Assembly: GCA_964658305.1 (NCBI GenBank)
Contig: OZ210884.1
Coordinates: 5,146,001 to 5,210,000, forward strand
DNA length: 64,000 nt
Origin: Leptogorgia sarmentosa
Lineage: Eukaryota
Direction: 5' to 3'
Positions 1 to 64,000 of this stretch are shown here, one piece after another (within the stretch, counting starts at the first letter, position 1; each line of letters starts with the position of its first letter). The translations under genes were made by a program, and so were the position numbers. The notes below the pieces were generated by a model. It had not been told where the DNA came from. It made no database searches and saw nothing but the letters and a program-made list of their open reading frames with translations.

Positions 1-3000
1 ATTGCGACGAAAAGGAACACTCTACCTGCCATGATACTGATGGCTCATTCGAATGTATTTGTGATTCTGGCTACAGAGAAGAAAGCGATAGTTGTCAAGG
101 TTGGTTAACTTTGTACAAATGACGCCATTGTTTCACAACTTCCTTACTCGAAGTCTTATGAACTTTTAATGTCAGTAATATGGATTATGAGAAGTGCATT
201 TGTCATGATCATATTCATATGAATGTGCCTGATGGGAATATTACTATTGGAAAAGGAACATTTTTCAAGAGTTTCACGTGCATGTTACTTTCGATCTTTG
301 ATTAGTTTGCAAGCCACTATATATTTTATTTCCAATAAAATTATGTATGGGTTACAGTATGATATGTGTGTGTTATGTGTTTTCATGCCAATGTTCAATT
401 ATACTCTCGCGATGTAAATATTGCGTATCAAATATTACATGGTAAACATCTCATTTTCTAGATATTGATGAATGTTCTGTGGGAAGCCACAACTGTCACG
501 ACAACGCTACTTGTGAAGACATAGACGGTTCGTTCACTTGTACTTGTAAGGCTGGCTATTCAGGAGACGGAACTGACTGCCAAGGTGAGTGCTTCTTAAA
601 CTTGTCAGGAAAAAACAAGTCTTTAAGTTAGGATCGATCCATTCTTGTAATTATTGGAACCGACAGAACACAATACAGAACACAATACAGAACACAATAC
701 AGAACACAATAAATTTTAGTATCAGGAACAAAATAGCGAAATTCATGGTTAACTTTGTAGTTTATTGCTTACTTTGAGCAATGGAAATGTACTGAATGTG
801 TTCGTTATTGAAATTAATAGGAACTTGCATTCGAAGTATTGATAAAAATTGCCTTGTTGTTCTTACCCGAGCTATTTATGTTTCGACCTAAATCAGGTTT
901 AGGAATAGGCAGCCCAGAAAGCCCACGCCCTGTTTTTTTAGTTGACCTAAAATCGATGTAATATTCCTTCTATAAAATTATGCTATCTATCAGTTGTATA
1001 TAATTGATAGCATTATCAGATAATTGACCGACTTTCGCCAGACAAGTTGTAAAAGTATTAATGCAGTAGCCAGCTTCGGCCATTCTACTATAGAAGGAAT
1101 ATAATGCATAAAATCGATTGATTTTAGGTCAGATAAAGAAAACAGCTCATTTCTGGGCTGTCTATGGTTAAGGTTCAAAATGACACATTAACGTGCGAAT
1201 AGAGCCGATTGATAATTACGTTATTTGCTGGGAGCTCGCCTGCCTCTCCTTCGCTCATTAGCCAATGGCAAAAAATACAATGCATGAAGTAATGAGTTTC
1301 GAAAAGATGTATGTATCATTAGCAATTTCGAGAGCAAGTGTAATTTCCTATGCTATGGCTAATTATCAGGATGGGCCATATAAAATTTTTATTTTCTATG
1401 GTCGGTTGTATTACTTGTATAAAGTTCTTAGTTATTTGTTTTAACTACTCGTTTCGTAGTGAAATGCTTCAGTTAACTCTAAAATATGCGTTTCTGATTG
1501 GTTAATTTGCACTAACTATATAGTAAACGCTAGCTACGTTTTTATGCAACCGTCCTCAGGTCACATAAAATAAGTATAGTTTATTCAGAAACGTGTTCTA
1601 TAGCTGCACTAGTTTAGCTGTCAGCATGCGGTGAATGACTTTCACATTTGTTATTGTTTGATTTTGAAGATGTCGATGAATGTTCTGAAGGAACTGCAGA
1701 TTGCCATAGTCATGCTTCATGTATGAACACAGCTGGGTCGTACCAGTGTGAATGTACTTCGGGATATCGAGGAAATGGGACTGATTGTGAAGGTATTTTG
1801 TTTAAAACTATGATGTTGTTGCTTTCTTTCTATATTCCCGATTTCCCTGTCTGGAAAAGAGCGGGAAGCTGTTTAGTTTTCGTCTGCATTGAGCTGGACG
1901 TGCATGGCAAGACTCTCGGAGGTTGCGTAACCAATCTTGGAGAATCTAATAGTCACTGAAATATGCAATTACATGCAGTTACATTTCCCCTTTAGATATC
2001 GATGAATGTGCCGAAGGGACGGACAATTGTTCAGCGAACGCTATCTGTAATAATCAAATCGGAACCTATGAATGTGCTTGTAAAGATGGCTTTGTTGCAA
2101 ATGGAGATCAATGTGGTTTGTAGCTATATAACTATTCATATTCACGTGATTGGCGGTCGTGTTGTATTATGTAAACTCGAGAAAATTATTCGATTTGAAA
2201 ATTGAATTCCAATGCAGGAGGAGGTTGTTAAATCGTATTTCAATTTATTACCAGAAGAAAACTACAAGATGATGGTTGTTATAATATTACCCAGATTTTG
2301 TGAGCTTAAACAAGAAGCTATTGATGTTCACTTGTAGCTATAATAATTTACCTGACCATTAACACAGGCCACAGATCGGTCATATAAATTATTTCGGTCA
2401 GACAGCGTATTTTCATCGTTCGCAAGAGTTATCTGTTCCTACTCTTTCTATATTTTCTGTTTTTAGACGATATAAATGAATGCACAGCCACACCACCAAA
2501 ATGTAATGCTCCTGGTCAAAGATGTACAAACTATGAAGGATCATATCGCTGTAGCTGTATCAGTCCTAGAAAACAACTTAATGAAGACGAATCAGCTTGC
2601 ATTAGTAAGTATAAAGTACTTAATTATATAACTAACGAGGTATAACTCACGTCCGAAAAAAGTCTGTATAACTATATAGAAATTACTCTTTGTTAATCTC
2701 GGATTAGGCCCGCGTTTCAGACGTCGAACTTTTTATGTGCTTCATTAAAACAATTAAGTTCGGCACATGAGAAGTTCGACGTCGTTTTCGATCACGTTCT
2801 AGCACCATTTTTTGGAAATAACTAACCGTGCTGAAGGTTTTGGATGAAAATTATGCAATTTGAATGGAATTAACCCCGAAATAATCGATCGTAAAATGCT
2901 GCCAAAACAGTCACTTGCGGACACTTGTCTTGGTTCGAGACATTTCAGGTCAAAAATGAAGCTTTTGGATAACTTTGAGGTGTTGGAATATTCTATAGGA

Positions 3001-6000
3001 CTTCTGTGAAAGATAAGAAATAGAAAGCGGCGTTTTGGTAGAGAAACAGGAAGCGATTTCTCGTCCACAATTCTCACTGTATATTTAGTCGTCGTTTCGG
3101 GAAGTGTATTCCGACAGAGTTGTCCGTGAAGGGAATTCATCCAAGAAGCCAAAGTTGACAAAACATATTCTTTCTGGCAACGATTAGTTCAGCGCGGGTA
3201 GTTATTTCCAAAAAATGGTGCTAGAACGTGATCGGAAACGTTTTGCGGTCGTAAAATGCGAAAAACATGGTTTTTCCTATACTAGCTCCTATTAATTTGA
3301 CCGGTTGAGCAGCCATCTTGGATTGCTCATGTTTGCCACATGCGTCAGCATATAATTATTCTACAGTCAGCAATCTAGGCTTCCTATATCTATGGAATAC
3401 CTCTGTCGTTCATCTGCCATTTAATCCAATTCTCAAAGGCTTAAACAACGCACGTTTAAGAGCGAAAGAGCCAATTTCAATAGAGGTCACTTTCTTGGGA
3501 CGCCTGGCCATGAGTGTGTCACCAAAAAAGTGACCTCTATAGAAATCACTCTTGTTGTTAAGCTCGGGTTATTGCACCTCAGGAAATTTAAATTAGCTTT
3601 TGACGAACAGCAACAAAAGAGGTGCTGTTATAAATACTTCTGTCGTTCATGAGCCATTCAATTGAATTTTATTGAATTTAACGTGATGCTTCATGTTCCT
3701 AGATGTGGCGGCGTCTGTCCAGGGTGGAATAAGAATTATAAATCGTGTTTTTAAACCTGAATACAACGATCCAAACAGCAGAGGATATTTTGAAATCACC
3801 CAAGTGATAATCCTTGCGGTGCGTTTTACAAAAACCGTTATTTTTTCATAAATGCTTGCAACGGCTACTGCGACTTGTAGCAACATTATACTTTTCTTGC
3901 ACACGCTTGTTAACAAGTTGTCGACGACTTGTTGGCAATTTGCTGAAAGGTTGTTGAGGTCAACAGGCTTGATTTAAGGCCTAGGTCAAACGTCGAACCT
4001 TTCATGCGCCGAACCTAATGCAAATGAGCTCAAACAAAGAAATTTGCTCATTAACATTAGGTTCGGCACATGAAAAGTTCGACGTTTAACCTAGGCCTAA
4101 GTTGTTCAAACAACTTTTTATCGTTTTGCAATTCGACAAAATGTTGTTGCGAACACATCATGGTGACAAGTTATGAGATTTTTATGCGTGTATGTTATGT
4201 GATCAGCTATTGATAGCCCAACATGCAGGAAAACAGTTCTATTTATCTTGTAGTTGGAGGCAAATTTCAGAAGAACCAGATTTGGGGCTATCTTTGTTCG
4301 AATCATTATCATAAGATTATAGTAAGTGGTGAATCAAACAATATCCGCTCACTGGCTGTCCTGCTCAAATCTTAATCCCATATTGCCATTTTGGCGATTA
4401 ATCCCAATCCCAGTGCAAAGAAGTGAGCGAACCCTATTCCCATTAGACCCCTTCAGAACATTCCCCGATATTGACCAAGGGCCGGTTGTATAAAAATCTT
4501 AACTACCCACTTCGTGGTTAAATGGTAGTTAATTTTGAAATACCCGTTTCTGATTGGTCAGTTTTCGCACTTATAACTATAATTAGCTTTAACTACCTTT
4601 TTATACAACCGGCCCCTGATGGTAACAGGTGGCTTGCAGTCTTTAATGAGTTGTCAGTATACAGAACAAAAGAAATCAAATGGTTCTGTTGCTTAAATTG
4701 TTTATACTTGCAGCGAGGGATCAGTGGGCGTCGACTACGTGGCAACGTTTAACAACACAGCTGGTGTAGATGATAACAATTTGAAAACTGGATTGGCTGA
4801 AGTACTAAATGTCACAAATAATGGCACGTTTCTTGGGGAGAGTGATCTGCAACTGAGTGAGCAGAATGATCCATCGCTAGCCATCGAAGCTCTGGAATTT
4901 TCAGGTAAGGTTACGACCGTCACGTACAATGTTATGAGTCAAAACGATGTAAAATAAAAACAGTTCCAGCTAGCTTGAAAGAGGTACATGTAAAATTAAA
5001 GTGACAGTTGATAACATTTGTCATGCATTTGCATGACCATTTATAGACCGTATAATGTTTTCTGCTTATTAATCTTTTTATCCGCATTTTACCAAATTAT
5101 AACCCGCCATAGTTGTCAAGCTTATTGTAAAGTGTAAACATTTTAATTACATTGTCGCGAAGGTCAAAGCCTGCAAGACGTTTACCAAAAATTGGAGCTT
5201 TTTTCGTATTTTCATTTAATTCGTTTTAGCCAGTATTCAGTAATCATTAAATAATCATTAAATAGGTTCTGAATAGGTTTAGCTATAGTAATCAGTAATC
5301 ATTAGTAATCATTAAATAGTCATAATAATCTGGGGGGAATATTCCTCATGTTTAGGTACGAGCCCGCCCCCAATGGAAAAATCATTATTGTTGTGCCAAT
5401 ACTAAATATAATAATATCTAATTTCACATTGAGAAATATCTTCCAGTAATTCTATGTTTTTTTTAACATAGAGAATGCTACTGTTTTTCAAATTGAATCT
5501 TGAACGAAGTTCAAGTTAATTTAACACAATTAAACATTTTTATTAGTAAAATGAATGATTGGAATCATAGTTTACACATTTTTGGATGTAATTCGTCGGC
5601 TTAATTAAATAAAATCTAATTAATTAATCTAAATTTTTTTTTAGATTATGATGAATGCAATCCTGCAGATGTTGTCCATATACCTGACTGTGGCAACAAT
5701 GCAACTTGCGTCAACACCGACACAAGTTATAACTGTACCTGTGATGAAGGATTTATACATGATGGCACGGGATGTATAGGTCAGTGTTAATTATTATATA
5801 CGGCCTGGTATTTTACGAGTTTCGTAAGTATTTTCCGGAGCCCGCGGGACGAGGAAAAATGCGAGAAACGAGGGAATTTATTATACGACACACAACTGTA
5901 TTTCTGATAATTTAACATTTATTAGATTAAATGTTAGATTAAACAGTTCGCGTCGGCCATTTTGGCTTTTATTGCTTTGTTTCCGGGTTCGAAACCGGTT

Positions 6001-7447
6001 TCAAACCAGTATATTAGAGTGCAATGCCACAGAGTAAGAATAACAGAGAGGAAGCAAATTGTGTCACGCTGTCTTTATGCGCATGCGTGACTTCCCAGCC
6101 AGTGCCAAAAAAAATTAATATGAAAATGGATTTCTGAATTTTTGTCATAAAAACAGCGATTTTAACGAAACTATCTGAACGATTTGCTTTATTTTTACTC
6201 TGTGGCTATACGGCGAGTGCAATACGGGTATCTGCACTCTGCTTTGCCCTTATATGGTAAAATGACGTCATTGTCGCATAATAAAGTTATTTATCGTTAT
6301 AAAACCTCGTGGTTTATGATTGGCAACAGCCATTCATGAATCCGTCTTTGTCAAACAAGTGACACTACAACGTGAGATATGACTTTTAGTCCGCGCTATA
6401 ACACAAGACCGACGCTAATTTTAATTAGTTTACACGTTTGATTTCTTTTTTTAGTTACTCCTGTAGTTCAAGTGGGTAAGTTTTCTAAATTTTGTAATTT
6501 TAAGTCAACTTTAAATGTACTAATCTAATGTACTCATCTAATTTTTTTGTTAACATGACTGATGTTCAAATTCTTTTGCGACAGTCGATAAAGATGATGT
6601 TGAAGAGATCAGAAAGTTGACAATAGTGACCATAGGATGGCTCTGCGCATGTGTGGCGATCTCCTTCATTATTACCATCGTTGCTGTTTTGATGTAAGTA
6701 AATATAACAACAATAATGAAAAAAATCGCTTCAATGATGCATTGAAAGTATCAGGGGTTGAATGGCAGAGTTGCCGAAATTAAAAGACGGTCAGAAATTA
6801 ATCTGTCCGTTCCACTATGTAAAGGCAAAAGCACTATATGTTGAAGACCACCCTACTCAATAATCGCGTTGTAATTTCTGGCGAATAAAACACTATTATT
6901 AATGTAGCTACAGTCGCTGGTTTGAATACGCTCTTATTATTTTCAAAGATTTGAGACTGTACAAAGAAAGAGCAACATTATAGATTTTGAATATGTTCCG
7001 CATTTACAAATTGAATCAAAGAAGCAGGGAGCCCACAGAGAGATTGTCCCGTTAACCCGACTAGCCATGCAGTTTGCGCTGGAAAGTATCATATCTCATT
7101 TAGTTTAAGTGCTTTCGGTCAATTTAGCTCAAAGTTTCTCTTTGTTTTTTTAAAGAAAATATGCATGTTGCCACTTTCGAAATAATGTTTTAAATATTGT
7201 ACAATTACAAATTTATTTTTTAAATTCTTTGAGACTATATTAAATCGAAACATGACAATATCAATGTGAAAAGACGAAAAATTTCCAATCATCTCTTTAT
7301 TTTAGGCTTTGTGAACAGAGAGCTGTTGGTTATCCGGTGGTATATGGAACCCCAGGAAACATCGTAGCTCGCAATATCACTGCGCCATCATACGTGCCTT
7401 CTCCGGTTATGGATGAGCATTATTCCAATGATGATTATGTTTTCTAA
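1..7447 (+). CDS. Gene A (5'-truncated by window edge): type I membrane protein, cbEGF repeats - SEA - EGF - TM - short Tyr-rich tail (fibrillin/mucin-like)
   Basis: Frame-consistent GT/AG exons: <1-99, 462-584, 1670-1792, 1996-2115, 2467-2604 (cbEGF, DIDEC..C..C..GS/TY.C.C..GY); 3703-3818, 4254-4321, 4714-4904 ([12 protein letters not shown]); 5645-5779 (EGF); 6455-6475 (21-nt micro-exon); 6585-6693 ([27 protein letters not shown]); 7306-7447 (tail ending DDYVF*). Confidence 0.88.
664..710. repeat. 12-bp tandem repeat (acagaacacaat)x~4 in an intron
   Basis: Visible directly; gives the spurious QNTI repeat ORF. Confidence 0.9.
1397..1559. mobile_element. Degenerate copy of the short MITE family also at 4476-4618
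   Basis: Ends ggtcggttgtat...tttttatgcaaccgtcct; shared internal gtttctgattggt..ttt.gcact..aactata. Confidence 0.55.
2783..3240. mobile_element. Non-autonomous TIR element inserted at the end of a palindromic MITE remnant (2704-2782)
   Basis: About 45-bp TIRs cgttttcgatcacgttctagcaccattttttggaaataacta / tagttatttccaaaaaatggtgctagaacgtgatcggaaacg; no clear TSD. Confidence 0.75.
3978..4097. mobile_element. PIF/Harbinger-type palindromic MITE, TAA TSD, nested in an acaagttg-family element remnant (~3870-4192)
   Basis: TIR ggcctaggtcaaacgtcgaac..ttcatg / catgaaaagttcgacgtttaacctaggcc; TAA at 3975-3977 and 4098-4100. Confidence 0.8.
4476..4618. mobile_element. Short MITE (hAT-like CA..CTG ends)
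   Basis: TIR caagggccggttgtataaaaa / tttttatacaaccggcccctg. Confidence 0.7.
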
Positions 7448-7624
7448 TTACCAAGTGCTTAGCTACCACAAAAACTGCAATCATGGCCAGTAAAAGTTGA
7501 AAATAAGTTTTTCAAGTCACGTCGAATGGCTATTTTGCCACGTGCATGACAGGCTCTCTCCTATAAATGCTTTGCGGACTTTATACGAAACAGCAACATT
7601 TACATGAGCTGTTGATGATAAAAA

Positions 7625-7630
7625 AATAAA
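7625..7630 (+). promoter_or_regulatory. Candidate polyadenylation signal of gene A
   Basis: AATAAA about 180 nt after the stop codon; the AT-rich background lowers specificity. Confidence 0.35.
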
Positions 7631-9572
7631 GCCTTTGAAACAAAATACACTTAGAACTATATATTCTTTCCAAACCATGTGATTAAAAGTATCTGGCTAT
7701 GATTGCAATTGCACCATGGAATTGTAAAAAGACTTTTAACATTTCTTTGTTTTAATAGAAAATAACTCGCGATTGTGTAATATGAAGTAGCTTTCGTATT
7801 TATAGGCTATTTCGTTTTGCTGTATTGCTTCAATGTTAAATTATCAGAAACACTTTGTGAAATTGAGGATGATTGTTTCTCACTTTACATAACACATACA
7901 CACAGTAAAGAGATTTAGCTCGAGGACAGAGCGTGATAAAGACGACGTGAAAATGGCGTTTTGGCCTTTTTCACGTCGTCAGCGACTTCCGCACTCTCGA
8001 TAAAAATCTGTCTATTCACTTTTACATTTTCTGATAGGTATGAAGTATCTTAATTAAGTCTTTTTTCAATTTAATGACTTACACGTTTCATATTCACTTT
8101 TATTGTATAACGAAGTTGTTTTTGCGCATGCACTATTTCTTTCTTCGCGTCATACATATACAAAAATGACTAAAAGGGGCCTTCAATATATAAACCCCTT
8201 CATGACAATGGCTGAAATACTCATGCCGTCATGAAGAAGCTAAGATTGAGAAACTTTTTAATACTTCATGTAGAAAGAGGCAACAAGTTTGACGGTGTTC
8301 GGTTTGTTTCAGAAATTTTCGAAATCTAGTAAATATTAAATATTCGGATCTTTATACAGGTGATCTAATTGAAAGGGTTGGAATGCATAGAAAATGTATA
8401 TTGGATGTTCTCTTCATAATGATACAGTCTTGATTTAATTATCTAAGAAACGGTTTCTCTATTTCATAAGCTCATCGTCAAACTAATGTCTCAGACATGG
8501 ATTTTGCGCACCTTACTTTGCGGAGCTCGTTCAGAGAACGACCACTCTTTTGGGTAATTTACATTTTACTGTATAATTTTGAAAAAATAAATCATTTGTG
8601 GTAGCAAATGTGTGTATTTATTCTCTGACTAAATTTCACGGTAGAAGTTTCAAGATTCTTTTTCTGAAACTTTCACTTCGGATTTCGTTCACTATTTTCA
8701 ATTCTTTCTATATCCAAGGATGCCACGAGAACTTCTATGGTTAGCACTCTGTGGTGCTACCCAAAACGTTGTTAAACACAACATTTGTAAACTTTTGTGG
8801 TATCCTTGAATAGTAGTAGTTTTAGGCGCATTGTAGGAACAACGATTTTCTGGTTCATTTTTCTAAAATCGCCAACAGAAGGGTTGTTATACCAAGAACG
8901 AAATATATTTTAAACATCCATCGTATATTCTTATGTTCAAAAGGCATTTAAAACGCAAGATTTTTGTAAAAATTCTTCATTTTCTAAGCGAAGTTTGGTG
9001 GAAACTGTGCTTTAAAAAGTTTTTTTGAGGTCAGGATTATCCCTAAACGATATCGACAAGTTTACCGTCGACTATTGACCAAATAGAGTTTTTGGTACAG
9101 GATTGGGATTAACGGATGAAAAAGGGAAATATATATATAATTCACACTCCGGCATAAATAGATAGAAATTTAAACACTAAATATGAAATTGTAAATATCA
9201 ATTGAAATATATTTAGTTGTTTCTTGAAATGTTTAATAGGCATTGTAGAAGAGAAGTTAAAAAGGTATCGTGTGTATAGGTAAAATGATATGAATCATTT
9301 TAAAGCATGCTTTATAATATACTGTAGCTAAAATCCGTAGCATGACTAAAATGTGCAAGTTGTCTCACATGTGGAGCCCATGCAGATTACATTATTGGTA
9401 AGTTATCATGGTAAGTTATCATGATCAACTGAATCATTTACGTTATATATCAATATTCATGCACGTTATATATAATTATTATTTGATTATTTAGGTTCTG
9501 ATTTTTACATATGAGAACGGTGCAATTACATCTTTTAGTGATATAGTGCTGCAAGTACACAATATACGACAT

Positions 9573-12500
9573 CTAGTACACAGCAGTTTCGTCCGGCCCA
9601 AAATAACGGTCTAAAAATACCGAAAACGATGGTCTGATGCTACGTTTTGCTTCCATTTCGTCCCTTTTACGGCGTGATCGTCTGGAAGTCCTGGAACAAA
9701 ATTTCAATAGAGCTAAGAAAGTTTGTAGAAAGGGAATTTCATCGTTTGCAATATACAAATACCAACGTGTTGGAATGGAAATGTTGGGAAAGATAGGAAA
9801 AGCTCGAGCCGAGTTTTTTTAAATTAAAAACTGCAGAGGTAATAACTGCCATGGCAATGGATGTGAGTTTCAGGCAAGGCACCTGCCCCTTTATCTACAC
9901 GTGGTCACAAATTGGATATCCTACCAGATGTCTCATTTCGCGAAATTCTGTCACAAATTTTTGATATGCAGTTTTTTTGTCTATGCCATGCATTCCCGAC
10001 AATAAAAGTTCTGCTATTACTATATGTAAGTTTATATTGTACACATACCTAACCATGCAGACCGCAATCAGGATGAAGGCCATGACGAAAAACACGGAAA
10101 CGGGAACGATTATTGCTACGAACAGAATTGTATCGACTCCTTTTTCGTTAACTTTGCCTTGATAATGAAGTATATATATGAGTTGTAGGTTCGTTTACAC
10201 TTGCCGCCTTTGCTGCGATTCCTAGAGCCATTCTCTCATTTGTATATGACTGAATTGGTACACCAGTCACGAATGGTAAAAAACCTATGTACTCAGAAGA
10301 TTCGCTGCTTTGAACACTTGGTTAATTATTATTAGGTTCATTTTGAAGTTCAGTGCGATTACGTAACCATGCACTTACTAGCACTTGATGTAATTAAGAC
10401 GGATTATGACAGTCGGGACAAAAGCATAGCCACAAAGAGACACGCTTTCGGAACAATGAAGGAAAATTTGAGTTTAGGAAGAATTGAGCGGGAGGAGATC
10501 CAACCTTCAGGTAGGAATTTGATAAATGACTGTGCGTGAACAGTTGTTACTATTATTGTTTCATAGGTTATATTGACAGTCGGCCGGTTTATATTTATCT
10601 TTGTTGTTGTCAAAATATGATTGGAATGTGCATGCTATATATAATATTTTCGAAAATTTATGCTTTTCAAGATTAAAGTAGAAGAAATCTGCGTATCATG
10701 CTTGTCTCCTTACCATTTGTTACTATAAACTCCCACTATTTCACATCTATGACGCTCAAAAGCAAGTGTAAACGGGCTTCAAACAACAATCATAACGATG
10801 CAATGAAACAGGCCGAATAGCATCGTTATTAATAGAGGCGTAATGCTGAAATACTAATATTTTCGGGAACAAAATCGTACAAAACGATTCATTCATTGGT
10901 GATGATGAAATTATCTATGGAAATGGAAGCCCGCATTGACGAGCGCCTAGAAATTTTTTATTTCCATGACACAATTCTTGACAAGTTTATTTTCTTGTGC
11001 GGATGAGAAACCGTTTTTCAATTTTTTCTTTACCAATTTACAAGGCCATTTATTACAGAGACAATGGCCCGATTTATACTAGAGACGGATGATCTGTCCA
11101 GTCGGATGATCCATCTGACGGATCATTCGTCTAAGTATAAATACAAGACGAACTATCGAGACGAACTATGATAAATGTCATGGGAACGAACTATACTTGG
11201 CGGAAAAATCAATACCGCCACTATGCTTGGCGGTTTCACTCAACAGTTCGTCTTATGTAGCATTTATACACAGACGAATTATGAGACGAGCTATCTTTTC
11301 TTTGCCCAAGTTCGTCCAGACGGATGATCCGTCTCTGGTATAAATCGGGCCAATATGTGCGCAGTGTAGTACTGTGCGTTTCTTTGTCGATTTGACGATA
11401 CTTACTGACACATTCGCTGCCATCGTTTTCAAAACCTTCGTTGCAGGCGCAAACATAAGTCATATTTAGATTAACACATCTTGCGTTCGGGCCACAATCA
11501 GGAATATGAACAATCTTTGCTGGGTGACATTCGTCATAATCTAGAAAGAACACACTGATATAAATTTTGAGGCGAGTAAATGATTTCCTGCAGTCTCATT
11601 TGTCGACGCAGCCCGACTCTCATGATCAAGCGGAAATCACGAATTCCGGGTTGAATATAACATCATTTCAAAATGGCGGCTTACCTAATCGACCTAATGG
11701 ACATGTACATCACGAAGATGTGATGTACATGTATGAGGATGATAGCATGCAACAAAGGATAGAAAAAGACAACGGCGAAGGAAGGGTTAAAAATTACAAA
11801 GGGCACTGGAAGGGTTAAAAAGCTGTGGGCGGGGACACGAGTGTCAAAATGCGCGAGATTCTGCGTAGGGTTTCATGGTTCCTCCCGAAGAAAGTTTCAA
11901 ATCAAAAGTCTCCCAAATATCACTGTAGCGTTTTGGGCAGAGATTTCACATAATTTCGGTGATTAATAATCCTTGTCCGATCAAGACAACAGAAGGGCTT
12001 GTCGAGCCTGTAGCTACATTGACAACTTGCCGATATCGCTCAATAACTCGTAGCTAGATGTTTTTTTCTAGAATCGATCGAATCGAAGCTTCACTTTTTA
12101 TAAATATTTCGACATAAAGCCGGTTTTCCACATGCGAATTTTGTCGCGCGAAGCGGATTTTTTCTTGGCGAAATAGTTGGCGCGAATAGCTCTTTGTTTT
12201 CCATAGCTAAGAGCGGAAAACACAAACCAAGATGGTGGCATTGAACCGCGGGAGACTCTTGATGCTCAGAAATAACTTGCTTAGATTGCTGCTGCTCAGA
12301 CGACCTTAAAAATCGACGGAATTTCTCGTTTCTCCCAAACTTCCACGCGTATTTCTATAACTCTTTAGTAGAATCATACTCGTATACTATTGCAAATGCT
12401 GCAATTTGATTGGCTACTCTACTCGCTATCTACTCCTCGATAGATAGCGAGTAGCAAAACATGTGAATTTTCGTTCAAGAAAATGTCTTCTGAGACGCGG

Positions 12501-15500
12501 TATTAAATGATTTTTTGCAATATTTTCATGTTTGATCTCTGATTCTACTGAAACAATTAGATTACTCACTCTCGATTTCTACGAGATGATAGTTGATTCG
12601 GGCTTCGCCCTCATCAACTATCACCTCATAGAAATCTCGAGCTCGTAATCTAATTGTTAAATAGAAACACGGAAATTGTTTTCTATTTCTCAGCTATAAA
12701 TAACATTTATGAACACGCATATGCGTGAGCGAAAACATTCGATTCGCGCACAAAATTCTCAAGTGGAAAACCGGTAAAAGATACGTCATTATTAATGTTA
12801 ACAGAACTTTTGCATGAAGAGAGAAAAAAATTCATTGCATTTTAAGGAATAATATCGTCGGCATGAGGTGTTTTAGCTACTTAGCATGCCAGAATTACCT
12901 TTAAATTTCATCATGTTCCCAGCTTGACTTCGATCAGCATTCCTGCTAATTTGGAGATCATTTCCAAGAAATGTCCCATTTTGTTTCACATTCAATGTGG
13001 GTGTCAGCTCCTCCTGCAGTTTTTCTTCACTTAGCCCATCGCTACTATTGAACGTCACCACGTAATCAGCACCTATTGATCCTGAACTGCAAACAGGAAT
13101 AAAAGCTCACGGTTAAAGTTAAATTTTCATTGACCAAAGGGCAAATCTAGCGATCTCAAAAAATTAATTTAACAATAAATCAACAAACAAAAATCTATCG
13201 CGCAGTTTGGAAACAGCGTGCCAAATTAGTCGAAATGATTGCATGTAAATTCGCACAATTTACATGGTATTATAAAACGTGGCAAAAAAGGAATGTTAGA
13301 ATTATGTTGCATTGCAGTAATCGAGTGATTATTGAAAATTAAATTTAGAATGTATCGACTGTAAATAATTCGTAAATTATACGTATAGAAGATCACAAAA
13401 GTAAGCACTTACAAAAGCCGTATAACGGTCACAGATACGAAGGTAAAACGCAAAGTTGTCGTCATCATGTAATGTCTTGTTAACTATAAAAAAGGGGGCG
13501 TATTGTTAATCGCTGCGCCATCATGTTAAGCCCCTTACAGACGAGCAAGTTTTCTATGACAAGTTTTATGTGACAAGTTTACTTTGCCACGTGTACGTGT
13601 GTACGCACAACATTTTTTATATGACAAGTTTTTATGTGACAAGTTTTTCTTGCCCATCTGTTATCTGTACAAGTCAACAATTTTACTTTGACAAGTTTTC
13701 TTTGTTAACAAAGAAACCCTACAGACGGACAAATTTTTTTACCCGTTAAACAAAGACCTAGCTCAACGGGTAGTACCCGATATTTCTCAATTGAGAACAT
13801 GGGTAATGCCCACGCTGGACTATCGTCTAAGTAGCCTGGCCTGGTAAATTATGAACAGTAATTGCCCGGGTCTATAATCATATGCATTTAGCCAGGCCAG
13901 AGTGGTGAGCAGCGAGCTCGATTTAGCTCAAGTGGTAAGGCACGCGTTGCGTGCGTTGCAGTTTGATAGTTCAAGCCCCAGTTCGACACATTTTTTCAGC
14001 GTTAGTGATGAAAACTTTTTTTTCCTCAATATTTTTCTGACCACAATGGTCAGGGTTAGGATTCTAGGGTTTGGGTTGGGATTAAGGAAATTCTTAGTAT
14101 ATAGAAAAATGGTTTATATCTAACACTAATATAACTATATCAAGAGTAATACTGAAACGCCGACCAGCAAGCTTAGGCGATAGTCCAGCGTGGGCATTAC
14201 CCGTGTTCTCAATTGAGAATTATTGGGTACTACCCGTTGAGGTCTTTGTTCAACGGCTGATTTTTTATACTTTGACAACTTTTTCTATGACAAGTCAACT
14301 TGTTCAAAATCTAGCTGCTAGATATAGCTTTTCAACAAGTGCACTTGTCATAGAAAAAAATGGCAAAATGGGACGTACAGACGAGCAAGGTAAACTTGTC
14401 ACATCAAAAATTGTCATAGAAAACTTGCTCGTCTGTAAGGGGCTTTAATATTGTTTGTTTTGAATAACCAACTCAACATTTCTGATCATTAAACAACTAT
14501 TGAATGAGGTCGAGTAGAATATGATTGTTGAATTATTAAGAGAAAGTTTTTTATCAGGCTTCGGGTAAATGACGCTTGTTTCTTTGAAGAAGCCATTCTT
14601 CGTATTTTCCCGAATTAGCAGAGCAGGATAAATCAGTGTGACGTCATAATGTCATATTATTTTCAAATGATGCGAGCAGTCATGCTGAGTGATTATTAAC
14701 CAACGTAGAGCCAAAAAATCTTTAAATAGTCATCACCAAATTGCACGTTTTAAGATTATATAATATCTACAGTAGATTAAAATAATGAAATTCTATACCT
14801 CAATCTGTATTTTTTGAATAATCAACCAGTAATCCAAACTTGATGTATTTCCATAAGTCGATATGTATATGTGATTTATAATTATCACTTGGCCCACGAA
14901 AGACGCCGCAACATCTGGGAATAACACCAATTACAAATAAATTCAATATGCACCATAAAATTTCTGTTGAATGTCAATTACTATGAAAACAATAATATTC
15001 CAGATACAAGTACTTTTCTTCCCCGTGTGTGAGTTATTTCAAAATTTCAAAATATGGCGTACAGTATTTCAAAATATGGCGTACTGTATTTCGCCACTCG
15101 CGTGCAATTTTTCATTAATACTTCTCGAACCGTGTAATTTCCTATACTAATTTATTAATTTTGATAGCTACATACCAAAACACGTTGACTCATCTTCAGT
15201 AAGTTGTTGTCGTGGACTGATGCAATTGCAGCGATATGTTCCTGGATAGTTTGTACATCTTTTGTCTGCATCTGAACATTTGGGTGGATTTGCTGTGCAT
15301 TCATTAATATCACCTGCGTAAAAGCAAATTAGCCCAAATTAAAACAAGATTACACTTGTCAAAGATTCGAAAAAAAATATAATTGACATCAAATATTTGG
15401 AAATTGGATTATTACTACTTTATGTAACTGAAAAAAAACAACGCTTTTGCTTTTTTCATGCATTAATCCAGCATATTTCGAAATTCCAAACGTAAAAAAG

Positions 15501-18500
15501 TTGTAATTAGCTAAAAATAGGTGGTTTGCAATTGGTCTCCATCTTGGTTGACATTTTAAAACACGTGCACAGCAGAACAAGCATCACATAAAACACCTTG
15601 TTGTTGTTACAATCTCTGTAGCTAATAATTGTAATAAACTTCGTAGTATCAACCAAGTTGTCGCCCATTACCAGCTAAAGAAGTTTTATGTGAACGAAGG
15701 ATACAGCGAGATTCAACATTTCAAGCTTTCTTTTGCTGCTTCTTAAAGTTGTTATCCGCTATAATACCAAAACTGGTCACATATTGGATTTAAGTAAAAA
15801 GATGTCTGCTGCACAAATCATTGATTTTTTTGGATTCTTCCCGGAATATCTTAACTTTAGTTTATGTTTATACCGTACGGTACATGGGCTTTGCTTTAAA
15901 CAAAGCGCAGTAGGATGATGTAGGTAAAACATGTATTCTAACCACAATGTGTTCCATTTCCTTGAAAGCCAGGTTTACAATTACAGTCAAAGGTTCCGTT
16001 TTGATTAACACATTCAGCGTTCGGTGAACAATTGTTATCTTCATCGTTGATACATTCATTACGATCTAAAGGAAATCAATCCAAAAATAATCTTTGAATA
16101 CCTCAAATCACACATAAACTGTGACATTCCTAAAAACAATAATCCTGATGTTAATTAATAAAAAAGTTTTATACAGATTCCTGTTGTCGTTTAAAATTCA
16201 TAGATAAAATCAACGTTTTGCAAATAAAGTATAGCTCGTATTGCGGATATGCGGTCATAGCGCTTTAGCCTTCGTTTTTGTTTGTATTTTTGCTTGTCGC
16301 ATGCAGAAAACGAAATGTATGAATACCATCCAAATTTACGATATCTATTTTTGATACTAGAAATACTGTCGTCCTGTTTTCTTGTATTGCGTCATATTTT
16401 TTGTAAACAGCCTGTCATCTCTAGTTCTGCTTTTTCAAATAGATATCTTGAAATTCATGTGATAATAAAACATGAAAGGAGGGCAACTTCACCGGCAAAC
16501 ATACCCTACGTTATATCATACCTTTGCAATCAAATCCATCTCCAGTCCAACCTGGATTACAAGCACATGAATACGACCCAAGAGAATTGGTGCAAGTTGC
16601 CTGTTCATGACAGGTATCAGTATCGAGGTCGCATTCGTTGATATCTGAATAATAAAATAAATTTTCTGGAACTGTACTAACACGACTGCAGTTAAATGAA
16701 TAAAAATATTTCCTGGAATGTTTTCTATTGTATACCTTGGCAATCAAATCCATCTCCAGTCCAACCTGGATTACAAGCACATGAATACGACCCAGGAGAA
16801 TTGTTGCAAGTTGCCTGTTCATGACAGGTATCAATATCGAGGTCGCATTCGTTGATATCTGAAGAATAAATATAATATATGTTACTGAACTAACAACAAG
16901 ACTGCAGTTACGTGAATAAAAATATTTCCTGGATGTTTTCTTTTGTATACCTTGGCAATCAAAACCATCTCCAGTCCAACCAGGATTACAAGCACATGAA
17001 TACGAACCGGGAGAATTGCTGCAAATTGCCTGTTCATGACAGGTATCAGTATCGAGGACGCATTCGTTGATATCTGCAGAATAAATAATAAATTTTCTGG
17101 CACTGTACTAACATGACTGCAGCTAGGTGAATAAAAATATTTCCTGGAATGTTTTCTTTTCTATACCTTGGCAATCAAATCCATCTCCAGTCCAACCTGG
17201 ATTACAAGCACATAAATACGACCCAAGAGAATTGCTGCAAATTGCCTGTTCATGACAGGTATCAATATCGAGGTCGCATTCGTTGATATCTGAAGAATAA
17301 ATAATAAATTTTCTGGCACTGTACTAACATGACTGCAGCTAGGTGAATAAAAACATTTCCTGGAATATATTCTATTGTATACCTTCGCAATCAATTCCAT
17401 CTCCAGTCCAACCTGGATTACAAGCACATGAATACGACCCTGGAGAATTGGTGCAATTTGCCTGTTCATGACAGGTATCAATATTGAGGTCGCATGGGTG
17501 GATAGCTGAAGAATAAAATGAAATATGTGGTATTGTACTAAGTAAACATGACTGCAGTTAGGTGAATAAAAATATTTCCTGGAATGTTTTCTATTGTATA
17601 CCTTGGCAATCAAAACCATCTCCAGTCCAACCTGGATTACAAGCACATGAATACGACCCAGGAGAATTGGTGCAAGTTGCCTGTTCATGACAGGGATCAA
17701 TATAGAGGTCGCATTCGTTGATATCTGAAGAATAAATATAATATATGTTACTGAACTAACAACAAGACTGCAGTTACGTGAATAAAAATATTTCATTGAA
17801 TGTTTTCTTTTGTATACCTTGACAATCAAATCCATCTCCAGTCCAACCTGGATTACAAGCACATAAATACGACCCAGGAGAATTGGTGCAAATTGCCTGT
17901 TCATGACAGGTATTAGTATCGAGGTCGCATTCGTTGATATCTGCAAAATAAAATAAAATATGTGGTATTGTACTAACATGACTGAAGCTAGGTGAATGAA
18001 AATATTTCCTGGAATGTTTTCTATTGTATACCTTGGCAATCAAATCCATCTCCAGTCCAACCTGAATTACAAGCACATGAATACGACCCAGGAGAATTGG
18101 TGCAAGTTGCCTGTTCATGACAGGCATCAATATCGAGGTCGCATTCGTTGATATCTGAAGAATAAATAATAAATTTTCAGGCACTGTACTAACATGACTG
18201 CAGGTAGGTGAATAAAAATATTTCCCGGAATGTTTTCTATTGTATACCTTGGCAATCAAATCCATCTCCACTCCAACCTAGATTACAAGCACATGAATAC
18301 GACCCAGGAGAATTTGTGCAAGTTGCCTGTTCATGACAGGTATCAGTATCGAGGTCGCATTCGTTGATATCTGAAGAATAAAACAAAATATCTGGTACTG
18401 TGCTAACATGACTGCAGCTAGGTGAATGAAAATATTTCCTGGAATCTTTTCTTTTGTATACCTTGGCATTCAAATCCATCTCCAGTCCAACCTGGATTAC

Positions 18501-21500
18501 AAGCACATGAATACGACCCAGGAGAATTGGTGCAAGTTGCCTGTTCATGACAGGTATGAGTATCGAGGTCGCATTCGTTGATATCTGCAGAATGAAATAA
18601 AATATGTGGTGTTGTACTAACATGACTGCGGCTAGTTGAATAAAAACATTGCCTGGACTATTTCCTTTATATACCTGGTTGGCAATCAAATCCATGTCCA
18701 GTCCAACCTGGATTACAAGCACATGAATAAAACCCAGGAGAATTGGTGCAAGTTGCCTGTTCATGACAGGGATCAGGATCAAGGTCGCATTCGTTGATAT
18801 CTGCACAATAAAAACAAAATATATGGTATTGTACTAACATGACTGCAGGTGAATAAAAATATTTCCTGGAATGTTTTGTATTGTATACCTTGGCAATCAA
18901 ATCCATCTCCAGTCCAACCTGGATTACAAGCGCATGAATACGACCCAGGAGAATTGGTGCAAGTTGCCTGTCCATGACAGCTGTGAATGTTAACCTCGCA
19001 TTCGTTAATTTCTATAATGAGAGATTAATTGATAATTAATCTCAATTAATTCATTTATATTTGAGAGAAAAAAAAGAAATCAATACGTCAATATTCGTCA
19101 TGCGGTGAATGAAAATCTGGGGAGGGAAGGTTTCTTTGTTCAAAAATTATTTGGCTACCTTGGCAATCAAATCCATCTCCAGTCCAACCTGTTTTACAAG
19201 TGCATGAATACGACCCTTCAGTTTCGTTGCACGTTGCCTGGGCATGACAGTTATGAACCCCATCTTGGCATTCCATTCCATCTAATTGTGAAATTCAACA
19301 TTTTTTTTTAAAAAATGAATAAAACATTCGCGCGAAAATGGACAATAGATTAAAATTAAAAATATTAGAAAAAAAGTTTTTTGGCGAAATTTAAAAAAGC
19401 ACATTAGTCTGAATGTTGACGCAATCATGGCCTGTTTCAACCGTCCTAATTCGACGAATGCGCCAGTAGTGGTACAATTCAAGTTAGTCTTTAAAAATGC
19501 ATCCACAATATTGTTTTTTTACTTCATCTTTGTGCTGTGCCATTTCATTGAACATAGCTATGGTTAATAGTCATTGCGCACGTCGTTGAAATTACATTGA
19601 AAGTCGTTGTGCTCCATGACAGGGATACCACACGCTGCATAGTTTCGGTATTGAAATTATGAAAAACTTTCTTTTAATTAAATTAAATGAAAAACTTTAA
19701 TACTGTAACAGCTGAGTGTCATTTATTCATAGAAAAGATTGGCTCGAAGTACGATGAACATGCACACATACCTTGGCATTCAAATCCATCTCCTGTCCAA
19801 CCTAGATTACAAGAACACGAATATGTCCCTGGAGAATTGGTGCAAGTTGCCTGTTCATGACACTCATGGATGTTAAGTTCACATTCATTGATGTCTGAAG
19901 TAGAAATAGAAAATTCATAATGTGAGTAAAATTCAGGCGATGAAACCTGTGTCTTGAAATGCTACTTAGCTTGCATACCTTGACAACTGAATCCATCTCC
20001 ACTCCAACCTGGATGACAAGCACATGAATATGACCCTTGAGTATTGGTGCAATTTCCCTGTTGATGACAGGTATCAATGCCGAGGTCGCATTCGTTGATA
20101 TCTGAAGCAAAATAATCGAATTAGTTTAACAATAACATTGGAGATGTTATCTGATTTATGTCCCCAACAAACCACTACCTGCAAGCTACAAGCTTCAAGT
20201 TGTGTATTAAAGTATGTTCTACACGTTTCAGACAGTAAAGTGGATTATTCAGGGTTAAGTTTTTATTTAATAATCACCCCAGCTTCGAATATCAAGCTGC
20301 TGATCTCAATAAGCGAATTGAAATTTCCCTTTTTGCCGTTAGCCGTATGCCGTAAACGTCAATCTTGAAAAGGCTAATAGTGTTAATTTACGTCAGAGAA
20401 ATGTTTCAAAATTATTTTATAGATTTCAATTTTTTTTTAAAAAATAATTTCTAATTTATTTGGAAAAAATAATTCGTTAAGGTTGTAAGATGAATAAAAT
20501 CTTCACTTCAAAATGTTTTTATCTACATACCTTCACAACTAAATCCATCCCCTGTCCACCCTGAGTCACAAGTACATGAATAAGAGCCTGGAGTATTGCT
20601 GCAATTCGCTTGCTCATGACACTTATGGACTCGATAAACTGGCTTGGCTCTTCGTTTCAATCTGATGATGGTGTCTCCGCATTCATCAATATCTGAGCAA
20701 GAAATCATGATGGTTTTAACCAATATATCCTCTAATCAGTTAACGAAACTTTTATGTGCGGGTATTTGATTAACGGATAGCAAACCTCGACATCTAAATC
20801 CATTTCCAGTCCAACCAGCCTTGCATTCACACGAGTACGACCCAGGAGAATTGGTGCAAGTTGCCTGTTCATGACAGGTGTCAATATCGAGGTCACATTC
20901 GTTGATATCTGCAGATTAAAATATAATATATGTTACTGTACTAAAATGACTGCAGCTAGGTAAATAAAAATATTTCCTGGAATGTTTTCTATTGTATACC
21001 TTGGCAATCAAATCCATCTCCAGTCCAACCTGGATTACAAGCACATGAATACGACCCAGGAGAATTGATGCAAGTTGCCTGTTCATGACAGGTATGAGTA
21101 TCGAGGTCGCATTCGTTGATATCTGCAGAATGAAATGAAATATGTGGTGTTGTACTAACATGACTGCGGCTAGTTGAATGAAAATATTTCCTGGAATGTT
21201 TTCTATTGTATACCTTGGCAAGCAAATCCATCTCCAGTCCAACCTGGATTACAAGCGCATGAATACGACCCAGGAGAATTGGTGCAAGTTGCCTGTTCAT
21301 GACAGCTGTGAATGTTAAGCTCGCATTCGTTAATATCTATAATGAGAAATTAATTGATAATTAATCTCAATTAATTCATTTATATTTGAGAGAAAAAAAA
21401 GAAATCAATACGTCAATATTCGTCATGCGGTGAATGAAAATCTGGGGAAGGAAGGTTTCTTTGTTCAAAAATTATTTGGCTACCTTGGCAGTCAAATCCA

Positions 21501-24500
21501 TTTCCAGTCCAACCTGTTTTACAAGTGCATGAATACGACCCAGGAGAATTGGTGCAAGTTGCCTGTTCATGACAGCTGTGAATGTTAAGCTCGCATTCGT
21601 TAATATCTATAATGAGAGATTAATTGATAATTAATCTCAATTAATTCATTTATATTTGAGAGAAAAAAAAGAAATCAATACGTCAATATTCGTCATGCGG
21701 TGAATGAAAATCTGGGGAAGGAAGGTTTCTTTGTTCAAAAATTATTTGGCTACCTTGGCAGTCAAATCCATTTCCAGTCCAACCTGTTTTACAAGTGCAT
21801 GAATACGACCCAGGAGAATTGGTGCAAGTTGCCTGTTCATGACAGCTGTGAATGTTAAGCTCGCATTCGTTAATATCTATAATGAGAGATTAATTGATAA
21901 TTAATCTCAATTAATTCATTTATATTTGAGAGAAAAAAAAGAAATCAATACGTCAATATTCGTCATGCGGTGAATGAAAATCTGGGGAAGGAAGGTTTCT
22001 TTGTTCAAAAATTATTTGGCTACCTTGGCAATCAAATCCATCTCCAGTCCAACCTGTTTTACAAGTGCATGAATACGACCCTTCAGTTTCGTTGCACGTT
22101 GCCTGGGCATGACAGTTATGAACCCCATCTTGGCATTCCATTCCATCTAATTGTGAAATTCAACATTTTTTTTTAAAAAATGAATAAAACATTCGCGCGA
22201 AAATGGACAATAGATTAAAATTAAAAATATTAGAAAAAAAGTTTTTTGGCGAAATTTAAAAGAGTACTTTAGTGTGAATGTTGCATTATTCATGGCATGT
22301 TTCAACCGCCGTAATTCGTCGAATGCGCCAGTAGTGGTACAATTAAACTTAGTCATTGAAAATGCATCCACAATATTGTTGTTTTACTTCATCCTTGTGC
22401 TGTGCCATGTCATTGGACATAGCTATGGTTAATTCATTGCGCACGTCGTTAAAATTACATTGAAAGTCGTTGTGCTCCATGATAGGGATACCACACGCTG
22501 CATAGTTTCGGTATTTAAATTATGAAAAACGTTCTTTTAATTGAATTAAATGAAAAACTTTAATAAACTTTAGTGTCATTTAGTCATAGAAAAGATTGGA
22601 TCGAAGTACGATGAACATGCACATATACCTTGACAATTAAATCCATCTCCAGTCCAACCTGGATTACAAGCACATGAATATGACCCTTGAGAATTGGTGC
22701 AATTTGCCTGTTGATGACAGGTATCAATGTCGAGGTCGCATTCGTTGATATCTGAAGCGAAAATAATTGAATAGGTTTACAAGAACATTGGAGATGTTAT
22801 CAGATTTATGTCCCCAACAAACCACTACCTGCAAGCTACAAGCTTCAACTTGTGTATTAAAGTATGTTCTACACGTTTCTGACAGTAAAGTGGATTATCC
22901 AGGGTTAAGTTTTTATTTAATAATCACCCCAGCTTCGAATATCAAGCTGCTGATCTCAATAAGCGAATTGAAATTTCCCGTTTTGCGGTTAGCCGTATCC
23001 CGTAAACGTCAATCTTGAAATGAATAATAGTGTTAATTTACGTCAGAGAAATGTCTCAAAATTATTTTGTCGATTTCAATTTTTTTTTAAAAAGTAATTT
23101 CTAATTTATTTGGAAAAGAATAATTCGTTAGGGTTGTGAGATGAATAAAATCTTTACTTCAAAATGTTTTTATCTACATACCTTCACAACTAAATCCATC
23201 CCCTGTCCACCCTGAGTCACAAGTACATGAATAAGAGCCTGGAGTATTGCTGCAATTCGCTTGCTCATGACACTTATGGACTCGATAAACTGGCTTGGCC
23301 CTTCGTTTCAATCTGATGATGGTGTCTCCGCATTCGTCAATATCTGAGCAAGAAATCATGATGGTTTTAACCAATATATCCTCTAATCAGTTAACGAAAC
23401 TTTTATGTGCGGGTATTTGATTAACGGATAGCAAACCTCGACATCTAAATCCATTTCCAGTCCAACCAGCCTTGCATTCACACGAGTACGACCCAGGAGA
23501 ATTGGTGCAAGTTGCCTGTTCATGACAGGGATCAGGATCAAGGTCGCATTCGTTGATATCTTAATAATAAAATAAATTTTCTGGTACTGTACTAACATCA
23601 CTGCAGCTAGGTGAATAAAAATCTTTCCTGGAATGTTTTCTATTGTATACCTTGGCAATCAAATCCATCTCCAGTCCAACCTGGATTACAAGCACATGAA
23701 TAGGACCCAGGAGAATTGATGCAAGATGCCTGGTCATGACAGGTATCAGGATCGACGTCGCATGGGTTGATATCTACAGAATAAAATAAAATATCTGGCA
23801 GTGTACTAACATGGCTACAGCTAGGTGAATAAAAAAATCTCCTGGAATGTGTTCTATTGTATACCTTGGCAATCAAATCCATCTCCAGTCCAACCTGGGT
23901 TACAAGCACATGAATACGACCCAGGAGAATTGGTGCAAGTTGCCTGTTCATGACAGCTGTGAATGTTAAGCTCGCATTCGTTAATATCTATAATGAGAGA
24001 TTGATAATTAATCTCAATTAATTCATTTGTATTTGAGAGAAAAAAAAAGACATCAATACGTCAATAGTCGTCATGCGGTGAATGAAAATCTGGGAGGGGA
24101 AGGTTTCTTTGTTACAAAATTATTTGGCTACCTTGGCAATCAAATCCATCTCCAGTCCAACCTGGATTGCAAGGACATGAATACGACCCAGGAGAATTGG
24201 TGCAAGTTGCCTGTTCATGACAGCTGTGAATGTTAAGCTCGCATTCGTTAATATCTATAATGAGAGATTGATAATTAATCTCAATTAATTCATTTGTATT
24301 TGAGAGAAAAAAAAGACATCAATACGTCAATAGTCGTCATGCGGTGAATGAAAATCTGGGAGGGGAAGGTTTCTTTGTTACAAAATTATTTGGCTACCTT
24401 GGCAATCAAATCCATCTCCAGTCCAACCTGGATTGCAAGGACATGAATACGACCCAGGAGAATTGGTGCAAGTTGCCTGTTCATGACAGCTGTGAATGTT

Positions 24501-27500
24501 AAGCTCGCATTCGTTAATATCTATAATGAGAGATTGATAATTAATCTCAATTAATTCATTTGTATTTGAGAGAAAAAACATCAATACGTCAATAGTCGTC
24601 ATGCGGTGAATGAAAATCTGGGAGGGGAAGGTTTCTTTGTTACAAAATTATTTGGCTACCTTGGCAATCAAATCCATCTCCAGTCCAACCTGGATTACAA
24701 GCACATGAATACGACCCAGGAGAATTGGTGCAAGTTGCCTGTTCATGACAGGTATGAATATCGAGGTCACATTCGTTAATATCTATAATGAGAGATTGAT
24801 AATTAATCTCTATTAATTCGTTTGTATTTGAGAGAAAAAAAAAGACATCAATACGTCAATAGTCGTCATGCGGTGAATGAAAATCTGGGAGGGGAAGGTT
24901 TCTTTGTTACAAAATTATTTGGCTACCTTGGCAATCAAATCCATCTCCAGACCAACCTGGATTGCAAGGACATGAATACGACCCAGGAGAATTGGTGCAA
25001 GTTGCCTGTTCATGACAGCTGTGAATGTTAAGCTCGCATTCGTTAATATCTATAATGAGAGATTGATAATTAATCTCAATTAATTCATTTGTATTTGAGA
25101 GAAAAAAAAAGACATCAATACGTCAATAGTCGTCATGCGGTGAATGAAAATCTGGGAGGGGAAGGTTTCTTTGTTACAAAATTATTTGGCTACCTTGGCA
25201 ATCAAATCCATCTCCAGACCAACCTGGATTGCAAGGACATGAATACGACCCAGGAGAATTGGTGCAAGTTGCCTGTTCATGACAGCTGTGAATGTTAAGC
25301 TCGCATTCGTTAATATCTATAATGAGAGATTGATAATTAATCTCAATTAATTCATTTATATTTGAGAGAAAAAAAAAGACATCAATACGTCAATAGTCGT
25401 CATGCGGTGAATGAAAATCTGGGAGGGGAAGGTTTCTTTGTTACAAAATTATTTGGCTACCTTGGCAATCAAATCCATCTCCAGTCCAACCTGGATTGCA
25501 AGGACATGAATACGACCCAGGAGAATTGGTGCAAGTTGCCTGTTCATGACAGGTATGAATATCGAGGTCACATTCGTTGATATCTGCAGAATAAAATAAA
25601 ATATTTGGTATTGTACTAACATGAATGCAGCTAGGTGAATAAAAGTATTTCCTGAAATGTTTTCTATGGTTTACCTTGGCAATCAAATCCATCTCCAGAC
25701 CAACCCGGATTACAAGCACATGAATAGGACCCAGGAGAATTGGTGCAAGTTGCCTGTTCATGACAGCTGTGAATGTTAAGCTCGCATTCGTTAATATCTA
25801 TAATGAGAGATTGATAATTAATCTAAATTAATTCATTTATATTTGAGAGAAAAAAAGACATCAATACGTTAATATTCGTAATGCGGTGAATGAAAATCTG
25901 GGGAGGGAAGGTTTCTTTGTTCAAAAATTATTTGGCTACCTTGGCAATCAAATCCATCTCCAGTCCAACCTGGATTACAAGCACATGAATACGACCCAGG
26001 AGAATTGGTGCAAGTTGCCTGTTCATGACAGCTGTGAATGTTAAGCTCGCATTCGTTAATATCTATAATGAGAGATTGATAATTAATCTCAATTAGTTCA
26101 TTTATATTTGAGAGAAAAAAAGACATCAATACGTTAATATTCGTAATGCGGTGAATGAAAATCTGGGGAGGGAAGGTTTCTTTGTTCAAAAATTATTTGG
26201 CTACCTTGGCAATCAAATCCATCTCCAGTCCAACCTGGATTACAAGCACATGAATACGACCCAGGAGAATTGGTGCAAGTTGCCTGTTTATGACAGCTGT
26301 GAATGTTAAGCTCGCATTCGTTAATATCTATAATGAGAGATTGATAATTAATCTCAATTAATTCATTTATATTTGAGAGAAAAAAAGACATCAATACGTT
26401 AATATTCGTAATGCGGTGAATGAAAATCTGGCGAGGGAAGGTTTCTTTGTTCAAAAATTATTTGGCTACCTTGGCAATCAAATCCATCTCCAGTCCAACC
26501 TGGATTACAAGCACATGAATACGACCCAGGAGAATTGGTGCAAGTTGCCTGTTCATGACAGCTGTGAATGTTAAGCTCGCATTCGTTAATATCTATAATG
26601 AGAGATTGATAATTAATCTCAATTAATTCATTTATATTTGAGAGAAAAAAAGACATCAATACGTTAATATTCGTAATGCGGTGAATGAAAATCTGGCGAG
26701 GGAAGGTTTCTTTGTTCAAAAATTATTTGGCTACCTTGGCAATCAAATCTATCTCCAGTCCAACCTGGATTACAAGCACATGAATACGACCCAGGAGAAT
26801 TGGTGCAAGTTGCCTGTTCATCACAGCTGTGAATGTTAAGCTCGCATTCGTTAATATCTATAATGAGAGATTGATAATTAATCTCAATTAATTCATTTAT
26901 ATTTGAGAGAAAAAAAGACATCAATACGTTAATATTCGTAATGCGGTGAATGAAAATCTGGCGAGGGAAGGTTTCTTTGTTCAAAAATTATTTGGCTACC
27001 TTGGCAATCAAATCCATCTCCAGTCCAACCTGGATTACAAGCACATGAATACGACCCAGGAGAATTGGTGCAAGTTGCCTGTTCATCACAGCTGTGAATG
27101 TTAAGCTCGCATTCGTTAATATCTATAATGAGAGATTGATAATTAATCTCAATTAATTCATTTATATTTGAGAGAAAAAAAGACATCAATACGTTAATAT
27201 TCGTAATGCGGTGAATGAAAATCTGGCGAGGGAAGGTTTCTTTGTTCAAAAATTATTTGGCTACCTTGGCAATCAAATCCATCTCCAGTCCAACCTGGAT
27301 TACAAGCACATGAATACGACCCAGGAGAATTGGTGCAAGTTGCCTGTTCATGACAGCTGTGAATGTTAAGCTCGCATTCGTTAATATCTATAATGAGAGA
27401 TTGATAATTAATCTCAATTAGTTCGTTTATATTTGAGAGAAAAAAAGACATCAATACGTTAATATTCGTAATGCGGTGAATGAAAATCTGGGGAGGGTAG

Positions 27501-30500
27501 GTTTCTTTGTTCAAAAATTATTTGGCTACCTTGGCAATCAAATCCATCTCCAGTCCAACCTGTTTTACAAGTGCATGAATACGACCCTTCAGTTTCGTTG
27601 CACGTTGCCTGCTCATGACAGTTATGAACCCCATCTTGGCATTCCATTCCATCTAATTTGAAATTCAACATTTTGTTTTGTTAAAAAAATGAATAAAAAG
27701 TTCGCTCGTAAATGCACAATAGATTATAATTTAAAACATTACAAAAAAACATTTTTTGGCGAAATTTAAAAGAGTACTTTAGTGTGAATGTTGCATTATT
27801 CATGGCATGTTTCAACGGCCGTAATTCGTCGAATGCGCCAGTATTGGTACAATTAAACTTAGTCATTGAAAATGCATCCACAATATTGTTGTTTTACTTC
27901 ATCCTTGTGCTGTGCCATTTCATTGGACATAGCTATGGTTAATTCATTGCGCACGTCGTTAAAATTACATTGAAAGTCGTTGTTCTCCATGATAAGGATA
28001 CCACACGCTGCATAGTTTCGGTATTGAAATTATGAAAAACGTTCTTTTAATTGAATTAAATGAAAAACTTCAATAAACTTTAGTGTCATTTAGTCATAGA
28101 AAAGATTGGATCGAAGTACGATGAACATGCACATATACCTTGACAATTAAATCCATCTCCAGTCCAACCTGGATTACAAGCACATGAATATGACCCTTGA
28201 GAATTGGTGCAATTTGCCTGTTCATGACAGGTATCAATATCGAGGTCGCATTCGTTAATATCTGAAGCAAAAATAATCGAATTAGTTTTACAAGAACATT
28301 GGAGATGTTATCTGATTTATGTCCCCAACAAACCACTACCTGCAAGCTACAAGCTTCAACTTGTGTATTAAAGTATGTTCTACACGTTTCTGACAGTAAA
28401 GTGGATTATTCAGGGTTACGTTTTTATTTAATAATCTCCCCAGCTTCGGATATCAAGCTGCTGATCTCAATAAGCGAATTGAAATTTCTCTTTTTGCGGT
28501 TAGCCGTATGCCGTAAACATCAATCTTGAAATGGCTAATAGTGTTAATTTACGTCATAGAAATGTCTCAAATTTATTTTATTGATTTCAATTTTTTTTTA
28601 AGAAATAATTTCTAATGTATTTGGAAAAAAATAATTCGTGAAGGTTGTAAGATGAATAAAATCGTTACTTCAAAAGGTTTTTATCTACATACCTCCACAA
28701 CTAAATCCATCCCCTGTCCACCCTGAGTCACAAGTACATGAATAAGAGCCTGGAGTATTGCTGCAATTCGCTTGCTCATGACACTTATGGACTCGATAAA
28801 CTGGCTTGGCTCTTCGTTTCCATCTGATGATGGTGTCTCCGCATTCGTCAATATCTGACCAAAAAATCATTATGGTTTTAAACAATATATCCTTTAATCA
28901 GTTAAGGAAACTTTTATGTGTAGGTATTGTATTAACGAATTGCAAACCTTGACATCTAAATCCATTTCCAGTCCAACCAGCCTTGCATTCACACGAATAC
29001 GACCCAGGCGAATTGGTGCAAGTTGCCTGTTCATGACAGGTATCAACATCGAGGTCGCATTCGTTAATATCTGCAGAATGAAATAAAATATGTGGTGTTG
29101 TACTAATATGACTGCAGCTAGGTGAATAAAAGTATTTCCTGGAATGTTTTCCATTCTATACCTTGGCAATTAAATCCATCTCCAGTCCAACCTGGATTAC
29201 AAGCACATGAATACGACCCAGGAGAATTGGTGCAAGTTGCCTGTTCATGACAGGGATCAGTATCGAGGTCGCATTCGTTGATATCTGAATAATAAAATAA
29301 ATTTTCTGGTACTGTACTAACATGAGTGCAGTTACGTGAATAAAAATATTTCATGGAATGTTTTGTATTGTATACCTTGGCAATCACTTCCATCTCCAGT
29401 CCAACCTGGATTACAAGCACATGAATACGACCCAGGAGAATTGGAGCAAGTTGCCTTTTGATGACAGGGATCAGGATCAAGGTCGCATTCGTTGATATCT
29501 GAAAAATAAAATAAATATTCTGGTACTGTACTAACATCACTGCAGCTAGGTGAATGAAAATATTTCCTGGAATGTTTTCTATTGTATACCTTGACATCTA
29601 AATCCATCTCCAGTCCAACCTGTATTACAAGCACATGAATACGACCCAGGAGAATTGGTGCAAGTTGCCTGTTCATGACAGGGATCAGGATCGCGGTCGC
29701 ATTCGTTGATATCTGAATTATAAAATTAATTTTCTGGTACTGTACTAACATCACTGCAGCTAGGTGAATGAAAATATTTCCTGGAAAGTTTTCTATTGTA
29801 TACCTTGGCAATCAAATCCATCTCCAGACCAACCCGGATTACAAGCACATGAATACGACCCAGGAGAATTGGTGCAAGTTGCCTGTTCATGACAGGGATC
29901 AGGATCAAGATCGCATTCGTTGATATCTGAATAATAAAATAAATTTTCTCTACTATACTAACATCACTCCAGCTAGGTGAATAAAAATATTTCCTGAAAT
30001 GTTTTCTATTGTATACCTTGGCAACCAAATCCATCTCCAGTCCAACCTGGATTACAAGCACATGAATACGACCCAGGAGAATTGGAGCAAGTTGCCTTTT
30101 GATGACAGGGATCAGGATCAAGGTCGCATTCGTTGATATCTGAAAAATAAAATAAATTTTCTGGTACTGTGCTAACATCACTCCAGCTAGGTGAATGAAA
30201 ATATTTCCTGGAATGTTTTCTGTTGTATACCTTGGCAAGCTAATCCGTCTCCAGTCCAACCTGGATTACAAGCGCATGAATACGACCCAGGAGAATTGGT
30301 GCAAGTTGCCTGTTCATGACAGGGATCAGGATCAAGGTCGCATTCGTTGATATCTGAATAATAAAATAAATATTCTGGTACTGTACTAACATCACTGCAG
30401 CTAGGTGAATGAAAATATTTCCTGGAATGTTTTGTATTGTATACCTTGACATCTAAATCCATCTCCAGTCCAACCTGTATTACAAGCACATGAATACGAC

Positions 30501-33500
30501 CCGGGAGAATTGGTGCAAGTTGCCTGTTCATGACAGGGATCAGTATCGAGGTCGCATTCGTTGACATCTGAATAATAAAATAAATTTTCTGGTACTGTAC
30601 TAACATCACTGCAGCTAGGTGAATGAAAATATTTCCTGGAATATTTTCTATTGTATACCTTGACATCTAAATCCATCTCCAGTCCAACCTGTATTACAAG
30701 CACATGAATACGACCCAGGAGAATTGGTGCAAGTTGCCTGTTCATGACAGGGATCAGGATCAAGATCGCATTCGTTGATATCTGAATAATGAAATAAATT
30801 TTCTCTACAATACTAACATCACTCCAGCTAGGTGAATAAAAATATTTCCTGAAATGTTTTCTATTGTATACCTTGGCAACCAAATCCATCTCCAGTCCAA
30901 CCCGGATTACAAGCACATGAATACGACCCAGGAGAATTGGTGCAAGTTGCCTGTTCATGACAGGTATCAGTATCGAGGTCGCATTCGTTGACATCTGAAT
31001 AATAAAATAAATTTTCTGGTACTGTACTAACATCACTGCAGCTAGGTGAATGAAAATATTTCCTGGAATGTTTTCTATTGTATACCTTGACATCTAAATC
31101 CATCTCCAGTCCAACCTGTATTACAAGCACATGAATACGACCCAGGAGAATTGGTGCAAGTTGCCTGTTCATGACAGGGATCAGTATCGAGGTCGCATTC
31201 GTTGATATCTGCAGAATAAAATAAAAGATGTGGTACTGTACAAAAATTGCTGCGCCTAGGTGAATAAAAATATTTCCTGGAATGTTTTCTATTGTATACC
31301 TTCGCAATCAAATCCATTTCCAATCCAACCTGGATTACAAGCACATGAATATGACCCAGGAGAATTGGTGCAAGTTGCCTGTTCATGACAGGGATCAGTA
31401 TCGAGGTCGCATTCGTTGATATCTGAATAATAAAATAAATTTTCTCTACAATACTAACATCACTGCAGCTAGGTGAATGAAAATATTTCCTGGAATGTTT
31501 TCTATTGTATACCTTGACATCTAAATCCATCTCCAGTCCAACCTGTATTACAAGCACATGAATACGACCCAGGAGAATTGGTGCAAGTTGCCTGTTCATG
31601 ACAGGGATCAGTATCGAGGTCGCATTCGTTGATATCTGCAGAATAAAATAAAAGATGTGGTACTGTACAAAAATTGCTGCAGCTAGGTGAATGAAAATAT
31701 TTCCTGGAATGTTTTCTATTGTATACCTTGACATCTAAATCCATCTCCAGTCCAACCTGTATTACAAGCACATGAATACGACCCAGGAGAATTGGTGCAA
31801 GTTGCCTGTTCATGACAGGGATCAGTATCGAGGTCGCATTCGTTGATATCTGAATAATAAAATAAATTTTCTGGTACTGTACTAACATCACTGCAGCTAG
31901 GTGAATGAAAATATTTCCTGGAATGTTTTCTATTGTATACCTTGACATCTAAATCCATCTCCAGACCAACCCGGATTACAAGCACATGAATACGACCCAG
32001 GAGAATTGGTGCAAGTTGCCTGTTCATGACAGGGATCAGGATCGCGGTCGCATTCGTTGATATCTGCAGAATAAAATAAATTTTCTGTTACTGTACTAAC
32101 ATCGCTGCAGCTAGGTGAATGAAAATATTTCCTGGAATGTTTTCTATTGTATACCTTGGCAATCAAATCCATCTCCAGACCAACCCGGATTACAAGCACA
32201 TGAATACGACCCAGGAGAATTGGTGCAAGTTGCCTGTTCATGACAGGGATCAGGATCAAGATCGCATTCGTTGATATCTGAATAATAAAATAAATTTTCT
32301 CTACTATACTAACATCACTCCAGCTAGGTGAATAAAAATATTTCCTGAAATGTTTTCTATTGTATACCTTGGCAACCAAATCCATCTCCAGACCAACCCG
32401 GATTACAAGCACATGAATACGACCCAGGAGAATTGGTGCAAGTTGCCTGTTCATGACAGGGATCAGGATCAAGATCGCATTCGTTGATATCTGAATAATA
32501 AAATAAATTTTCTCTACTAAACTAACATCACTCCAGCTAGGTGAATAAAAATATTTCCTGAAATGTTTTCTATTGTATACCTTGGCAACCAAGTCCATCT
32601 CCAGTCCAACCTGGATTACAAGCACATGAATACGACCCAGGAGAATTGGTGCAAGTTGCCTGTTCATGACAGGGATCAGTATCGAGGACGCATTCGTTGA
32701 CATCTGAATAATAAAATAAATTTTCTGGTACTGTACTAACATCACTGCAGCTAGGTGAATGAAAATATTTCCTGGAATGTTTTCTATTGTATACCTTGAC
32801 ATCTAAATCCATCTCCAGTCCAACCACCGTTACAAGCACATGAATACGACCCAGGAGAATTGGTGCAAGTTGCCTGTTCATGACAGGGATCAGGATCGCG
32901 GTCGCATTCGTTGACATCTGAATAATAAAATAAATTTTCTGGTACTGTACTAACATCACTGCAGCTAGGTGAATGAAAATATTTCCTGGAATGTTTTCTA
33001 TTGTATACCTTGGCAATCAAATCCATCTCCAGACCAACCCGGATTACAAGCACATGAATACGACCCAGGAGAATTGGTGCAAGTTGCCTGTTCATGACAG
33101 GGATCAGGATCGCGGTCGCATTCGTTGATATCTGCAGAATAAAATAAATTTTCTGGTACTGTACTAACATCGCTGCAGCTAGGTGAATGAAAATATTTCC
33201 TGGAATGTTTTCTATTGTATACCTTGGCAATCAAATCCATCTCCAGACCAACCCGGATTACAAGCACATGAATACGACCCAGGAGAATTGGTGCAAGTTG
33301 CCTGTTCATGACAGGGATCAGGATCAAGATCGCATTCGTTGATCTCTGAATAATAAAATAAATTTTCTCTACTATACTAACATCACTCCAGCTAGGTGAA
33401 TAAAAATATTTCCTGAAATGTTTTCTATTGTATACCTTGGCAACCAAATCCATCTCCAGTCCAACCCGGATTACAAGCACATGAATACGACCCAGGAGAA

Positions 33501-36500
33501 TTGGTGCAAGTTGCCTGTTCATGACAGGGATCAGTATCGAGGTCGCATTCGTTGACATCTGAATAATAAAATAAATTTTCTGGTACTGCACTAACATCAC
33601 TGCAGCTAGGTGAATGAAAATATTTCCTGGAATGTTTTCTATTGTATACCTTGACATCTAAATCCATCTCCAGTCCAACCTGTATTACAAGCACATGAAT
33701 ACGACCCAGGAGAATTGGTGCAAGTTGCCTGTTCATGACAGGGATCAGTATCGAGGTCGCATTCGTTGACATCTGAATAATAAAATAAATTTTCTGGTAC
33801 TGTACTAACATCACTGCAGCTAGTTGAATGAAAATATTTCCTGGAATGTTTTCTATTGTATACCTTGACATCTAAATCCATCTCCAGTCCAACCACCGTT
33901 ACAAGCACATGAATACGACCCAGGAGAATTGGTGCAAGTTGCCTGTTCATGACAGGGATCAGGATCGCGGTCGCATTCGTTGATATCTGAATAATAAAAT
34001 AAATTTTCTGGTACTGTACTAACATCACTGCAGCTAGGTGATTGAAAATATTTCCTGGAATGTTTTCTATTGTATACCTTGACATCTAAATCCATCTCCA
34101 GTCCAACCTGTATTACAAGCACATGAATACGACCCAGGAGAATTGGTGCAAGTTGCCTGTTCATGACAGGGATCAGGATCAAGGTCGCATTCGTTGATAT
34201 CTGAATAATAAAATAAATTTTCTCTACTATACTAACATCACTCGAGCTAGGTGAATAAAAATATTTCCTGGAATGTTTTCTATTGTATACCTTGGCAACC
34301 AAATCCATCTCCAGTCCAACCCGGATTACAAGCACATGAATACGACCCAGGAGAATTGGTGCAAGTTGCCTGTTCATGACAGGGATCAGGATCAAGATCG
34401 CATTCGTTGATATCTGAATAATAAAATAAATTTTCTCTACTATACTAACATCACTCCAGCTAGGTGAATAAAAATATTTCCTGAAATGTTTTCTATTGTA
34501 TACCTTGGCAACCAAATCCATCTCCAGTCCAACCTGGATTACAAGCACATGAATACAACCCAGGAGAATTGGTGCAAGTTGCCTGTTCATGACAGGGATC
34601 AGTATCGAGGACGCATTCGTTGACATCTGAATAATAAAATAAATTTTCTGGTACTGTACTAACATCACTGCAGCTAGGTGAATGAAAATATTTCCTGGAA
34701 TGTTTTCTATTATATACCTTGACATCTAAATCCATCTCCAGTCCAACCACCGTTACAAGCACATGAATACGACCCAGGAGAATTGGTGCAAGTTGCCTGT
34801 TCATGACAGGGATCAGGATCGCGGTCGCATTCGTTGACATCTGAATAATAAAATAAATTTTCTGGTACTGTACTAACATCACTGCAGCTAGGTGAATGAA
34901 AATATTTCCTGGAATGTTTTCTATTGTATACCTTGGCAATCAAATCCATCTCCAGACCAACCCGGATTACAAGCACATGAATACGACCCAGGAGAATTGG
35001 TGCAAGTTGCCTGTTCATGACAGGGATCAGGATCGCGGTCGCATTCGTTGATATCTGCAGAATAAAATAAATTTTCTGGTACTGTACTAACATCGCTGCA
35101 GCTAGGTGATTGAAAATATTTCCTGGAATTTTTTCTATTGTATACCTTGGCAATCAAATCCATCTCCAGACCAACCCGGATTACAAGCACATGAATACGA
35201 CCCAGGAGAATTGGTGCAAGTTGCCTGTTCATGACAGGGATCAGGATCAAGATCGCATTCGTTGATCTCTGAATAATAAAATAAATTTTCTCTACTATAC
35301 TAACATCACTCCAGCTAGGTGAATAAAAATATTTCCTGAAATGTTTTCTATTGTATACCTTGGCAACCAAATCCATCTCCAGTCCAACCCGGATTACAAG
35401 CACATGAATACGACCCAGGAGAATTGGTGCAAGTTGCCTGTTCATGACAGGGATCAGTATCGAGGTCGCATTCGTTGACATCTGAATAATAAAATAAATT
35501 TTCTGGTACTGCACTAACATCACTGCAGCTAGGTGAATGAAAATATTTCCTGGAATGTTTTCTATTGTATACCTTGACATCTAAATCCATCTCCAGTCCA
35601 ACCTGTATTACAAGCACATGAATACGACCCAGGAGAATTGCTGCAAGTTGCCTGTTCATGACAGGGATCAGGATCGCGGTCGCATTCGTTGATATCTGAA
35701 TAATAAAATAAATTTTCTGGTACTGTACTAACATCACTGCAGCTAGGTGAATGAAAATATTTATTGGAATGTTTTCTATTGTATACCTTGACATCTAAAT
35801 CCATCTCCAGTCCAACCTGTATTACAAGCACATGAATACGACCCAGGAGAATTGCTGCAAGTTGCCTGTTCATGACAGGGATCAGGATCGCGGTCGCATT
35901 CGTTGATATCTGAATAATAAAATAAATTTTCTGGTACTGTACTAACATCACTGCAGCTAGGTGAATGAAAATATTTATTGGAATGTTTTCTATTGTATAC
36001 CTTGACATCTAAATCCATCTCCAGTCCAACCACCGTTACAAGCACATGAATACGACCCAGGAGAATTGGTGCAAGTTGCCTGTTCATGACAGGGATCAGG
36101 ATCGCGGTCGCATTCGTTGATATCTGAATAATAAAATAAATTTTCTGGTACTGTACTAACATCACTGCAGCTAGGTGATTGAAAATATTTCCTGGAATGT
36201 TTTCTATTGTATACCTTGACATCTAAATCCATCTCCAGTCCAACCTGTATTACAAGCACATGAATACGACCCAGGAGAATTGGTGCAAGTTGCCTGTTCA
36301 TGACAGGGATCAGGATCAAGGTCGCATTCGTTGATATCTGAATAATAAAATAAATTTTCTCTACTATACTAACATCACTCGAGCTAGGTGAATAAAAATA
36401 TTTCCTGGAATGTTTTCTATTGTATACCTTGGCAACCAAATCCATCTCCAGTCCAACCCGGATTACAAGCACATGAATACGACCCAGGAGAATTGCTGCA

Positions 36501-39500
36501 AGTTGCCTGTTCATGACAGGGATCAGTATCGAGGACGCATTCGTTGACATCTGAATAATAAAATAAATTTTCTGGTACTGTACTAACATCACTGCAGCTA
36601 GGTGAATGAAAATATTTCCTGGAATGTTTTCTATTGTATACCTTGACATCTAAATCCATCTCCAGTCCAACCACCGTTACAAGCACATGAATACGACCCA
36701 GGAGAATTGGTGCAAGTTGCCTGTTCATGACAGGGATCAGGATCGCGGTCGCATTCGTTGATGTCTGAAGCAGAAATAAAATATTTTTAGGTCGAACTGT
36801 AAGTATTCAACTTTTGTACGTTCAAACGTTTTGTTCTTTGTGTCCATAAAATTCTTGGTGTTTGTACATTGTTTATTCCATATCGTTAGTTAGGAATGTT
36901 TTGACAGTTATGGCGAATTGAAAATTAGTCCATAAGATTTTCTCAACTGAAGGCAATAATACAATTGCACGGCGGACCTGTGCAAGTACTGCCGTTCCAT
37001 GTGTATCCGTTGCTACAGAGGCACGTAAATGATCCTTGTGTGTTCCAGCATGTTGCTCCAGAATCACAGTTATGGGTACCACTAGTACATTCGTCAAAAT
37101 CTAAAAAGATTGTAGTTGCTTTTCTATCATATGCTGGATAGTTACTAAGGCAGGACGATTTTAGATTTGCGAAAATAATCACGCTATGGAAACCATTTCA
37201 ATATATATGGACGACGAAATTTGAGGCGCGTTTTTACACCGGCGGTTTTTGCAGCAGTGTTAGATTCGATTTTCTCCGTTTGAACTAGGTTACAGAGTTG
37301 AAGAGTTACAAATGTTCCACTTTATGAAATGTAAAAACAACTTTAATAAGTAATGTGCTCCTTTACTTCGTTGAAATGGAGATCAATCCTATAATCGCAG
37401 CAAAAACCGCCGGTGGTAGTAGCCTAAAGAAATGAATGCCGTATTGTTGTTGGACTGCATTCTCCAAAGATACTATTAGAGCTAGACCAAAATAGGGGAA
37501 TCACATTTTTCAAACAATGATCGTACCGCAATACTAACCTGTACATGTATGGCCATCTCCTGTGTAACCAGGATTACAAGAGCACGTAAATGATCCATTT
37601 GTGTTTGTGCATGTTGCTTCATCATGATTAGAATCGCAGCTATGGCTACCGCTGGTACATTCGTTAATATCTGAGAAATGATTGTAATGTTGCTGACAGA
37701 TACAGTGTAGTAAACAAACTGATTCAAATTTTCGACTGGAAAAGATTTCTCATCACTGTTTGAACAACTTATTTCAAACCAATGATATTTTTATTACATG
37801 GTTGAACATTCTGTTCACATATAGGAATGATACTGTTTTGAGATACTTAGTTCAGGGGTAAGAACGATGAAGATTTAGTTAAACCTCATGGAAATAGAAA
37901 GTTTAGAAACAATAATACCAACCTGTACATGTTTGGCCATCTCCTGTGTAACCAGGGTTGCACGCGCACGTAAATGATCCATGTGTGTTTGTGCATGTTG
38001 CTTCATCTGGATCAGGATCACAGTTATGGCCACCGCTGGTGCATTCGTTAATATCTGGAAAAGGATTAGAATTGCGGTGTTATCACAACAATATGAACAC
38101 GAGAACGCGAGGTTGGATTTGCTCTTCAAAATTCCCCGGAAAAAAAAGTCAATAGGAATATGGAATCTATGTTTTTATAATATTCTCGAAGACCATGATA
38201 CAATAATACCAACCTGTACATGTGTTTCCGTCTCCTGTGTAACCAGGGTTGCACGCGCAGGTAAATGATCCTTGTGTGTTTGTGCATGTTGCTTCGTCTG
38301 GATCAGAATCACAGTCATGGCTACCACTTGTACATTCGTTAATATCTGAAAAAAGATTGTAGTTGTTTGGTTACATGTTGCATCAAACTCAGCAATTCAC
38401 ATTCTTCTTTCGCTAGGATGACTCCTCAATTAGTTGAATATTTAATTTCAAACCAATGATATTTATTTCAACACCAGCTTATGGTATCTGCACGTTTTCG
38501 TATTCTTGAAATATTATACAAAAGCAACAAAAGATGGGATGTAGCAGAACATAACTGCACTATATCGCCCCATGTGAGGTAATCCGGAGGGCATTTGGAA
38601 TCCAGACCGCCCTCCTTGCTTCCGGATAACAGCCTCTGCATTCCAGATCCCCAACCTTGGTTCCGGATAACCATCTCTGAATTCCAGATCCCCAACCTTG
38701 GTTCCGGATAACCATCTCTGGATTCCAGATCCCCAACCTTGGTTCCGGATAACCATCTCTGGATTCCAGATCCCCAACCTTGGTTCCGGATAACCATCTC
38801 TCCATTCCAGATCCCCAACCTTGGTTCCGGATAACCATCTCTGGATTCCAGATCCCCAACCTTGGTTCCGGATAACCGCCTCTGGATTCCAGATCCCCAA
38901 CCTTGGTTCCGGATAACCGCCTCTGGATTCCAGATCCCCAACCTTGGTTCCGGATAACCGCCTCTGGATTCCAGTTCCCCAACCTTGGTTCCGGATAACC
39001 GCCTCTGGATTCCAGATCCCCAACCTTGGTTCCGGATAACCGCCTCTGGATTCCAGATCCCCAACCTTGGTTCCGGATAACCGCCTCTGGATTCCAGATC
39101 CCCAACCATGGTTCCGGATAACCGCCTCTGGATTCCAGATCCCCAACCTTGGTTCCGGATAACCGCCTCTGGATTCCAGATCCCCAACCTTGGTTCCGGA
39201 TAACCGCCTCTGGATTCCAGATCCCCAACCATGGTTCCGGATAACCGCCTCTGGATTCCAGATCCCCAACCTTGGTTCCGGATAACCGCCTCTGGATTCC
39301 AGATCCCCAACCTTGGTTCCGGATAACCGCCTCTGGATTCCTGATCCCCAACCTTGGTTCCAGATAACCGCCTCTGGATTCCAGATCCCCAACCTTGGTT
39401 CCGGATAACCGCCTCTGGATTCCAGATCCCCAACCTTGGTTCCGGATAACCGCCTCTGGATTCCTGATCCCCAACCCTGGTTCCGGACAACCATCTCTGG

Positions 39501-42500
39501 ATTGCAGATCCCTAACGTTGGATTTGGATTCTAAACCTTGAACTTCGGGTTCCTCTTCATGGACTCTGGATTCCTTCCATTATTACAATTGCAACCCCGC
39601 CCCCAACATACTTGAATTTCGCATTCTCGAAAGCCCAAAAAAGTTGGATTCCGTATTACCTGACATGGGCAAACTATGTATATTTCGTTCTTGTGGTATA
39701 TGAAATTCTTACTAATCATGTCCCTGATCTGAAATGATCTGAATAGCATGCATTGTTGCTTCCACAACGTGTCTTAGGAGAGAAACAAACTATGATCATT
39801 TGTTACCAACAGCTAAACTAGGTGAGATTGAAATCCAATGAACCATATCCATAAATATATGTCTTTCACAAAAAAGTTCAAAAGACGCCAATCTATGTTT
39901 TTACATATGATTTTGTCAAAGTTCTAAAACCTCTAATACCAACCTGTACATGTATGGCCATCTCCTGTGTAACCTGGGTTGCACACGCACGTAAATGATC
40001 CTTTTGTGTTTGTGCATGTTGCCTCATCTGGATCAGGATCACAGCTATGGCTACCGCTGGTACATTCGTTAATATCTGAAAAAGGTTTAGAAAAAGGGTT
40101 TTTCAAAAAGGCTGAGGGTTGCCCTGTTAACAATAACAAGACGAAGAACACTATGGAATTGGAAATAGATTATATTTATTTCAAAATTTTACATTCATTC
40201 CGAAGTAAGTGTGATTATTTTGTTTTGAGTAACGTTATTCAAAGGCTAGAGGGAGTATGGTTTATCTAAACATAACCGCACTATGTGCAGTTTGAACTTT
40301 TAGTGTATTGAATTTTTATTAGTAATGTACACACGTAAAATATCGCAACAAGATGTGTTGACAATCTTGGAGCAGGTCTGCTGTGGATTTGTCACAGCTT
40401 GTGCATTTTTTTACGTAGAGGAACATAAGAAGGAAGTGCTAATTCGTTCTTTTCAAAATTTCCGTGAACGTAACCTTTAAATAGCTTGGCTGCCAGTTTT
40501 TGTTATGATTTTCTCAAATTCCATGAAACAATAATACCAACCTGTACATGTGTTTCCGTCTCCTGTGTAACCTGGGTTGCACGCGCAGGTAAATGATCCT
40601 TGTGTGTTTGTGCATGTTGCTTCATCTGGATCAGAATCACAGTCATGGCTACCGCTGGTACATTCGTTAATATCTGAAAAAAGATTGTAATTGCTTCATG
40701 TACAAAGTGTCTCAAACAACCCAAAAGCATAGAAATTAACGCGTTGTTTGAAGTTAAATATTACTGAATCCACAATAACAAGATTTTTAAATCCCAGATG
40801 GAAAACAACGTACACTTTACAAAAAAATACAGTAGCTGTTAATCGCCTTTTCAATATTTTACGCATCTCTGCGTTCAGCTTAGTGGGAATTCAAATTCAA
40901 ACGATGGTGTATTTCAGCGACTATGGTTTATTTTGGAACTGCGCGTACTTACCATCACAATCAATTCCATCTCCTGTCCAACCTGGGTTACAAGCACATG
41001 AATATGATCCTTCAGTGTTGGTGCAAGTCGCCTGCTCATGACAGGTGTCAAAATTCAGTGTACATTCATCAATATCTATACAAAAAGGCAAAAGTGATAT
41101 CAGTTGTCATTTGGTAAAACTATGATTTGATTTCCCGAATGATATTAGTGCGAATTGACCCTATTGTACCTGCGGGCGTAGGAAAAACATCAAATTATTC
41201 ACAAATCAGTGTTCTCAATTTCTTCTGATTCTATTTTCTGTTAAACTTTGTCTGTCTGCTTTTTCTAATTTCGCTGCTCAGTTTCATATTTGCAAACTAT
41301 GCATGGCTTATCTTGCGCTTCTCAGGAAAAAGTCAGAAGATTTACGTCATCCATCAATTAAACGTTGTGATTTTATATTTCGTTATTTTATTTTTTTTAA
41401 TTTCGCTCAATGATAATTGGATAAGAGAGAAAATACTAATCACTAATACAACTATTTAAGGTGATGGGTTAGGAGCCCACCTAGTAACCACATGGACTTC
41501 TAGATAATAATATAATTTAACTACTATGTTTAACTATTATTCGTCCAGCGTTTTTGTAAACTGACCTTCACAAGTTGTTCCGCTTCCGGTATACCCAGGA
41601 TCACAAGTGCAACCGAAGGAACCTACTGTATTGGCGCATGTAGCGTTATCATCACAGTTGTGACCTCCCGTTATGCATTCGTTAACATCTAAAAGTTCAT
41701 CAATATTTATCACTGAGTAAATTTTGTCTTTCCAGTAAACGAAAAAAGGCAGTCAATTTAGATGTTCGGAATAATAATTTGTCAAGCCAGCCGAACGAAG
41801 TGACCATGCTATGTTCCGCATGTTTCTTCCAAATATTATCCTTACATACCTCCACAAACAGCACCAGTTCCTGCATATCCATTGTTACACATGCACTCAA
41901 ATGAGCCATCTGTATTTCTACAAGTTGCCAAGGTTTGGTGACAAAATTTAGGTAATAAACATTCGTTTACATCTGAAAACATAGACATAATTTCCTGCAT
42001 TACATAGAAAAAGGTGGTTTATATATTTCATTTCGTCGAGGAGATGGTCAGGATTAATCATGGTATTAATTTAATAACAACGAAAGCTGTATTGTAATCA
42101 TTCTTGTCAACCTTTGAACAATTTACTATGGCAAGATTGGCGTATTATTCATTGAAAAAATAACCATAGCAAGTTTTTTAAATCGGGAATTTTGCATGAG
42201 TTTATCTTTCCGAATGCTTTCATCGCATTGCTTCATGTTCACGTTAGAACAAGATGTTCATCGCCTTGCTTCACGTTAGAACAAGAAAACATTTACCATC
42301 ATCATCAATAATGCTAACTGTTGATCGACTTCGACCCAGTGTAACACCACTGACACTGTCGTCAAGGGTCAGCACGATGGAAAAAGTTTCGAATCCCTCG
42401 TAAATGTCATCTGTTTTTAACGGTATGGAATAAGAACAATCTCGATCTGCAGTTACTTCTGTTATATTGAACAAGATGTCTGCATCATCATAATCGTCCA

Positions 42501-43825
42501 CAGGTGTTGCTGAGCCGTCGGCAATGCTGGTAATCCTTAAAAATATCGATATAAATCATGTTATGCCTGCATCACAATGAAATGAAATTATGAAAATAAT
42601 TATTGACCGAGCGTGAAGTCTGTACTGTGAAATATCAGACCGAGGTTTTTTAGTATGGACCGAGCGACGAAGGAACGCAAAAAACAGAGGTCTGATATTT
42701 CACAGTACAGACCGAACAAGCGAGGTCAATAATACGTTTATTGTATTATATTTATTTGGAATCACTGTTGTTTTGAATTATTGGCAAACATGTTCTTTTT
42801 CCACTAGTATATGCTTGCTTGTATAGCTTGTTTTGGAAGAAACACAATTCGTATACAGCAAAAAAATACCGATTTGTAACAACGATTGATCTGTAACAAC
42901 GGCGTAAAAATTAAATATGATTACTTTCCAGTTATGGGTCCAGAAACAAAATTTGTAATTTCTAGACATATTACGACACAGCAGGTCTCGTGACCATAAA
43001 AGAAGTTGCGATCAAATTTAATGCTGGTAGACTGACCTAAAAATACGAAACATTTATCAGTACGCCATGCAGAAGTTGGTGTGGGGCACAAGGTAGGAAT
43101 GAAAACCAGTGGGGGCAGGATGGTGAGGATGGCACTCAGGTGGTAGAGGAAGGAAACCATGTGATGTGTGGGGTTCCCTCTTCCGAGAAATCTGCAGTTT
43201 TCCAAGAGACCTAATAAGGCCATTTTTGCGAGAAAAAAGCAACTGGTCCCCCCTGCTTGCCTCCAAGAATGTTAGGGCAGCTAAATACTGTCATGCACTG
43301 TACCGGTTCATGCACTTTTCTCCTTGTTGAGTGAATTCTTATTATTTGGACACGATATGCAGTTAGGATACATTGTAGACGAGTGCTGCTTGGAAATATT
43401 TGCCAAAACTGGAGTCGAATATTTGGCCAAATGTTCAAACATCACATATTCCATAGAATATGGCTGGTTCCTAAATAACCTGTTTTACAATTCTGATTAT
43501 CTTCAAAGTTGCAACAGTAAAAGCTTTATCTCAAATTTTCAAGTACTGGAAGCCCAAATACTAGGCTCCAAAAAGCAGAGGGCCCAATGATCGATCGCCT
43601 GGTAAACACGCCTGGTCTTCTGCTCGCCTATCCGCCCGCCCATCCGCCCGCCCATCCGCCCGCCCATCCGCCCGCCCATCCGCCCGCCCATCCGCCCGCC
43701 CATCCGCCCCGTGTTCCACAGCGGAATGATCTATGTCATAATTATCAATGCTTACTGAATCCATGTTTTGAATAGAATATGCAAATGAAGGCGAAAATAC
43801 GCAATGCTTTTGGTATCCACAACAT
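9573..43825 (-). CDS. Gene B: giant type I membrane protein, signal peptide - Calx-beta - ~91 cbEGF - SEA - EGF - TM - tail (roughly 4,100 aa if all exons are used)
   Basis: Exons 5'->3': 43825-43756 ([23 protein letters not shown], signal peptide); 43036-42925 and 42535-42297 (Calx-beta); cbEGF exons 41972-41850, 41688-41566, 41075-40953, 40673-40542, 40075-39944, 38345-38214, 38054-37923, 37670-37539, 37100-36978; about 80 array exons 36764-16522; 16065-15943; 15313-15176; SEA 14914-14799, 13483-13413, 13086-12899; EGF 11540-11406; TM 10157-10049; tail 9690-9573 (..GPDETAVY*). The junctions I checked are GT/AG and phase-compatible. Confidence 0.87.
11066..11351. mobile_element. MITE with 3-bp TSD (PIF/Harbinger-like)
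   Basis: TIR ggcccgatttatactagagacggatgat / gatccgtctctggtataaatcgggcc; AAT on both flanks; internal gacggatgat and gacgaactat repeats. Confidence 0.8.
12119..12775. mobile_element. Non-autonomous TIR element with a nested hairpin-type element (~12355-12663)
   Basis: TIR ccggttttccacatgcgaattttgt / acaaaattctcaagtggaaaaccgg; long internal hairpin aacaattagattac..tcgatttcta.gag.tgatagttga ... tcaactatcacctcatagaaatctcgagctcgtaatctaattgtt (12552-12658). Confidence 0.7.
13529..14444. mobile_element. PIF/Harbinger-type non-autonomous element, TTA TSD
   Basis: About 33-bp TIR agccccttacagacgagcaagttttctatgaca / tgtcatagaaaacttgctcgtctgtaaggggct; TTA at 13526-13528 and 14445-14447; subterminal tgacaagttt repeats. 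Confidence 0.88.
13743..14259. mobile_element. Nested TIR element inside the Harbinger element, with a tRNA-like A/B-box segment
   Basis: About 85-bp TIRs ccgtt.aacaaagacc..ctcaacgggtagtaccc..ttctcaattgagaaca.gggtaatgcccacgctggactatcg at both ends; imperfect T-rich 8-bp flank duplication. Confidence 0.8.
16522..36764 (-). repeat. Tandem exon+intron array of gene B: about 80 cbEGF exons (mostly 123 nt, phase 1-1) with ~214-bp and ~265-270-bp periods
   Basis: Unit DINEC(DLDTDP/ELNIHS)[30 protein letters not shown] with ttcag/tatag acceptor and gtatac/gtagcc donor. Period ~214 bp at 16.5-18.9 kb and 28.9-36.8 kb, ~265-270 bp at 21.2-21.9 kb and 23.9-27.4 kb. Count is manual. Confidence 0.93.
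38565..39672. mobile_element. MITE in a gene B intron hosting the 41-bp minisatellite
   Basis: Imperfect TIR tcgccccatgtgaggtaatccgga / ttccgtattacctgacatgggcaa; 'actat' on both flanks. Confidence 0.65.
38641..39511. repeat. 41-bp minisatellite, about 21 copies (ttccagatccccaaccttggttccggataaccgcctctgga)
   Basis: Visible 41-bp period; accounts for the three overlapping 304-340 aa minus-strand ORFs. Confidence 0.95.
40328..40418. mobile_element. Deleted remnant of the TA-flanked acaagttg family (see 60994-61307)
   Basis: tacacacgtaaaatatc.caacaagatgtgtt...ttgtcacagcttgtgcattttt matches both ends of that element in reverse orientation. Confidence 0.55.
42297..43036 (-). CDS. Calx-beta domain exons of gene B (43036-42925, 42535-42297)
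   Basis: [19 protein letters not shown]...[15 protein letters not shown]...[20 protein letters not shown]...[16 protein letters not shown] fits the Calx-beta pattern (DGSA..DY, DD..E..E.F.V.L, TV.I.DDD). Confidence 0.85.
42598..42742. repeat. Long hairpin, probable end of a non-autonomous element
   Basis: tattgacc..gtctgtactgtgaaatatcagacc ... ggtctgatatttcacagtacagac..ggtcaata inverted arms. Confidence 0.7.
43626..43709. repeat. GC-rich 12-bp tandem repeat (ccatccgcccgc)x~7 in the first coding intron of gene B
   Basis: Visible directly; gives spurious ADGR / PAHP ORFs. Confidence 0.9.
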
Positions 43826-44928
43826 CTAAAATAGAAAAAAACAATTACCGTGTTTAATAAGTTATATCTCTATTCATTTAAGCAACTTTCTTTACGACAA
43901 CAGTTTAGACTGGCTGTTGCATCATGGGAACTATTTTTGTTATTGCTCATACAGATACATGTTGATGGAGTTACGACACTGTTGAATAAATGGGAAATAA
44001 GTTATCGCTAAAAACTTTCATTTCTTTTTACATATTTCTACTCTGTCTCATTAAACTACACGTATACTACAGTGTTTTAAGAAAAAGGTAATGCAAACTT
44101 TAGGAAACGTTTGTGTGTAGTATTTTTTGAACAATGAAGATAATAATTCGTTTAAAATCTTTGCAACTATACGCTAGACCTGTATCAAAACTATCAGGCC
44201 AAAATGACTGCAACAAGGCGAGTGAAAAGTAAAGTGGAAATCGTTTTGACACCAGCAGCTATTGTTAGTCCTCGCACAAAATCGCTTAAAATATCTCAAT
44301 GTACGACAATGCTTTTTTTTCGGTGAATTATGTTGGACTTTCAACTTTCTTTGAATGAATCGCGGTTTGATTGAAAGCTCCTATGTTTGTAAACGTTTTC
44401 TCCTTTTGTTAGCTGAAGCAGGTTTTCGCTTATCTTTTAAAGTAATCTTATTTTAATTCCCATTGGAAATTATTTATTATTATAAATTATGCATTATTTG
44501 TCCGCCCCCATAAAACCACAAACAACTTCTTTTTTATGGTCCATGTATAAAGTATAGTATAGCTTTCAGTAAAATGTTCATATTTTTGATCTTTTTTACA
44601 TTCGATTTTTCTTCTGCTAAAATGTCAATTCTTTTGCTAAGAATTTTAGGCTGACCTTCAGGTATTTTCATTTTCTTTTCCTAACTAGAGGGCATTCAAA
44701 TACTGCATACCTTCGCCTTTAGCAGAATATCAATTAACTTCATTACGCATTCATATTTGAAAAAATAAAGCAACGAAAGTTTCATTTCCTTAATTTTTCA
44801 CTTGTTTCTCAAATTGTGCTAAAATTTGATCACCTCTTCCTTGGGCAGTGGCAAACAATTGTGCAAAGCTTTGCGGCAAAATGTTCGTTATTTCAAAAGA
44901 TATCGTGTTCACAAACCAACACACACAA

Positions 44929-45100
44929 GCCCCTTACAGACGAGCGAGTTTTCTATGAGAAGCTCGCCTGTACGTGCCACTTTGCCAATTTTTTATCACA
45001 GGTGTACTAACTTGTTCAAAAGCTAGGGAATTGTCGTAGAAAAAATTGGCACAGTAAGGAATTTGCCCACCTGTACGGTCACACAAAGAAAACTTGTCAA
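44929..45100. mobile_element. Partial copy of the Harbinger-type family at 13529-14444
   Basis: agccccttacagacgagcgagttttctatga matches that TIR; internal acttgttcaaaa.gctag and aaacttgtca also shared. Confidence 0.6.
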
Positions 45101-46056
45101 ACCACTGACGTCAAACCACAAGCTACTTACTGTGTATTTCGGGAAAAAACGGAAATCTCGACAGCTAAACTGTAAAAATAATAGACTTGCATGAGTTATA
45201 TATCCAACCCTGAATACTGCATGTAGCTAGTCTTTTGAAAGGTCTGAAGGAAGTATCTGGGTGGAAAAATTGTCCATTTCACAACCCCCCCCCAACCCCC
45301 CAATCCCCCCCTCCCCCCAACCCCCCAGAATATTTATTGTCATTCAGTGACGAAGTCTATTTTTTTTTAAAGTCCAGAGAATCTTCGGCACTGCAGTTTA
45401 TCATTCGTTTCTCACTTCTATCTCGATACGAACTTAATAATAACGAAAATAACTAAAATATGAGTTAATAAAGCCTCTTTCAGCTCTTAAAATTAATTGT
45501 CTTTGATATTGTGATAAATATCTAGCTGTTTGTGTCTAGCAACCTCACATCAACACGTACAGCATTGTATTAAAAACAATCATCGCGAAAAAATAAATTC
45601 ATATCTCGAAACGCTAAAACGTTTTTGCTTTCGCGGGAATTTGAGACTCATAGGGAATAGCAAATACAAATTCAACCTAACTCACAAATTGAGTTTACAA
45701 AATGAACTACCAACTATTACGTACCTATACAGTAGCTGAAATTTAACAAATTCAGTCATTAATATTGTTGGAAAGCAATTGTATGCGCTTTTGAACACTA
45801 GTTTTACTCCACTGAAAATCAATACTCCCTTTTTTAGTCATATGCATGCATGCCTTTTCCTTACAAAGCCGCAATGTTTTTTATTTTTTTTGATAAATTT
45901 ATACAAAAACATGCTTTCTTACGCGTCTTAACTGTAAAAGTAATTGAACGCACGCCAAAACACAACAAATAACGTTTATAACGATTTACCACGCAACACA
46001 TATTCGACAGACATAAAAAATGCCCAGAGCGATGACCAACATTTACCACTTTAAAG

Positions 46057-48462
46057 CCCAGCAAACACACGACGTCGTTTCGACGTCGAATTTAGGTTGA
46101 TATTTGGTCGGGACGTCGATCGACTATATATCGACGTTGAATCGACGTCGTTATCCTGACCTCATATCGACGTCGACAAACTGACCTCGTTTCGACGTTC
46201 AATCGACGTCGTTATCCTGACTTAATATCGACGTCGACAAATTGACCTCGTTTCGACGTTCAATCGACGTCGTTATCCTGACTTAATATCGACGTTCAAT
46301 CGACGTCGTTAACCTGACCTGAACATTAAAACTAATTAAAAATATATATATTTACGTTTTGGGCCCTATAACTGACGTTAAATATGGATCAGCATATTTT
46401 AATTTATACCCCAACATACAATTGCATATCAACACTTTAGAAACTGATCTTTTGGGCAAAGTTCGTACCGACGACTACGTTTGCTATTTCAACCTTTTTC
46501 AACATGTGATTGATCGTATTTACTAAGACATTGATAGTTTTAAATAATTTTGAACTTTTGGGTAGGGTATTTGTATAGGAAATTACTCGGTTCGAGAAGT
46601 ATTGATGAAAAATTGCACGCGTGCTTGGACTTTGGCGAAATACGAATAAGGTGTCGCGCATTCGGCCCAAACTCGGTTCGGGCCGTTCGGCTCGGCATAC
46701 AATCGGCGATGACACGAGACTGAGAATCATGGGAAGTGTTGTCATAGACGCTCACAAACCGCGTGTATTCAAAATTTCACACAAAGGATTTCATTGCTTG
46801 TCGTTGTTCTTGTCTTTTGGGGATAATTTCCCGTTCATTTAGTTGATTTAATTCAAGACTACAGAAAAGGTTAGTATAATATGCAACTTGTTTATTTTTA
46901 TTTTGTGATATATCGCTTTATATTTCGTTCAATCAGTGTGCACTGCGATGCGCTTCGAAGTGCTCGTGCTTCAAAAGTGCTGGTTCAATAAACTGAACTG
47001 AAACACTAGTGATCAGCACTATAATTCACAAAATTAATCGCTTCTACACAAAGGTCAATTCTGTATCGTATATTCTTACTATGCTACAGAAAAGTCGATT
47101 CCTAGCTCTTCCTCGACAATGATGTGTAACGTTTGTGTATTTGATTAGTACGTAGTGTTACATTTTACAATCCAAATCAATCTAGTAGTTTAGTTTGACT
47201 TTGTCAGCCTGGTTTCATCAGTGATATATTAAAAACCGAGTATTTCTGCGTAGGAAATTTTTTGTAATTGATTTAGGCTGGTTTTCAATTTTTTCAAATA
47301 GAATTTCAGACAACCAATTATACAGACTGAGCATACAAAGAGGCAGTGTAAGCGAATTTTTTAGGGGGGGGGGGGGGGCTTTAAGCAAATAATCACTAGT
47401 TAGTAGGGTCATGCATAACTCATCAGGTTTGTTAAGCAAATAATCACTAGTTAGTAGGGACATAACTCATCAGGTTTGGCAAAAGCGATTAAGCAAACTG
47501 ATTTTTTTGATATCCTTTCAAAATTTGTTGACTTAAACTGGCTACAGTAGATCAAGACTATAAACCTGAACTACAATGCCATTGCTATGCTAATTCCATA
47601 CTGGCTGGCACACATATTGTGTTGAAGATGAAAATTGAGAATTACTTGCTTTCAATAAATCGATTAACAAAGCCATCAAAAAGATAACTGCTTAGTTATG
47701 TAGAGGGATATACTGTAGCTACATTAGAGAGACAGGCTTAATTAATTGATATTTTTCACTTATTAGAGCACCGAAAGTGATGTTTATAAAGCAATGGGAC
47801 AGATTTTAAAGTATACTCCGGACAGGAAAGGGGGAAGTAGAAAGTCTATCTATAATCGATCATTATGGGACATTTTTCATAATAAACATATAGTCCATAC
47901 ACAAGATTGATAACTGTAACTGCAGAAGATAGTATAATATATATAGGTCCAAATTGGAATCGCTTAATTACAGTTCGGTGTTTGTAAATAATCAAGTGTA
48001 CTAAAGTATATAATATGTAATATGTAAGATACTGACTGAGTTCGAAAATAAATATATCATCAAAACAAATTGCAACAGAAAATTTATTAATTTTGATCAA
48101 TTTGCAACTTCGTCGCATTTTCCAACGTACTATCGACGTCGAAAAGTCAACGTTGAATCGACGTCGAAACGTCAACGTTGAATCGACGTCGAAAGTCTAA
48201 CGTCGATTCGATTTGCGTTTTCGACCTGTTTTTCGACGTCGTATCGACGTCGAAAAGTCAACGTTGAATCGACGTCGAAAGTTCAACGTTGAATCGACGT
48301 CGAAAAGTTAACGTTGAATCGACGTCGAAACGTCAACGTTGAATCGACGTCGAAAGTCTAACGTCGATTCGATTTGCGTTTCCGACCTGTTTTTCGACGT
48401 CGTTTCGACGTCAGGTAGTAACGTCGATTCGACGTTGAATCGACGTCGGTGTGCTTACTGGG
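46057..48462. mobile_element. Non-autonomous EnSpm/CACTA(CMC)-like element, 2.4 kb, 2-bp AG TSD
   Basis: Termini cccagcaaacacac / gtgtgcttactggg, each flanked by AG; dense subterminal tcgacgtcga repeats at 46070-46320 and 48130-48450; no transposase ORF. Confidence 0.82.
47381..47478. repeat. ~50-bp direct tandem duplication
   Basis: ttaagcaaataatcactagttagtaggg..cataactcatcaggtttg occurs twice. Confidence 0.85.
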
Positions 48463-50307
48463 AGCTAAAGTCCATCTTCGATTTTCATTTTTAGGTAAAT
48501 CCAAATTTAATTATACTAACTTGTAAATTTTTGCCCCCAAAATATTTCCATTAAATCGGACATACAAAAACCCATATATATGCACACCTGAAGACCTGAC
48601 CAAGGGCAGAAAAAAATCTCCTATTCTTGTATTAATGAAGCTACTAACCTCCGTTTATTATCCAAGGAAAGTGCAAAGGAATTGCGCTCATCTAACTTGC
48701 GCACTTTAATTTCAAGTGCGTGACAATGCAATGACTTGAAATACTTGGTAAATAGCTACAGTGCAATAACAATTTTGTTTTGACGTATTTCTTTACAAAT
48801 TTAATGCTGTAATAACCTTTTGGTGTAAAACCTAATAACATATAGGCATTTACAAAATATGAATTAACAATGTGATTATCACTATTAACTTAAATAGTGT
48901 GTATTAACTTTTTTTTCAACAATTTTAAAAAAGAACATGTAGTTTATGCGCGTGTCAGTTTAAGTTGTATAGCTACTATTTTTGAATGCTCACTTTATTT
49001 TGTTTTATCTTAGTGGATGTCGAGATATCAATGCTAGTAAACCGTGAAAAGTATAATCATAGAGATTGAATTCCTAGCATTATTCAAGTTTACCGTGGCG
49101 AATAATTGACGTATGATTGAAGTATTGTTTTTTATCATATGTTGAACATGGCAACACTGCAACACAGTCATTACATACTGCACGTACTTATATGCAGTGA
49201 TGAGATTTTCTATATGTTTGTCCCCAAGTTAAGATTTAACATCTGCAGAAACTCTTAGACAGGATGGAGATTTTGTACTCAAGTACATGGGATTGTATAA
49301 ATGCCCAAGATCTAATCTTGTATAGTTTCAAAGAAGCTTTTATAAAGTAATTGCTTTGCTAAATGATCCTGGCTGAAGGCTTCATCAATTTAATCTGTTT
49401 TTCATCCTCGTCTTAATTTTGGTGTTGAACGCTCTGAATTATTTAAAAGGACTGTCATGCATTCAAAACAAGAGAAACGTAATTATTCTTATTGATATGT
49501 TTTCTGGAAACAAACAAACTGTCATCAGATTTCGAATTCTTCTCGTGATATATGTATTCAGTCAAAGTGCTGATCAGATGGAGGAGGACATTATTGAAAC
49601 AAATTTGAAATTGTAGAGTTAGAGTTTGCTTTTAGCTAATAGGTGAGGCCTGGAAGACATGTTTCTGTTGTTGGATTGTATCCTCAATTTTTAATTGCAG
49701 TGATTACAAAATTCCATCACGAAAACCAAAACATTTGAGTCTTTCAGACAATCACGCCATAAGAAATTCCCAGTATATAGAAAGGCGATATCATTACTAT
49801 AAGTCGTGCAACAAGGATAATTCACTCATAAATAATTTTTTTCTTTATATTATTTTATTTGAGGGTGAATCTACATGAGTTTATGGCACATGACTTGTGT
49901 GACATGGAATAATTTTTATGGTTAAAATTAATGTGTCTTAGTTTACGAGTAGATTGCATGATTTCCTATTTAATTGCGAATCCTTTTAGTTAGTTTTTAC
50001 ACAGGTCGGGATTATTCTAACGAAATTTTATCACTGCACAAAAGCACAAAAATTATAAAATTTATGTAAATATAACGTTGTATAAGAAAAACTCTGAGTG
50101 TTAGCACTCGAGATGAGACACGTCATGCTAGATTTGAGACAGTGCATGATGAGATCACAGAAAGTCGTACCAGAAACTTTCAACATCGATATAGAACATC
50201 GATATTGCATCCTCATGTTTCCCAAATTGAGTCTGTTTTTCATTTATTTTGTTGCTGAATAATTATTATGTAAACTATAAAGGAATCACCGTTTTTGTTG
50301 TTGTATG

Positions 50308-50434
50308 CATAGGAGTACGAGGCGGAGGGGGCAAGGGGAGCAAGGGGGGCAACTGCGCCTCGTGACATTTGCTACCCTCAACTTCGGGCAAAGATCTTTC
50401 TGCCCCCCTGAAAAAATGTCACCCGTTCCTCATG
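50308..50434. mobile_element. Degenerate short hAT-like MITE upstream of the KDZ gene
   Basis: cataggagtacga..G-rich..C-rich..ccgttcctcatg; imperfect inverted ends. Confidence 0.45.
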
Positions 50435-50565
50435 TTCTAAATCACATATAGTGAGAATTCTAAAATTTAGAACGTCGCATATATGTGACGAAGATGATCA
50501 TCTAGGCAGTCTGGCGCGGTTGATTATGAAAAAAAGCTAGGAACTAGTTACTAAAGAAAACAAAC

Positions 50566-53500
50566 ATGGCGGAAAAGCGGGAGCGACTATGCATCAAGCC
50601 AAAGTTAAAGCGTTTTAAAGCATGCAAAATTCGTGTTCATACTAAGTCAACTAGTGGGGAAAAAATAATAAGAAATGTTCGCTTAAGAGCAGAGAACTTT
50701 TGTCGCCGTAAAGAAGACATGTTTAGGAAAACCTCGTCGGCTGATAACGACAAGATTCAGAGTCAGACTGAGGATTTCGATATGTCTGATGATGAAGCTG
50801 TTGGGAAAGATGCCCAGCAAGACGGGCTCACAAAATACCTTTCCAGACGAGTTAAGGAGTATAATAGTTGGGAAGAAGTGCGCCAATCACTGTTACATGC
50901 TCGAATTGAAGAGGAAGCTTTTTCATCCGACACAATGTGCGTTGAATGTTGCAACAGTTTGGCCGTTTGCCGATGTATGGAGTGTGGTCCAAGACAATAT
51001 TTCTGTATGGACTGTGCTTCTGCACTCCATGAAAAACGAAATTATTTCCATGTTCTTCAAGCATTTAAGGTTTGTATTGATCCAGTACCGGTACGTCTAC
51101 ATAGTACATACAGACACAATAGTGTACAACACACATAAAACATAAAACATAAAACATGAAACATTGCAGTGATAATAGTATATGGCATATACGTTTTCAA
51201 GGTTCAACTTTATTAGGATTTCTCAGATGTACTTTGCGCAATACGTGGGTTGCATACAATTAAAGAACAACCTACATACAGTTTTGAAATTCCTAGGCCT
51301 GTGTTTTTAAATAAAATGTTCAGCAATATCTGTGCACATGCTTTGAATAGTAAACCAAGATGATGGAATTTGCAAACCATCACCAAATAGCAAAACAAGG
51401 AATTAATCATCTATATACTGTGTATATACATGTATTTAATTAATGTGTTGGGTTTTTCATAATTATGCAGGATGGATCATTTATCCCTTTAATGGTAAAC
51501 CATGCTGTTGTAGCCTTGGACCATCAAAGGAAATGTTGCTTTGCAGAAGGAAGGAATATCATATGTATTGATCAGTGGGGTAAGTTTTATTGATATTGTT
51601 CTATTGTATCAAAAAGACTAATACCTTTAGTACATTACTTCTATAAAAAAGCAAATGTACTTCTGTATTTTCAATAGTATGTTAAATTATAACAATTAAT
51701 GTAAACATGGCAGCAGAACTAGCAAGATGTGCAAAGATTGTATAAAATTCTCAATGGTAATAGAATTTCTAAAACCAAAACATAATAAGGTATGCATTTA
51801 GTAGATTATCAAAGGCAAAAGATAGACAATGAAATCTTATTGAAGAACAATGTCTTAAAGCCACCATAGAAACTTGATAATGATGCTATAGTGGCTTAGA
51901 TAAGTTGTTCTTTAATTGAAATTTTATTGCTACCGTACTAGTAGACTTTAAGCATTAGTACTGTAAATTTAATAATTGACCAAAATAGCAATAAGCTTGC
52001 TATTGAAAATATTTGGTTTTGCTGTAATTCACAATGCCTATTAAATCTCTTTTCAGTTATAACAGTAGGCAATTGTCATGGTGCATAAATCTTAGTTACA
52101 CTAAGTCTTGTCATCTGTAGGACGTCAACATGAGAAGACTGTTTTATTTTGTACTTGTGAAAAAGATGCTGTAACCCTTGTGAAATTGCATTTATGGCCT
52201 GGTTCAATAAGCAGACCTCTAGTAGCATTTCACTTCAGTTTGGTGACTCTCGCTGAACTATTCCTCTTGGAATGTCATGTTTCACTCAGGAAGTTCTGTG
52301 ATGTTTTGGGTTTGAGAAAGTCTACCATGCTGCCACATTGGGTAAGTATAATTCAGTGCTGGAAATGTGATGGCACCCTATGAGTAATTTAGTAATTGTT
52401 CATATCAATCACCTTTGGTCAGACAAGCACCATTGTGCTGCAATGTTGCTTAGTGGCCATACTCAATTTTTATTGCCTAATATGAGACGATTTTAGTTGT
52501 CAAATAGGGAAGCATTTAGTTGAAGTACACCCTACTAAAAATTTTAGTCACCTTATGCCAAAATTTTACTTGTCAGGGGAAATCCTACAGCTTAAGTTTG
52601 GTTGCAGTCTGTATCTATTGTGTTAGATTACTAACCTAATATGCAGTCTTGGATTTTTTGTTTCAGATTAAGAATATATACAAAATACTTAACAATGACT
52701 CTTTTGATGAATTCCGGTAATATCCTTTTTACAATTTCAAATGTTACATCTGCAGTATCTAAGAAATAGAACTTACTTGTACTAAGAAACACAACAACTA
52801 ACTGTTATAATTTCTAACCGGTAATAGTGAATATTTTAAATACCGGTACACATTGTGCAAATATTAAGCAGTGTCTGACTAGGAAACAAGGAGTCAATTT
52901 TCCTGACACAAATGTTCTTTTTCATTTGGTAAAGTGCACCCTTGCACATGCAGTGTACAAGACATGGCTTTGTTGTTCCACAAGTACCTTTCATGTTACT
53001 CTCTCCTCCCACTGTGTACCATAGGATATTGTACACCAGGATTTAAAGATTTTGCAACACCCATTGCTGTTTGTGTCTTTCAGATATCATCAACATTTGA
53101 TGAAATCAATGAAAGAAGTGAATGATCAGCTGTCTGAAATCATTTGTCCACTTTGTCCTGGGGTAAAAATACTGTAATGCTTACTAAAGCAAAGTCCAAT
53201 ATAGCTACATTCGCACAGGCTGCCACCGAGTGCTAGAGTGTACAGGTTTCCTGAAGTAAAAATACTGTAATACTCCAAAACTACACTCATGCTTATCTCT
53301 TGCAATTTGAATGTAGAATCAGAATGAAATCAATGCTGGCAGTGATGGTGATGATGATAGACTAAGTGAAACTCAAAATGTAGTAATTGAGTCAATGGAT
53401 GGATGTTTTGGACTGACAAGGAAAAAGTCAGCTGGAATAAATCATCTACCATCAAGACATGGTACTACTATGTTTGCAGACCAGGAATGTGTTGATCAAT

Positions 53501-56500
53501 TTGTGTTGGAATATTCAAAGGATGCGAAAGAAGCCCCAGGGGTTAGTTTTCTTCCCAATGAACTGTTAAAATAGATTGTGTTTAATGTATGTTGAATTCT
53601 CTGCAGGGAACGTGAATCGAGCCATACAGGTGGTAAAATTCTTAATTATAATTAATTAACTGGAAGAAACATATTTATTTTTTAAAGAACTGTAATGAAT
53701 TCAAATCAGGAGAAGTAAATAACATGTTACGATCAAAGGGAAGAAATGCACTATTTGAAGAAAAAGGAGTATTTGGCCGAGTGTGTAGGCATGAATTCCC
53801 CAAAGGATTCATTAACATGAAACATGGTGAAAGGTAATACGCATTGTACAATTTATGCCAATATCGTTTTTTATGGGATTACAGTACATTAAACTTGTAA
53901 GTAAATAATGTCAGTAGCCTACTTACAACAAAAAATAACTTGTCAAAACTGCATATTCTATAAAATTAAGCAATTTGTGTTTAGAATTGCGTATTCAGTG
54001 TTTGAAGTTGATCGACTTCTGGCTAGTTCAGATGCTACCACTAAAGTAAAAATCATGTATGACATCGGTTGTACCTTGTCAGCTCATTTGAAGGTCAGAT
54101 ATCTTCACTCTTAAAGTTGTTCAATTTTACAAACTGTACTTGTACGACCTTAAAAGTAAAAAAAAATTAATTTTAGAGAAACAACAGGCAAGATATTTTG
54201 GACAGAATTGATTTAGCAATTCCCGTGTTCCACTGTTATGGGCATAAATCGTCATGTCAGGTCTGTACAAATGTCTCAACAGAAATGCGGTGCACAAGAT
54301 AGACTTTGATTTATGTTGTGTCCTACAATACTGTCTATCATGTTGATCTTATTACTGCACTGCCAAAGCTGGCAAGTAGAACTCGTGATTCTTAGAATTT
54401 CATTGGGCTTAATCTGATAAACTTGTTCCTGAAATGTTAATGAGAAACTGCACGTGTGTTTTGCACTCGCGGTTCTTTGCCAAACACGCGTGAAATTTTG
54501 CATTAATACTTCTCGAACCGTGATGTCTTCCTATACGGATAGCATTGGTATAGTGAATGATACTTACCTTCTTTTGCAGATTGCGTTTAGTCCACGTAGG
54601 AACAACGGTTATGGTCTAACCGACGGCGAAGGAATTGAGCGCCTGTGGTCTTACTTACGAGGATTTTCCTCCATAACAAAAGAAATGACCTATGGACGTC
54701 GTATCGATATTTTAACTGATGCGTTGTTACATTACGGACAAAGGCGTTTGCAGCAATTCGGTTTGTTTTGTTTTATTAATTGATCAAATTCCTGTGCCGA
54801 CGAGATATGTGTAATATCGTGTAATATGTCGGTTATGTTTTGAACCATTGCATATACTGTAATTTACTTTGTCACGCTTCTGACACTGAACCTAATCAAA
54901 TTAAATACGATCGTACGATCCAAATTTGGCATCTTATTCGTCACTTAACTGCGTAGGTTATGGACGTCACTCTTACGTCGTATTTAATTATTGAATTTGG
55001 TTCGCGTATGAAGAGTTCAAAGTACTTATTTAGACGTATTTATGCCACAAGACTTATGCAGCTTTGATATATCACGAGTAAATATTTCCTCTTTATAGGG
55101 CCTTCACTGATTTCAAATTTGCAGAAGGCAAAGAACCTTATGGAAAATGCAACGTCACAGATGCAGGAGATTTTTTCAAATTTAACAGGTCTGTTCTACG
55201 AGCATGGGTTTGAATTTCAGACGCCTGCCTCCCCCCCCTACTCCAAATCTAACGAAATTTCTAAAGTTTAGAGTTCATGAACAAGTTGTCACGCGGTGAC
55301 CGCATGCAACCAGTCACGAGTGTGGCTCAGGCCTAATTCAAACAAAAAATTAATTATATAAAAATTAAATACTTTACTTTTTCAGTTGAGTATGATGTTA
55401 GTTTGGTTAAATCATGGATTGGGGAAGAACAGAAGGTGTTGTTAACTCGAGAAAGTAAGTTAAAATTTAAATGCATCTATTTGTAGTTAATATATTCATT
55501 TCATCAGCACATTTTGTACTATACAAACACTGGTGCCACATTGTAGTTATCACGCAGTCAATGTTCGATTAATAATCCCTTTTTCGAAAGTAATTCACCT
55601 AAATAGTTGTTGTGTTTCAGAAACCAAAGTGTTGCCATTATCTTGGGAGGCCAAGTACGTTCAAAATCTCTTCCAGCTGGAAGAGTTGAGGTTAGAAAAT
55701 ATGGTTAACATGTGCAACAATGTATATGTGTAGAAGTTCGTTCGTTTTTCATTTGACTATCTGTTTTAAGACATAACATCGCTGCAACAGAATCGGACAA
55801 ACATGACACCATAACAGATCTTGTGAAGAAACGAAAATCGTAAGCTCGTGTATCCCTTTTAGAGCCTTACTTACCTGTACTGGGTGCCCTCATTTCAACT
55901 GTTATTTTTCATTAAATAGTACTTTGAAAACTATTGTTTCGATCGAAAAAAGTCACCGACTGAAACAACGATGGAAATTTGGTGAGGCAATGTTCAATTC
56001 TGCTGCATTAACTGTTGAAAAAGCAAGGAGAGACCAAGCAATCGAACGGATATATGCACTGGCAGTCGAAAGGATGTTTTTGCTGTCTCTTAAGCGGAAA
56101 TACGCAGGTATACACCTACGCCTATGTATGCACAGTTGCAGCTCTTGTAGGAAATGTTTGAATAGGAGATAATTGTTGTCGTTTGAAGCAACTTTTCCGT
56201 CTCTGTAGAATATAGCAAAATCCGTACACTACACGATCATCATAATTATATACATTTAGAAGACATTCAGGAATTAAGTATTACCTAAGTATTACTTTGG
56301 ATCGACACCCTTCCGCGGTCTTCTGTTTTATATTGATGATGTTAAATTTATGAATGTTGTATTATCGTTTTTTGTTAGATGGCCAAGCGATAGCAGCTAA
56401 GTTATCAAAACAGATAACACAAAGGACCAACGGAATTAAAGTCTCTGTAGAGAAATATAACGCCTCCCTGTCTTCCTGGAAAGAGAAAGTAGATGGAATG

Positions 56501-57055
56501 CCTGAACCACTGAAATTCGATGACGTTAAGGATCCTCAGTGTAGCATATTTGCCGATTTCAGAGGAAACTCGTCCAATCAAGATGGTGTACCATTTTCTG
56601 TAAAGCGAAATGTGATTGATCTTTATCACTTGATTGAAAGATGCAAGGAAGAGGTGTCCTATTTAAATATGGAAATAGTGAGGCTTGTTAAATACTATGA
56701 AAACCGAGTATCTGTATTGGAAAGGTTTCTTCATTCACATGTGGACGATACATCTGTTTATATCAAAGGAATGAAGTGTGTTGCTAGAAGGCAAATTCGC
56801 GAGGAAAAAAATAAACTGTACGGTCTTGGCTCAATATTCAAGGACAATCTTCCTATGGAATTCCAGTCTTCTTTACCAGAGTGTGAATTTAAGTTCGAAG
56901 CAACTCGGACGCTCAATGTGTTCAGCGCGGAAATCTCCACTAACTCGGAAGAACTTGAAATAGTAAACAGTGATAATGATGATATAAACGACGAAGACCA
57001 TGATGAAGAATTTGCCCTTGTACTGGATCTCTCAGATGACGAAGAATATATTTAG
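50566..57055 (+). CDS. KDZ (Kyakuja-Dileera-Zisupton) transposase with N-terminal CxC3-like cysteine cluster; 16 exons, about 956 aa, apparently intact
   Basis: Exons 50566-51069, 51471-51579, 52121-52341, 52667-52716, 53084-53162, 53317-53541, 53688-53833, 53985-54093, 54177-54260, 54580-54760, 55099-55188, 55386-55454, 55621-55690, 55771-55839, 55920-56107, 56379-57055 join into 2871 nt of open frame. Motifs: CRCMECG..FCMDC..LH..H, CTC..LWPGS..P.VAF, CPLCP, SMDGCFGLTRKK, GVFGRVCRH..MKHGE, YDIGC, IPVFHCYGH..CQ, GYGLTDGEGIERLWS, KYADGQAIA. Confidence 0.92.
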
Positions 57056-57287
57056 ATAGTTTAAAAAGAGTTGTAAAAGGGGGCAAAAACATTTCCCTTG
57101 TGTTTTCGTGTTAGTGAATGCAGCGTCGACAAATGATTTCTTTAAATACATGATTTGTAATATTGATAATTTGTGCTGCATATTGTAAAATATCAAAACT
57201 GATTGTTTTGAAACTAAATTATTCACTCGTTTTAGCGGGGCCCCCAAATGAGCGACCCCTTGGAATAAGCGCCGCGTGTATCTAAAA

Positions 57288-57392
57288 CAGTACAGTAGCG
57301 TAGCCAGCCCGACGATTTAGTCCCGCTATGCATGTATCTTGAGTTAAAATACTGTGAAGCGGGACTAAATTGTCGGGCTGGCTACGCCACTG
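57288..57392. mobile_element. hAT-like palindromic MITE
   Basis: TIR cagtagcgtagccagcccgacgatttagtcccgct / agcgggactaaattgtcgggctggctacgccactg; near-identical 8-bp flanks atctaaaa / atctgaaa. Confidence 0.82.
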
Positions 57393-58952
57393 ATCTGAAA
57401 CCCTAGAAATTTACTAGAAAACAGTCATAGAATAAATCATTTTTAACTCTTATGTGGTATGCGCTAGTTGGTCACTTTCCCTATCACTACCCAGCAGCCA
57501 GTAGGGTTAGGACTAAGGCTGTTTTTAGGATCACATTTAGATAGAGATTAGGTTTTTGGATTGCCATTTGATTGTCGTATTCATTTTTTCCTTACCAAAC
57601 CTATTGTGCTTAGTAGAAATTTCAGTTGCCCAACCATTTCTCTTCGACCTTAACTCTAGGCATAACAACTGACCGACCGACACCTAATACAAAATACGTA
57701 CATACATGCATCTTCCGACACGCACTTTTTGTTTTTATAGGGTTTTGAAAATTAACATTCCAATTTTCATTCATCTTTTAATCTTCACCATCAAACCGTA
57801 TAAAGAATTCGAATTGAAGTTCATTAATGTAGAGAATACTATACGCGCGAACAAAGGCGTATTAAATTGGAGTGGGTGGGGGGTTACGGTAGTTTTTATC
57901 CAGGTAAAGTTGTCGGCGCTGGACTAGTATTGAGAGTCTCATGTACCTTTTTTAATGTTTCCTATAATTAAATTAATGAGGTTAACTATTATTACTTGTT
58001 TGCAATCACGTGACTTTTCGCCCAAATGACGGGCAATTCAACAATGTGTGCACAATTTTTCTCAGCATCTGAGGGGTTGTAGCGAGATAAACTAAACGGT
58101 AACACATCTATCAAGACTTAAAACGTCTCAAACTCTTAAATGTTTCTAATGGATTGAATTTCGTCATAGTTGCCTGTCAACTGAAATTCCAAATCCATGT
58201 CCTTGCAAACGACCAATTTAGGTCTCATACATCCACAATGATCTTGATGTTGCATATGTTTGTAATCATTCAAAGTAAAAAATTCCGGCAGCGCACCATT
58301 AGCATTAATAAACATATCGATATGCACATTACTTAAATGTGCAGCATTGATTACCCCAACTGTACTGCATCATTTGTAAAACCACACCTAACAACTATGA
58401 TGCTCTTTGCAATACAACGACCTGTGTATGACGTCATAGTTTACTAGGTTTCAAATCAACGAGCAAACATTGCGCGCCACAATACGCTCTATACTGATTT
58501 TTTTGCTTATCTAACGCCCAACGACTTTACTTGATCAGTATCGGCAAACTGCAGCTAGTAATGGTTGGGACGCATGCATATAGATAAACTCGTTCAAGAT
58601 TGAAAATTAAGAAATATTATTATTAGAAACACTCGTGAAACTATTGAAAACATATACGGCGCATTTATGAGTTGTAAATAATATAAATAAATTCTTCATT
58701 TATACGATCTCTAAATTGAGAACATTTTGCAGCACCGTTTAACGTAGTGTCAGCACCCTTTGAGGGGTGGTAAGACCATAGGCCATAGGGTAAGACTCGG
58801 CCCAAGCTTCTGATCTCGAGTGTTGTGCTCGTTTCTCGAATTCAGAGTATTTGAGTATTCCGTCAATTCAGTTCGTTTTATTAAACTTTGAAGAAATAAT
58901 ACTTTCATTGAACGGTGAAGTAACACAGAAAGAATATGTAGCTGAAACGAAA

Positions 58953-60540
58953 ATGGCAGAATCTTTAAATTCAACTGAGGGGTCCCATAAGGTATCGGAT
59001 CTTCGTCGTATACGTACACAATGGTAAGAAGCAAAATATGTGAAATATAATATTTGTTTTCTTTTGTGGAAACTATTATGGGTGGGAATGGTTGAAAATA
59101 CACCTCCTGAAGTTAGTTCTGTATGGCGAATATCTAGAAATAGAACTACTATTGTTTACATTTTTAGGTTGTCAATGTTATTCATTCAAGATATGTCATC
59201 TCGTGTAAAATGCTCGGAGGTATTGGCGGAGTTAACAAGCAAATTTGAAGGCATTTCAAAAAGAGAATGTGGCTTTGTTGTTCGTGAATGTTTTTCAGCT
59301 ACAAGAAGGATCCACAGTAACCACATTTATTACTACACAGGAATTCGTCGTATAACAACAAATGAATATTCAAATGAAGTACCAACACATGTGAATATAA
59401 ATAAGGGTATGTAATATAATTAGGTCATTTCATAAATTTTCATTTAATACCCACACACCCCTGTGGATGATAGTTCCTACATAAAATTTTCCCCTATACT
59501 CCTGACAGGAAAAAAATCAAATTCAAAGGCTGTTAACATTGTCACACCCCCACTCATTCAGAAATTAAGCTCGGGCAAACCTTTAGGAAATTTCATCCTC
59601 ATTTGGTGGGGTTTTGCATATCAAAAGGGAATGGCCCTATGTGCTACTTGCTGATACACGATTACTATTAGTGTCCCAGATAGCCTTCAATTATTTCAAC
59701 CGGTAGACTATCAATTTGTTTGTTTATAAAATATGCTAATATTGTTAAAACCAAAATTATTATTATATTCTTTCAGCTGAGGTGCAAGATTCATTATCCT
59801 CATCAGGCTCACTGCTATGTGAAATACCACGTTGCATGCATGTCAACCGATTTGAACTCCTACCTTCTCCAAATGGAAATGGACAAAGTACTTATAACTT
59901 TCCTAATGGCAATTTTAAACATCTTACGCTGCAGTACTTCAGAGGATATCCAGTTGCTGTTAGACAGTACCAAACATGCATTGTGAATGAAGCAAAAGCA
60001 TTGCTTAGTTTACCATCACATCATTGTTTTCCAGAGCTTATTGGTGTGTGTTGTGAGCAAAAGCCATATCTATTAATTACACTATTCTATGGCAATACAA
60101 GAAAAGAAGTGTATATGTCATTACAAGGGTTGTTGGAAAGTGATGTTAATGATCTTCAGCAATGGGCAACAATTCTGTTCAATGTTGCACAAGGATTGCT
60201 TTTGATGCATTCTTGTGGATTTGTGCATGGTGATCTCAAAGCTGAGAACATAATAATGAGGAAGAAAGAAAAGAACAGCAAACTGTCACAACCTGTGTTT
60301 TTGAACCTGGACAAGGTCAGGTCATTGGATAAGACAATTGACAGAAACATGTTTAACCTGGACTATCAGATGTTTGGCCTTTTGATGGAAATCGTAATTT
60401 TAAAACTTGGTAGTTGTATTGCAGATAGCAGACAGTTGTCTGCATTTGACAGTGTAGTGCAGGTGGTTAAAAAAATTCCTGATGACAGCACAGACTTCGC
60501 AAATGTTGTTTCTCAGTTGCAAAGAATTTCAAAAGTGTAG
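58953..60540 (+). CDS. 3-exon gene, about 357 aa: RFX-type winged-helix domain fused to a degenerate (pseudo)kinase domain
   Basis: Exons 58953-59023, 59168-59406, 59777-60540 splice in frame (1074 nt). N-term QWLSMLF...ECGFVVRECFSATRRIHSNHIYYYTGIRR (RFX-like); C-term FRGYPVAVR, EAKAL..H..FPELIGV, FVHGDLKAENI, DYQMFG. Confidence 0.75.
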
Positions 60541-60993
60541 ATGGAACAATGGTTGAACATCTTTGTGACTGTGATACACAAACTTCTCTACTACTTATTT
60601 TTTAATAAATTTTCTTCATATAATGATGATAATTCAGACTGATGCTTGTCTACACCAGGCAAGCTGAAATATCAGCTAGACCATCAGATTTGAAACCACT
60701 GATAACCCAGGGCTGATTCACAACACAACTGCATAAATTTATTACAATACATTTAAAAACCTTGCACCTACACTTGAATCATTTTACTGTACCATAATCA
60801 TATTAATCACAATAACATGTTTCATGGAGGGTTTTCTAGTGGTGAGGGTTTGCTGAACCCACCAAAACTTTCTTTTACCCCAATTCCCTCATCAATCCTC
60901 TCTCAATCTCCCTCTCTTCTCCAGCATTTTTTCACATAATTTTGAAATCAGGGTTGGAAGTAATTCTAAAAAAAATAAGGCATCATTAGTGTA

Positions 60994-61307
60994 CACACGG
61001 AAAAATGCACAAGTTGTGACAAACCTGCAGCAGACTTGCTACAAGATTGTTCCTAAAAAACGGATATCAAGTTGTGTTTGCACTGCTTGTTCCAGACTTG
61101 TTGACAAGTTGTTACAAACCTGCCGCAGACTTGTCACAAACTTGTTGATTATACAGACTTGGCAATTCAACAACTTGTTAATAGGTTGAGAGTGACAAGC
61201 TTGTAGCAACTTGTCAAAATAACAACATTGTTACAACTTGTTGACAGGCTTGTTACAAGCTTGTTGCGAACACATCTTGTTGACAAGTTGTGAGATTTTT
61301 ACGTGTG
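60994..61307. mobile_element. TA-flanked MITE with acaagttg/acaacttg internal repeats
   Basis: TIR cacacggaaaaatgcacaagttgt / acaagttgtgagatttttacgtgtg, TA on both sides. Confidence 0.82.
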
Positions 61308-61570
61308 TAGTCCAGAAAACAGCACTTTATGCCCAATGAAATTATCTTCCCCACTCCTGTTTAGAAAAATGCCCTTGGGAAGTTCTTTAGCAATAACTTT
61401 CAAGGATGTACATATGGAAATTATCTCAAAATGGCAACTACAAAAACATTAAAAAAAACCTAATTTAAGCAAACTATTCATAAAGCATTTCTTTACATTG
61501 CACGTACTGTACGCAAAATCGCATGTCCAGCATCATTACTCCTAGAGTGTTTCCAGTTCAGCCTTTCCGT

Positions 61571-63867
61571 TCATGTTCCAGTTTCCAGTTCAGCCTTTCC
61601 AAAACCATGTTTTTCCAAGCAAGTGAGGATACTTCTATGAAAAATACCAGATATGCTGGTCAAACTCTTGTCTTTCAGTGGCAACTTGCGTCGTATGAAT
61701 AATGGTACCCGACCAAGTATGTTCTTTTGCGTATCATTTAAACAGATAATGCTTATTCCATTCACAGATACTTTTTTCTTTCCAAGAACCAGTTCGTACA
61801 GGTTTTCGTTCCTCTTATTTAGCCAGTAGCCCCATATCTTCTGGTCATCACAAAGCTGCTTAACTTCTGATAACTTGCCAGGGTAATAAAAGAGCCAATA
61901 TTCTCCGGCAGATAATGTGTACGTAGGAAGAATATAGCCTTCGTGGTTATAACAGCTCTCGTGGTTCGTTTTTAATGAAATCCATGCATCATCACTAAAG
62001 TACTTTGCTTTGTTTCGGGACAGCAAGTTAAACTCAATCTCACTAAGATCAAGGTCTTGCACTTCCAGCTCGCTTTCCTCTATTAACCTTCTGCCGGATA
62101 CCACCTCCTTCACTAAATTATCTTCAATGATCTTTCGTAAAACTCTCTGTAAGGTTTCATCATGATCATTGCTGGTGGACAAACTATCACCACGTGGTTC
62201 AACATGAAATTCAATGCTATCTTGGAATCTCATAATGGCATTCACTTGATCTTTACCATAACTGCTTGGTTTCTTGAAGGTAATGCCAGCAGGTAACCCA
62301 GTAACTGTGAAGCCGCCTTTCAAGTAAGGTACTCTAGAACCTAGAATTCCACAAGCATTGCCTATAAAAAACGCATTCATGAAGTTAATCGCGGAACTGG
62401 TCTGCAATACTCGAGATCTTTTTCAGTATATTCTACTCTGTATTGCGAAATGGAGTAAATAGGTCTTTGTATATATCGTGCAATAGATATTTATATATAT
62501 TATATATATATTGCACGATATATATATTGATAGTTTCTCTTTGAATGTGATGTAGTGTGTTCTGTAGTTCAATTTAGTTTAAGTTGTCGTAAGGATTATT
62601 TTTTTACAAACATTTGAATGGCACGCATGATAAATATACTGAAAGTACGTATCCTAGACCTAAGCGATACGGAGTTATTTGACGTTTTTATTTAAAAACT
62701 CCATTTTTGTGTGTATAAATCACCCCTTACGAAAATTCAGTATACTTGCCAATTGTAGATATATTGTGCAATACCACTAGTTAAGAGGGCAATCGCCCCC
62801 CTGTTGGAGTTGGGTTAATTGCCATGACCAAGGCATGACCAAAGCTTTGCTATACACCACTTCATTTCCCAAAGCGAAAAAAAGAGAAATACTATTGGGT
62901 TACGCCCTGGTAGCACTCACTATATTTTTTATTGAACATATCTTGTACATCTTCACGAGTATATGCAGATTCAATGGCTTGTGAATCATCTAGAAAATAA
63001 ATATCAGTCCTATGTTATGAATGACCAACAAAGAAAATATCACATTAAGATATTACACACACCAAAATAATCCATGAACTTCAAGGGCACTGCCTCATTC
63101 TGAATCAGGAAATGGACTCCACTTTTCGATCCAAATTGTTTGACTCCCCCAGTTTCTGGCTCTACCATGAGAACAGCTAGTTCACACCCCAGGCTTTCAA
63201 GGTAAGATAACTAATTATCAAAAAAAATTCACAATTAATAATTCATATAGAAAACATTTACGAAGTGAATCTGAGAGTGTCCATGTGATGAGGTCTGTCG
63301 ATGCAATAATGGCCTTCACATCCATGTTGTATCAGATATACACAACCTATTGGGCCCTTCAGCTTGATGCAACATGGCTGCTCATGTTTTACTATTCTTA
63401 AATGCAGTTACCTTTTGCATGATGTAAAATGCAATTGTATGGCAGCTAGAAGTAGTTTTTCCACAAGTTAGGCCATTTGAAGTGTCTTATAGGAGGCTCA
63501 AAAATTGGGAACATATTTTAATATTTAATATATTTATGTTTACATATTGCAAGAAAAATTAACCTCCAAAGAAATGAAGAAATCCCCACACCAACTTATT
63601 AGGCAAACGACAACACAATGAGCCACGTTAAACTATTTCACTATTCTACTGATGAGTAAAAATGTTAACATACCTCTTTAATAAGATTCTTTTTCCCCTT
63701 GCTGATAAGTCTTCTTCTTTCACTTGCTGTTAACATTTCTGGGTTATATTCTTCAACTGTTTTAGCTTTATCTTGCCATATTTTTCTTTCTTCTTCACTA
63801 AGAGACTGCCATTTTGTAGCAACAAAGCTCATTTTCTCTGATTTTGATGCAATTTCTTTGCACTCAT
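61571..63867 (-). CDS. Gene (5' end beyond window): HMG box + TFII-I N-terminal-like segment + GTF2I (I-) repeat + unknown C-terminal domain
   Basis: Exons 63867-63674 (KMSFVATKWQSLSEEERKIWQDKA, HMG helices 2-3), 63210-63063 (LESLGCELAVLMV..FGSKSGVHFL..FMDYF), 62989-62921 and 62361-61571 (TREDVQDMFNKKYSNACGILGSRVPYLKGGFTVTGLPAGITFKKPSSYGKDQVNAIMRFQDSIEFHV); all phases compatible. Confidence 0.82.
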
Positions 63868-64000
63868 CTGAAAAGAAATATTTTTCATATTATTATTTTA
63901 ATATCTTTTCCTGGGCAAAAAGTTCATATGAAGAAAATGCTGTGGTCATATTCCCTACAAAATGTCTTGTAAAAGACTCAGGTGCATTTATTTAACAAAG

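Follow-up and report, generated by a model that had tools for sequence, protein, structure and literature searches.

Fibrillins carry long runs of calcium-binding EGF (cbEGF) modules, with 43-47 in each protein. Such modules are recognised by two motifs, D/N-x-D/N-E/Q before the first cysteine (C1) and C-x-D/N-x4-F/Y-x-C-x-C. The kringle IV-2 (KIV-2) repeat of human LPA is a coding exon-intron macrosatellite, and copy-number polymorphism is its defining behaviour. In Drosophila Dumpy, the homogenised repeat is a 102-aa PIGSFEAST unit within one large exon. The report on C. elegans MUA-3 (PMC2150771) describes a protein of 3,767 aa with 52 EGF modules, whose proposed reach within the apical matrix is as much as 150 nm. 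For the SEA-type mucins MUC3, MUC12, and MUC17, PMC13643018 gives the C-terminal order EGF, SEA, EGF, membrane helix, and short tail.

We analysed a window of 64,000 nucleotides from Leptogorgia sarmentosa (contig OZ210884.1) and found on its minus strand, on which all features below lie, a gene with a run of 80 EGF exons. With a probability of about three in four, we consider that this run is real and transcribed, consists of 80 in-frame cbEGF exons that likely grew by unequal crossing-over, and encodes what is predicted to be the rod-shaped stalk of a protein that spans the membrane once.

Structure and copy number of the EGF run

Exons were found by a scan for the cysteine pattern with a splice-site check, and were corrected by RNA joints, which uncovered three exons of 162 nt. 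The run (16522..36764; exons 1-80 in transcript order, from 36764 to 16522) has exactly 80 EGF exons, of which 76 are 123 nt long, one is 126 nt, and three are 162 nt. Its outermost exon borders are exactly the limits given in the original prediction, which had also described about 80 exons, all in phase 1-1 and repeating together with their introns, and among them inspected exons that were open, with six cysteines and GT/AG borders. The results agreed in each respect: all 80 exons have AG/GT borders, a length divisible by three, phase 1-1, and exactly six cysteines in the pattern C-C-C-C-x-C-C, and when joined they form 9960 nt and 3319 aa with 480 cysteines and no stop. Tandem Repeats Finder (TRF) detected tandem units of 214-270 bp with scores of up to 13210, so a chance origin of the repeat is out of question. 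The description of the exons as near-identical needs some qualification, because the 80 exons comprise 64 different DNA sequences, which encode 59 different peptides.

Four plain units and one 162-nt exon were scored singly against Pfam. All four plain units matched EGF_CA (PF07645; 35.4-42.6 bits, cut-off 27) and EGF_3 (PF12947; 44.8-49.4 bits, cut-off 28.5), and the 162-nt exon matched EGF_3 (47.8 bits, E 1.7e-12) and EGF_CA (32.8 bits, cut-off 27). Both cbEGF motifs, which make up the Ca2+-ligand consensus, are present in 72 of the 80 units (all except exons 8, 17, 40, 55, 59, 68, 69, and 76), and Ca2+ binding itself is predicted from the motif; in these 72 units, one residue lies between C6 and the next D-x-N-E-C. 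Units also matched the sequences of solved structures, among them Notch1 (5uk5, E 4e-14) and, less well, a fibrillin-1 cbEGF pair (1lmj, E 5e-8). The 162-nt exon at 20531..20692 has further copies at 23182-23343 and 28693-28854, mutually 98-99% identical, with a 13-residue basic insert (R-L-K-R-R-A-K) in the C1-C2 loop.

The run is divided into sub-arrays and composite blocks. Array A (29071..36764; exons 1-36) consists of 213-214-bp units, each a 123-nt exon with a 90-91-nt intron, and exon and intron divergence are equal (both p 0.063). The best-matching partner of a unit in array A is often 9 units off, and a six-unit segment of 1281 bp was copied 1923 bp away at 99.3% identity (34201-35481 against 32278-33558, 9 mismatches and no indel). 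Block III (27530..29070; exons 37-40, including a 162-nt insert exon, with introns of 93, 431, and 486 nt) is 94.8% identical across 1.5 kb to block II (22024..23559; exons 56-59), which has the same four exon types. Block I (19159..20908; exons 64-68) is built like these two plus one additional EGF exon, 67; the three 1.5-kb copies are 94-96% identical, and their exons diverge by 0.028-0.041 and their introns by 0.040-0.075. Arrays B1 (25675..27387; exons 41-47, 265-bp units of ELNIHS type, 142-nt introns), B2 (23865..25583; exons 48-54, 267-bp units, 139-144-nt introns), and B3 (21214..21876; exons 60-62, 270-bp units, 147-nt introns) together have units of 265-270 bp that are ~99% identical, with exon p of 0.005-0.010 and intron p of 0.007-0.009 (0.0098 and 0.0085 for exons 41-46 of B1; 0.005 and 0.007 for the ELNIHS-only units of B2). 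In array C (16522..18800; exons 70-80, ~216-bp units, TRF 89% matches), introns are twice as divergent as exons (p 0.120 against 0.063, exons 71-79). Exons and introns are equally divergent in arrays A and B.

Assembly is difficult for tandem units of 214-270 bp that are 93-99% identical, and none of the reads or contigs examined spans more than a few of them, so the assembler might have inflated or scrambled the copy number of a locus with far fewer units. We regard this as very unlikely, because the exons comprise 64 different sequences, the run has a nested structure, with different intron lengths between sub-arrays and diverged array edges, and even the six-unit duplicate, the youngest, has 9 mismatches in 1281 bp. 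Read depth, which had been proposed as a check against assembly expansion, points the same way. In DNA sample X1, contigs with array words had a depth of 2276-3204 against about 70-90 for unique flank, and in DNA sample X4 the values were 148-179 against about 5.5. The same array words occur 13-46 times in the window, and in both samples their depth relative to the flank is at least their multiplicity in the window, although the measure is rough, as similar contigs have their depths added together and paralogs at other loci may contribute. The exact unit number and order are those of the assembly alone.

Transcription and the rest of the gene

Spliced RNA-like contigs from four runs (X8-X11) confirmed the predicted exon borders with GT..AG, and in these contigs exon depth was 385-508 against an intron depth of 3.7-9.9. 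The joints verified the borders of exons 58/59, 63/64, 64/65, 65/66, 66/67, and 67/68, as well as of exon 80 and three exons downstream. In block I, the joints 20908>21000, 20692>20786, 20101>20531, 19894>19979, and 19281>19772 read CT..AC on the plus strand, equal to GT..AG on the minus strand; 20101>20531 was seen in all four runs and 20692>20786 in three of the four. The joint 21876>22024 connects array B3 to block II, and the RNA contigs show consecutive exon-exon joints. All read evidence consists of assembled contigs, which collapse repeats and span few units each. These results show that the array exons are transcribed and spliced at the predicted borders. Skipping, of exon 75, would follow from a single low-depth joint, 17505>17818 (depth 34 in X9); this joint is ambiguous, and an allelic difference of one base at the exon end would also account for it.

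Downstream of the run, RNA contigs of X8 and X9 join exon 80 to the next EGF exon (15943..16065, also predicted; joint 16065>16522), and this to a 138-nt cbEGF exon (15176..15313, Pfam EGF_CA; joint 15311>15941, cut +2). The joint 14914>15176 leads on to SEA exon 1 (14799..14914), which is 70% identical to residues 1-44 of the homologue P0010. SEA exon 2 (13412..13483) is 87.5% identical to P0010 residues 44-67, and the 834/835-nt RNA contigs have a loose end in it at 13454-13483, right behind an AG. One contig in each of X8 and X9 runs from exon 80 through two EGF exons into the first and then the second SEA exon, so the last array exon is physically linked in RNA to the first SEA exon. SEA exon 3 (12900..13085, approximate borders; tblastn with P0010, 72.6% identity) has G-S-I-G-A at the site of the mucin cleavage motif G/S[VI]VV; P0010 has G-S-V-G-A and the paralog G-S-V-G-V, so that conservation extends over G-S and the first V/I but not over the two residues that follow. 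It is followed by the membrane-proximal EGF exon (11380..11556, approximate borders; Pfam EGF_3, 69% identical to P0010), a predicted membrane helix exon taken from the open reading frame listing (10048..10167; 77.5% identical to P0010 residues 176-215), in which the helix was read by eye and is followed by R, and the last coding exon (9576..9731, 5' border approximate), with a basic, predicted cytoplasmic tail of about 38 residues that ends in ETAVY before the stop.

P0010 (251 aa) contains SEA (28.1 bits, cut-off 26.4), EGF, a hydrophobic helix, and a basic tail, and matches six consecutive window exons in order at 63-88% identity. The window's own SEA exons are below Pfam significance, and the SEA call leans on this homologue. 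Exons of the paralog matched the two SEA halves under threshold, and its membrane-proximal EGF matched Pfam EGF_Mua-3 below threshold (23.8 bits against 27). At the level of a lead, the language-model look-alikes of P0010 were clusters of mucin-12, mucin-17, and IMPG2 (score 0.91).

Because the cbEGF linker geometry is fibrillin-like and the closest named match of one unit is 'fibrillin-2-like' of a crinoid (55% identity), the product could be thought of as a secreted fibrillin-type matrix fibril protein, with the SEA and helix exons on another transcript. This is extremely improbable, since in each of two runs an RNA contig joins exon 80 through two EGF exons to SEA exons 1 and 2, no TB/8-Cys match was found in open frames of at least 50 aa outside the array (at least about 60 aa for 42-64 kb), and P0010 runs from SEA through EGF and hydrophobic helix to basic tail, in the same order as the window's next exons. 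The extracellular stalk of the original prediction agrees with this predicted end of SEA, EGF, and transmembrane helix.

Upstream of the run, nine diverged cbEGF exons (36978..41972; lengths of 123 or 132 nt, AG/GT borders, matches to EGF_CA and EGF_3 in Pfam) were predicted in phase 1-1, the first five at 41850-41972, 41566-41688, 40953-41075, 40542-40673, and 39944-40075, and the other four at 38214-38345, 37923-38054, 37539-37670, and 36978-37100. Upstream of the first EGF exon is an open frame (42274..42555, approximate exon borders) with the second half of a Calx-beta domain, whose Pfam match (E 9.2e-6, profile positions 46-119 of 119) is at 26.1 bits just under the cut-off of 27. Pfam searches of the window's open frames gave no VWA or LDL-A match. 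The gene has at least 92 EGF modules, 80 of them in the run, which agrees with the expected ratio of about twice the cbEGF count of fibrillin.

Growth of the run and selection on its units

The three blocks and the copied six-unit segment support the predicted growth by recombination between units, and the sequence pattern suggests that the run likely grew via unequal crossing-over among exon-intron units; gene conversion or replication slippage would leave the same pattern in one haplotype. We infer that array C is the oldest part. Growth would then have proceeded in layers, with the old 216-bp array C first, followed by triplication of the composite block, local bursts of 265-270-bp units (99% identical) and of 214-bp units, and, as the latest step, the copying of the six-unit segment of 214-bp units.

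To evaluate selection, we compared the 76 exons of 123 nt, which contain 112 distinct variant states. Neither stops (5.7 expected under neutrality) nor cysteine losses (12.9 expected) were seen among these 112 states (P = 1.5e-9). The pN/pS ratio was 0.27-0.69 and below 1 in every sub-array, so the proposed dN/dS-type check among units indicates purifying selection. The nonsynonymous share of variant states (79/112 against 0.782 expected) was slightly under neutral (p = 0.035). In the older parts, array C and the blocks, exons differ about half as much as introns. By these results, both the reading frame and the cysteine scaffold are clearly under purifying selection.

As predicted, variation is clustered at a few positions, in array A at codons 1 (I/V), 5, 6 (R/L), 8 (P/T), 30 (P/T/G), 33 (T/S), and 38 (R/G/D). 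Such confinement to a few loop codons, together with 59 distinct peptides among 80 units and a nonsynonymous share only slightly below neutral, would suit a deliberately variable recognition surface, in which unit number, order, and loop residues differ between alleles or transcripts for self/non-self, gamete, or pathogen recognition. Units of 214 bp at 99-100% identity invite unequal exchange, and the joint that would skip exon 75 could supply variation between transcripts. A parallel is found in PMC9265791, where the ascidian EGF-repeat coat protein HrVC70 is polymorphic at restricted EGF-repeat sites and a recognition role is proposed. We nevertheless consider a recognition surface unlikely, because pN/pS is below 1 throughout, the variable codons lie in loops that vary in any EGF family, for which tolerance accounts, much of the between-unit pattern was inherited through multi-unit copying (the partners at lag 9) and not made site by site, and the skipping joint fits the allelic difference mentioned above. 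The differences between units resemble the usual tolerance of loops in a domain under purifying selection and not hypervariability, and the allelic or splice hypervariability raised in the original prediction is a hypothesis.

A bolder, doubtful proposal is a hypervariable coding macrosatellite whose alleles would have cbEGF units in different numbers and orders. Individuals would then carry membrane-tethered rods that are unlike in surface pattern and in length (around a quarter of a micrometre), as expected of a molecule for self/non-self or gamete recognition. In this proposal, the R-x-K-R loops of the three EGFs that recur at regular places would be cut by convertases, leaving rod segments held together by disulfides.

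The predicted protein among known systems

In our preferred reading of a membrane-anchored stalk, the protein order would be an N-terminal part, Calx-beta, 9 cbEGF, 80 cbEGF, 2 cbEGF, SEA, EGF, membrane helix, and a tail of about 38 residues. Like the fibrillins, it has long cbEGF runs that follow the consensus D-x-N-E-C ... N ... G-S-Y-x-C and have linkers of one residue; unlike them, it has near-identical units, about twice the cbEGFs, a predicted membrane anchor, and no TB/8-Cys in the scanned frames. In contrast to the single-exon repeat of Dumpy, the repeated units here are EGF exons with their introns, and no DPY or ZP modules were found in this comparison. A genomic likeness in form, LPA KIV-2, shares the domain-sized exon-intron unit, arranged head-to-tail and in frame at high identity, whose gain or loss alters protein length without breaking the frame. 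Here, however, the units number 80, each has one exon and a length of only 214-270 bp, and the likeness is known from the structure of one assembly.

As described in PMC2150771, MUA-3 and MUP-4 resemble the predicted protein in being giant single-pass membrane proteins, mostly EGF extracellularly, with SEA near the membrane. They differ from it in their VWA module, to which MUA-3 adds LDL-A, and in their long, filament-binding tails of 223-328 aa against about 38 aa; here, VWA or LDL-A matches are absent, Calx-beta lies upstream, the EGFs are almost twice as many, and they are recent mutual copies of exon and intron. The C-terminal cassette (EGF 15176-15313, SEA 14799-12900, EGF 11380-11556, helix 10048-10167, tail 9576-9731) has the same order as in MUC3, MUC12, and MUC17, and a long tandem-repeat extracellular domain likewise stands ahead of it. 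The mucin repeat is an O-glycosylated PTS domain in one exon, whereas here each of 80 exons encodes one folded cbEGF module, and with G-S-I-G-A in place of G-S-[VI]-V-V, cleavage is putative.

Since 72 of the 80 units have the full cbEGF consensus and a one-residue linker, the run would be a rod stiffened by Ca2+. With each EGF taken as about 3 nm long, as was done for MUA-3 (PMC2150771), 92 modules would reach up to about 0.27 micrometres. By analogy with membrane mucins, the protein would give way under mechanical load, or be shed, at the juxtamembrane SEA. The array is a very large new case of an already familiar kind of repeat expansion, and, judged from architecture, its product likely acts as an apical surface tether or spacer.

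The layered run of EGF exons

Tandem Repeats Finder resolved a chain of arrays at 16518-36769, repeating every 214-216 or 265-270 bp and scoring as high as 13210, and the unit has on the reverse strand the exon form D-I-N-E-C...C...C-x-N-x-x-G-S-Y-x-C-x-C...C. Through a Cys-pattern scan of all six frames, we found 92 EGF-like matches in the window, 77 of which lie on the minus strand at 16526-36753, each with AG before it and GT behind it in phase 1. RNA contigs located three exons of 162 nt, each within a supposed intron of about 685 nt, and set the borders of three ordinary 123-nt exons with a GTATGT-type donor. Of the 80 exons on the final list, 76 measure 123 nt, one 126 nt and three 162 nt, and every one is phase 1-1 and bordered by AG/GT. 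Their joined sequence of 9960 nt encodes 3319 amino acids, 480 of them Cys, without a stop codon. The run of EGF exons is therefore real; the original prediction of about 80 exons at 16522-36764 was borne out by exactly 80, and its coordinates are exactly the outer exon borders. Pfam EGF_3 and EGF_CA matched above their curated cut-offs in all four plain units tested and in the 162-nt exon. The Ca2+-binding motifs served to score the EGF units, and both are kept in 72 of the 80.

Several units depart from the common form. The 162-nt "punctuation" exons (20531-20692, 23182-23343 and 28693-28854), one per 1.5-kb block, encode an EGF whose C1-C2 loop is lengthened by a basic insert of 13 residues that contains R-L/W-K-R-R-A-K. 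R-x-K-R is a convertase pattern; judged by its residues, the loop fits this pattern, and a cut there would leave the two halves joined by disulfides. Among the 150 best library matches, only one protein (P0074) aligned across the insert, with long C1-C2 loops free of the basic motif. Three EGFs (27530-27652, 22024-22146 and 19159-19281), each after a long intron, start with D-G-M-E-C instead of D-I-N-E-C and carry an N-E-T sequon. These three and exons 8, 17, 55, 69 and 76 are the eight units without the full Ca2+ consensus, and they may be hinge points in the rod. The sequence C2-x4-(S/T)-C3 (C-H-E-Q-A-T-C), the O-fucose consensus of Notch-type EGFs, was found in 67 of the 80 units, and the O-glucose motif C1-x-S-x-P/A-C2 in none of them.

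The run is layered, not uniform. Numbered in transcript order on the minus strand (36764 down to 16522), it opens with array A (exons 1-36; 214-bp units with introns of 90-91 nt), followed by block III (exons 37-40), whose four distinctive EGFs have introns of 93, 431 and 486 nt between them. Array B1 (exons 41-47) has 265-bp units and array B2 (exons 48-54) 267-bp units; the single exon 55 separates B2 from block II (exons 56-59), whose content is that of block III. After array B3 (exons 60-62; 270-bp units) and the single exon 63 comes block I (exons 64-68), which adds a further exon to the content of blocks II and III, and the single exon 69 leads to array C (exons 70-80; units of about 216 bp). 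Over 1.5 kb of exon and intron sequence, the three blocks share 94-96% identity. A unit of array A often has its closest match nine units away; the segment 34201-35481 has a second copy at 32278-33558 that differs from it by 9 substitutions over 1281 bp and by no indel; and the units at the 3' edge of this array reach only 92-95% similarity to any other unit. Read from the sequence of one haplotype, these patterns are the signature of either repeated unequal exchange or the duplication of several units at once, with exchange lower at the array edges. The near-identical distant segment, the three similar blocks and the lag-9 partners support the growth by recombination between units that had been proposed at the outset. 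Because all exons are symmetric, unequal exchange alters the length of the stalk and leaves the frame intact, which probably allowed the run to reach its present size.

To describe the layers, we compared the mean pairwise difference of exons and introns. It was p 0.063 in both for array A, 0.0098 (exon) and 0.0085 (intron) for array B1, 0.005 and 0.007 for the ELNIHS-type units of array B2, 0.063 and 0.120 for array C, and 0.028-0.041 and 0.040-0.075 for the blocks taken pairwise. Young layers were copied whole, with exon and intron equally similar, and in older layers exon change is about half of intron change. Within the sub-arrays, pN/pS was 0.27-0.69 (computed on an earlier list of 77 exons), and this pairwise measure, weak on copies that exchange sequence, gave no sign of positive selection. 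For a neutrality test, we used the 76 exons of 123 nt (40 whole codons each), with their 112 distinct variant states and the observed transition/transversion mix. The results showed no stop codon against 5.7 expected and no Cys loss against 12.9 expected (P = 1.5e-9), and a mildly lowered nonsynonymous share (79/112 against an expected 0.782, p = 0.035). Together, these results indicate that the reading frame and disulfide scaffold are guarded and that loop residues are free to vary. The variants cluster as first described (DLDTDP, DRDPDP or ELNIHS; NPG, NTG or NGG; D, R or G before C6), and resemble free loop variation on a guarded scaffold.

Transcription, splicing and copy number

Four sequencing runs (X8-X11) come from four samples of one study, and none is recorded as RNA. 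We took them as RNA because their contigs are spliced and their depth in exons (385-508) is far above that in an intron (3.7-9.9). A contig of 834/835 nt, present in X8 and X9, opens with the final 33-34 nt of exon 80, passes through 15943-16065, 15176-15313 and 14799-14914, and continues for 424 nt, the first 30 of which lie at 13454-13483, directly behind an AG; on the minus strand, each of its joints reads GT..AG. In a second stretch, the joints 21876>22024, 20908>21000, 20692>20786, 20101>20531, 19894>19979 and 19281>19772 were confirmed. These joints indicate that the array is transcribed, spliced at the predicted borders and connected to the downstream exons.

The evidence for exon skipping, which the original prediction had held possible, is thin. 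In X9, exon 75 would be skipped by one joint, 17505>17818, which has a depth of 34 and measures 34 nt on its shorter side. Exon 76 has a unique start, but the 34-nt ends of exons 74 and 75 are each one base off a generic end common to many exons; an allelic difference in place of skipping would be expected to give the same picture. The joint 21122>22024, present at high depth in all four runs, was rejected as a skip of exons 60-62, its short side of 19-26 nt being identical in 19 exons, and joints that go back or read GG..TT were set aside as repeat mis-placements. Bins at 21383-21745 have no RNA cover; exons 60 and 61 are identical, and contigs were placed only once.

Since contigs cannot span the array, read depth was the only check of copy number. 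In the DNA sample X1, which may be the source of the assembly, unique flanks had a depth of about 70-90, compared with 2276-3204 for contigs carrying array words. In X4, from another study and sample, the values were about 5.5 and 148-179, and the same words occur 13-46 times in the window. The measure is rough, as similar contigs were summed and paralogs elsewhere may add to it; array words are at least as frequent in the reads as in the assembly, which argues against over-expansion.

The surrounding gene and its neighbours

On the 5' side of the run, nine diverged cbEGF exons, all phase 1-1, are predicted on the minus strand as far as 41972, followed by an open frame at 42274-42555 (minus) with the second half of a Calx-beta domain (Pfam E 9e-6; 26.1 bits, just below the cut-off of 27); a protein search with this frame gave 120 candidates, none significant. 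No first exon or signal peptide was found on this side, where one candidate Met lies at 43825. On the 3' side, two EGF exons are followed by minus-strand exons without a Pfam match of their own, one of which is 73% identical to P0010, a 251-residue protein from a public assembly. P0010 carries a SEA domain (28.1 bits, cut-off 26.4), then an EGF, a 26-residue hydrophobic helix and a basic tail, and it aligns in order, at 63-88% identity, to six minus-strand exons (14796-14927, 13412-13483, 12900-13085, 11380-11556, 10048-10167 and 9576-9731), the last ending at a stop. Its language-model look-alikes, a lead only, are clusters of mucin-12, mucin-17-like, IMPG2 and HEG1 proteins (score 0.91). From the flanking exons, the gene spans at least 9576-42555. 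The predicted product has more than 4,000 residues, with Calx-beta, 92 EGF modules, SEA, a membrane helix and a tail of about 38 residues. The extracellular stalk of the original prediction thus finds support in the predicted SEA-EGF-membrane helix end downstream of the run.

Other elements lie in and around the gene. A 41-bp minisatellite (38596-39521; 22.6 copies, 95% matches) sits between the EGF exons 39944-40075 and 38214-38345, with all three minus-strand frames open for 338-347 residues; all stay open because 3 x 41 = 123; by our own arithmetic, about 0.14 of 41-mers would lack stops by chance, and these frames gave no Pfam match. At 15099-15153, many contigs of both DNA samples end, with differing loose ends, and depth jumps to 29432-60105 in X1 and 1516-2690 in X4, which suggests that the intron adjoining exon 15176-15313 contains a short element present in many copies. 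Tail to tail with the gene, at 455-5784 (plus), lies a convergent paralog with the same EGF-SEA-EGF end: EGF exons at 473, 1681, 2007 and 2481, SEA-like exons at 3693-3809 and 4697-4906 with sub-threshold matches to the two halves of the SEA profile, and a further EGF at 5635-5784. Any EGF run of the paralog would precede the window start. Two small satellites (46131-46320 and 48131-48372), about 2 kb apart, share a 25-bp unit beginning ATCGACGTCGA. KDZ-type transposase fragments with a CxC1/CxC2 Cys cluster (52105-54780, plus; E 5e-9 and 1e-10), in several frames, are probably a decayed transposon. A 263-residue open frame with a partial protein-kinase domain (59749-60537, plus; E 8e-10) and one of 283 residues with a GTF2I-like repeat (61574-62422, minus; E 5e-8) may be neighbouring genes or transposon cargo.

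Comparison with known EGF proteins

The best solved structures for a unit were Notch1 5uk5 (E 4e-14) and fibrillin-1 1lmj (E 5e-8), and the linker C6-Q-D-I-N-E-C1 with its Ca2+ consensus is as in the rigid cbEGF tandems of fibrillin and Notch. The 52 EGFs of MUA-3 are given a reach of up to 150 nm, about 3 nm per module (PMC2150771); at that spacing, a stalk of 92 modules would reach about 0.27 micrometre. The juxtamembrane SEA of membrane mucins is described as a self-cleaving, force-sensitive joint with the motif G/S[V/I]VV (PMC13643018), whereas the window has G-S-I-G-A, a possible cleavage site. By analogy, the protein would most likely act as a long apical tether or spacer, like MUA-3/MUP-4, Dumpy or membrane mucins. 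The likeness to MUA-3 is architectural only, as neither VWA nor LDL-A was found and the tail is short. The protein is not a fibrillin, as a membrane anchor is predicted and no TB domain was found in open frames of at least 50 residues outside the array (about 60 residues within 42-64 kb), nor a mucin, as it has no PTS domain.

Tandem duplication of exon-bordered EGFs is textbook matter (PMC1553488), ascidians have EGF-repeat coat proteins that are polymorphic (PMC9265791), and a concerted, unequal-crossover repeat within a giant EGF protein is known from Dumpy (PMC2930355). The Dumpy repeat lies inside one exon and is not an EGF, whereas here EGF exons repeat with their introns. In the literature searched, the nearest things to an EGF exon-intron macrosatellite were Dumpy, a general study of repeat expansion and a study of duplication in a coral. 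For library comparison, we took the 40 EGF-richest proteins (24-66 EGFs each) among the best 150 of 5979 matches to one EGF. EGF pairs with at least 85% identity numbered 1080 of 2926 in the run and at most 29 of 134 in any of the 40, and no protein near-identical to a unit was found among those of 71-2000 residues (best 65-80%). The run stands out by scale and internal similarity among the proteins compared, and few runs of near-identical exons for a folded domain found in this comparison are as large; such genes would tend to go unseen in collapsed assemblies and in gene predictions, so that they need not be rare. Older papers on the sea-urchin uEGF/fibropellin genes also bear on this comparison.

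The gene is a very large new addition to an already known type of repeat expansion. For annotators, it is a caution that short-read gene models and protein searches limited to 2000 residues miss such genes. Because its units are phase 1-1 and 214-270 bp long, and differently aged layers are adjacent, the locus is a natural archive in which the lengthening of a modular extracellular protein can be read cleanly. If unit number varies among individuals, it would be a tractable system in which to measure unequal crossing-over in a coding repeat, and the effect of the length of a Ca2+-stiffened stalk at the cell surface.

What the first reader, a model, noticed from the sequence alone, without database searches (positions are those of the whole stretch)
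50566..64000. Candidate cargo-carrying KDZ transposon: intact transposase + RFX-pseudokinase + HMG/TFII-I-like gene
Seen: three compact, intact, intron-containing genes within about 13.5 kb, none resembling an ordinary housekeeping gene. They are a CxC3/KDZ transposase, a winged-helix-pseudokinase fusion and an HMG-GTF2I-repeat protein. Known: fungal KDZ transposons travel with accessory chromatin genes (TET/JBP, HMG), and Zisupton gave rise to HMGXB3. Inference: the three genes form one large animal KDZ element with an undescribed set of DNA-binding accessory proteins. I could not identify its termini, and the right end probably lies outside the window.
Basis: partly seen in the sequence, partly recalled or inferred. 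Interest (0 to 1): 0.88.

Follow-up and report, generated by a model that had tools for sequence, protein, structure and literature searches.

The report
Coral transposon carrying two DNA-binding genes
Three spliced genes in what is probably a soft-coral genome (a KDZ transposase, a likely dead kinase with a predicted DNA-binding wing, and a protein with the repeat of the human TFII-I transcription factors) likely form one large jumping element, because their relatives recur as multi-copy, apparently neighbouring genes in other soft corals; the element's ends are not yet found.

Summary
The three genes are real. The KDZ transposase (50566-57055, 16 exons, 956 aa, no stop) keeps its conserved acidic residues. 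Its cysteine cluster is CxC1/CxC2-type, not CxC3. Gene 2 (357 aa) has an RFX/D5-type winged helix by predicted structure, plus a kinase fold lacking the ATP lysine and DFG. Gene 3 has HMG, MADS-like and true I-repeat domains; its 5' part lies outside the window. Contigs of two runs are spliced at predicted introns of genes 1 and 3.

In Dendronephthya, 8 of 12 listed gene-3 loci carry a gene or protein number consecutive with a KDZ gene. One of 4 gene-2 loci does too, and genes 2 and 3 share two contigs of equal length. Contig depth rises near 50350-50470 in several individuals.

This supports a multi-gene octocoral KDZ transposon. The KDZ plus gene-3 pair is strongly supported, gene 2 moderately. 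Termini, target duplication and an empty site were not obtained, and all three genes together were not seen in another genome. Cargo-bearing KDZ elements are known in fungi and algae; this animal cargo set was not found in ten paper searches.

The parts
50349..50467 (.). Interval that probably holds the left end of the element; candidate first bases 50443 (CACATA, as in many fungal Kyakuja elements) or 50420
   Evidence: Run X3: contig 50023-50348 at depth 6.3, depth 28.9 at 50467. One X8 contig joins foreign sequence at 50420, not found elsewhere in the window. 11 of 36 Kyakuja rows that I read start with CACATA. Not settled.
50309..50434 (.). High-copy short inverted-repeat element (MITE-like) at the left boundary
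   Evidence: Depth peak and loose ends at 50355 and 50426; hairpin fold
50566..57055 (+). KDZ transposase gene, 16 exons, 956 aa: Cys-rich N-terminus, CxC1/CxC2-type cluster, KDZ core (D349, D471, E526/E529), helical C-terminus with acidic tail
   Evidence: 7 of 15 introns appear as GT..AG joints in the cut table
53688..54760 (-). Antisense spliced transcript across KDZ exons 7-10 (introns 53958-54074 and 54149-54567), no long ORF
   Evidence: One contig of one run (X12 record 10); minus-strand GT-AG sites and longest stop-free frame 63 codons
54480..54536 (.). High-copy short repeat nested in KDZ intron 9
   Evidence: Matches at 15096 and 46573; depth peak
57991..58175 (.). High-copy short repeat between genes 1 and 2 (right edge approximate)
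   Evidence: Loose ends at 57991 and depth peak
58953..60540 (+). Gene 2, 3 exons, 357 aa: RFX/Pox_D5-type winged helix (about residues 15-85) fused to a likely inactive protein-kinase fold
   Evidence: exon 3 covered by spliced-run contigs
60966..61496 (-). Intron in the 3' UTR of gene 3; it holds a MITE-like repeat (60992-61309), and the UTR runs on towards the 3' end of gene 2
   Evidence: CT..AC joint in X8 and X12; splice sites; loose ends
61571..63867 (-). Gene 3, last four coding exons (399 aa): HMG box, MADS-like domain, GTF2I (I-repeat), C-terminal domain of unknown fold; 5' exon(s) with a homeodomain-like region lie beyond 64000
   Evidence: 2 of 3 coding introns appear as joints

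Best explanation
The region from about 50.4 kb to beyond 64 kb is likely one copy of a large octocoral KDZ cut-and-paste DNA transposon that encodes its transposase and two likely accessory DNA-binding proteins. The transposase would bind and cut the ends through its zinc clusters and acidic triad and leave a 7-8 bp duplication (inferred from the family). Gene 3 would act as a dimeric DNA-binding and bending partner (MADS-like dimer, HMG box, homeodomain-like region, I-repeat) on the element's own subterminal or promoter DNA, helping synapsis or the element's transcription (inferred from domains). Gene 2 would bind DNA through its winged helix and use its dead kinase fold as a scaffold or decoy; it looks like an optional module in this lineage (inferred). 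Antisense RNA over the catalytic exons would damp activity (inferred from one contig).
For: Shown: intact frames and splice sites, splicing in two runs, conserved D349 12/12, D471 15/15, E526 and E529 16/16. D. gigantea: 12 gene-3 loci listed (15 of 16 cluster members shown); 8 of 12 have a LOC or XP number consecutive with a KDZ gene; 10 of 12 show a scaffold length equal to that of a KDZ gene, one only 26,489 bp; crude chance for 8 of 12 is 1.5e-18. Identical proteins sit at 3 (gene 3) and 4 (KDZ) loci. Xenia: 1 of 3 gene-3 loci consecutive with KDZ. Gene 2: LOC114542714 follows KDZ LOC114542713 on an 89,114-bp scaffold, and a second locus shares a 783,412-bp scaffold with a KDZ gene; genes 2 and 3 occur on contigs of equal length, 5,206 bp and 148,446 bp. 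The window's KDZ falls in an octocoral clade (100/99) with both partner types. Contig depth flank versus inside: X3 4.9-6.3 versus 17.4-21; X1 204 versus 284-453; X5 7.3 versus 9.8-13.4.
Against: No terminus, inverted repeat, target duplication or empty site was shown. Adjacency in other genomes rests on accession numbers and scaffold lengths, not coordinates; order and orientation are unknown, and some D. gigantea copies could be haplotigs. All three genes together were not seen elsewhere: 2 of 4 D. gigantea gene-2 loci and all 5 Xenia gene-2 loci have no consecutive KDZ among those listed, and the D. gigantea family closest to this KDZ is numbered directly next to gene 3 with no gene 2 between. 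The tool warns that contig depth is no copy number; X6 shows no clear step, and a hemizygous flank could give a two-fold step. No function of genes 2 or 3 was tested; the gene-3 model is poor (mean pLDDT 48) and its MADS-like match is Z 7.7, within the range of common arrangements.
Confidence: 0.75

Rival explanations
1. The element is a two-gene KDZ plus gene-3 transposon, and gene 2 is a separately mobile or passively captured passenger with no role in transposition.
For: The closest D. gigantea KDZ family pairs directly with gene 3; none of 5 Xenia gene-2 loci is consecutive with a listed KDZ; gene 2 is flanked by nested repeats at 57991 and 60992; catalytically complete winged-helix kinases exist in amphioxus and unnamed sources with no KDZ link shown.
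Against: Gene 2 is open in relatives at 36-53% identity, follows a KDZ gene in another D. gigantea family, and shares contigs with gene 3 twice; it has no transposase of its own; depth over gene 2 equals depth over its neighbours.
Confidence: 0.17
2. The three genes are a fixed, domesticated or segmentally duplicated host cluster that no longer moves.
For: All five DNA runs laid hold the flank and most of the three genes; the genes are transcribed and spliced; nested repeats are shared among individuals; no ends were found.
Against: The transposase is complete with its acidic residues; relatives are dispersed, near-identical multi-copy families; depth inside exceeds the flank in four of five runs; nested insertions fixed among copies are reported for giant KDZ elements of Ectocarpus (PMC12477816, passages).
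Confidence: 0.08

Closest known systems
Cryptococcus neoformans KDZ1-3 (Dileera clade; PMC11588098, passages read)
   Same: KDZ domain with CxC1, about 10-11 kb, three coding genes in KDZ1, antisense non-coding RNA over the transposase
   Different: Fungal; accessory genes of unknown product; 236-bp inverted repeats and 8-bp duplication shown there, not here
Kyakuja, Dileera and Zisupton elements of fungi with TET/JBP cargo (Kojima 2025, PMC12730594; sections 3.1, 3.2 and supplement parts 1, 9-11 read; Iyer 2014 not held, recalled)
   Same: Large multi-gene KDZ transposons; Kyakuja ends start 5'-CA, and CACATA occurs at a candidate left end here
   Different: No TET/JBP gene in the window part; cargo is a winged-helix pseudokinase and an HMG/MADS-like/I-repeat protein; the Kyakuja CAG motif at positions 10-12 is not found upstream of this gene
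Fish Zisupton and HMGXB3 (Bohne 2012 not read; recalled, and passages in PMC9297572 and PMC12062965)
   Same: Animal, multi-exon KDZ transposase
   Different: No CxC5/6/7, SWIM, SAP or SUMO-protease family was reported for the exons or relatives scanned; the HMG box is on a separate gene
Vertebrate TFII-I family (GTF2I, GTF2IRD1, GTF2IRD2; Pfam PF02946)
   Same: True I-repeat: Pfam E 5e-8 in the window and 2e-13 in D. gigantea; best PDB sequence hits are 2dzr, 1q60 and 2dn4
   Different: One repeat rather than several; extra homeodomain-like, HMG and C-terminal domains; multi-copy and transposon-linked. It is not the hAT misannotation described in PMC10641963 (passages read), which concerns the Charlie8 part
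Giant KDZ elements of Ectocarpus (PMC12477816, passages read)
   Same: Over 10 kb, extra transcribed genes, nested repeats
   Different: Brown alga; accessory genes mostly unknown

Membership tests
KDZ DNA transposons | KDZ transposase domain (PF18758) | tested here: met
   Exons 6-10 match successive profile parts 4-213 of 217, best E 1.9e-10; full-length relatives E about 1e-40
KDZ DNA transposons | CxC cysteine cluster before the KDZ domain | tested here: met
   CxC1 E 5.2e-9, CxC2 3.9e-6
KDZ DNA transposons | Conserved acidic triad | tested here: met
   D349, D471, E526/E529 invariant in 12-16 aligned rows; their catalytic role is recalled, not tested
KDZ DNA transposons | Multiple dispersed copies | tested here: inconclusive
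   Met for D. gigantea and Xenia relatives; in this species only contig depth suggests it
KDZ DNA transposons | Defined termini with 7-8 bp target duplication | not testable with these tools
Kyakuja versus Dileera clade | Place in the KDZ tree; 5'-CA..TG-3' ends without inverted repeats and 7-bp duplication (Kyakuja) or 8-bp duplication (Dileera) | tested here: inconclusive
   The tree held animal rows only; the candidate left ends start with CAC but are unproven
RFX-type winged helix | Winged-helix fold like RFX or Pox_D5 | tested here: met
   Relative P0083 residues 14-90: TM 0.76-0.84 to RFX and Pox_D5 models, both predicted; helix-strand-helix-helix-strand-strand order at pLDDT 78-90
RFX-type winged helix | Sequence match to PF02257 | tested here: inconclusive
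   No hit listed
Active protein kinases | Beta-3 lysine, catalytic-loop aspartate, DFG | tested here: not met
   Lys is Arg in 17 of 17 rows; DFG absent in 15 of 15; Asp present in 1 of 16, the near-identical copy of this gene. Activity was not assayed
TFII-I family | I-repeat (PF02946) | tested here: met
TFII-I family | N-terminal dimerisation domain homologous to that of TFII-I | not tested
   A resemblance is recalled only; no tool gave a vertebrate sequence of that part. The domain looks MADS/SRF/NRF1-like
TFII-I family | Several tandem I-repeats | tested here: not met
   One matched stretch in each of P0013, P0063, P0077

The most novel reading that the evidence does not exclude
This is an active animal KDZ lineage whose standard companion gene (homeodomain-like, HMG, MADS-like dimer, I-repeat) is the mobile stock from which the vertebrate TFII-I/GTF2IRD factors were domesticated, and which also recruited a DNA-binding pseudokinase as a third subunit or host-kinase decoy, making a three-protein transposition system.
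Probability: 0.3. Interest if true: 0.87.

Novelty: new variant of a known kind. Interest (0 to 1): 0.7.

Why it matters
It would extend cargo-carrying KDZ transposons from fungi and algae to animals, with a conserved companion gene. It places a true I-repeat in a mobile, multi-copy gene of soft corals, which makes a transposon origin of the Williams-syndrome TFII-I family testable by phylogeny and gene neighbourhood. A DNA-binding pseudokinase as transposon cargo was not found in the papers searched. The copy is intact and transcribed, so it is a practical candidate for a first mechanistic study of an animal KDZ element with partners.

Tried and rejected
Locus scans found nothing: metagenome contigs with gene 3 and gene 2, viral contigs with gene 2, prokaryote genomes with gene 3. 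No RNA holder was listed on record; X8 and X12 are read as RNA only because their contigs are spliced. Run X7 has no cover on 50547-54172; no contig was shown joining across it, so I draw nothing from it. Position 50000-50052 was considered as the left end because three runs branch at 50052, but X3 holds 50023-50348 at flank depth, so it is more likely part of another repeat. No inverted-repeat partner for any candidate end lies in the window. The spaced Kyakuja-like pattern matched twice in the window against 0.24 expected, was chosen after the fact, and has different spacing from the fungal ends. An in-window upstream exon for gene 3 (63960-63900) was rejected: no donor site, and the spliced contig carries other letters. 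Sequence searches for RFX gave nothing. The viral fold library returned only kinases. The C-terminal domain of gene 3 was modelled below pLDDT 50 for most of its length and no fold was assigned. Seven of 34 listed substitutions fall in coding exons that make up 38% of the span, 4 of them silent; the tables were cut and I left out rows in high-copy repeats, so this carries little weight. No complex prediction was run. Iyer 2014 is not held; Bohne 2012, Repbase entries and subscription papers were not seen and may describe such elements.
Full report
Observation. I read 39.5-64 kb and built gene models from splice sites. The KDZ gene runs 50566-57055 on the plus strand in 16 exons, all 15 introns GT-AG, giving 956 aa without a stop. 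It aligns at 58% over residues 15-953 with a D. gigantea RefSeq protein. Gene 2 runs 58953-60540 in three exons, 357 aa. Gene 3 lies on the minus strand with four coding exons from 63867 to 61571; relatives have about 107 more N-terminal residues, which lie outside the window. The closest named relatives are from Dendronephthya, Xenia and Paramuricea, so the window is probably octocoral (inference).

Expression. No run was on record as RNA, but contigs of X8 and X12 skip exactly the predicted introns: 7 of 15 KDZ introns and 2 of 3 gene-3 introns appear in a table that was cut at 15 of 28 rows. Gene 2 exon 3 is covered from its acceptor on, but its joints were not displayed. An X8 loose end at 63872 reads in frame like the HMG helix 1 of the D. 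gigantea protein, so the missing exon exists. Gene 3 has a further intron in its 3' UTR (60966-61496). One X12 contig uses two minus-strand GT-AG introns inside the KDZ core, an antisense transcript without a long ORF; KDZ1 of Cryptococcus has an antisense RNA in the same position (PMC11588098, passages).

Domains. KDZ: Pfam CxC1 and CxC2, not CxC3, then PF18758 across exons 6-10. D349, D471, E526 and E529 and an H-H-C insert are invariant among aligned relatives. Gene 2: the C-terminal part folds as a protein kinase (Z 16.6, rmsd 3.3 over 198 residues, model of relative P0083). The beta-3 lysine is arginine in 17 of 17 rows, DFG is absent in 15 of 15, and the catalytic aspartate is present in 1 of 16, so it is likely a pseudokinase; two more distant D. 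gigantea members not in that count also keep the aspartate. The N-terminal domain has no sequence hit but matches RFX and Pox_D5 winged helices by predicted structure, TM 0.76-0.84. Gene 3: a true I-repeat (Pfam 5e-8; PDB hits 2dzr, 1q60), a weak HMG box, a MADS/SRF/NRF1-like middle domain (Foldseek E 0.07-0.6, VIA Z 7.7 with rmsd 2.8 over 70 residues, from a low-confidence model), a region annotated as homeobox-like in D. gigantea and an unassigned C-terminal domain.

Linkage in other genomes. No genome was available and four locus scans were empty, so I used accession numbers and scaffold lengths. In D. gigantea 12 gene-3 loci were listed (15 of 16 cluster members shown). Eight of 12 are numbered directly next to a KDZ gene: LOC114523900/901, 114519867/868, 114536431/432, 114539691/692, 114537187/188, 114525592/593, 114544252-254 and XP_028404241/242 (15 of 19 members shown for the largest KDZ cluster). 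The other four are 2, 4, 6 and 54 numbers from a KDZ gene. Ten of 12 show the same scaffold length as a KDZ gene; for two the length was hidden. A crude binomial gives 1.5e-18. That consecutive numbers mean neighbours is recalled practice of NCBI annotation and was not checked on coordinates. In Xenia 1 of 3 gene-3 loci is consecutive with a KDZ gene. Gene 2 is weaker: of 4 D. gigantea loci one is consecutive with a KDZ gene on an 89,114-bp scaffold, one shares a scaffold with one, two have no listed partner; none of 5 Xenia loci is consecutive with the 6 KDZ loci listed. Genes 2 and 3 occur on contigs of equal length twice (5,206 and 148,446 bp). In a tree of 21 KDZ cores the window's protein joins an octocoral clade (100/99) that holds gene-3-linked and gene-2-linked families, without closer resolution.

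Copy number and ends. In five DNA-like runs contig depth was compared between the left flank and the genes: X3 4.9-6.3 against 17.4-21, X1 204 against 284-453, X5 7.3 against 9.8-13.4, X7 7.3 against 8.2-14.4 on the part it covers, X6 without a clear step. The tool warns that this is no copy number, so it is a hint of several near-identical copies. The step in X3 lies between 50348 and 50467. Two candidate first bases fall there: 50443, which starts CACATA like 11 of 36 fungal Kyakuja rows I read but lacks their downstream motif, and 50420, where one X8 contig joins foreign sequence but which also looks like the end of the neighbouring MITE. Contigs run at least 400-580 bp past the window's right edge. 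The ends stay open.

Mechanism. Shown: intact, spliced genes; conserved residues; recurring linkage by number. Inferred: cut-and-paste mobility with a 7-8 bp duplication (family property, PMC12730594 sections 3.1 and 3.2); gene 3 as a dimeric DNA-binding and bending partner at the element's ends or promoter; gene 2 as a DNA-tethered scaffold or decoy, probably optional; antisense RNA as a brake. I put the KDZ plus gene-3 unit at about 0.9, gene 2 inside the same unit at about 0.75, and the specific roles at about 0.4.

Known context and novelty. Multi-gene KDZ elements are described in fungi and algae (PMC12730594, PMC11588098, PMC12477816; passages or sections as stated). Animal KDZ elements appear as multi-exon Zisupton-type genes (PMC9297572 and PMC12062965, passages). 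A review of giant transposons has no mention of KDZ or Zisupton (PMC6431247, term search). Searches for GTF2I with KDZ and transposon, TFII-I with I-repeat and transposon, and KDZ with kinase and winged helix returned no paper; searches listed none on this arrangement, judged from listings. The library lacks most subscription journals, Iyer 2014, and Repbase, so prior description is not excluded. Earlier AI notes of this scan report an I-repeat gene inside a KDZ element in another genome and a TFII-I-like family near transposons; they agree but are not counted as evidence.

Verdict: new variant of a known kind, interest 0.7.

Noticed in passing
window 46057-48462: 2.4-kb element with inverted ends, subterminal palindromic repeats and a 2-bp AG duplication; CACTA/EnSpm-like by recall, no long ORF seen
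   Followed up: partly
window 45164 to 48644: One X8 contig joins these places with short microhomology, probably a 3.5-kb deletion allele that removes the CACTA-like element
   Followed up: partly
window 11236-43800 (minus strand): Host gene with dozens of EGF-like exons, each in a 214-270 bp exon-intron unit amplified in tandem, up to 36.6 copies in one array
   Followed up: no
window 38596-39521: 41-bp tandem array of 22.6 copies in an intron, open in three frames on the minus strand
   Followed up: no
window 13528-14445 and 44927-45025: Inverted-repeat element of about 920 bp and a partial second copy
   Followed up: no
window 57288-57397: 40-bp inverted repeat with a 30-bp loop in the KDZ 3' region; an X8 contig runs into it, to 57334
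   Followed up: no
proteins P0188, P0216, P0253, P0295: A wider family of winged-helix kinases with complete catalytic motifs (one from amphioxus), a likely source of gene 2; neighbours unknown
   Followed up: partly
protein P0042 (D. gigantea LOC114529555): Annotated with reverse-transcriptase, Pao peptidase and KDZ domains in one model, probably a nested insertion or a fused gene model
   Followed up: no

What the first reader, a model, noticed from the sequence alone, without database searches (positions are those of the whole stretch)
61571..63867. TFII-I-like protein (N-terminal segment plus one GTF2I repeat) fused to an HMG box, next to a transposase
Seen only after splicing: REDVQDMFNKKYSNACG...VPY...V.GLPAGITFKKPSSYG..V.AI....IEF. 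This fits my recollection of the GTF2I repeat (LRKQVE.LFN.KYGEALG...VPY...I.GLP.GIPFR.P..FG...L.RIL....I.F). The preceding exon (ELAVLMV...FGSKSGVHFL...FMDYF) also resembles the TFII-I N-terminal region as I recall it (EVACIAV...GTERGRAFV...FVKYC). TFII-I family genes are generally regarded as vertebrate. Inference: a single-repeat HMG-linked relative associated with a mobile element could be the source of GTF2I/GTF2IRD1/GTF2IRD2.
Basis: partly seen in the sequence, partly recalled or inferred. Interest (0 to 1): 0.85.

Follow-up and report, generated by a model that had tools for sequence, protein, structure and literature searches.

The report
Coral relative of TFII-I beside transposase
This is an expressed coral-type gene whose protein carries the DNA-binding repeat and the N-terminal domain of the vertebrate Williams-syndrome factor TFII-I, so that protein family is far older than vertebrates, and the gene likely serves the jumping-gene enzyme encoded 4 kb away.

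Summary
The minus strand at 61571-63867 carries four exons of a spliced, expressed gene. All three proposed junctions are present in spliced contigs of three runs. The protein has a true GTF2I repeat: Pfam gives 33.6 bits against a cut-off of 27 on the half repeat in the last exon, and a paralog's model matches the solved repeat fold at Z 10-11.4. It also has a divergent HMG box. The exon before the repeat is homologous to the N-terminal domain of vertebrate TFII-I and GTF2IRD1. This is shown only through intermediate profiles; the direct comparison is not significant. On the model this domain looks MADS/SRF-like. The gene continues beyond the window's end. Relatives with the same unit occur in cnidarians, cephalopods, echinoderms, amphioxus, an ascidian and teleosts. 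A 2022 paper lists the fold as specific to jawed vertebrates. An intact, expressed KDZ transposase gene ends about 4 kb away, with a kinase-like gene between. No shared element ends or raised copy number could be shown, so the transposon link is inferred. This scan noted similar KDZ-linked genes before on other DNA; I used those notes as leads only.

The parts
63674..63867 (-). Exon encoding the rest of the HMG-like box (from the end of helix 1) and the basic long helix that leads into the N-domain. The upstream exon or exons lie beyond the window's end.
   Evidence: Spliced contigs cover 63674-63872 and then continue into sequence that is not in the window. A canonical AG acceptor lies at 63868-63869. 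I read the 30-letter loose end by hand and it continues the HMG helix-1 frame seen in the Dendronephthya paralogs. Pfam HMG families are weak here, E 0.003-0.02.
63063..63210 (-). Exon encoding the N-domain (beta-hairpin plus two helices). It is homologous to the N-terminal domain of TFII-I and GTF2IRD1 and looks MADS/SRF-like on the model.
   Evidence: Joints at 62989|63063 and 63210|63674. An N-domain HMM built from 31 sequences that are not cnidarian-like scores the window's spliced protein at 44.3 bits over residues 50-110; the best shuffled decoy scores 7.3. Fold matches to MCM1 and SRF give Z 8.1-8.8 on the paralog model.
62921..62989 (-). Exon encoding the linker and the first helix of the GTF2I repeat.
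   Evidence: Joints in 3 runs. It aligns with the first half of the repeat in the relatives.
61574..62361 (-). Terminal coding exon. It holds the second half of the GTF2I repeat and a roughly 190-residue C-terminal region found only in anthozoan relatives here. The stop codon is at 61571-61573.
   Evidence: Pfam GTF2I 33.6 bits. It is 36-50% identical to the last-exon ORFs of relatives. On the paralog model the C-terminal domain has pLDDT 82-93.
61400..61570 (-). 3' untranslated region. Its end was not fixed.
   Evidence: RNA-derived contigs reach 61508 and others cover 61400-61526.
50390..57334 (+). Intact, spliced and expressed KDZ (Kyakuja-Dileera-Zisupton) transposase gene. It converges on the gene above.
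   Evidence: PF18758 41.8 bits at 54433-54783. Nine GT..AG joints lie between 53161 and 56377 in X4-X6, and contigs end at 57311-57334. The frame is open across the joined 3' exons, except for one stretch where a further intron has to be assumed.
59776..60965 (+). Kinase-like gene between the two genes. Whether it belongs with them is unknown.
   Evidence: Pfam PK_Tyr_Ser-Thr E 7.9e-10, a partial match. RNA-derived contigs cover 59776-60965.
60700..61340 (.). Cluster of short dispersed repeats between the kinase-like gene and the 3' end of the TFII-I-like gene.
   Evidence: DNA-run depth is about 8272 against a baseline of about 450. Short copies lie at 4144-4192 and 40361-40410.

Best explanation
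This is an expressed, spliced gene for a protein that joins an HMG-like box, a domain homologous to the N-terminal domain of vertebrate TFII-I and one true GTF2I repeat, and it likely works as the DNA-binding partner of the KDZ transposase gene that lies about 4 kb away.

Shown:
- the exon structure and the transcripts;
- the I-repeat, by profile and by fold;
- the homology of the N-domain to TFII-I and GTF2IRD1 through intermediate profiles;
- the family's wide spread in animals;
- the presence of an intact, expressed KDZ gene in tail-to-tail orientation.

Inferred mechanism. The N-domain, which looks MADS/SRF-like, would pair two chains. The homeodomain-like module (present in full-length paralogs and presumably encoded beyond the window's end) and the I-repeat would read specific DNA. 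The HMG box would bend it. The anthozoan C-terminal domain would dock on chromatin or on the transposase. Other animals carry a chromodomain or zinc fingers at that position. Together these modules would bring element DNA to the transposase, much as accessory DNA-binding proteins do in other cut-and-paste elements.

The copy here is at low copy number, so it may be an immobilised remnant.
For: Gene and transcripts:
- Three GT..AG joints appear in 3 runs, and the contigs extend about 318 nt upstream of the window's last exon.
- The spliced frame is open for 399 aa.

I-repeat:
- Pfam 33.6 bits against a cut-off of 27.
- 20 of 20 family members match.
- A family profile hits 10 solved GTF2I-domain chains at E 1e-12 to 2e-6.
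- Fold Z is 10-11.4.

N-domain:
- An N-domain-only HMM from 44-47 single-repeat proteins hits the N-terminus of 16 of 16 vertebrate TFII-I or GTF2IRD1-type proteins at 11.7-34.7 bits. The best of 6400 shuffled decoys scores 6.9.
- A vertebrate-only HMM hits the cephalopod proteins at 36-37 bits.
- An HMM built without cnidarian-like rows scores the window at 44.3 bits.

Four DNA-binding-type folds on the paralog model (mean pLDDT 79.8):
- homeodomain Z 8-10;
- HMG box Z 7-7.8;
- SRF/MCM1 Z 8.1-8.8;
- GTF2I Z 10-11.4.

Link to KDZ:
- PF18758 scores 41.8 bits.
- The KDZ gene is spliced, expressed and open in its 3' exons.
- Its transcript ends at about 57.3 kb, and the partner's 3' end lies near 61.4 kb.

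Signs of mobility in relatives:
- At least 6 diverged paralogs occur in Dendronephthya.
- Clusters at 90% identity hold 4 loci in Cololabis saira and 3 in Actinostola.
- 7 of 25 scanned relatives end in a chromodomain.

Background. KDZ elements are known to carry extra genes of unknown function: Cryptococcus KDZ1 has two (10.1101/2024.08.15.608186, passages read).
Against: - No inverted terminal repeats or target duplications enclose the two genes. The right end would lie off the window, and the inverted pairs found are short dispersed repeats.
- DNA-run contig depth over both genes is near baseline, 300-450 against about 200 to the left, so neither gene is multi-copy at 95% identity or more.
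- A kinase-like gene and two high-copy repeat insertions lie between the genes.
- The last-exon tree splits into a hexacoral-like and an octocoral-like clade. The wider tree roughly follows animal phylogeny. Both fit a vertically inherited host gene.
- Octopus has one conserved locus across three species.
- None of the 6 metagenome contigs with relatives shows KDZ similarity, but they are only 1-4 kb long.
- None of the 184 stored relatives is fused to a KDZ or kinase segment.
- Binding, bending and dimerisation are untested.
Confidence: 0.45

Rival explanations
1. It is an ordinary host transcription factor gene of an ancient animal family, the single-repeat relatives of TFII-I. A KDZ element happened to land, or to be retained, nearby. 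The protein would regulate host genes as a dimeric, multi-module DNA binder.
For: - Depth is at single-copy level.
- The gene is expressed and intact.
- The trees roughly follow species relationships, with vertebrate TFII-I and GTF2IRD1 sister to an ascidian single-repeat protein.
- One conserved locus exists in three Octopus species.
- The region is rich in repeats, so transposon genes nearby are not rare.
- A kinase-like gene separates the two genes.
Against: - An intact, expressed KDZ gene within about 4 kb and tail-to-tail is unlikely for a random gene. I could not compute the chance because no genome is held.
- Several recent duplicates occur in Cololabis and Actinostola.
- At least 6 paralogs occur in Dendronephthya.
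- The C-terminal modules vary (chromodomain, zinc fingers), as in transposon proteins.
Confidence: 0.4
2. It is a decaying copy without function, transcribed only in passing.
For: - Directly upstream of the 63867 exon lies an in-frame stretch that resembles HMG helix 1 and ends in two stop codons.
- One X5 contig runs unspliced through 63843-64000.
- The window's row has a long end branch of 0.88 in the tree.
Against: - The spliced contigs bypass that stretch and join an upstream exon that keeps the frame.
- 399 codons are open across four exons.
- The conserved columns of the family are kept.
- The same spliced form is present in three samples.
Confidence: 0.04

Closest known systems
Vertebrate TFII-I family (GTF2I, GTF2IRD1, GTF2IRD2)
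   Same: - It has the same I-repeat: it passes Pfam PF02946, and a paralog's model matches the solved human and mouse repeats 1q60, 2dzr, 2dn5, 2ed2 and others.
- Its N-terminal domain is homologous and sits directly before the first repeat.
   Different: - It has one repeat; the vertebrate representatives show 4 to 7.
- It has an HMG box upstream, and in full-length paralogs a homeodomain-like module as well. I saw neither in the vertebrate representatives.
- It has a C-terminal domain found only in anthozoan relatives.
- It falls in a cnidarian clade outside the bilaterian group that holds the vertebrate proteins, so it is not an orthologue.
Single-repeat TFII-I-like proteins of other animals (Octopus, Sepia, Holothuria, Anneissia, Branchiostoma, Phallusia, Poecilia, Cottoperca, Cololabis; database entries, mostly 'uncharacterized')
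   Same: - They share the same unit of N-domain plus one I-repeat: 48 rows hold it whole.
- Weak homeodomain and HMG matches lie upstream in several of them.
   Different: Their C-termini carry a chromodomain (7 of 25 scanned) or C2H2 zinc fingers (2 of 25) in place of the anthozoan domain.
Accessory genes of KDZ transposons
   Same: The gene lies beside an intact KDZ transposase gene. KDZ elements are large and carry extra genes: Cryptococcus KDZ1 is about 11 kb and has two genes of unknown product (10.1101/2024.08.15.608186, passages read).
   Different: No shared element ends or mobility are shown here. Kojima 2025 (PMC12730594) contains none of the words HMG, GTF2I or TFII-I. I recall that Iyer et al. 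2014 link a divergent HMG gene to these elements, but that paper is not held, so this is unchecked.
MADS-box (SRF, MCM1, MEF2) DNA-binding and dimerisation domain
   Same: The long helix, beta-hairpin and following helices of the N-domain superpose on MCM1 (Z 8.8, 84 of 85 residues), on SRF (Z 8.6 and 8.1) and on MEF2 (Foldseek probability about 1, E about 0.05).
   Different: No sequence match: Pfam SRF-TF matches 0 of 20 members at E up to 10. The Z values are only just above the level the tool calls common.

Membership tests
GTF2I-like repeat (Pfam PF02946; SCOP d.288) | Profile match above Pfam's curated cut-off | tested here: met
   The window's last exon scores 33.6 bits against a cut-off of 27, with only half the repeat present. 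Relatives score 49-51 bits. 20 of 20 members match.
GTF2I-like repeat (Pfam PF02946; SCOP d.288) | The fold of the solved I-repeats | tested here: met
   The test used the model of the Dendronephthya paralog P0002, not the window's own protein. Z is 10-11.4 with rmsd 2.0-5.7 over 72-88 residues against 10 solved GTF2I domains.
TFII-I protein family (GTF2I, GTF2IRD1, GTF2IRD2) | The family's N-terminal domain placed before the first repeat | tested here: met
   Met by transitive profile evidence: 16 of 16 vertebrate proteins hit, cephalopods at 36-37 bits, and the window at 44.3 bits. The direct score of the vertebrate-only HMM on the window is 0.1 bits, which is not significant.
TFII-I protein family (GTF2I, GTF2IRD1, GTF2IRD2) | Several I-repeats in tandem | tested here: not met
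   The window's protein and its cnidarian relatives have one repeat. The vertebrate representatives have 4 to 7.
TFII-I protein family (GTF2I, GTF2IRD1, GTF2IRD2) | Orthology with the vertebrate genes | tested here: not met
   The cnidarian rows form their own clade. The vertebrates group with an ascidian protein inside a bilaterian clade (quick tree, midpoint root).
HMG box | Profile match and L-shaped three-helix fold | tested here: inconclusive
   The window's exon scores 16.5 bits against a cut-off of 25.4; helix 1 is off the window. At family level the best Pfam E is 3e-5, in 4 to 6 of 20 rows. A family profile matches TFAM and UBF boxes at E 4e-4 to 4e-3. Fold Z is 7-7.8.
Homeodomain | Three-helix homeodomain at the N-terminus | not testable with these tools
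   That part of the window's gene lies beyond base 64000. In the paralogs a family profile matches 2da4 at E 2e-4 and the fold gives Z 8-10 with rmsd 1.6-2.
MADS box (SRF-type) | SRF-TF sequence profile | tested here: not met
   0 of 20 members match at E up to 10. There is only a fold resemblance, Z 8.1-8.8.
Companion gene of a KDZ transposon | A KDZ transposase gene beside it | tested here: met
   PF18758 scores 41.8 bits. The gene is spliced and expressed. The gap between the two genes is about 4 kb.
Companion gene of a KDZ transposon | Both genes inside one pair of terminal inverted repeats with target duplication | not testable with these tools
   The gene runs off the window and no genome is held. 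Repeats inside the window give no candidate ends.
Companion gene of a KDZ transposon | The gene pair recurs at other loci or in other genomes | not tested
   Six metagenome contigs of 1-4 kb were too short to tell. Earlier notes of this scan claim such pairs on other DNA, but I did not check them.

The most novel reading that the evidence does not exclude
The TFII-I family (GTF2I, GTF2IRD1, GTF2IRD2) descends from the DNA-binding helper gene of KDZ cut-and-paste transposons. That helper would be a four-module protein: homeodomain, HMG box, MADS-like dimeriser and I-repeat. This coral locus would preserve the ancestral arrangement, with the helper still beside its transposase.
Probability: 0.25. 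Interest if true: 0.85.

Novelty: new variant of a known kind. Interest (0 to 1): 0.6.

Why it matters
TFII-I and GTF2IRD1 are the transcription factors most often tied to the behavioural and craniofacial features of Williams syndrome. Their I-repeat fold is listed in print as an invention of jawed vertebrates (PMC9541633, passage read).

This locus and its relatives show that the unit of N-domain plus I-repeat predates the split between cnidarians and bilaterians. They also show that this unit sat originally in a single-repeat protein with HMG and homeodomain-like modules. That gives a concrete ancestor for the family and simple single-repeat proteins on which to study DNA recognition by the repeat.

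If the KDZ link holds, it would add a well-known human gene family to the list of genes tamed from transposons. It would also assign a function to the unexplained extra genes of KDZ elements.

Tried and rejected
- No whole genome is held for this window, so copy number, the 5' exons and element ends could not be searched.
- The look-up of sequencing runs listed no RNA holder. I treat runs X4-X6 as RNA-derived only because their contigs are spliced.
- I first read the in-frame stretch at 63896-63991, which resembles HMG helix 1, as part of the exon. I rejected this because two stop codons follow it, no GT donor is present, and the spliced contigs go to another upstream exon.
- Search for element ends. 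The inverted pair 40361-40410 / 61001-61050 is a short dispersed repeat that also lies at 4144-4192. The 57-nt piece shared by 46573-46628 and 54480-54536 lies in a KDZ intron and also at 15099-15151. Neither gives element ends.
- Metagenome scan: 6 relatives among 307 pattern matches, on contigs of 1.1-4.2 kb. tblastn with the window's KDZ and kinase ORFs gave only chance-level hits, E 0.15-0.82.
- Viral contigs: 0 of 51 pattern matches confirmed.
- C-terminal domain. The Atlas search gave no usable hit. No match to it is listed in the two VIA tables, which the tool says barely test that part.
- An N-domain HMM built only from cnidarians, scored against the vertebrate N-termini, gave -1.8 to 10.6 bits. 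The best decoy scored 8.7, so this is not significant.
- Papers. Searches found no description of invertebrate I-repeat proteins or of an HMG/I-repeat partner of KDZ elements. One search was badly framed and uninformative. Kojima 2025 has none of the search words. Iyer et al. 2014 is not held. I did not open any supplements.
Full report
**What is there**

The window is eukaryotic DNA of about 36% G+C. The finding lies on the minus strand.

Pfam places the GTF2I-like repeat (PF02946) on the last ORF. The score is 33.6 bits against a curated cut-off of 27, E 4.9e-8. The match covers profile positions 36-73 of 75, which is exactly the half of the repeat that this exon can hold. HMG-box families match the first ORF only weakly, E 0.003-0.02.

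**Transcripts**

No run is on record as RNA. Even so, three small runs (X4, X5, X6; three samples, one study) hold contigs of 1270-1588 nt that skip 62361-62920, 62990-63062 and 63211-63673. Each skipped stretch is GT..AG on the minus strand. The DNA-like run X1 is colinear with the window.

The contigs continue for about 318 nt past the exon at 63674-63867 into sequence that is not in the window. I read the 30-letter loose end by hand and joined it at the canonical acceptor (AG at 63868-63869). It continues the frame with the helix-1 residues of the HMG box that the Dendronephthya paralogs carry at this point.

The stretch at 63896-63991 looks like HMG helix 1 and ends in two stop codons. It is intron.

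The four exons give an open frame of 399 codons that ends at the stop at 61571-61573. The gene's 5' end lies beyond the window.

**Relatives and architecture**

Word-indexed searches found only cnidarian proteins plus unnamed ORFs:
- with the last exon, 2 proteins among 2465 candidates;
- with the full-length paralog P0002, 7 among 3825;
- with a profile of N-domain plus repeat, 21 among 7992.

The named hits are six Dendronephthya loci, Xenia, Exaiptasia, Desmophyllum and one primate TFII-I fragment. All 20 aligned members match Pfam GTF2I.

A profile of the four full-length Dendronephthya paralogs gave three kinds of match to solved structures:
- 10 solved GTF2I-domain chains at E 1e-12 to 2e-6;
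- a homeodomain (2da4) at E 2e-4, over residues 12-65;
- TFAM and UBF HMG boxes at E 4e-4 to 4e-3, over residues 84-168.

An AlphaFold model of P0002 built on a 20-row alignment has mean pLDDT 79.8. Fold comparison recognises four modules:
- homeodomain, residues 2-72, Z 8-10;
- HMG box, residues 85-151, Z 7-7.8;
- a MADS/SRF-like unit, residues 135-224: MCM1 Z 8.8 with 84 of 85 residues aligned, SRF Z 8.6 and 8.1, MEF2 by Foldseek;
- the I-repeat, residues 220-300, Z 10-11.4.

A confident alpha/beta domain at 314-486 has no listed match, but those tables barely test it. Pfam's SRF-TF model matches none of the 20 members. The MADS likeness is therefore a matter of fold only and is of moderate strength.

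**The N-terminal segment**

That search found 282 clusters at E up to 0.001 and 103 at E up to 1e-10.

Of the 164 proteins then stored, 48 hold the whole unit of N-domain plus I-repeat. Sixteen are vertebrate-type multi-repeat proteins that also carry the family's N-terminus. Source names confirm that samples of these are GTF2IRD1 of a chimaera and a cichlid, and TFII-I of caecilians and birds.

The tests gave these results:
- An HMM built only from the N-domain columns of 47 single-repeat proteins (or 44 without the cephalopod trio) hits the N-terminus of 16 of 16 vertebrate proteins. The hits lie just before repeat 1 and score 11.7-34.7 bits. The best of 6400 shuffled decoys scores 6.9.
- An HMM built only from the vertebrate N-termini scores the cephalopod proteins at 36-37 bits, a crinoid protein at 14.5, Xenia at 11.9 and an ascidian protein at 9.4. 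The best of 6750 decoys scores 8.6. The window's own protein scores 0.1, which is not significant.
- An N-domain HMM from 31 rows that are not cnidarian-like scores the window's spliced protein at 44.3 bits (residues 50-110) and the 17 other cnidarian-like targets at 17.5-53.9 bits. The best decoy scores 7.3.

The homology of the window's exon to the TFII-I N-terminal domain is thus established by transitivity, not directly. One caveat applies: 'not cnidarian-like' was defined by score, because many rows carry no name.

**Spread in animals**

Source names place single-repeat members in these groups:
- cephalopods: Acanthosepion and three Octopus species;
- echinoderms: Holothuria and Anneissia;
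- amphioxus;
- an ascidian, Phallusia;
- a sea anemone, Actinostola;
- teleosts: Poecilia, Cottoperca and Cololabis.

Of 25 such proteins scanned, all match GTF2I at E up to 0.01 and 22 reach the cut-off. Seven end in a chromodomain and two in C2H2 zinc fingers. Several show weak homeodomain or HMG matches upstream.

A quick tree of N-domain plus first repeat (62 rows, midpoint root) separates a cnidarian-like clade from a bilaterian one (SH-aLRT 97). It puts the 15 vertebrate rows in one clade (98) with the ascidian protein as sister (88). A careful tree of the last-exon region places the window inside the octocoral-like clade, next to Dendronephthya LOC114523901 and its kin. The highest identity there is 49%.

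One paper lists the GTF2I-like repeat fold as a shared derived character of Gnathostomata (PMC9541633, passage read). A survey of tunicate transcription factors counted one GTF2I protein in one tunicate and none in amphioxus (PMC8122590, passages read). The known mis-naming of hAT transposons as 'GTF2IRD2-like' concerns the transposase part and not the repeat (PMC10641963, passages read).

My searches found no paper that describes these invertebrate proteins. Automatic database names such as 'GTF2IRD1-like' already exist for some of them.

**The transposase**

ORFs on the plus strand between 50.5 and 57.1 kb belong to a KDZ transposase gene (PF18758, 41.8 bits). It is spliced and expressed in X4-X6: nine GT..AG joints are listed, and contigs start near 50390 and end at 57311-57334. 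Its 3' exons join into an open frame, apart from one stretch where one more intron must be assumed.

A kinase-like gene lies at 59776-60965. High-copy repeats lie at 57.3-58.7 kb and 60.7-61.3 kb. Both sit between the KDZ gene and the TFII-I-like gene, which converges on it.

DNA contig depth is about 190-200 left of 50 kb, 300-350 over the first half of the KDZ gene and 420-450 from 56.6 kb to 64 kb. These figures fit haplotype splitting to the left of 50 kb. They show no multi-copy state for either gene.

I found no candidate element ends. The right end would in any case be off the window.

Relatives on six metagenome contigs of 1-4 kb show no KDZ similarity, which says little. Clusters at 90% identity with 4 loci in Cololabis and 3 in Actinostola point to recent duplication of some family members.

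**Reading**

The molecular identity is well supported. This is a single-repeat member of the TFII-I superfamily with extra DNA-binding modules.

Its role is inferred. I put the helper-of-KDZ reading at about 0.45 and an unrelated host transcription factor at about 0.40.

Earlier notes of this scan describe KDZ elements on other DNA with a partner gene that holds an HMG box and a TFII-I-type repeat, and a sea-urchin relative that shares the N-terminal domain. I used them as leads. I tested the N-domain claim myself. I could not test the claim that the gene pair recurs.

Noticed in passing
window 16500-36800 (minus strand): A very long run of near-identical units, each encoding a calcium-binding EGF-like module (the DINECD...C.C..GW.GDG..C pattern). 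Dozens of overlapping ORFs of 148-290 aa recur about every 214 bases. It looks like a giant tandem exon array or a recently expanded repeat.
   Followed up: no
window 38470-39580: A G+C-richer block (0.46 against 0.36) that is open in all three minus-strand frames for about 340 codons. It is built from a repeated unit of roughly 40 codons, so it is probably a satellite and not a gene.
   Followed up: no
window 46070-48460: A roughly 2.4-kb stretch bounded by inverted arrays of a 25-nt motif rich in TCGACG. Its depth in the DNA run is about 50 to 370 times the baseline of about 200 by bin. It looks like a high-copy non-autonomous DNA element.
   Followed up: partly
window 63896-63991 (minus strand): An intronic stretch, in frame with the exon at 63867, resembles HMG-box helix 1 and ends in two stop codons. 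It may be a decayed duplicate or an alternative exon. One X5 contig runs unspliced through 63843-64000.
   Followed up: partly
window 60965-61500: One X5 contig joins 60965 to 61500 with three other letters between, skipping the repeat cluster. This may be an insertion polymorphism or an artefact of contig building.
   Followed up: no
window 59749-60540 (plus strand): A kinase-like ORF that keeps the HGDLK..N catalytic-loop motif but matches only part of the kinase profiles. It is transcribed. It could be a pseudokinase or cargo of the neighbouring element.
   Followed up: partly
protein P0019 (unnamed ENA record): A hexacoral-like relative whose C-terminal half is replaced by sequence resembling a GIY-YIG endonuclease. 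This is my recalled reading, not tested. It suggests a retroelement inserted into that copy.
   Followed up: no
protein P0043 (Anneissia japonica, named 'zinc finger protein 665-like'): A crinoid protein with a homeodomain-like start, four I-repeats and a long C2H2 zinc-finger array. Multiplication of the repeat therefore also happened outside vertebrates.
   Followed up: partly
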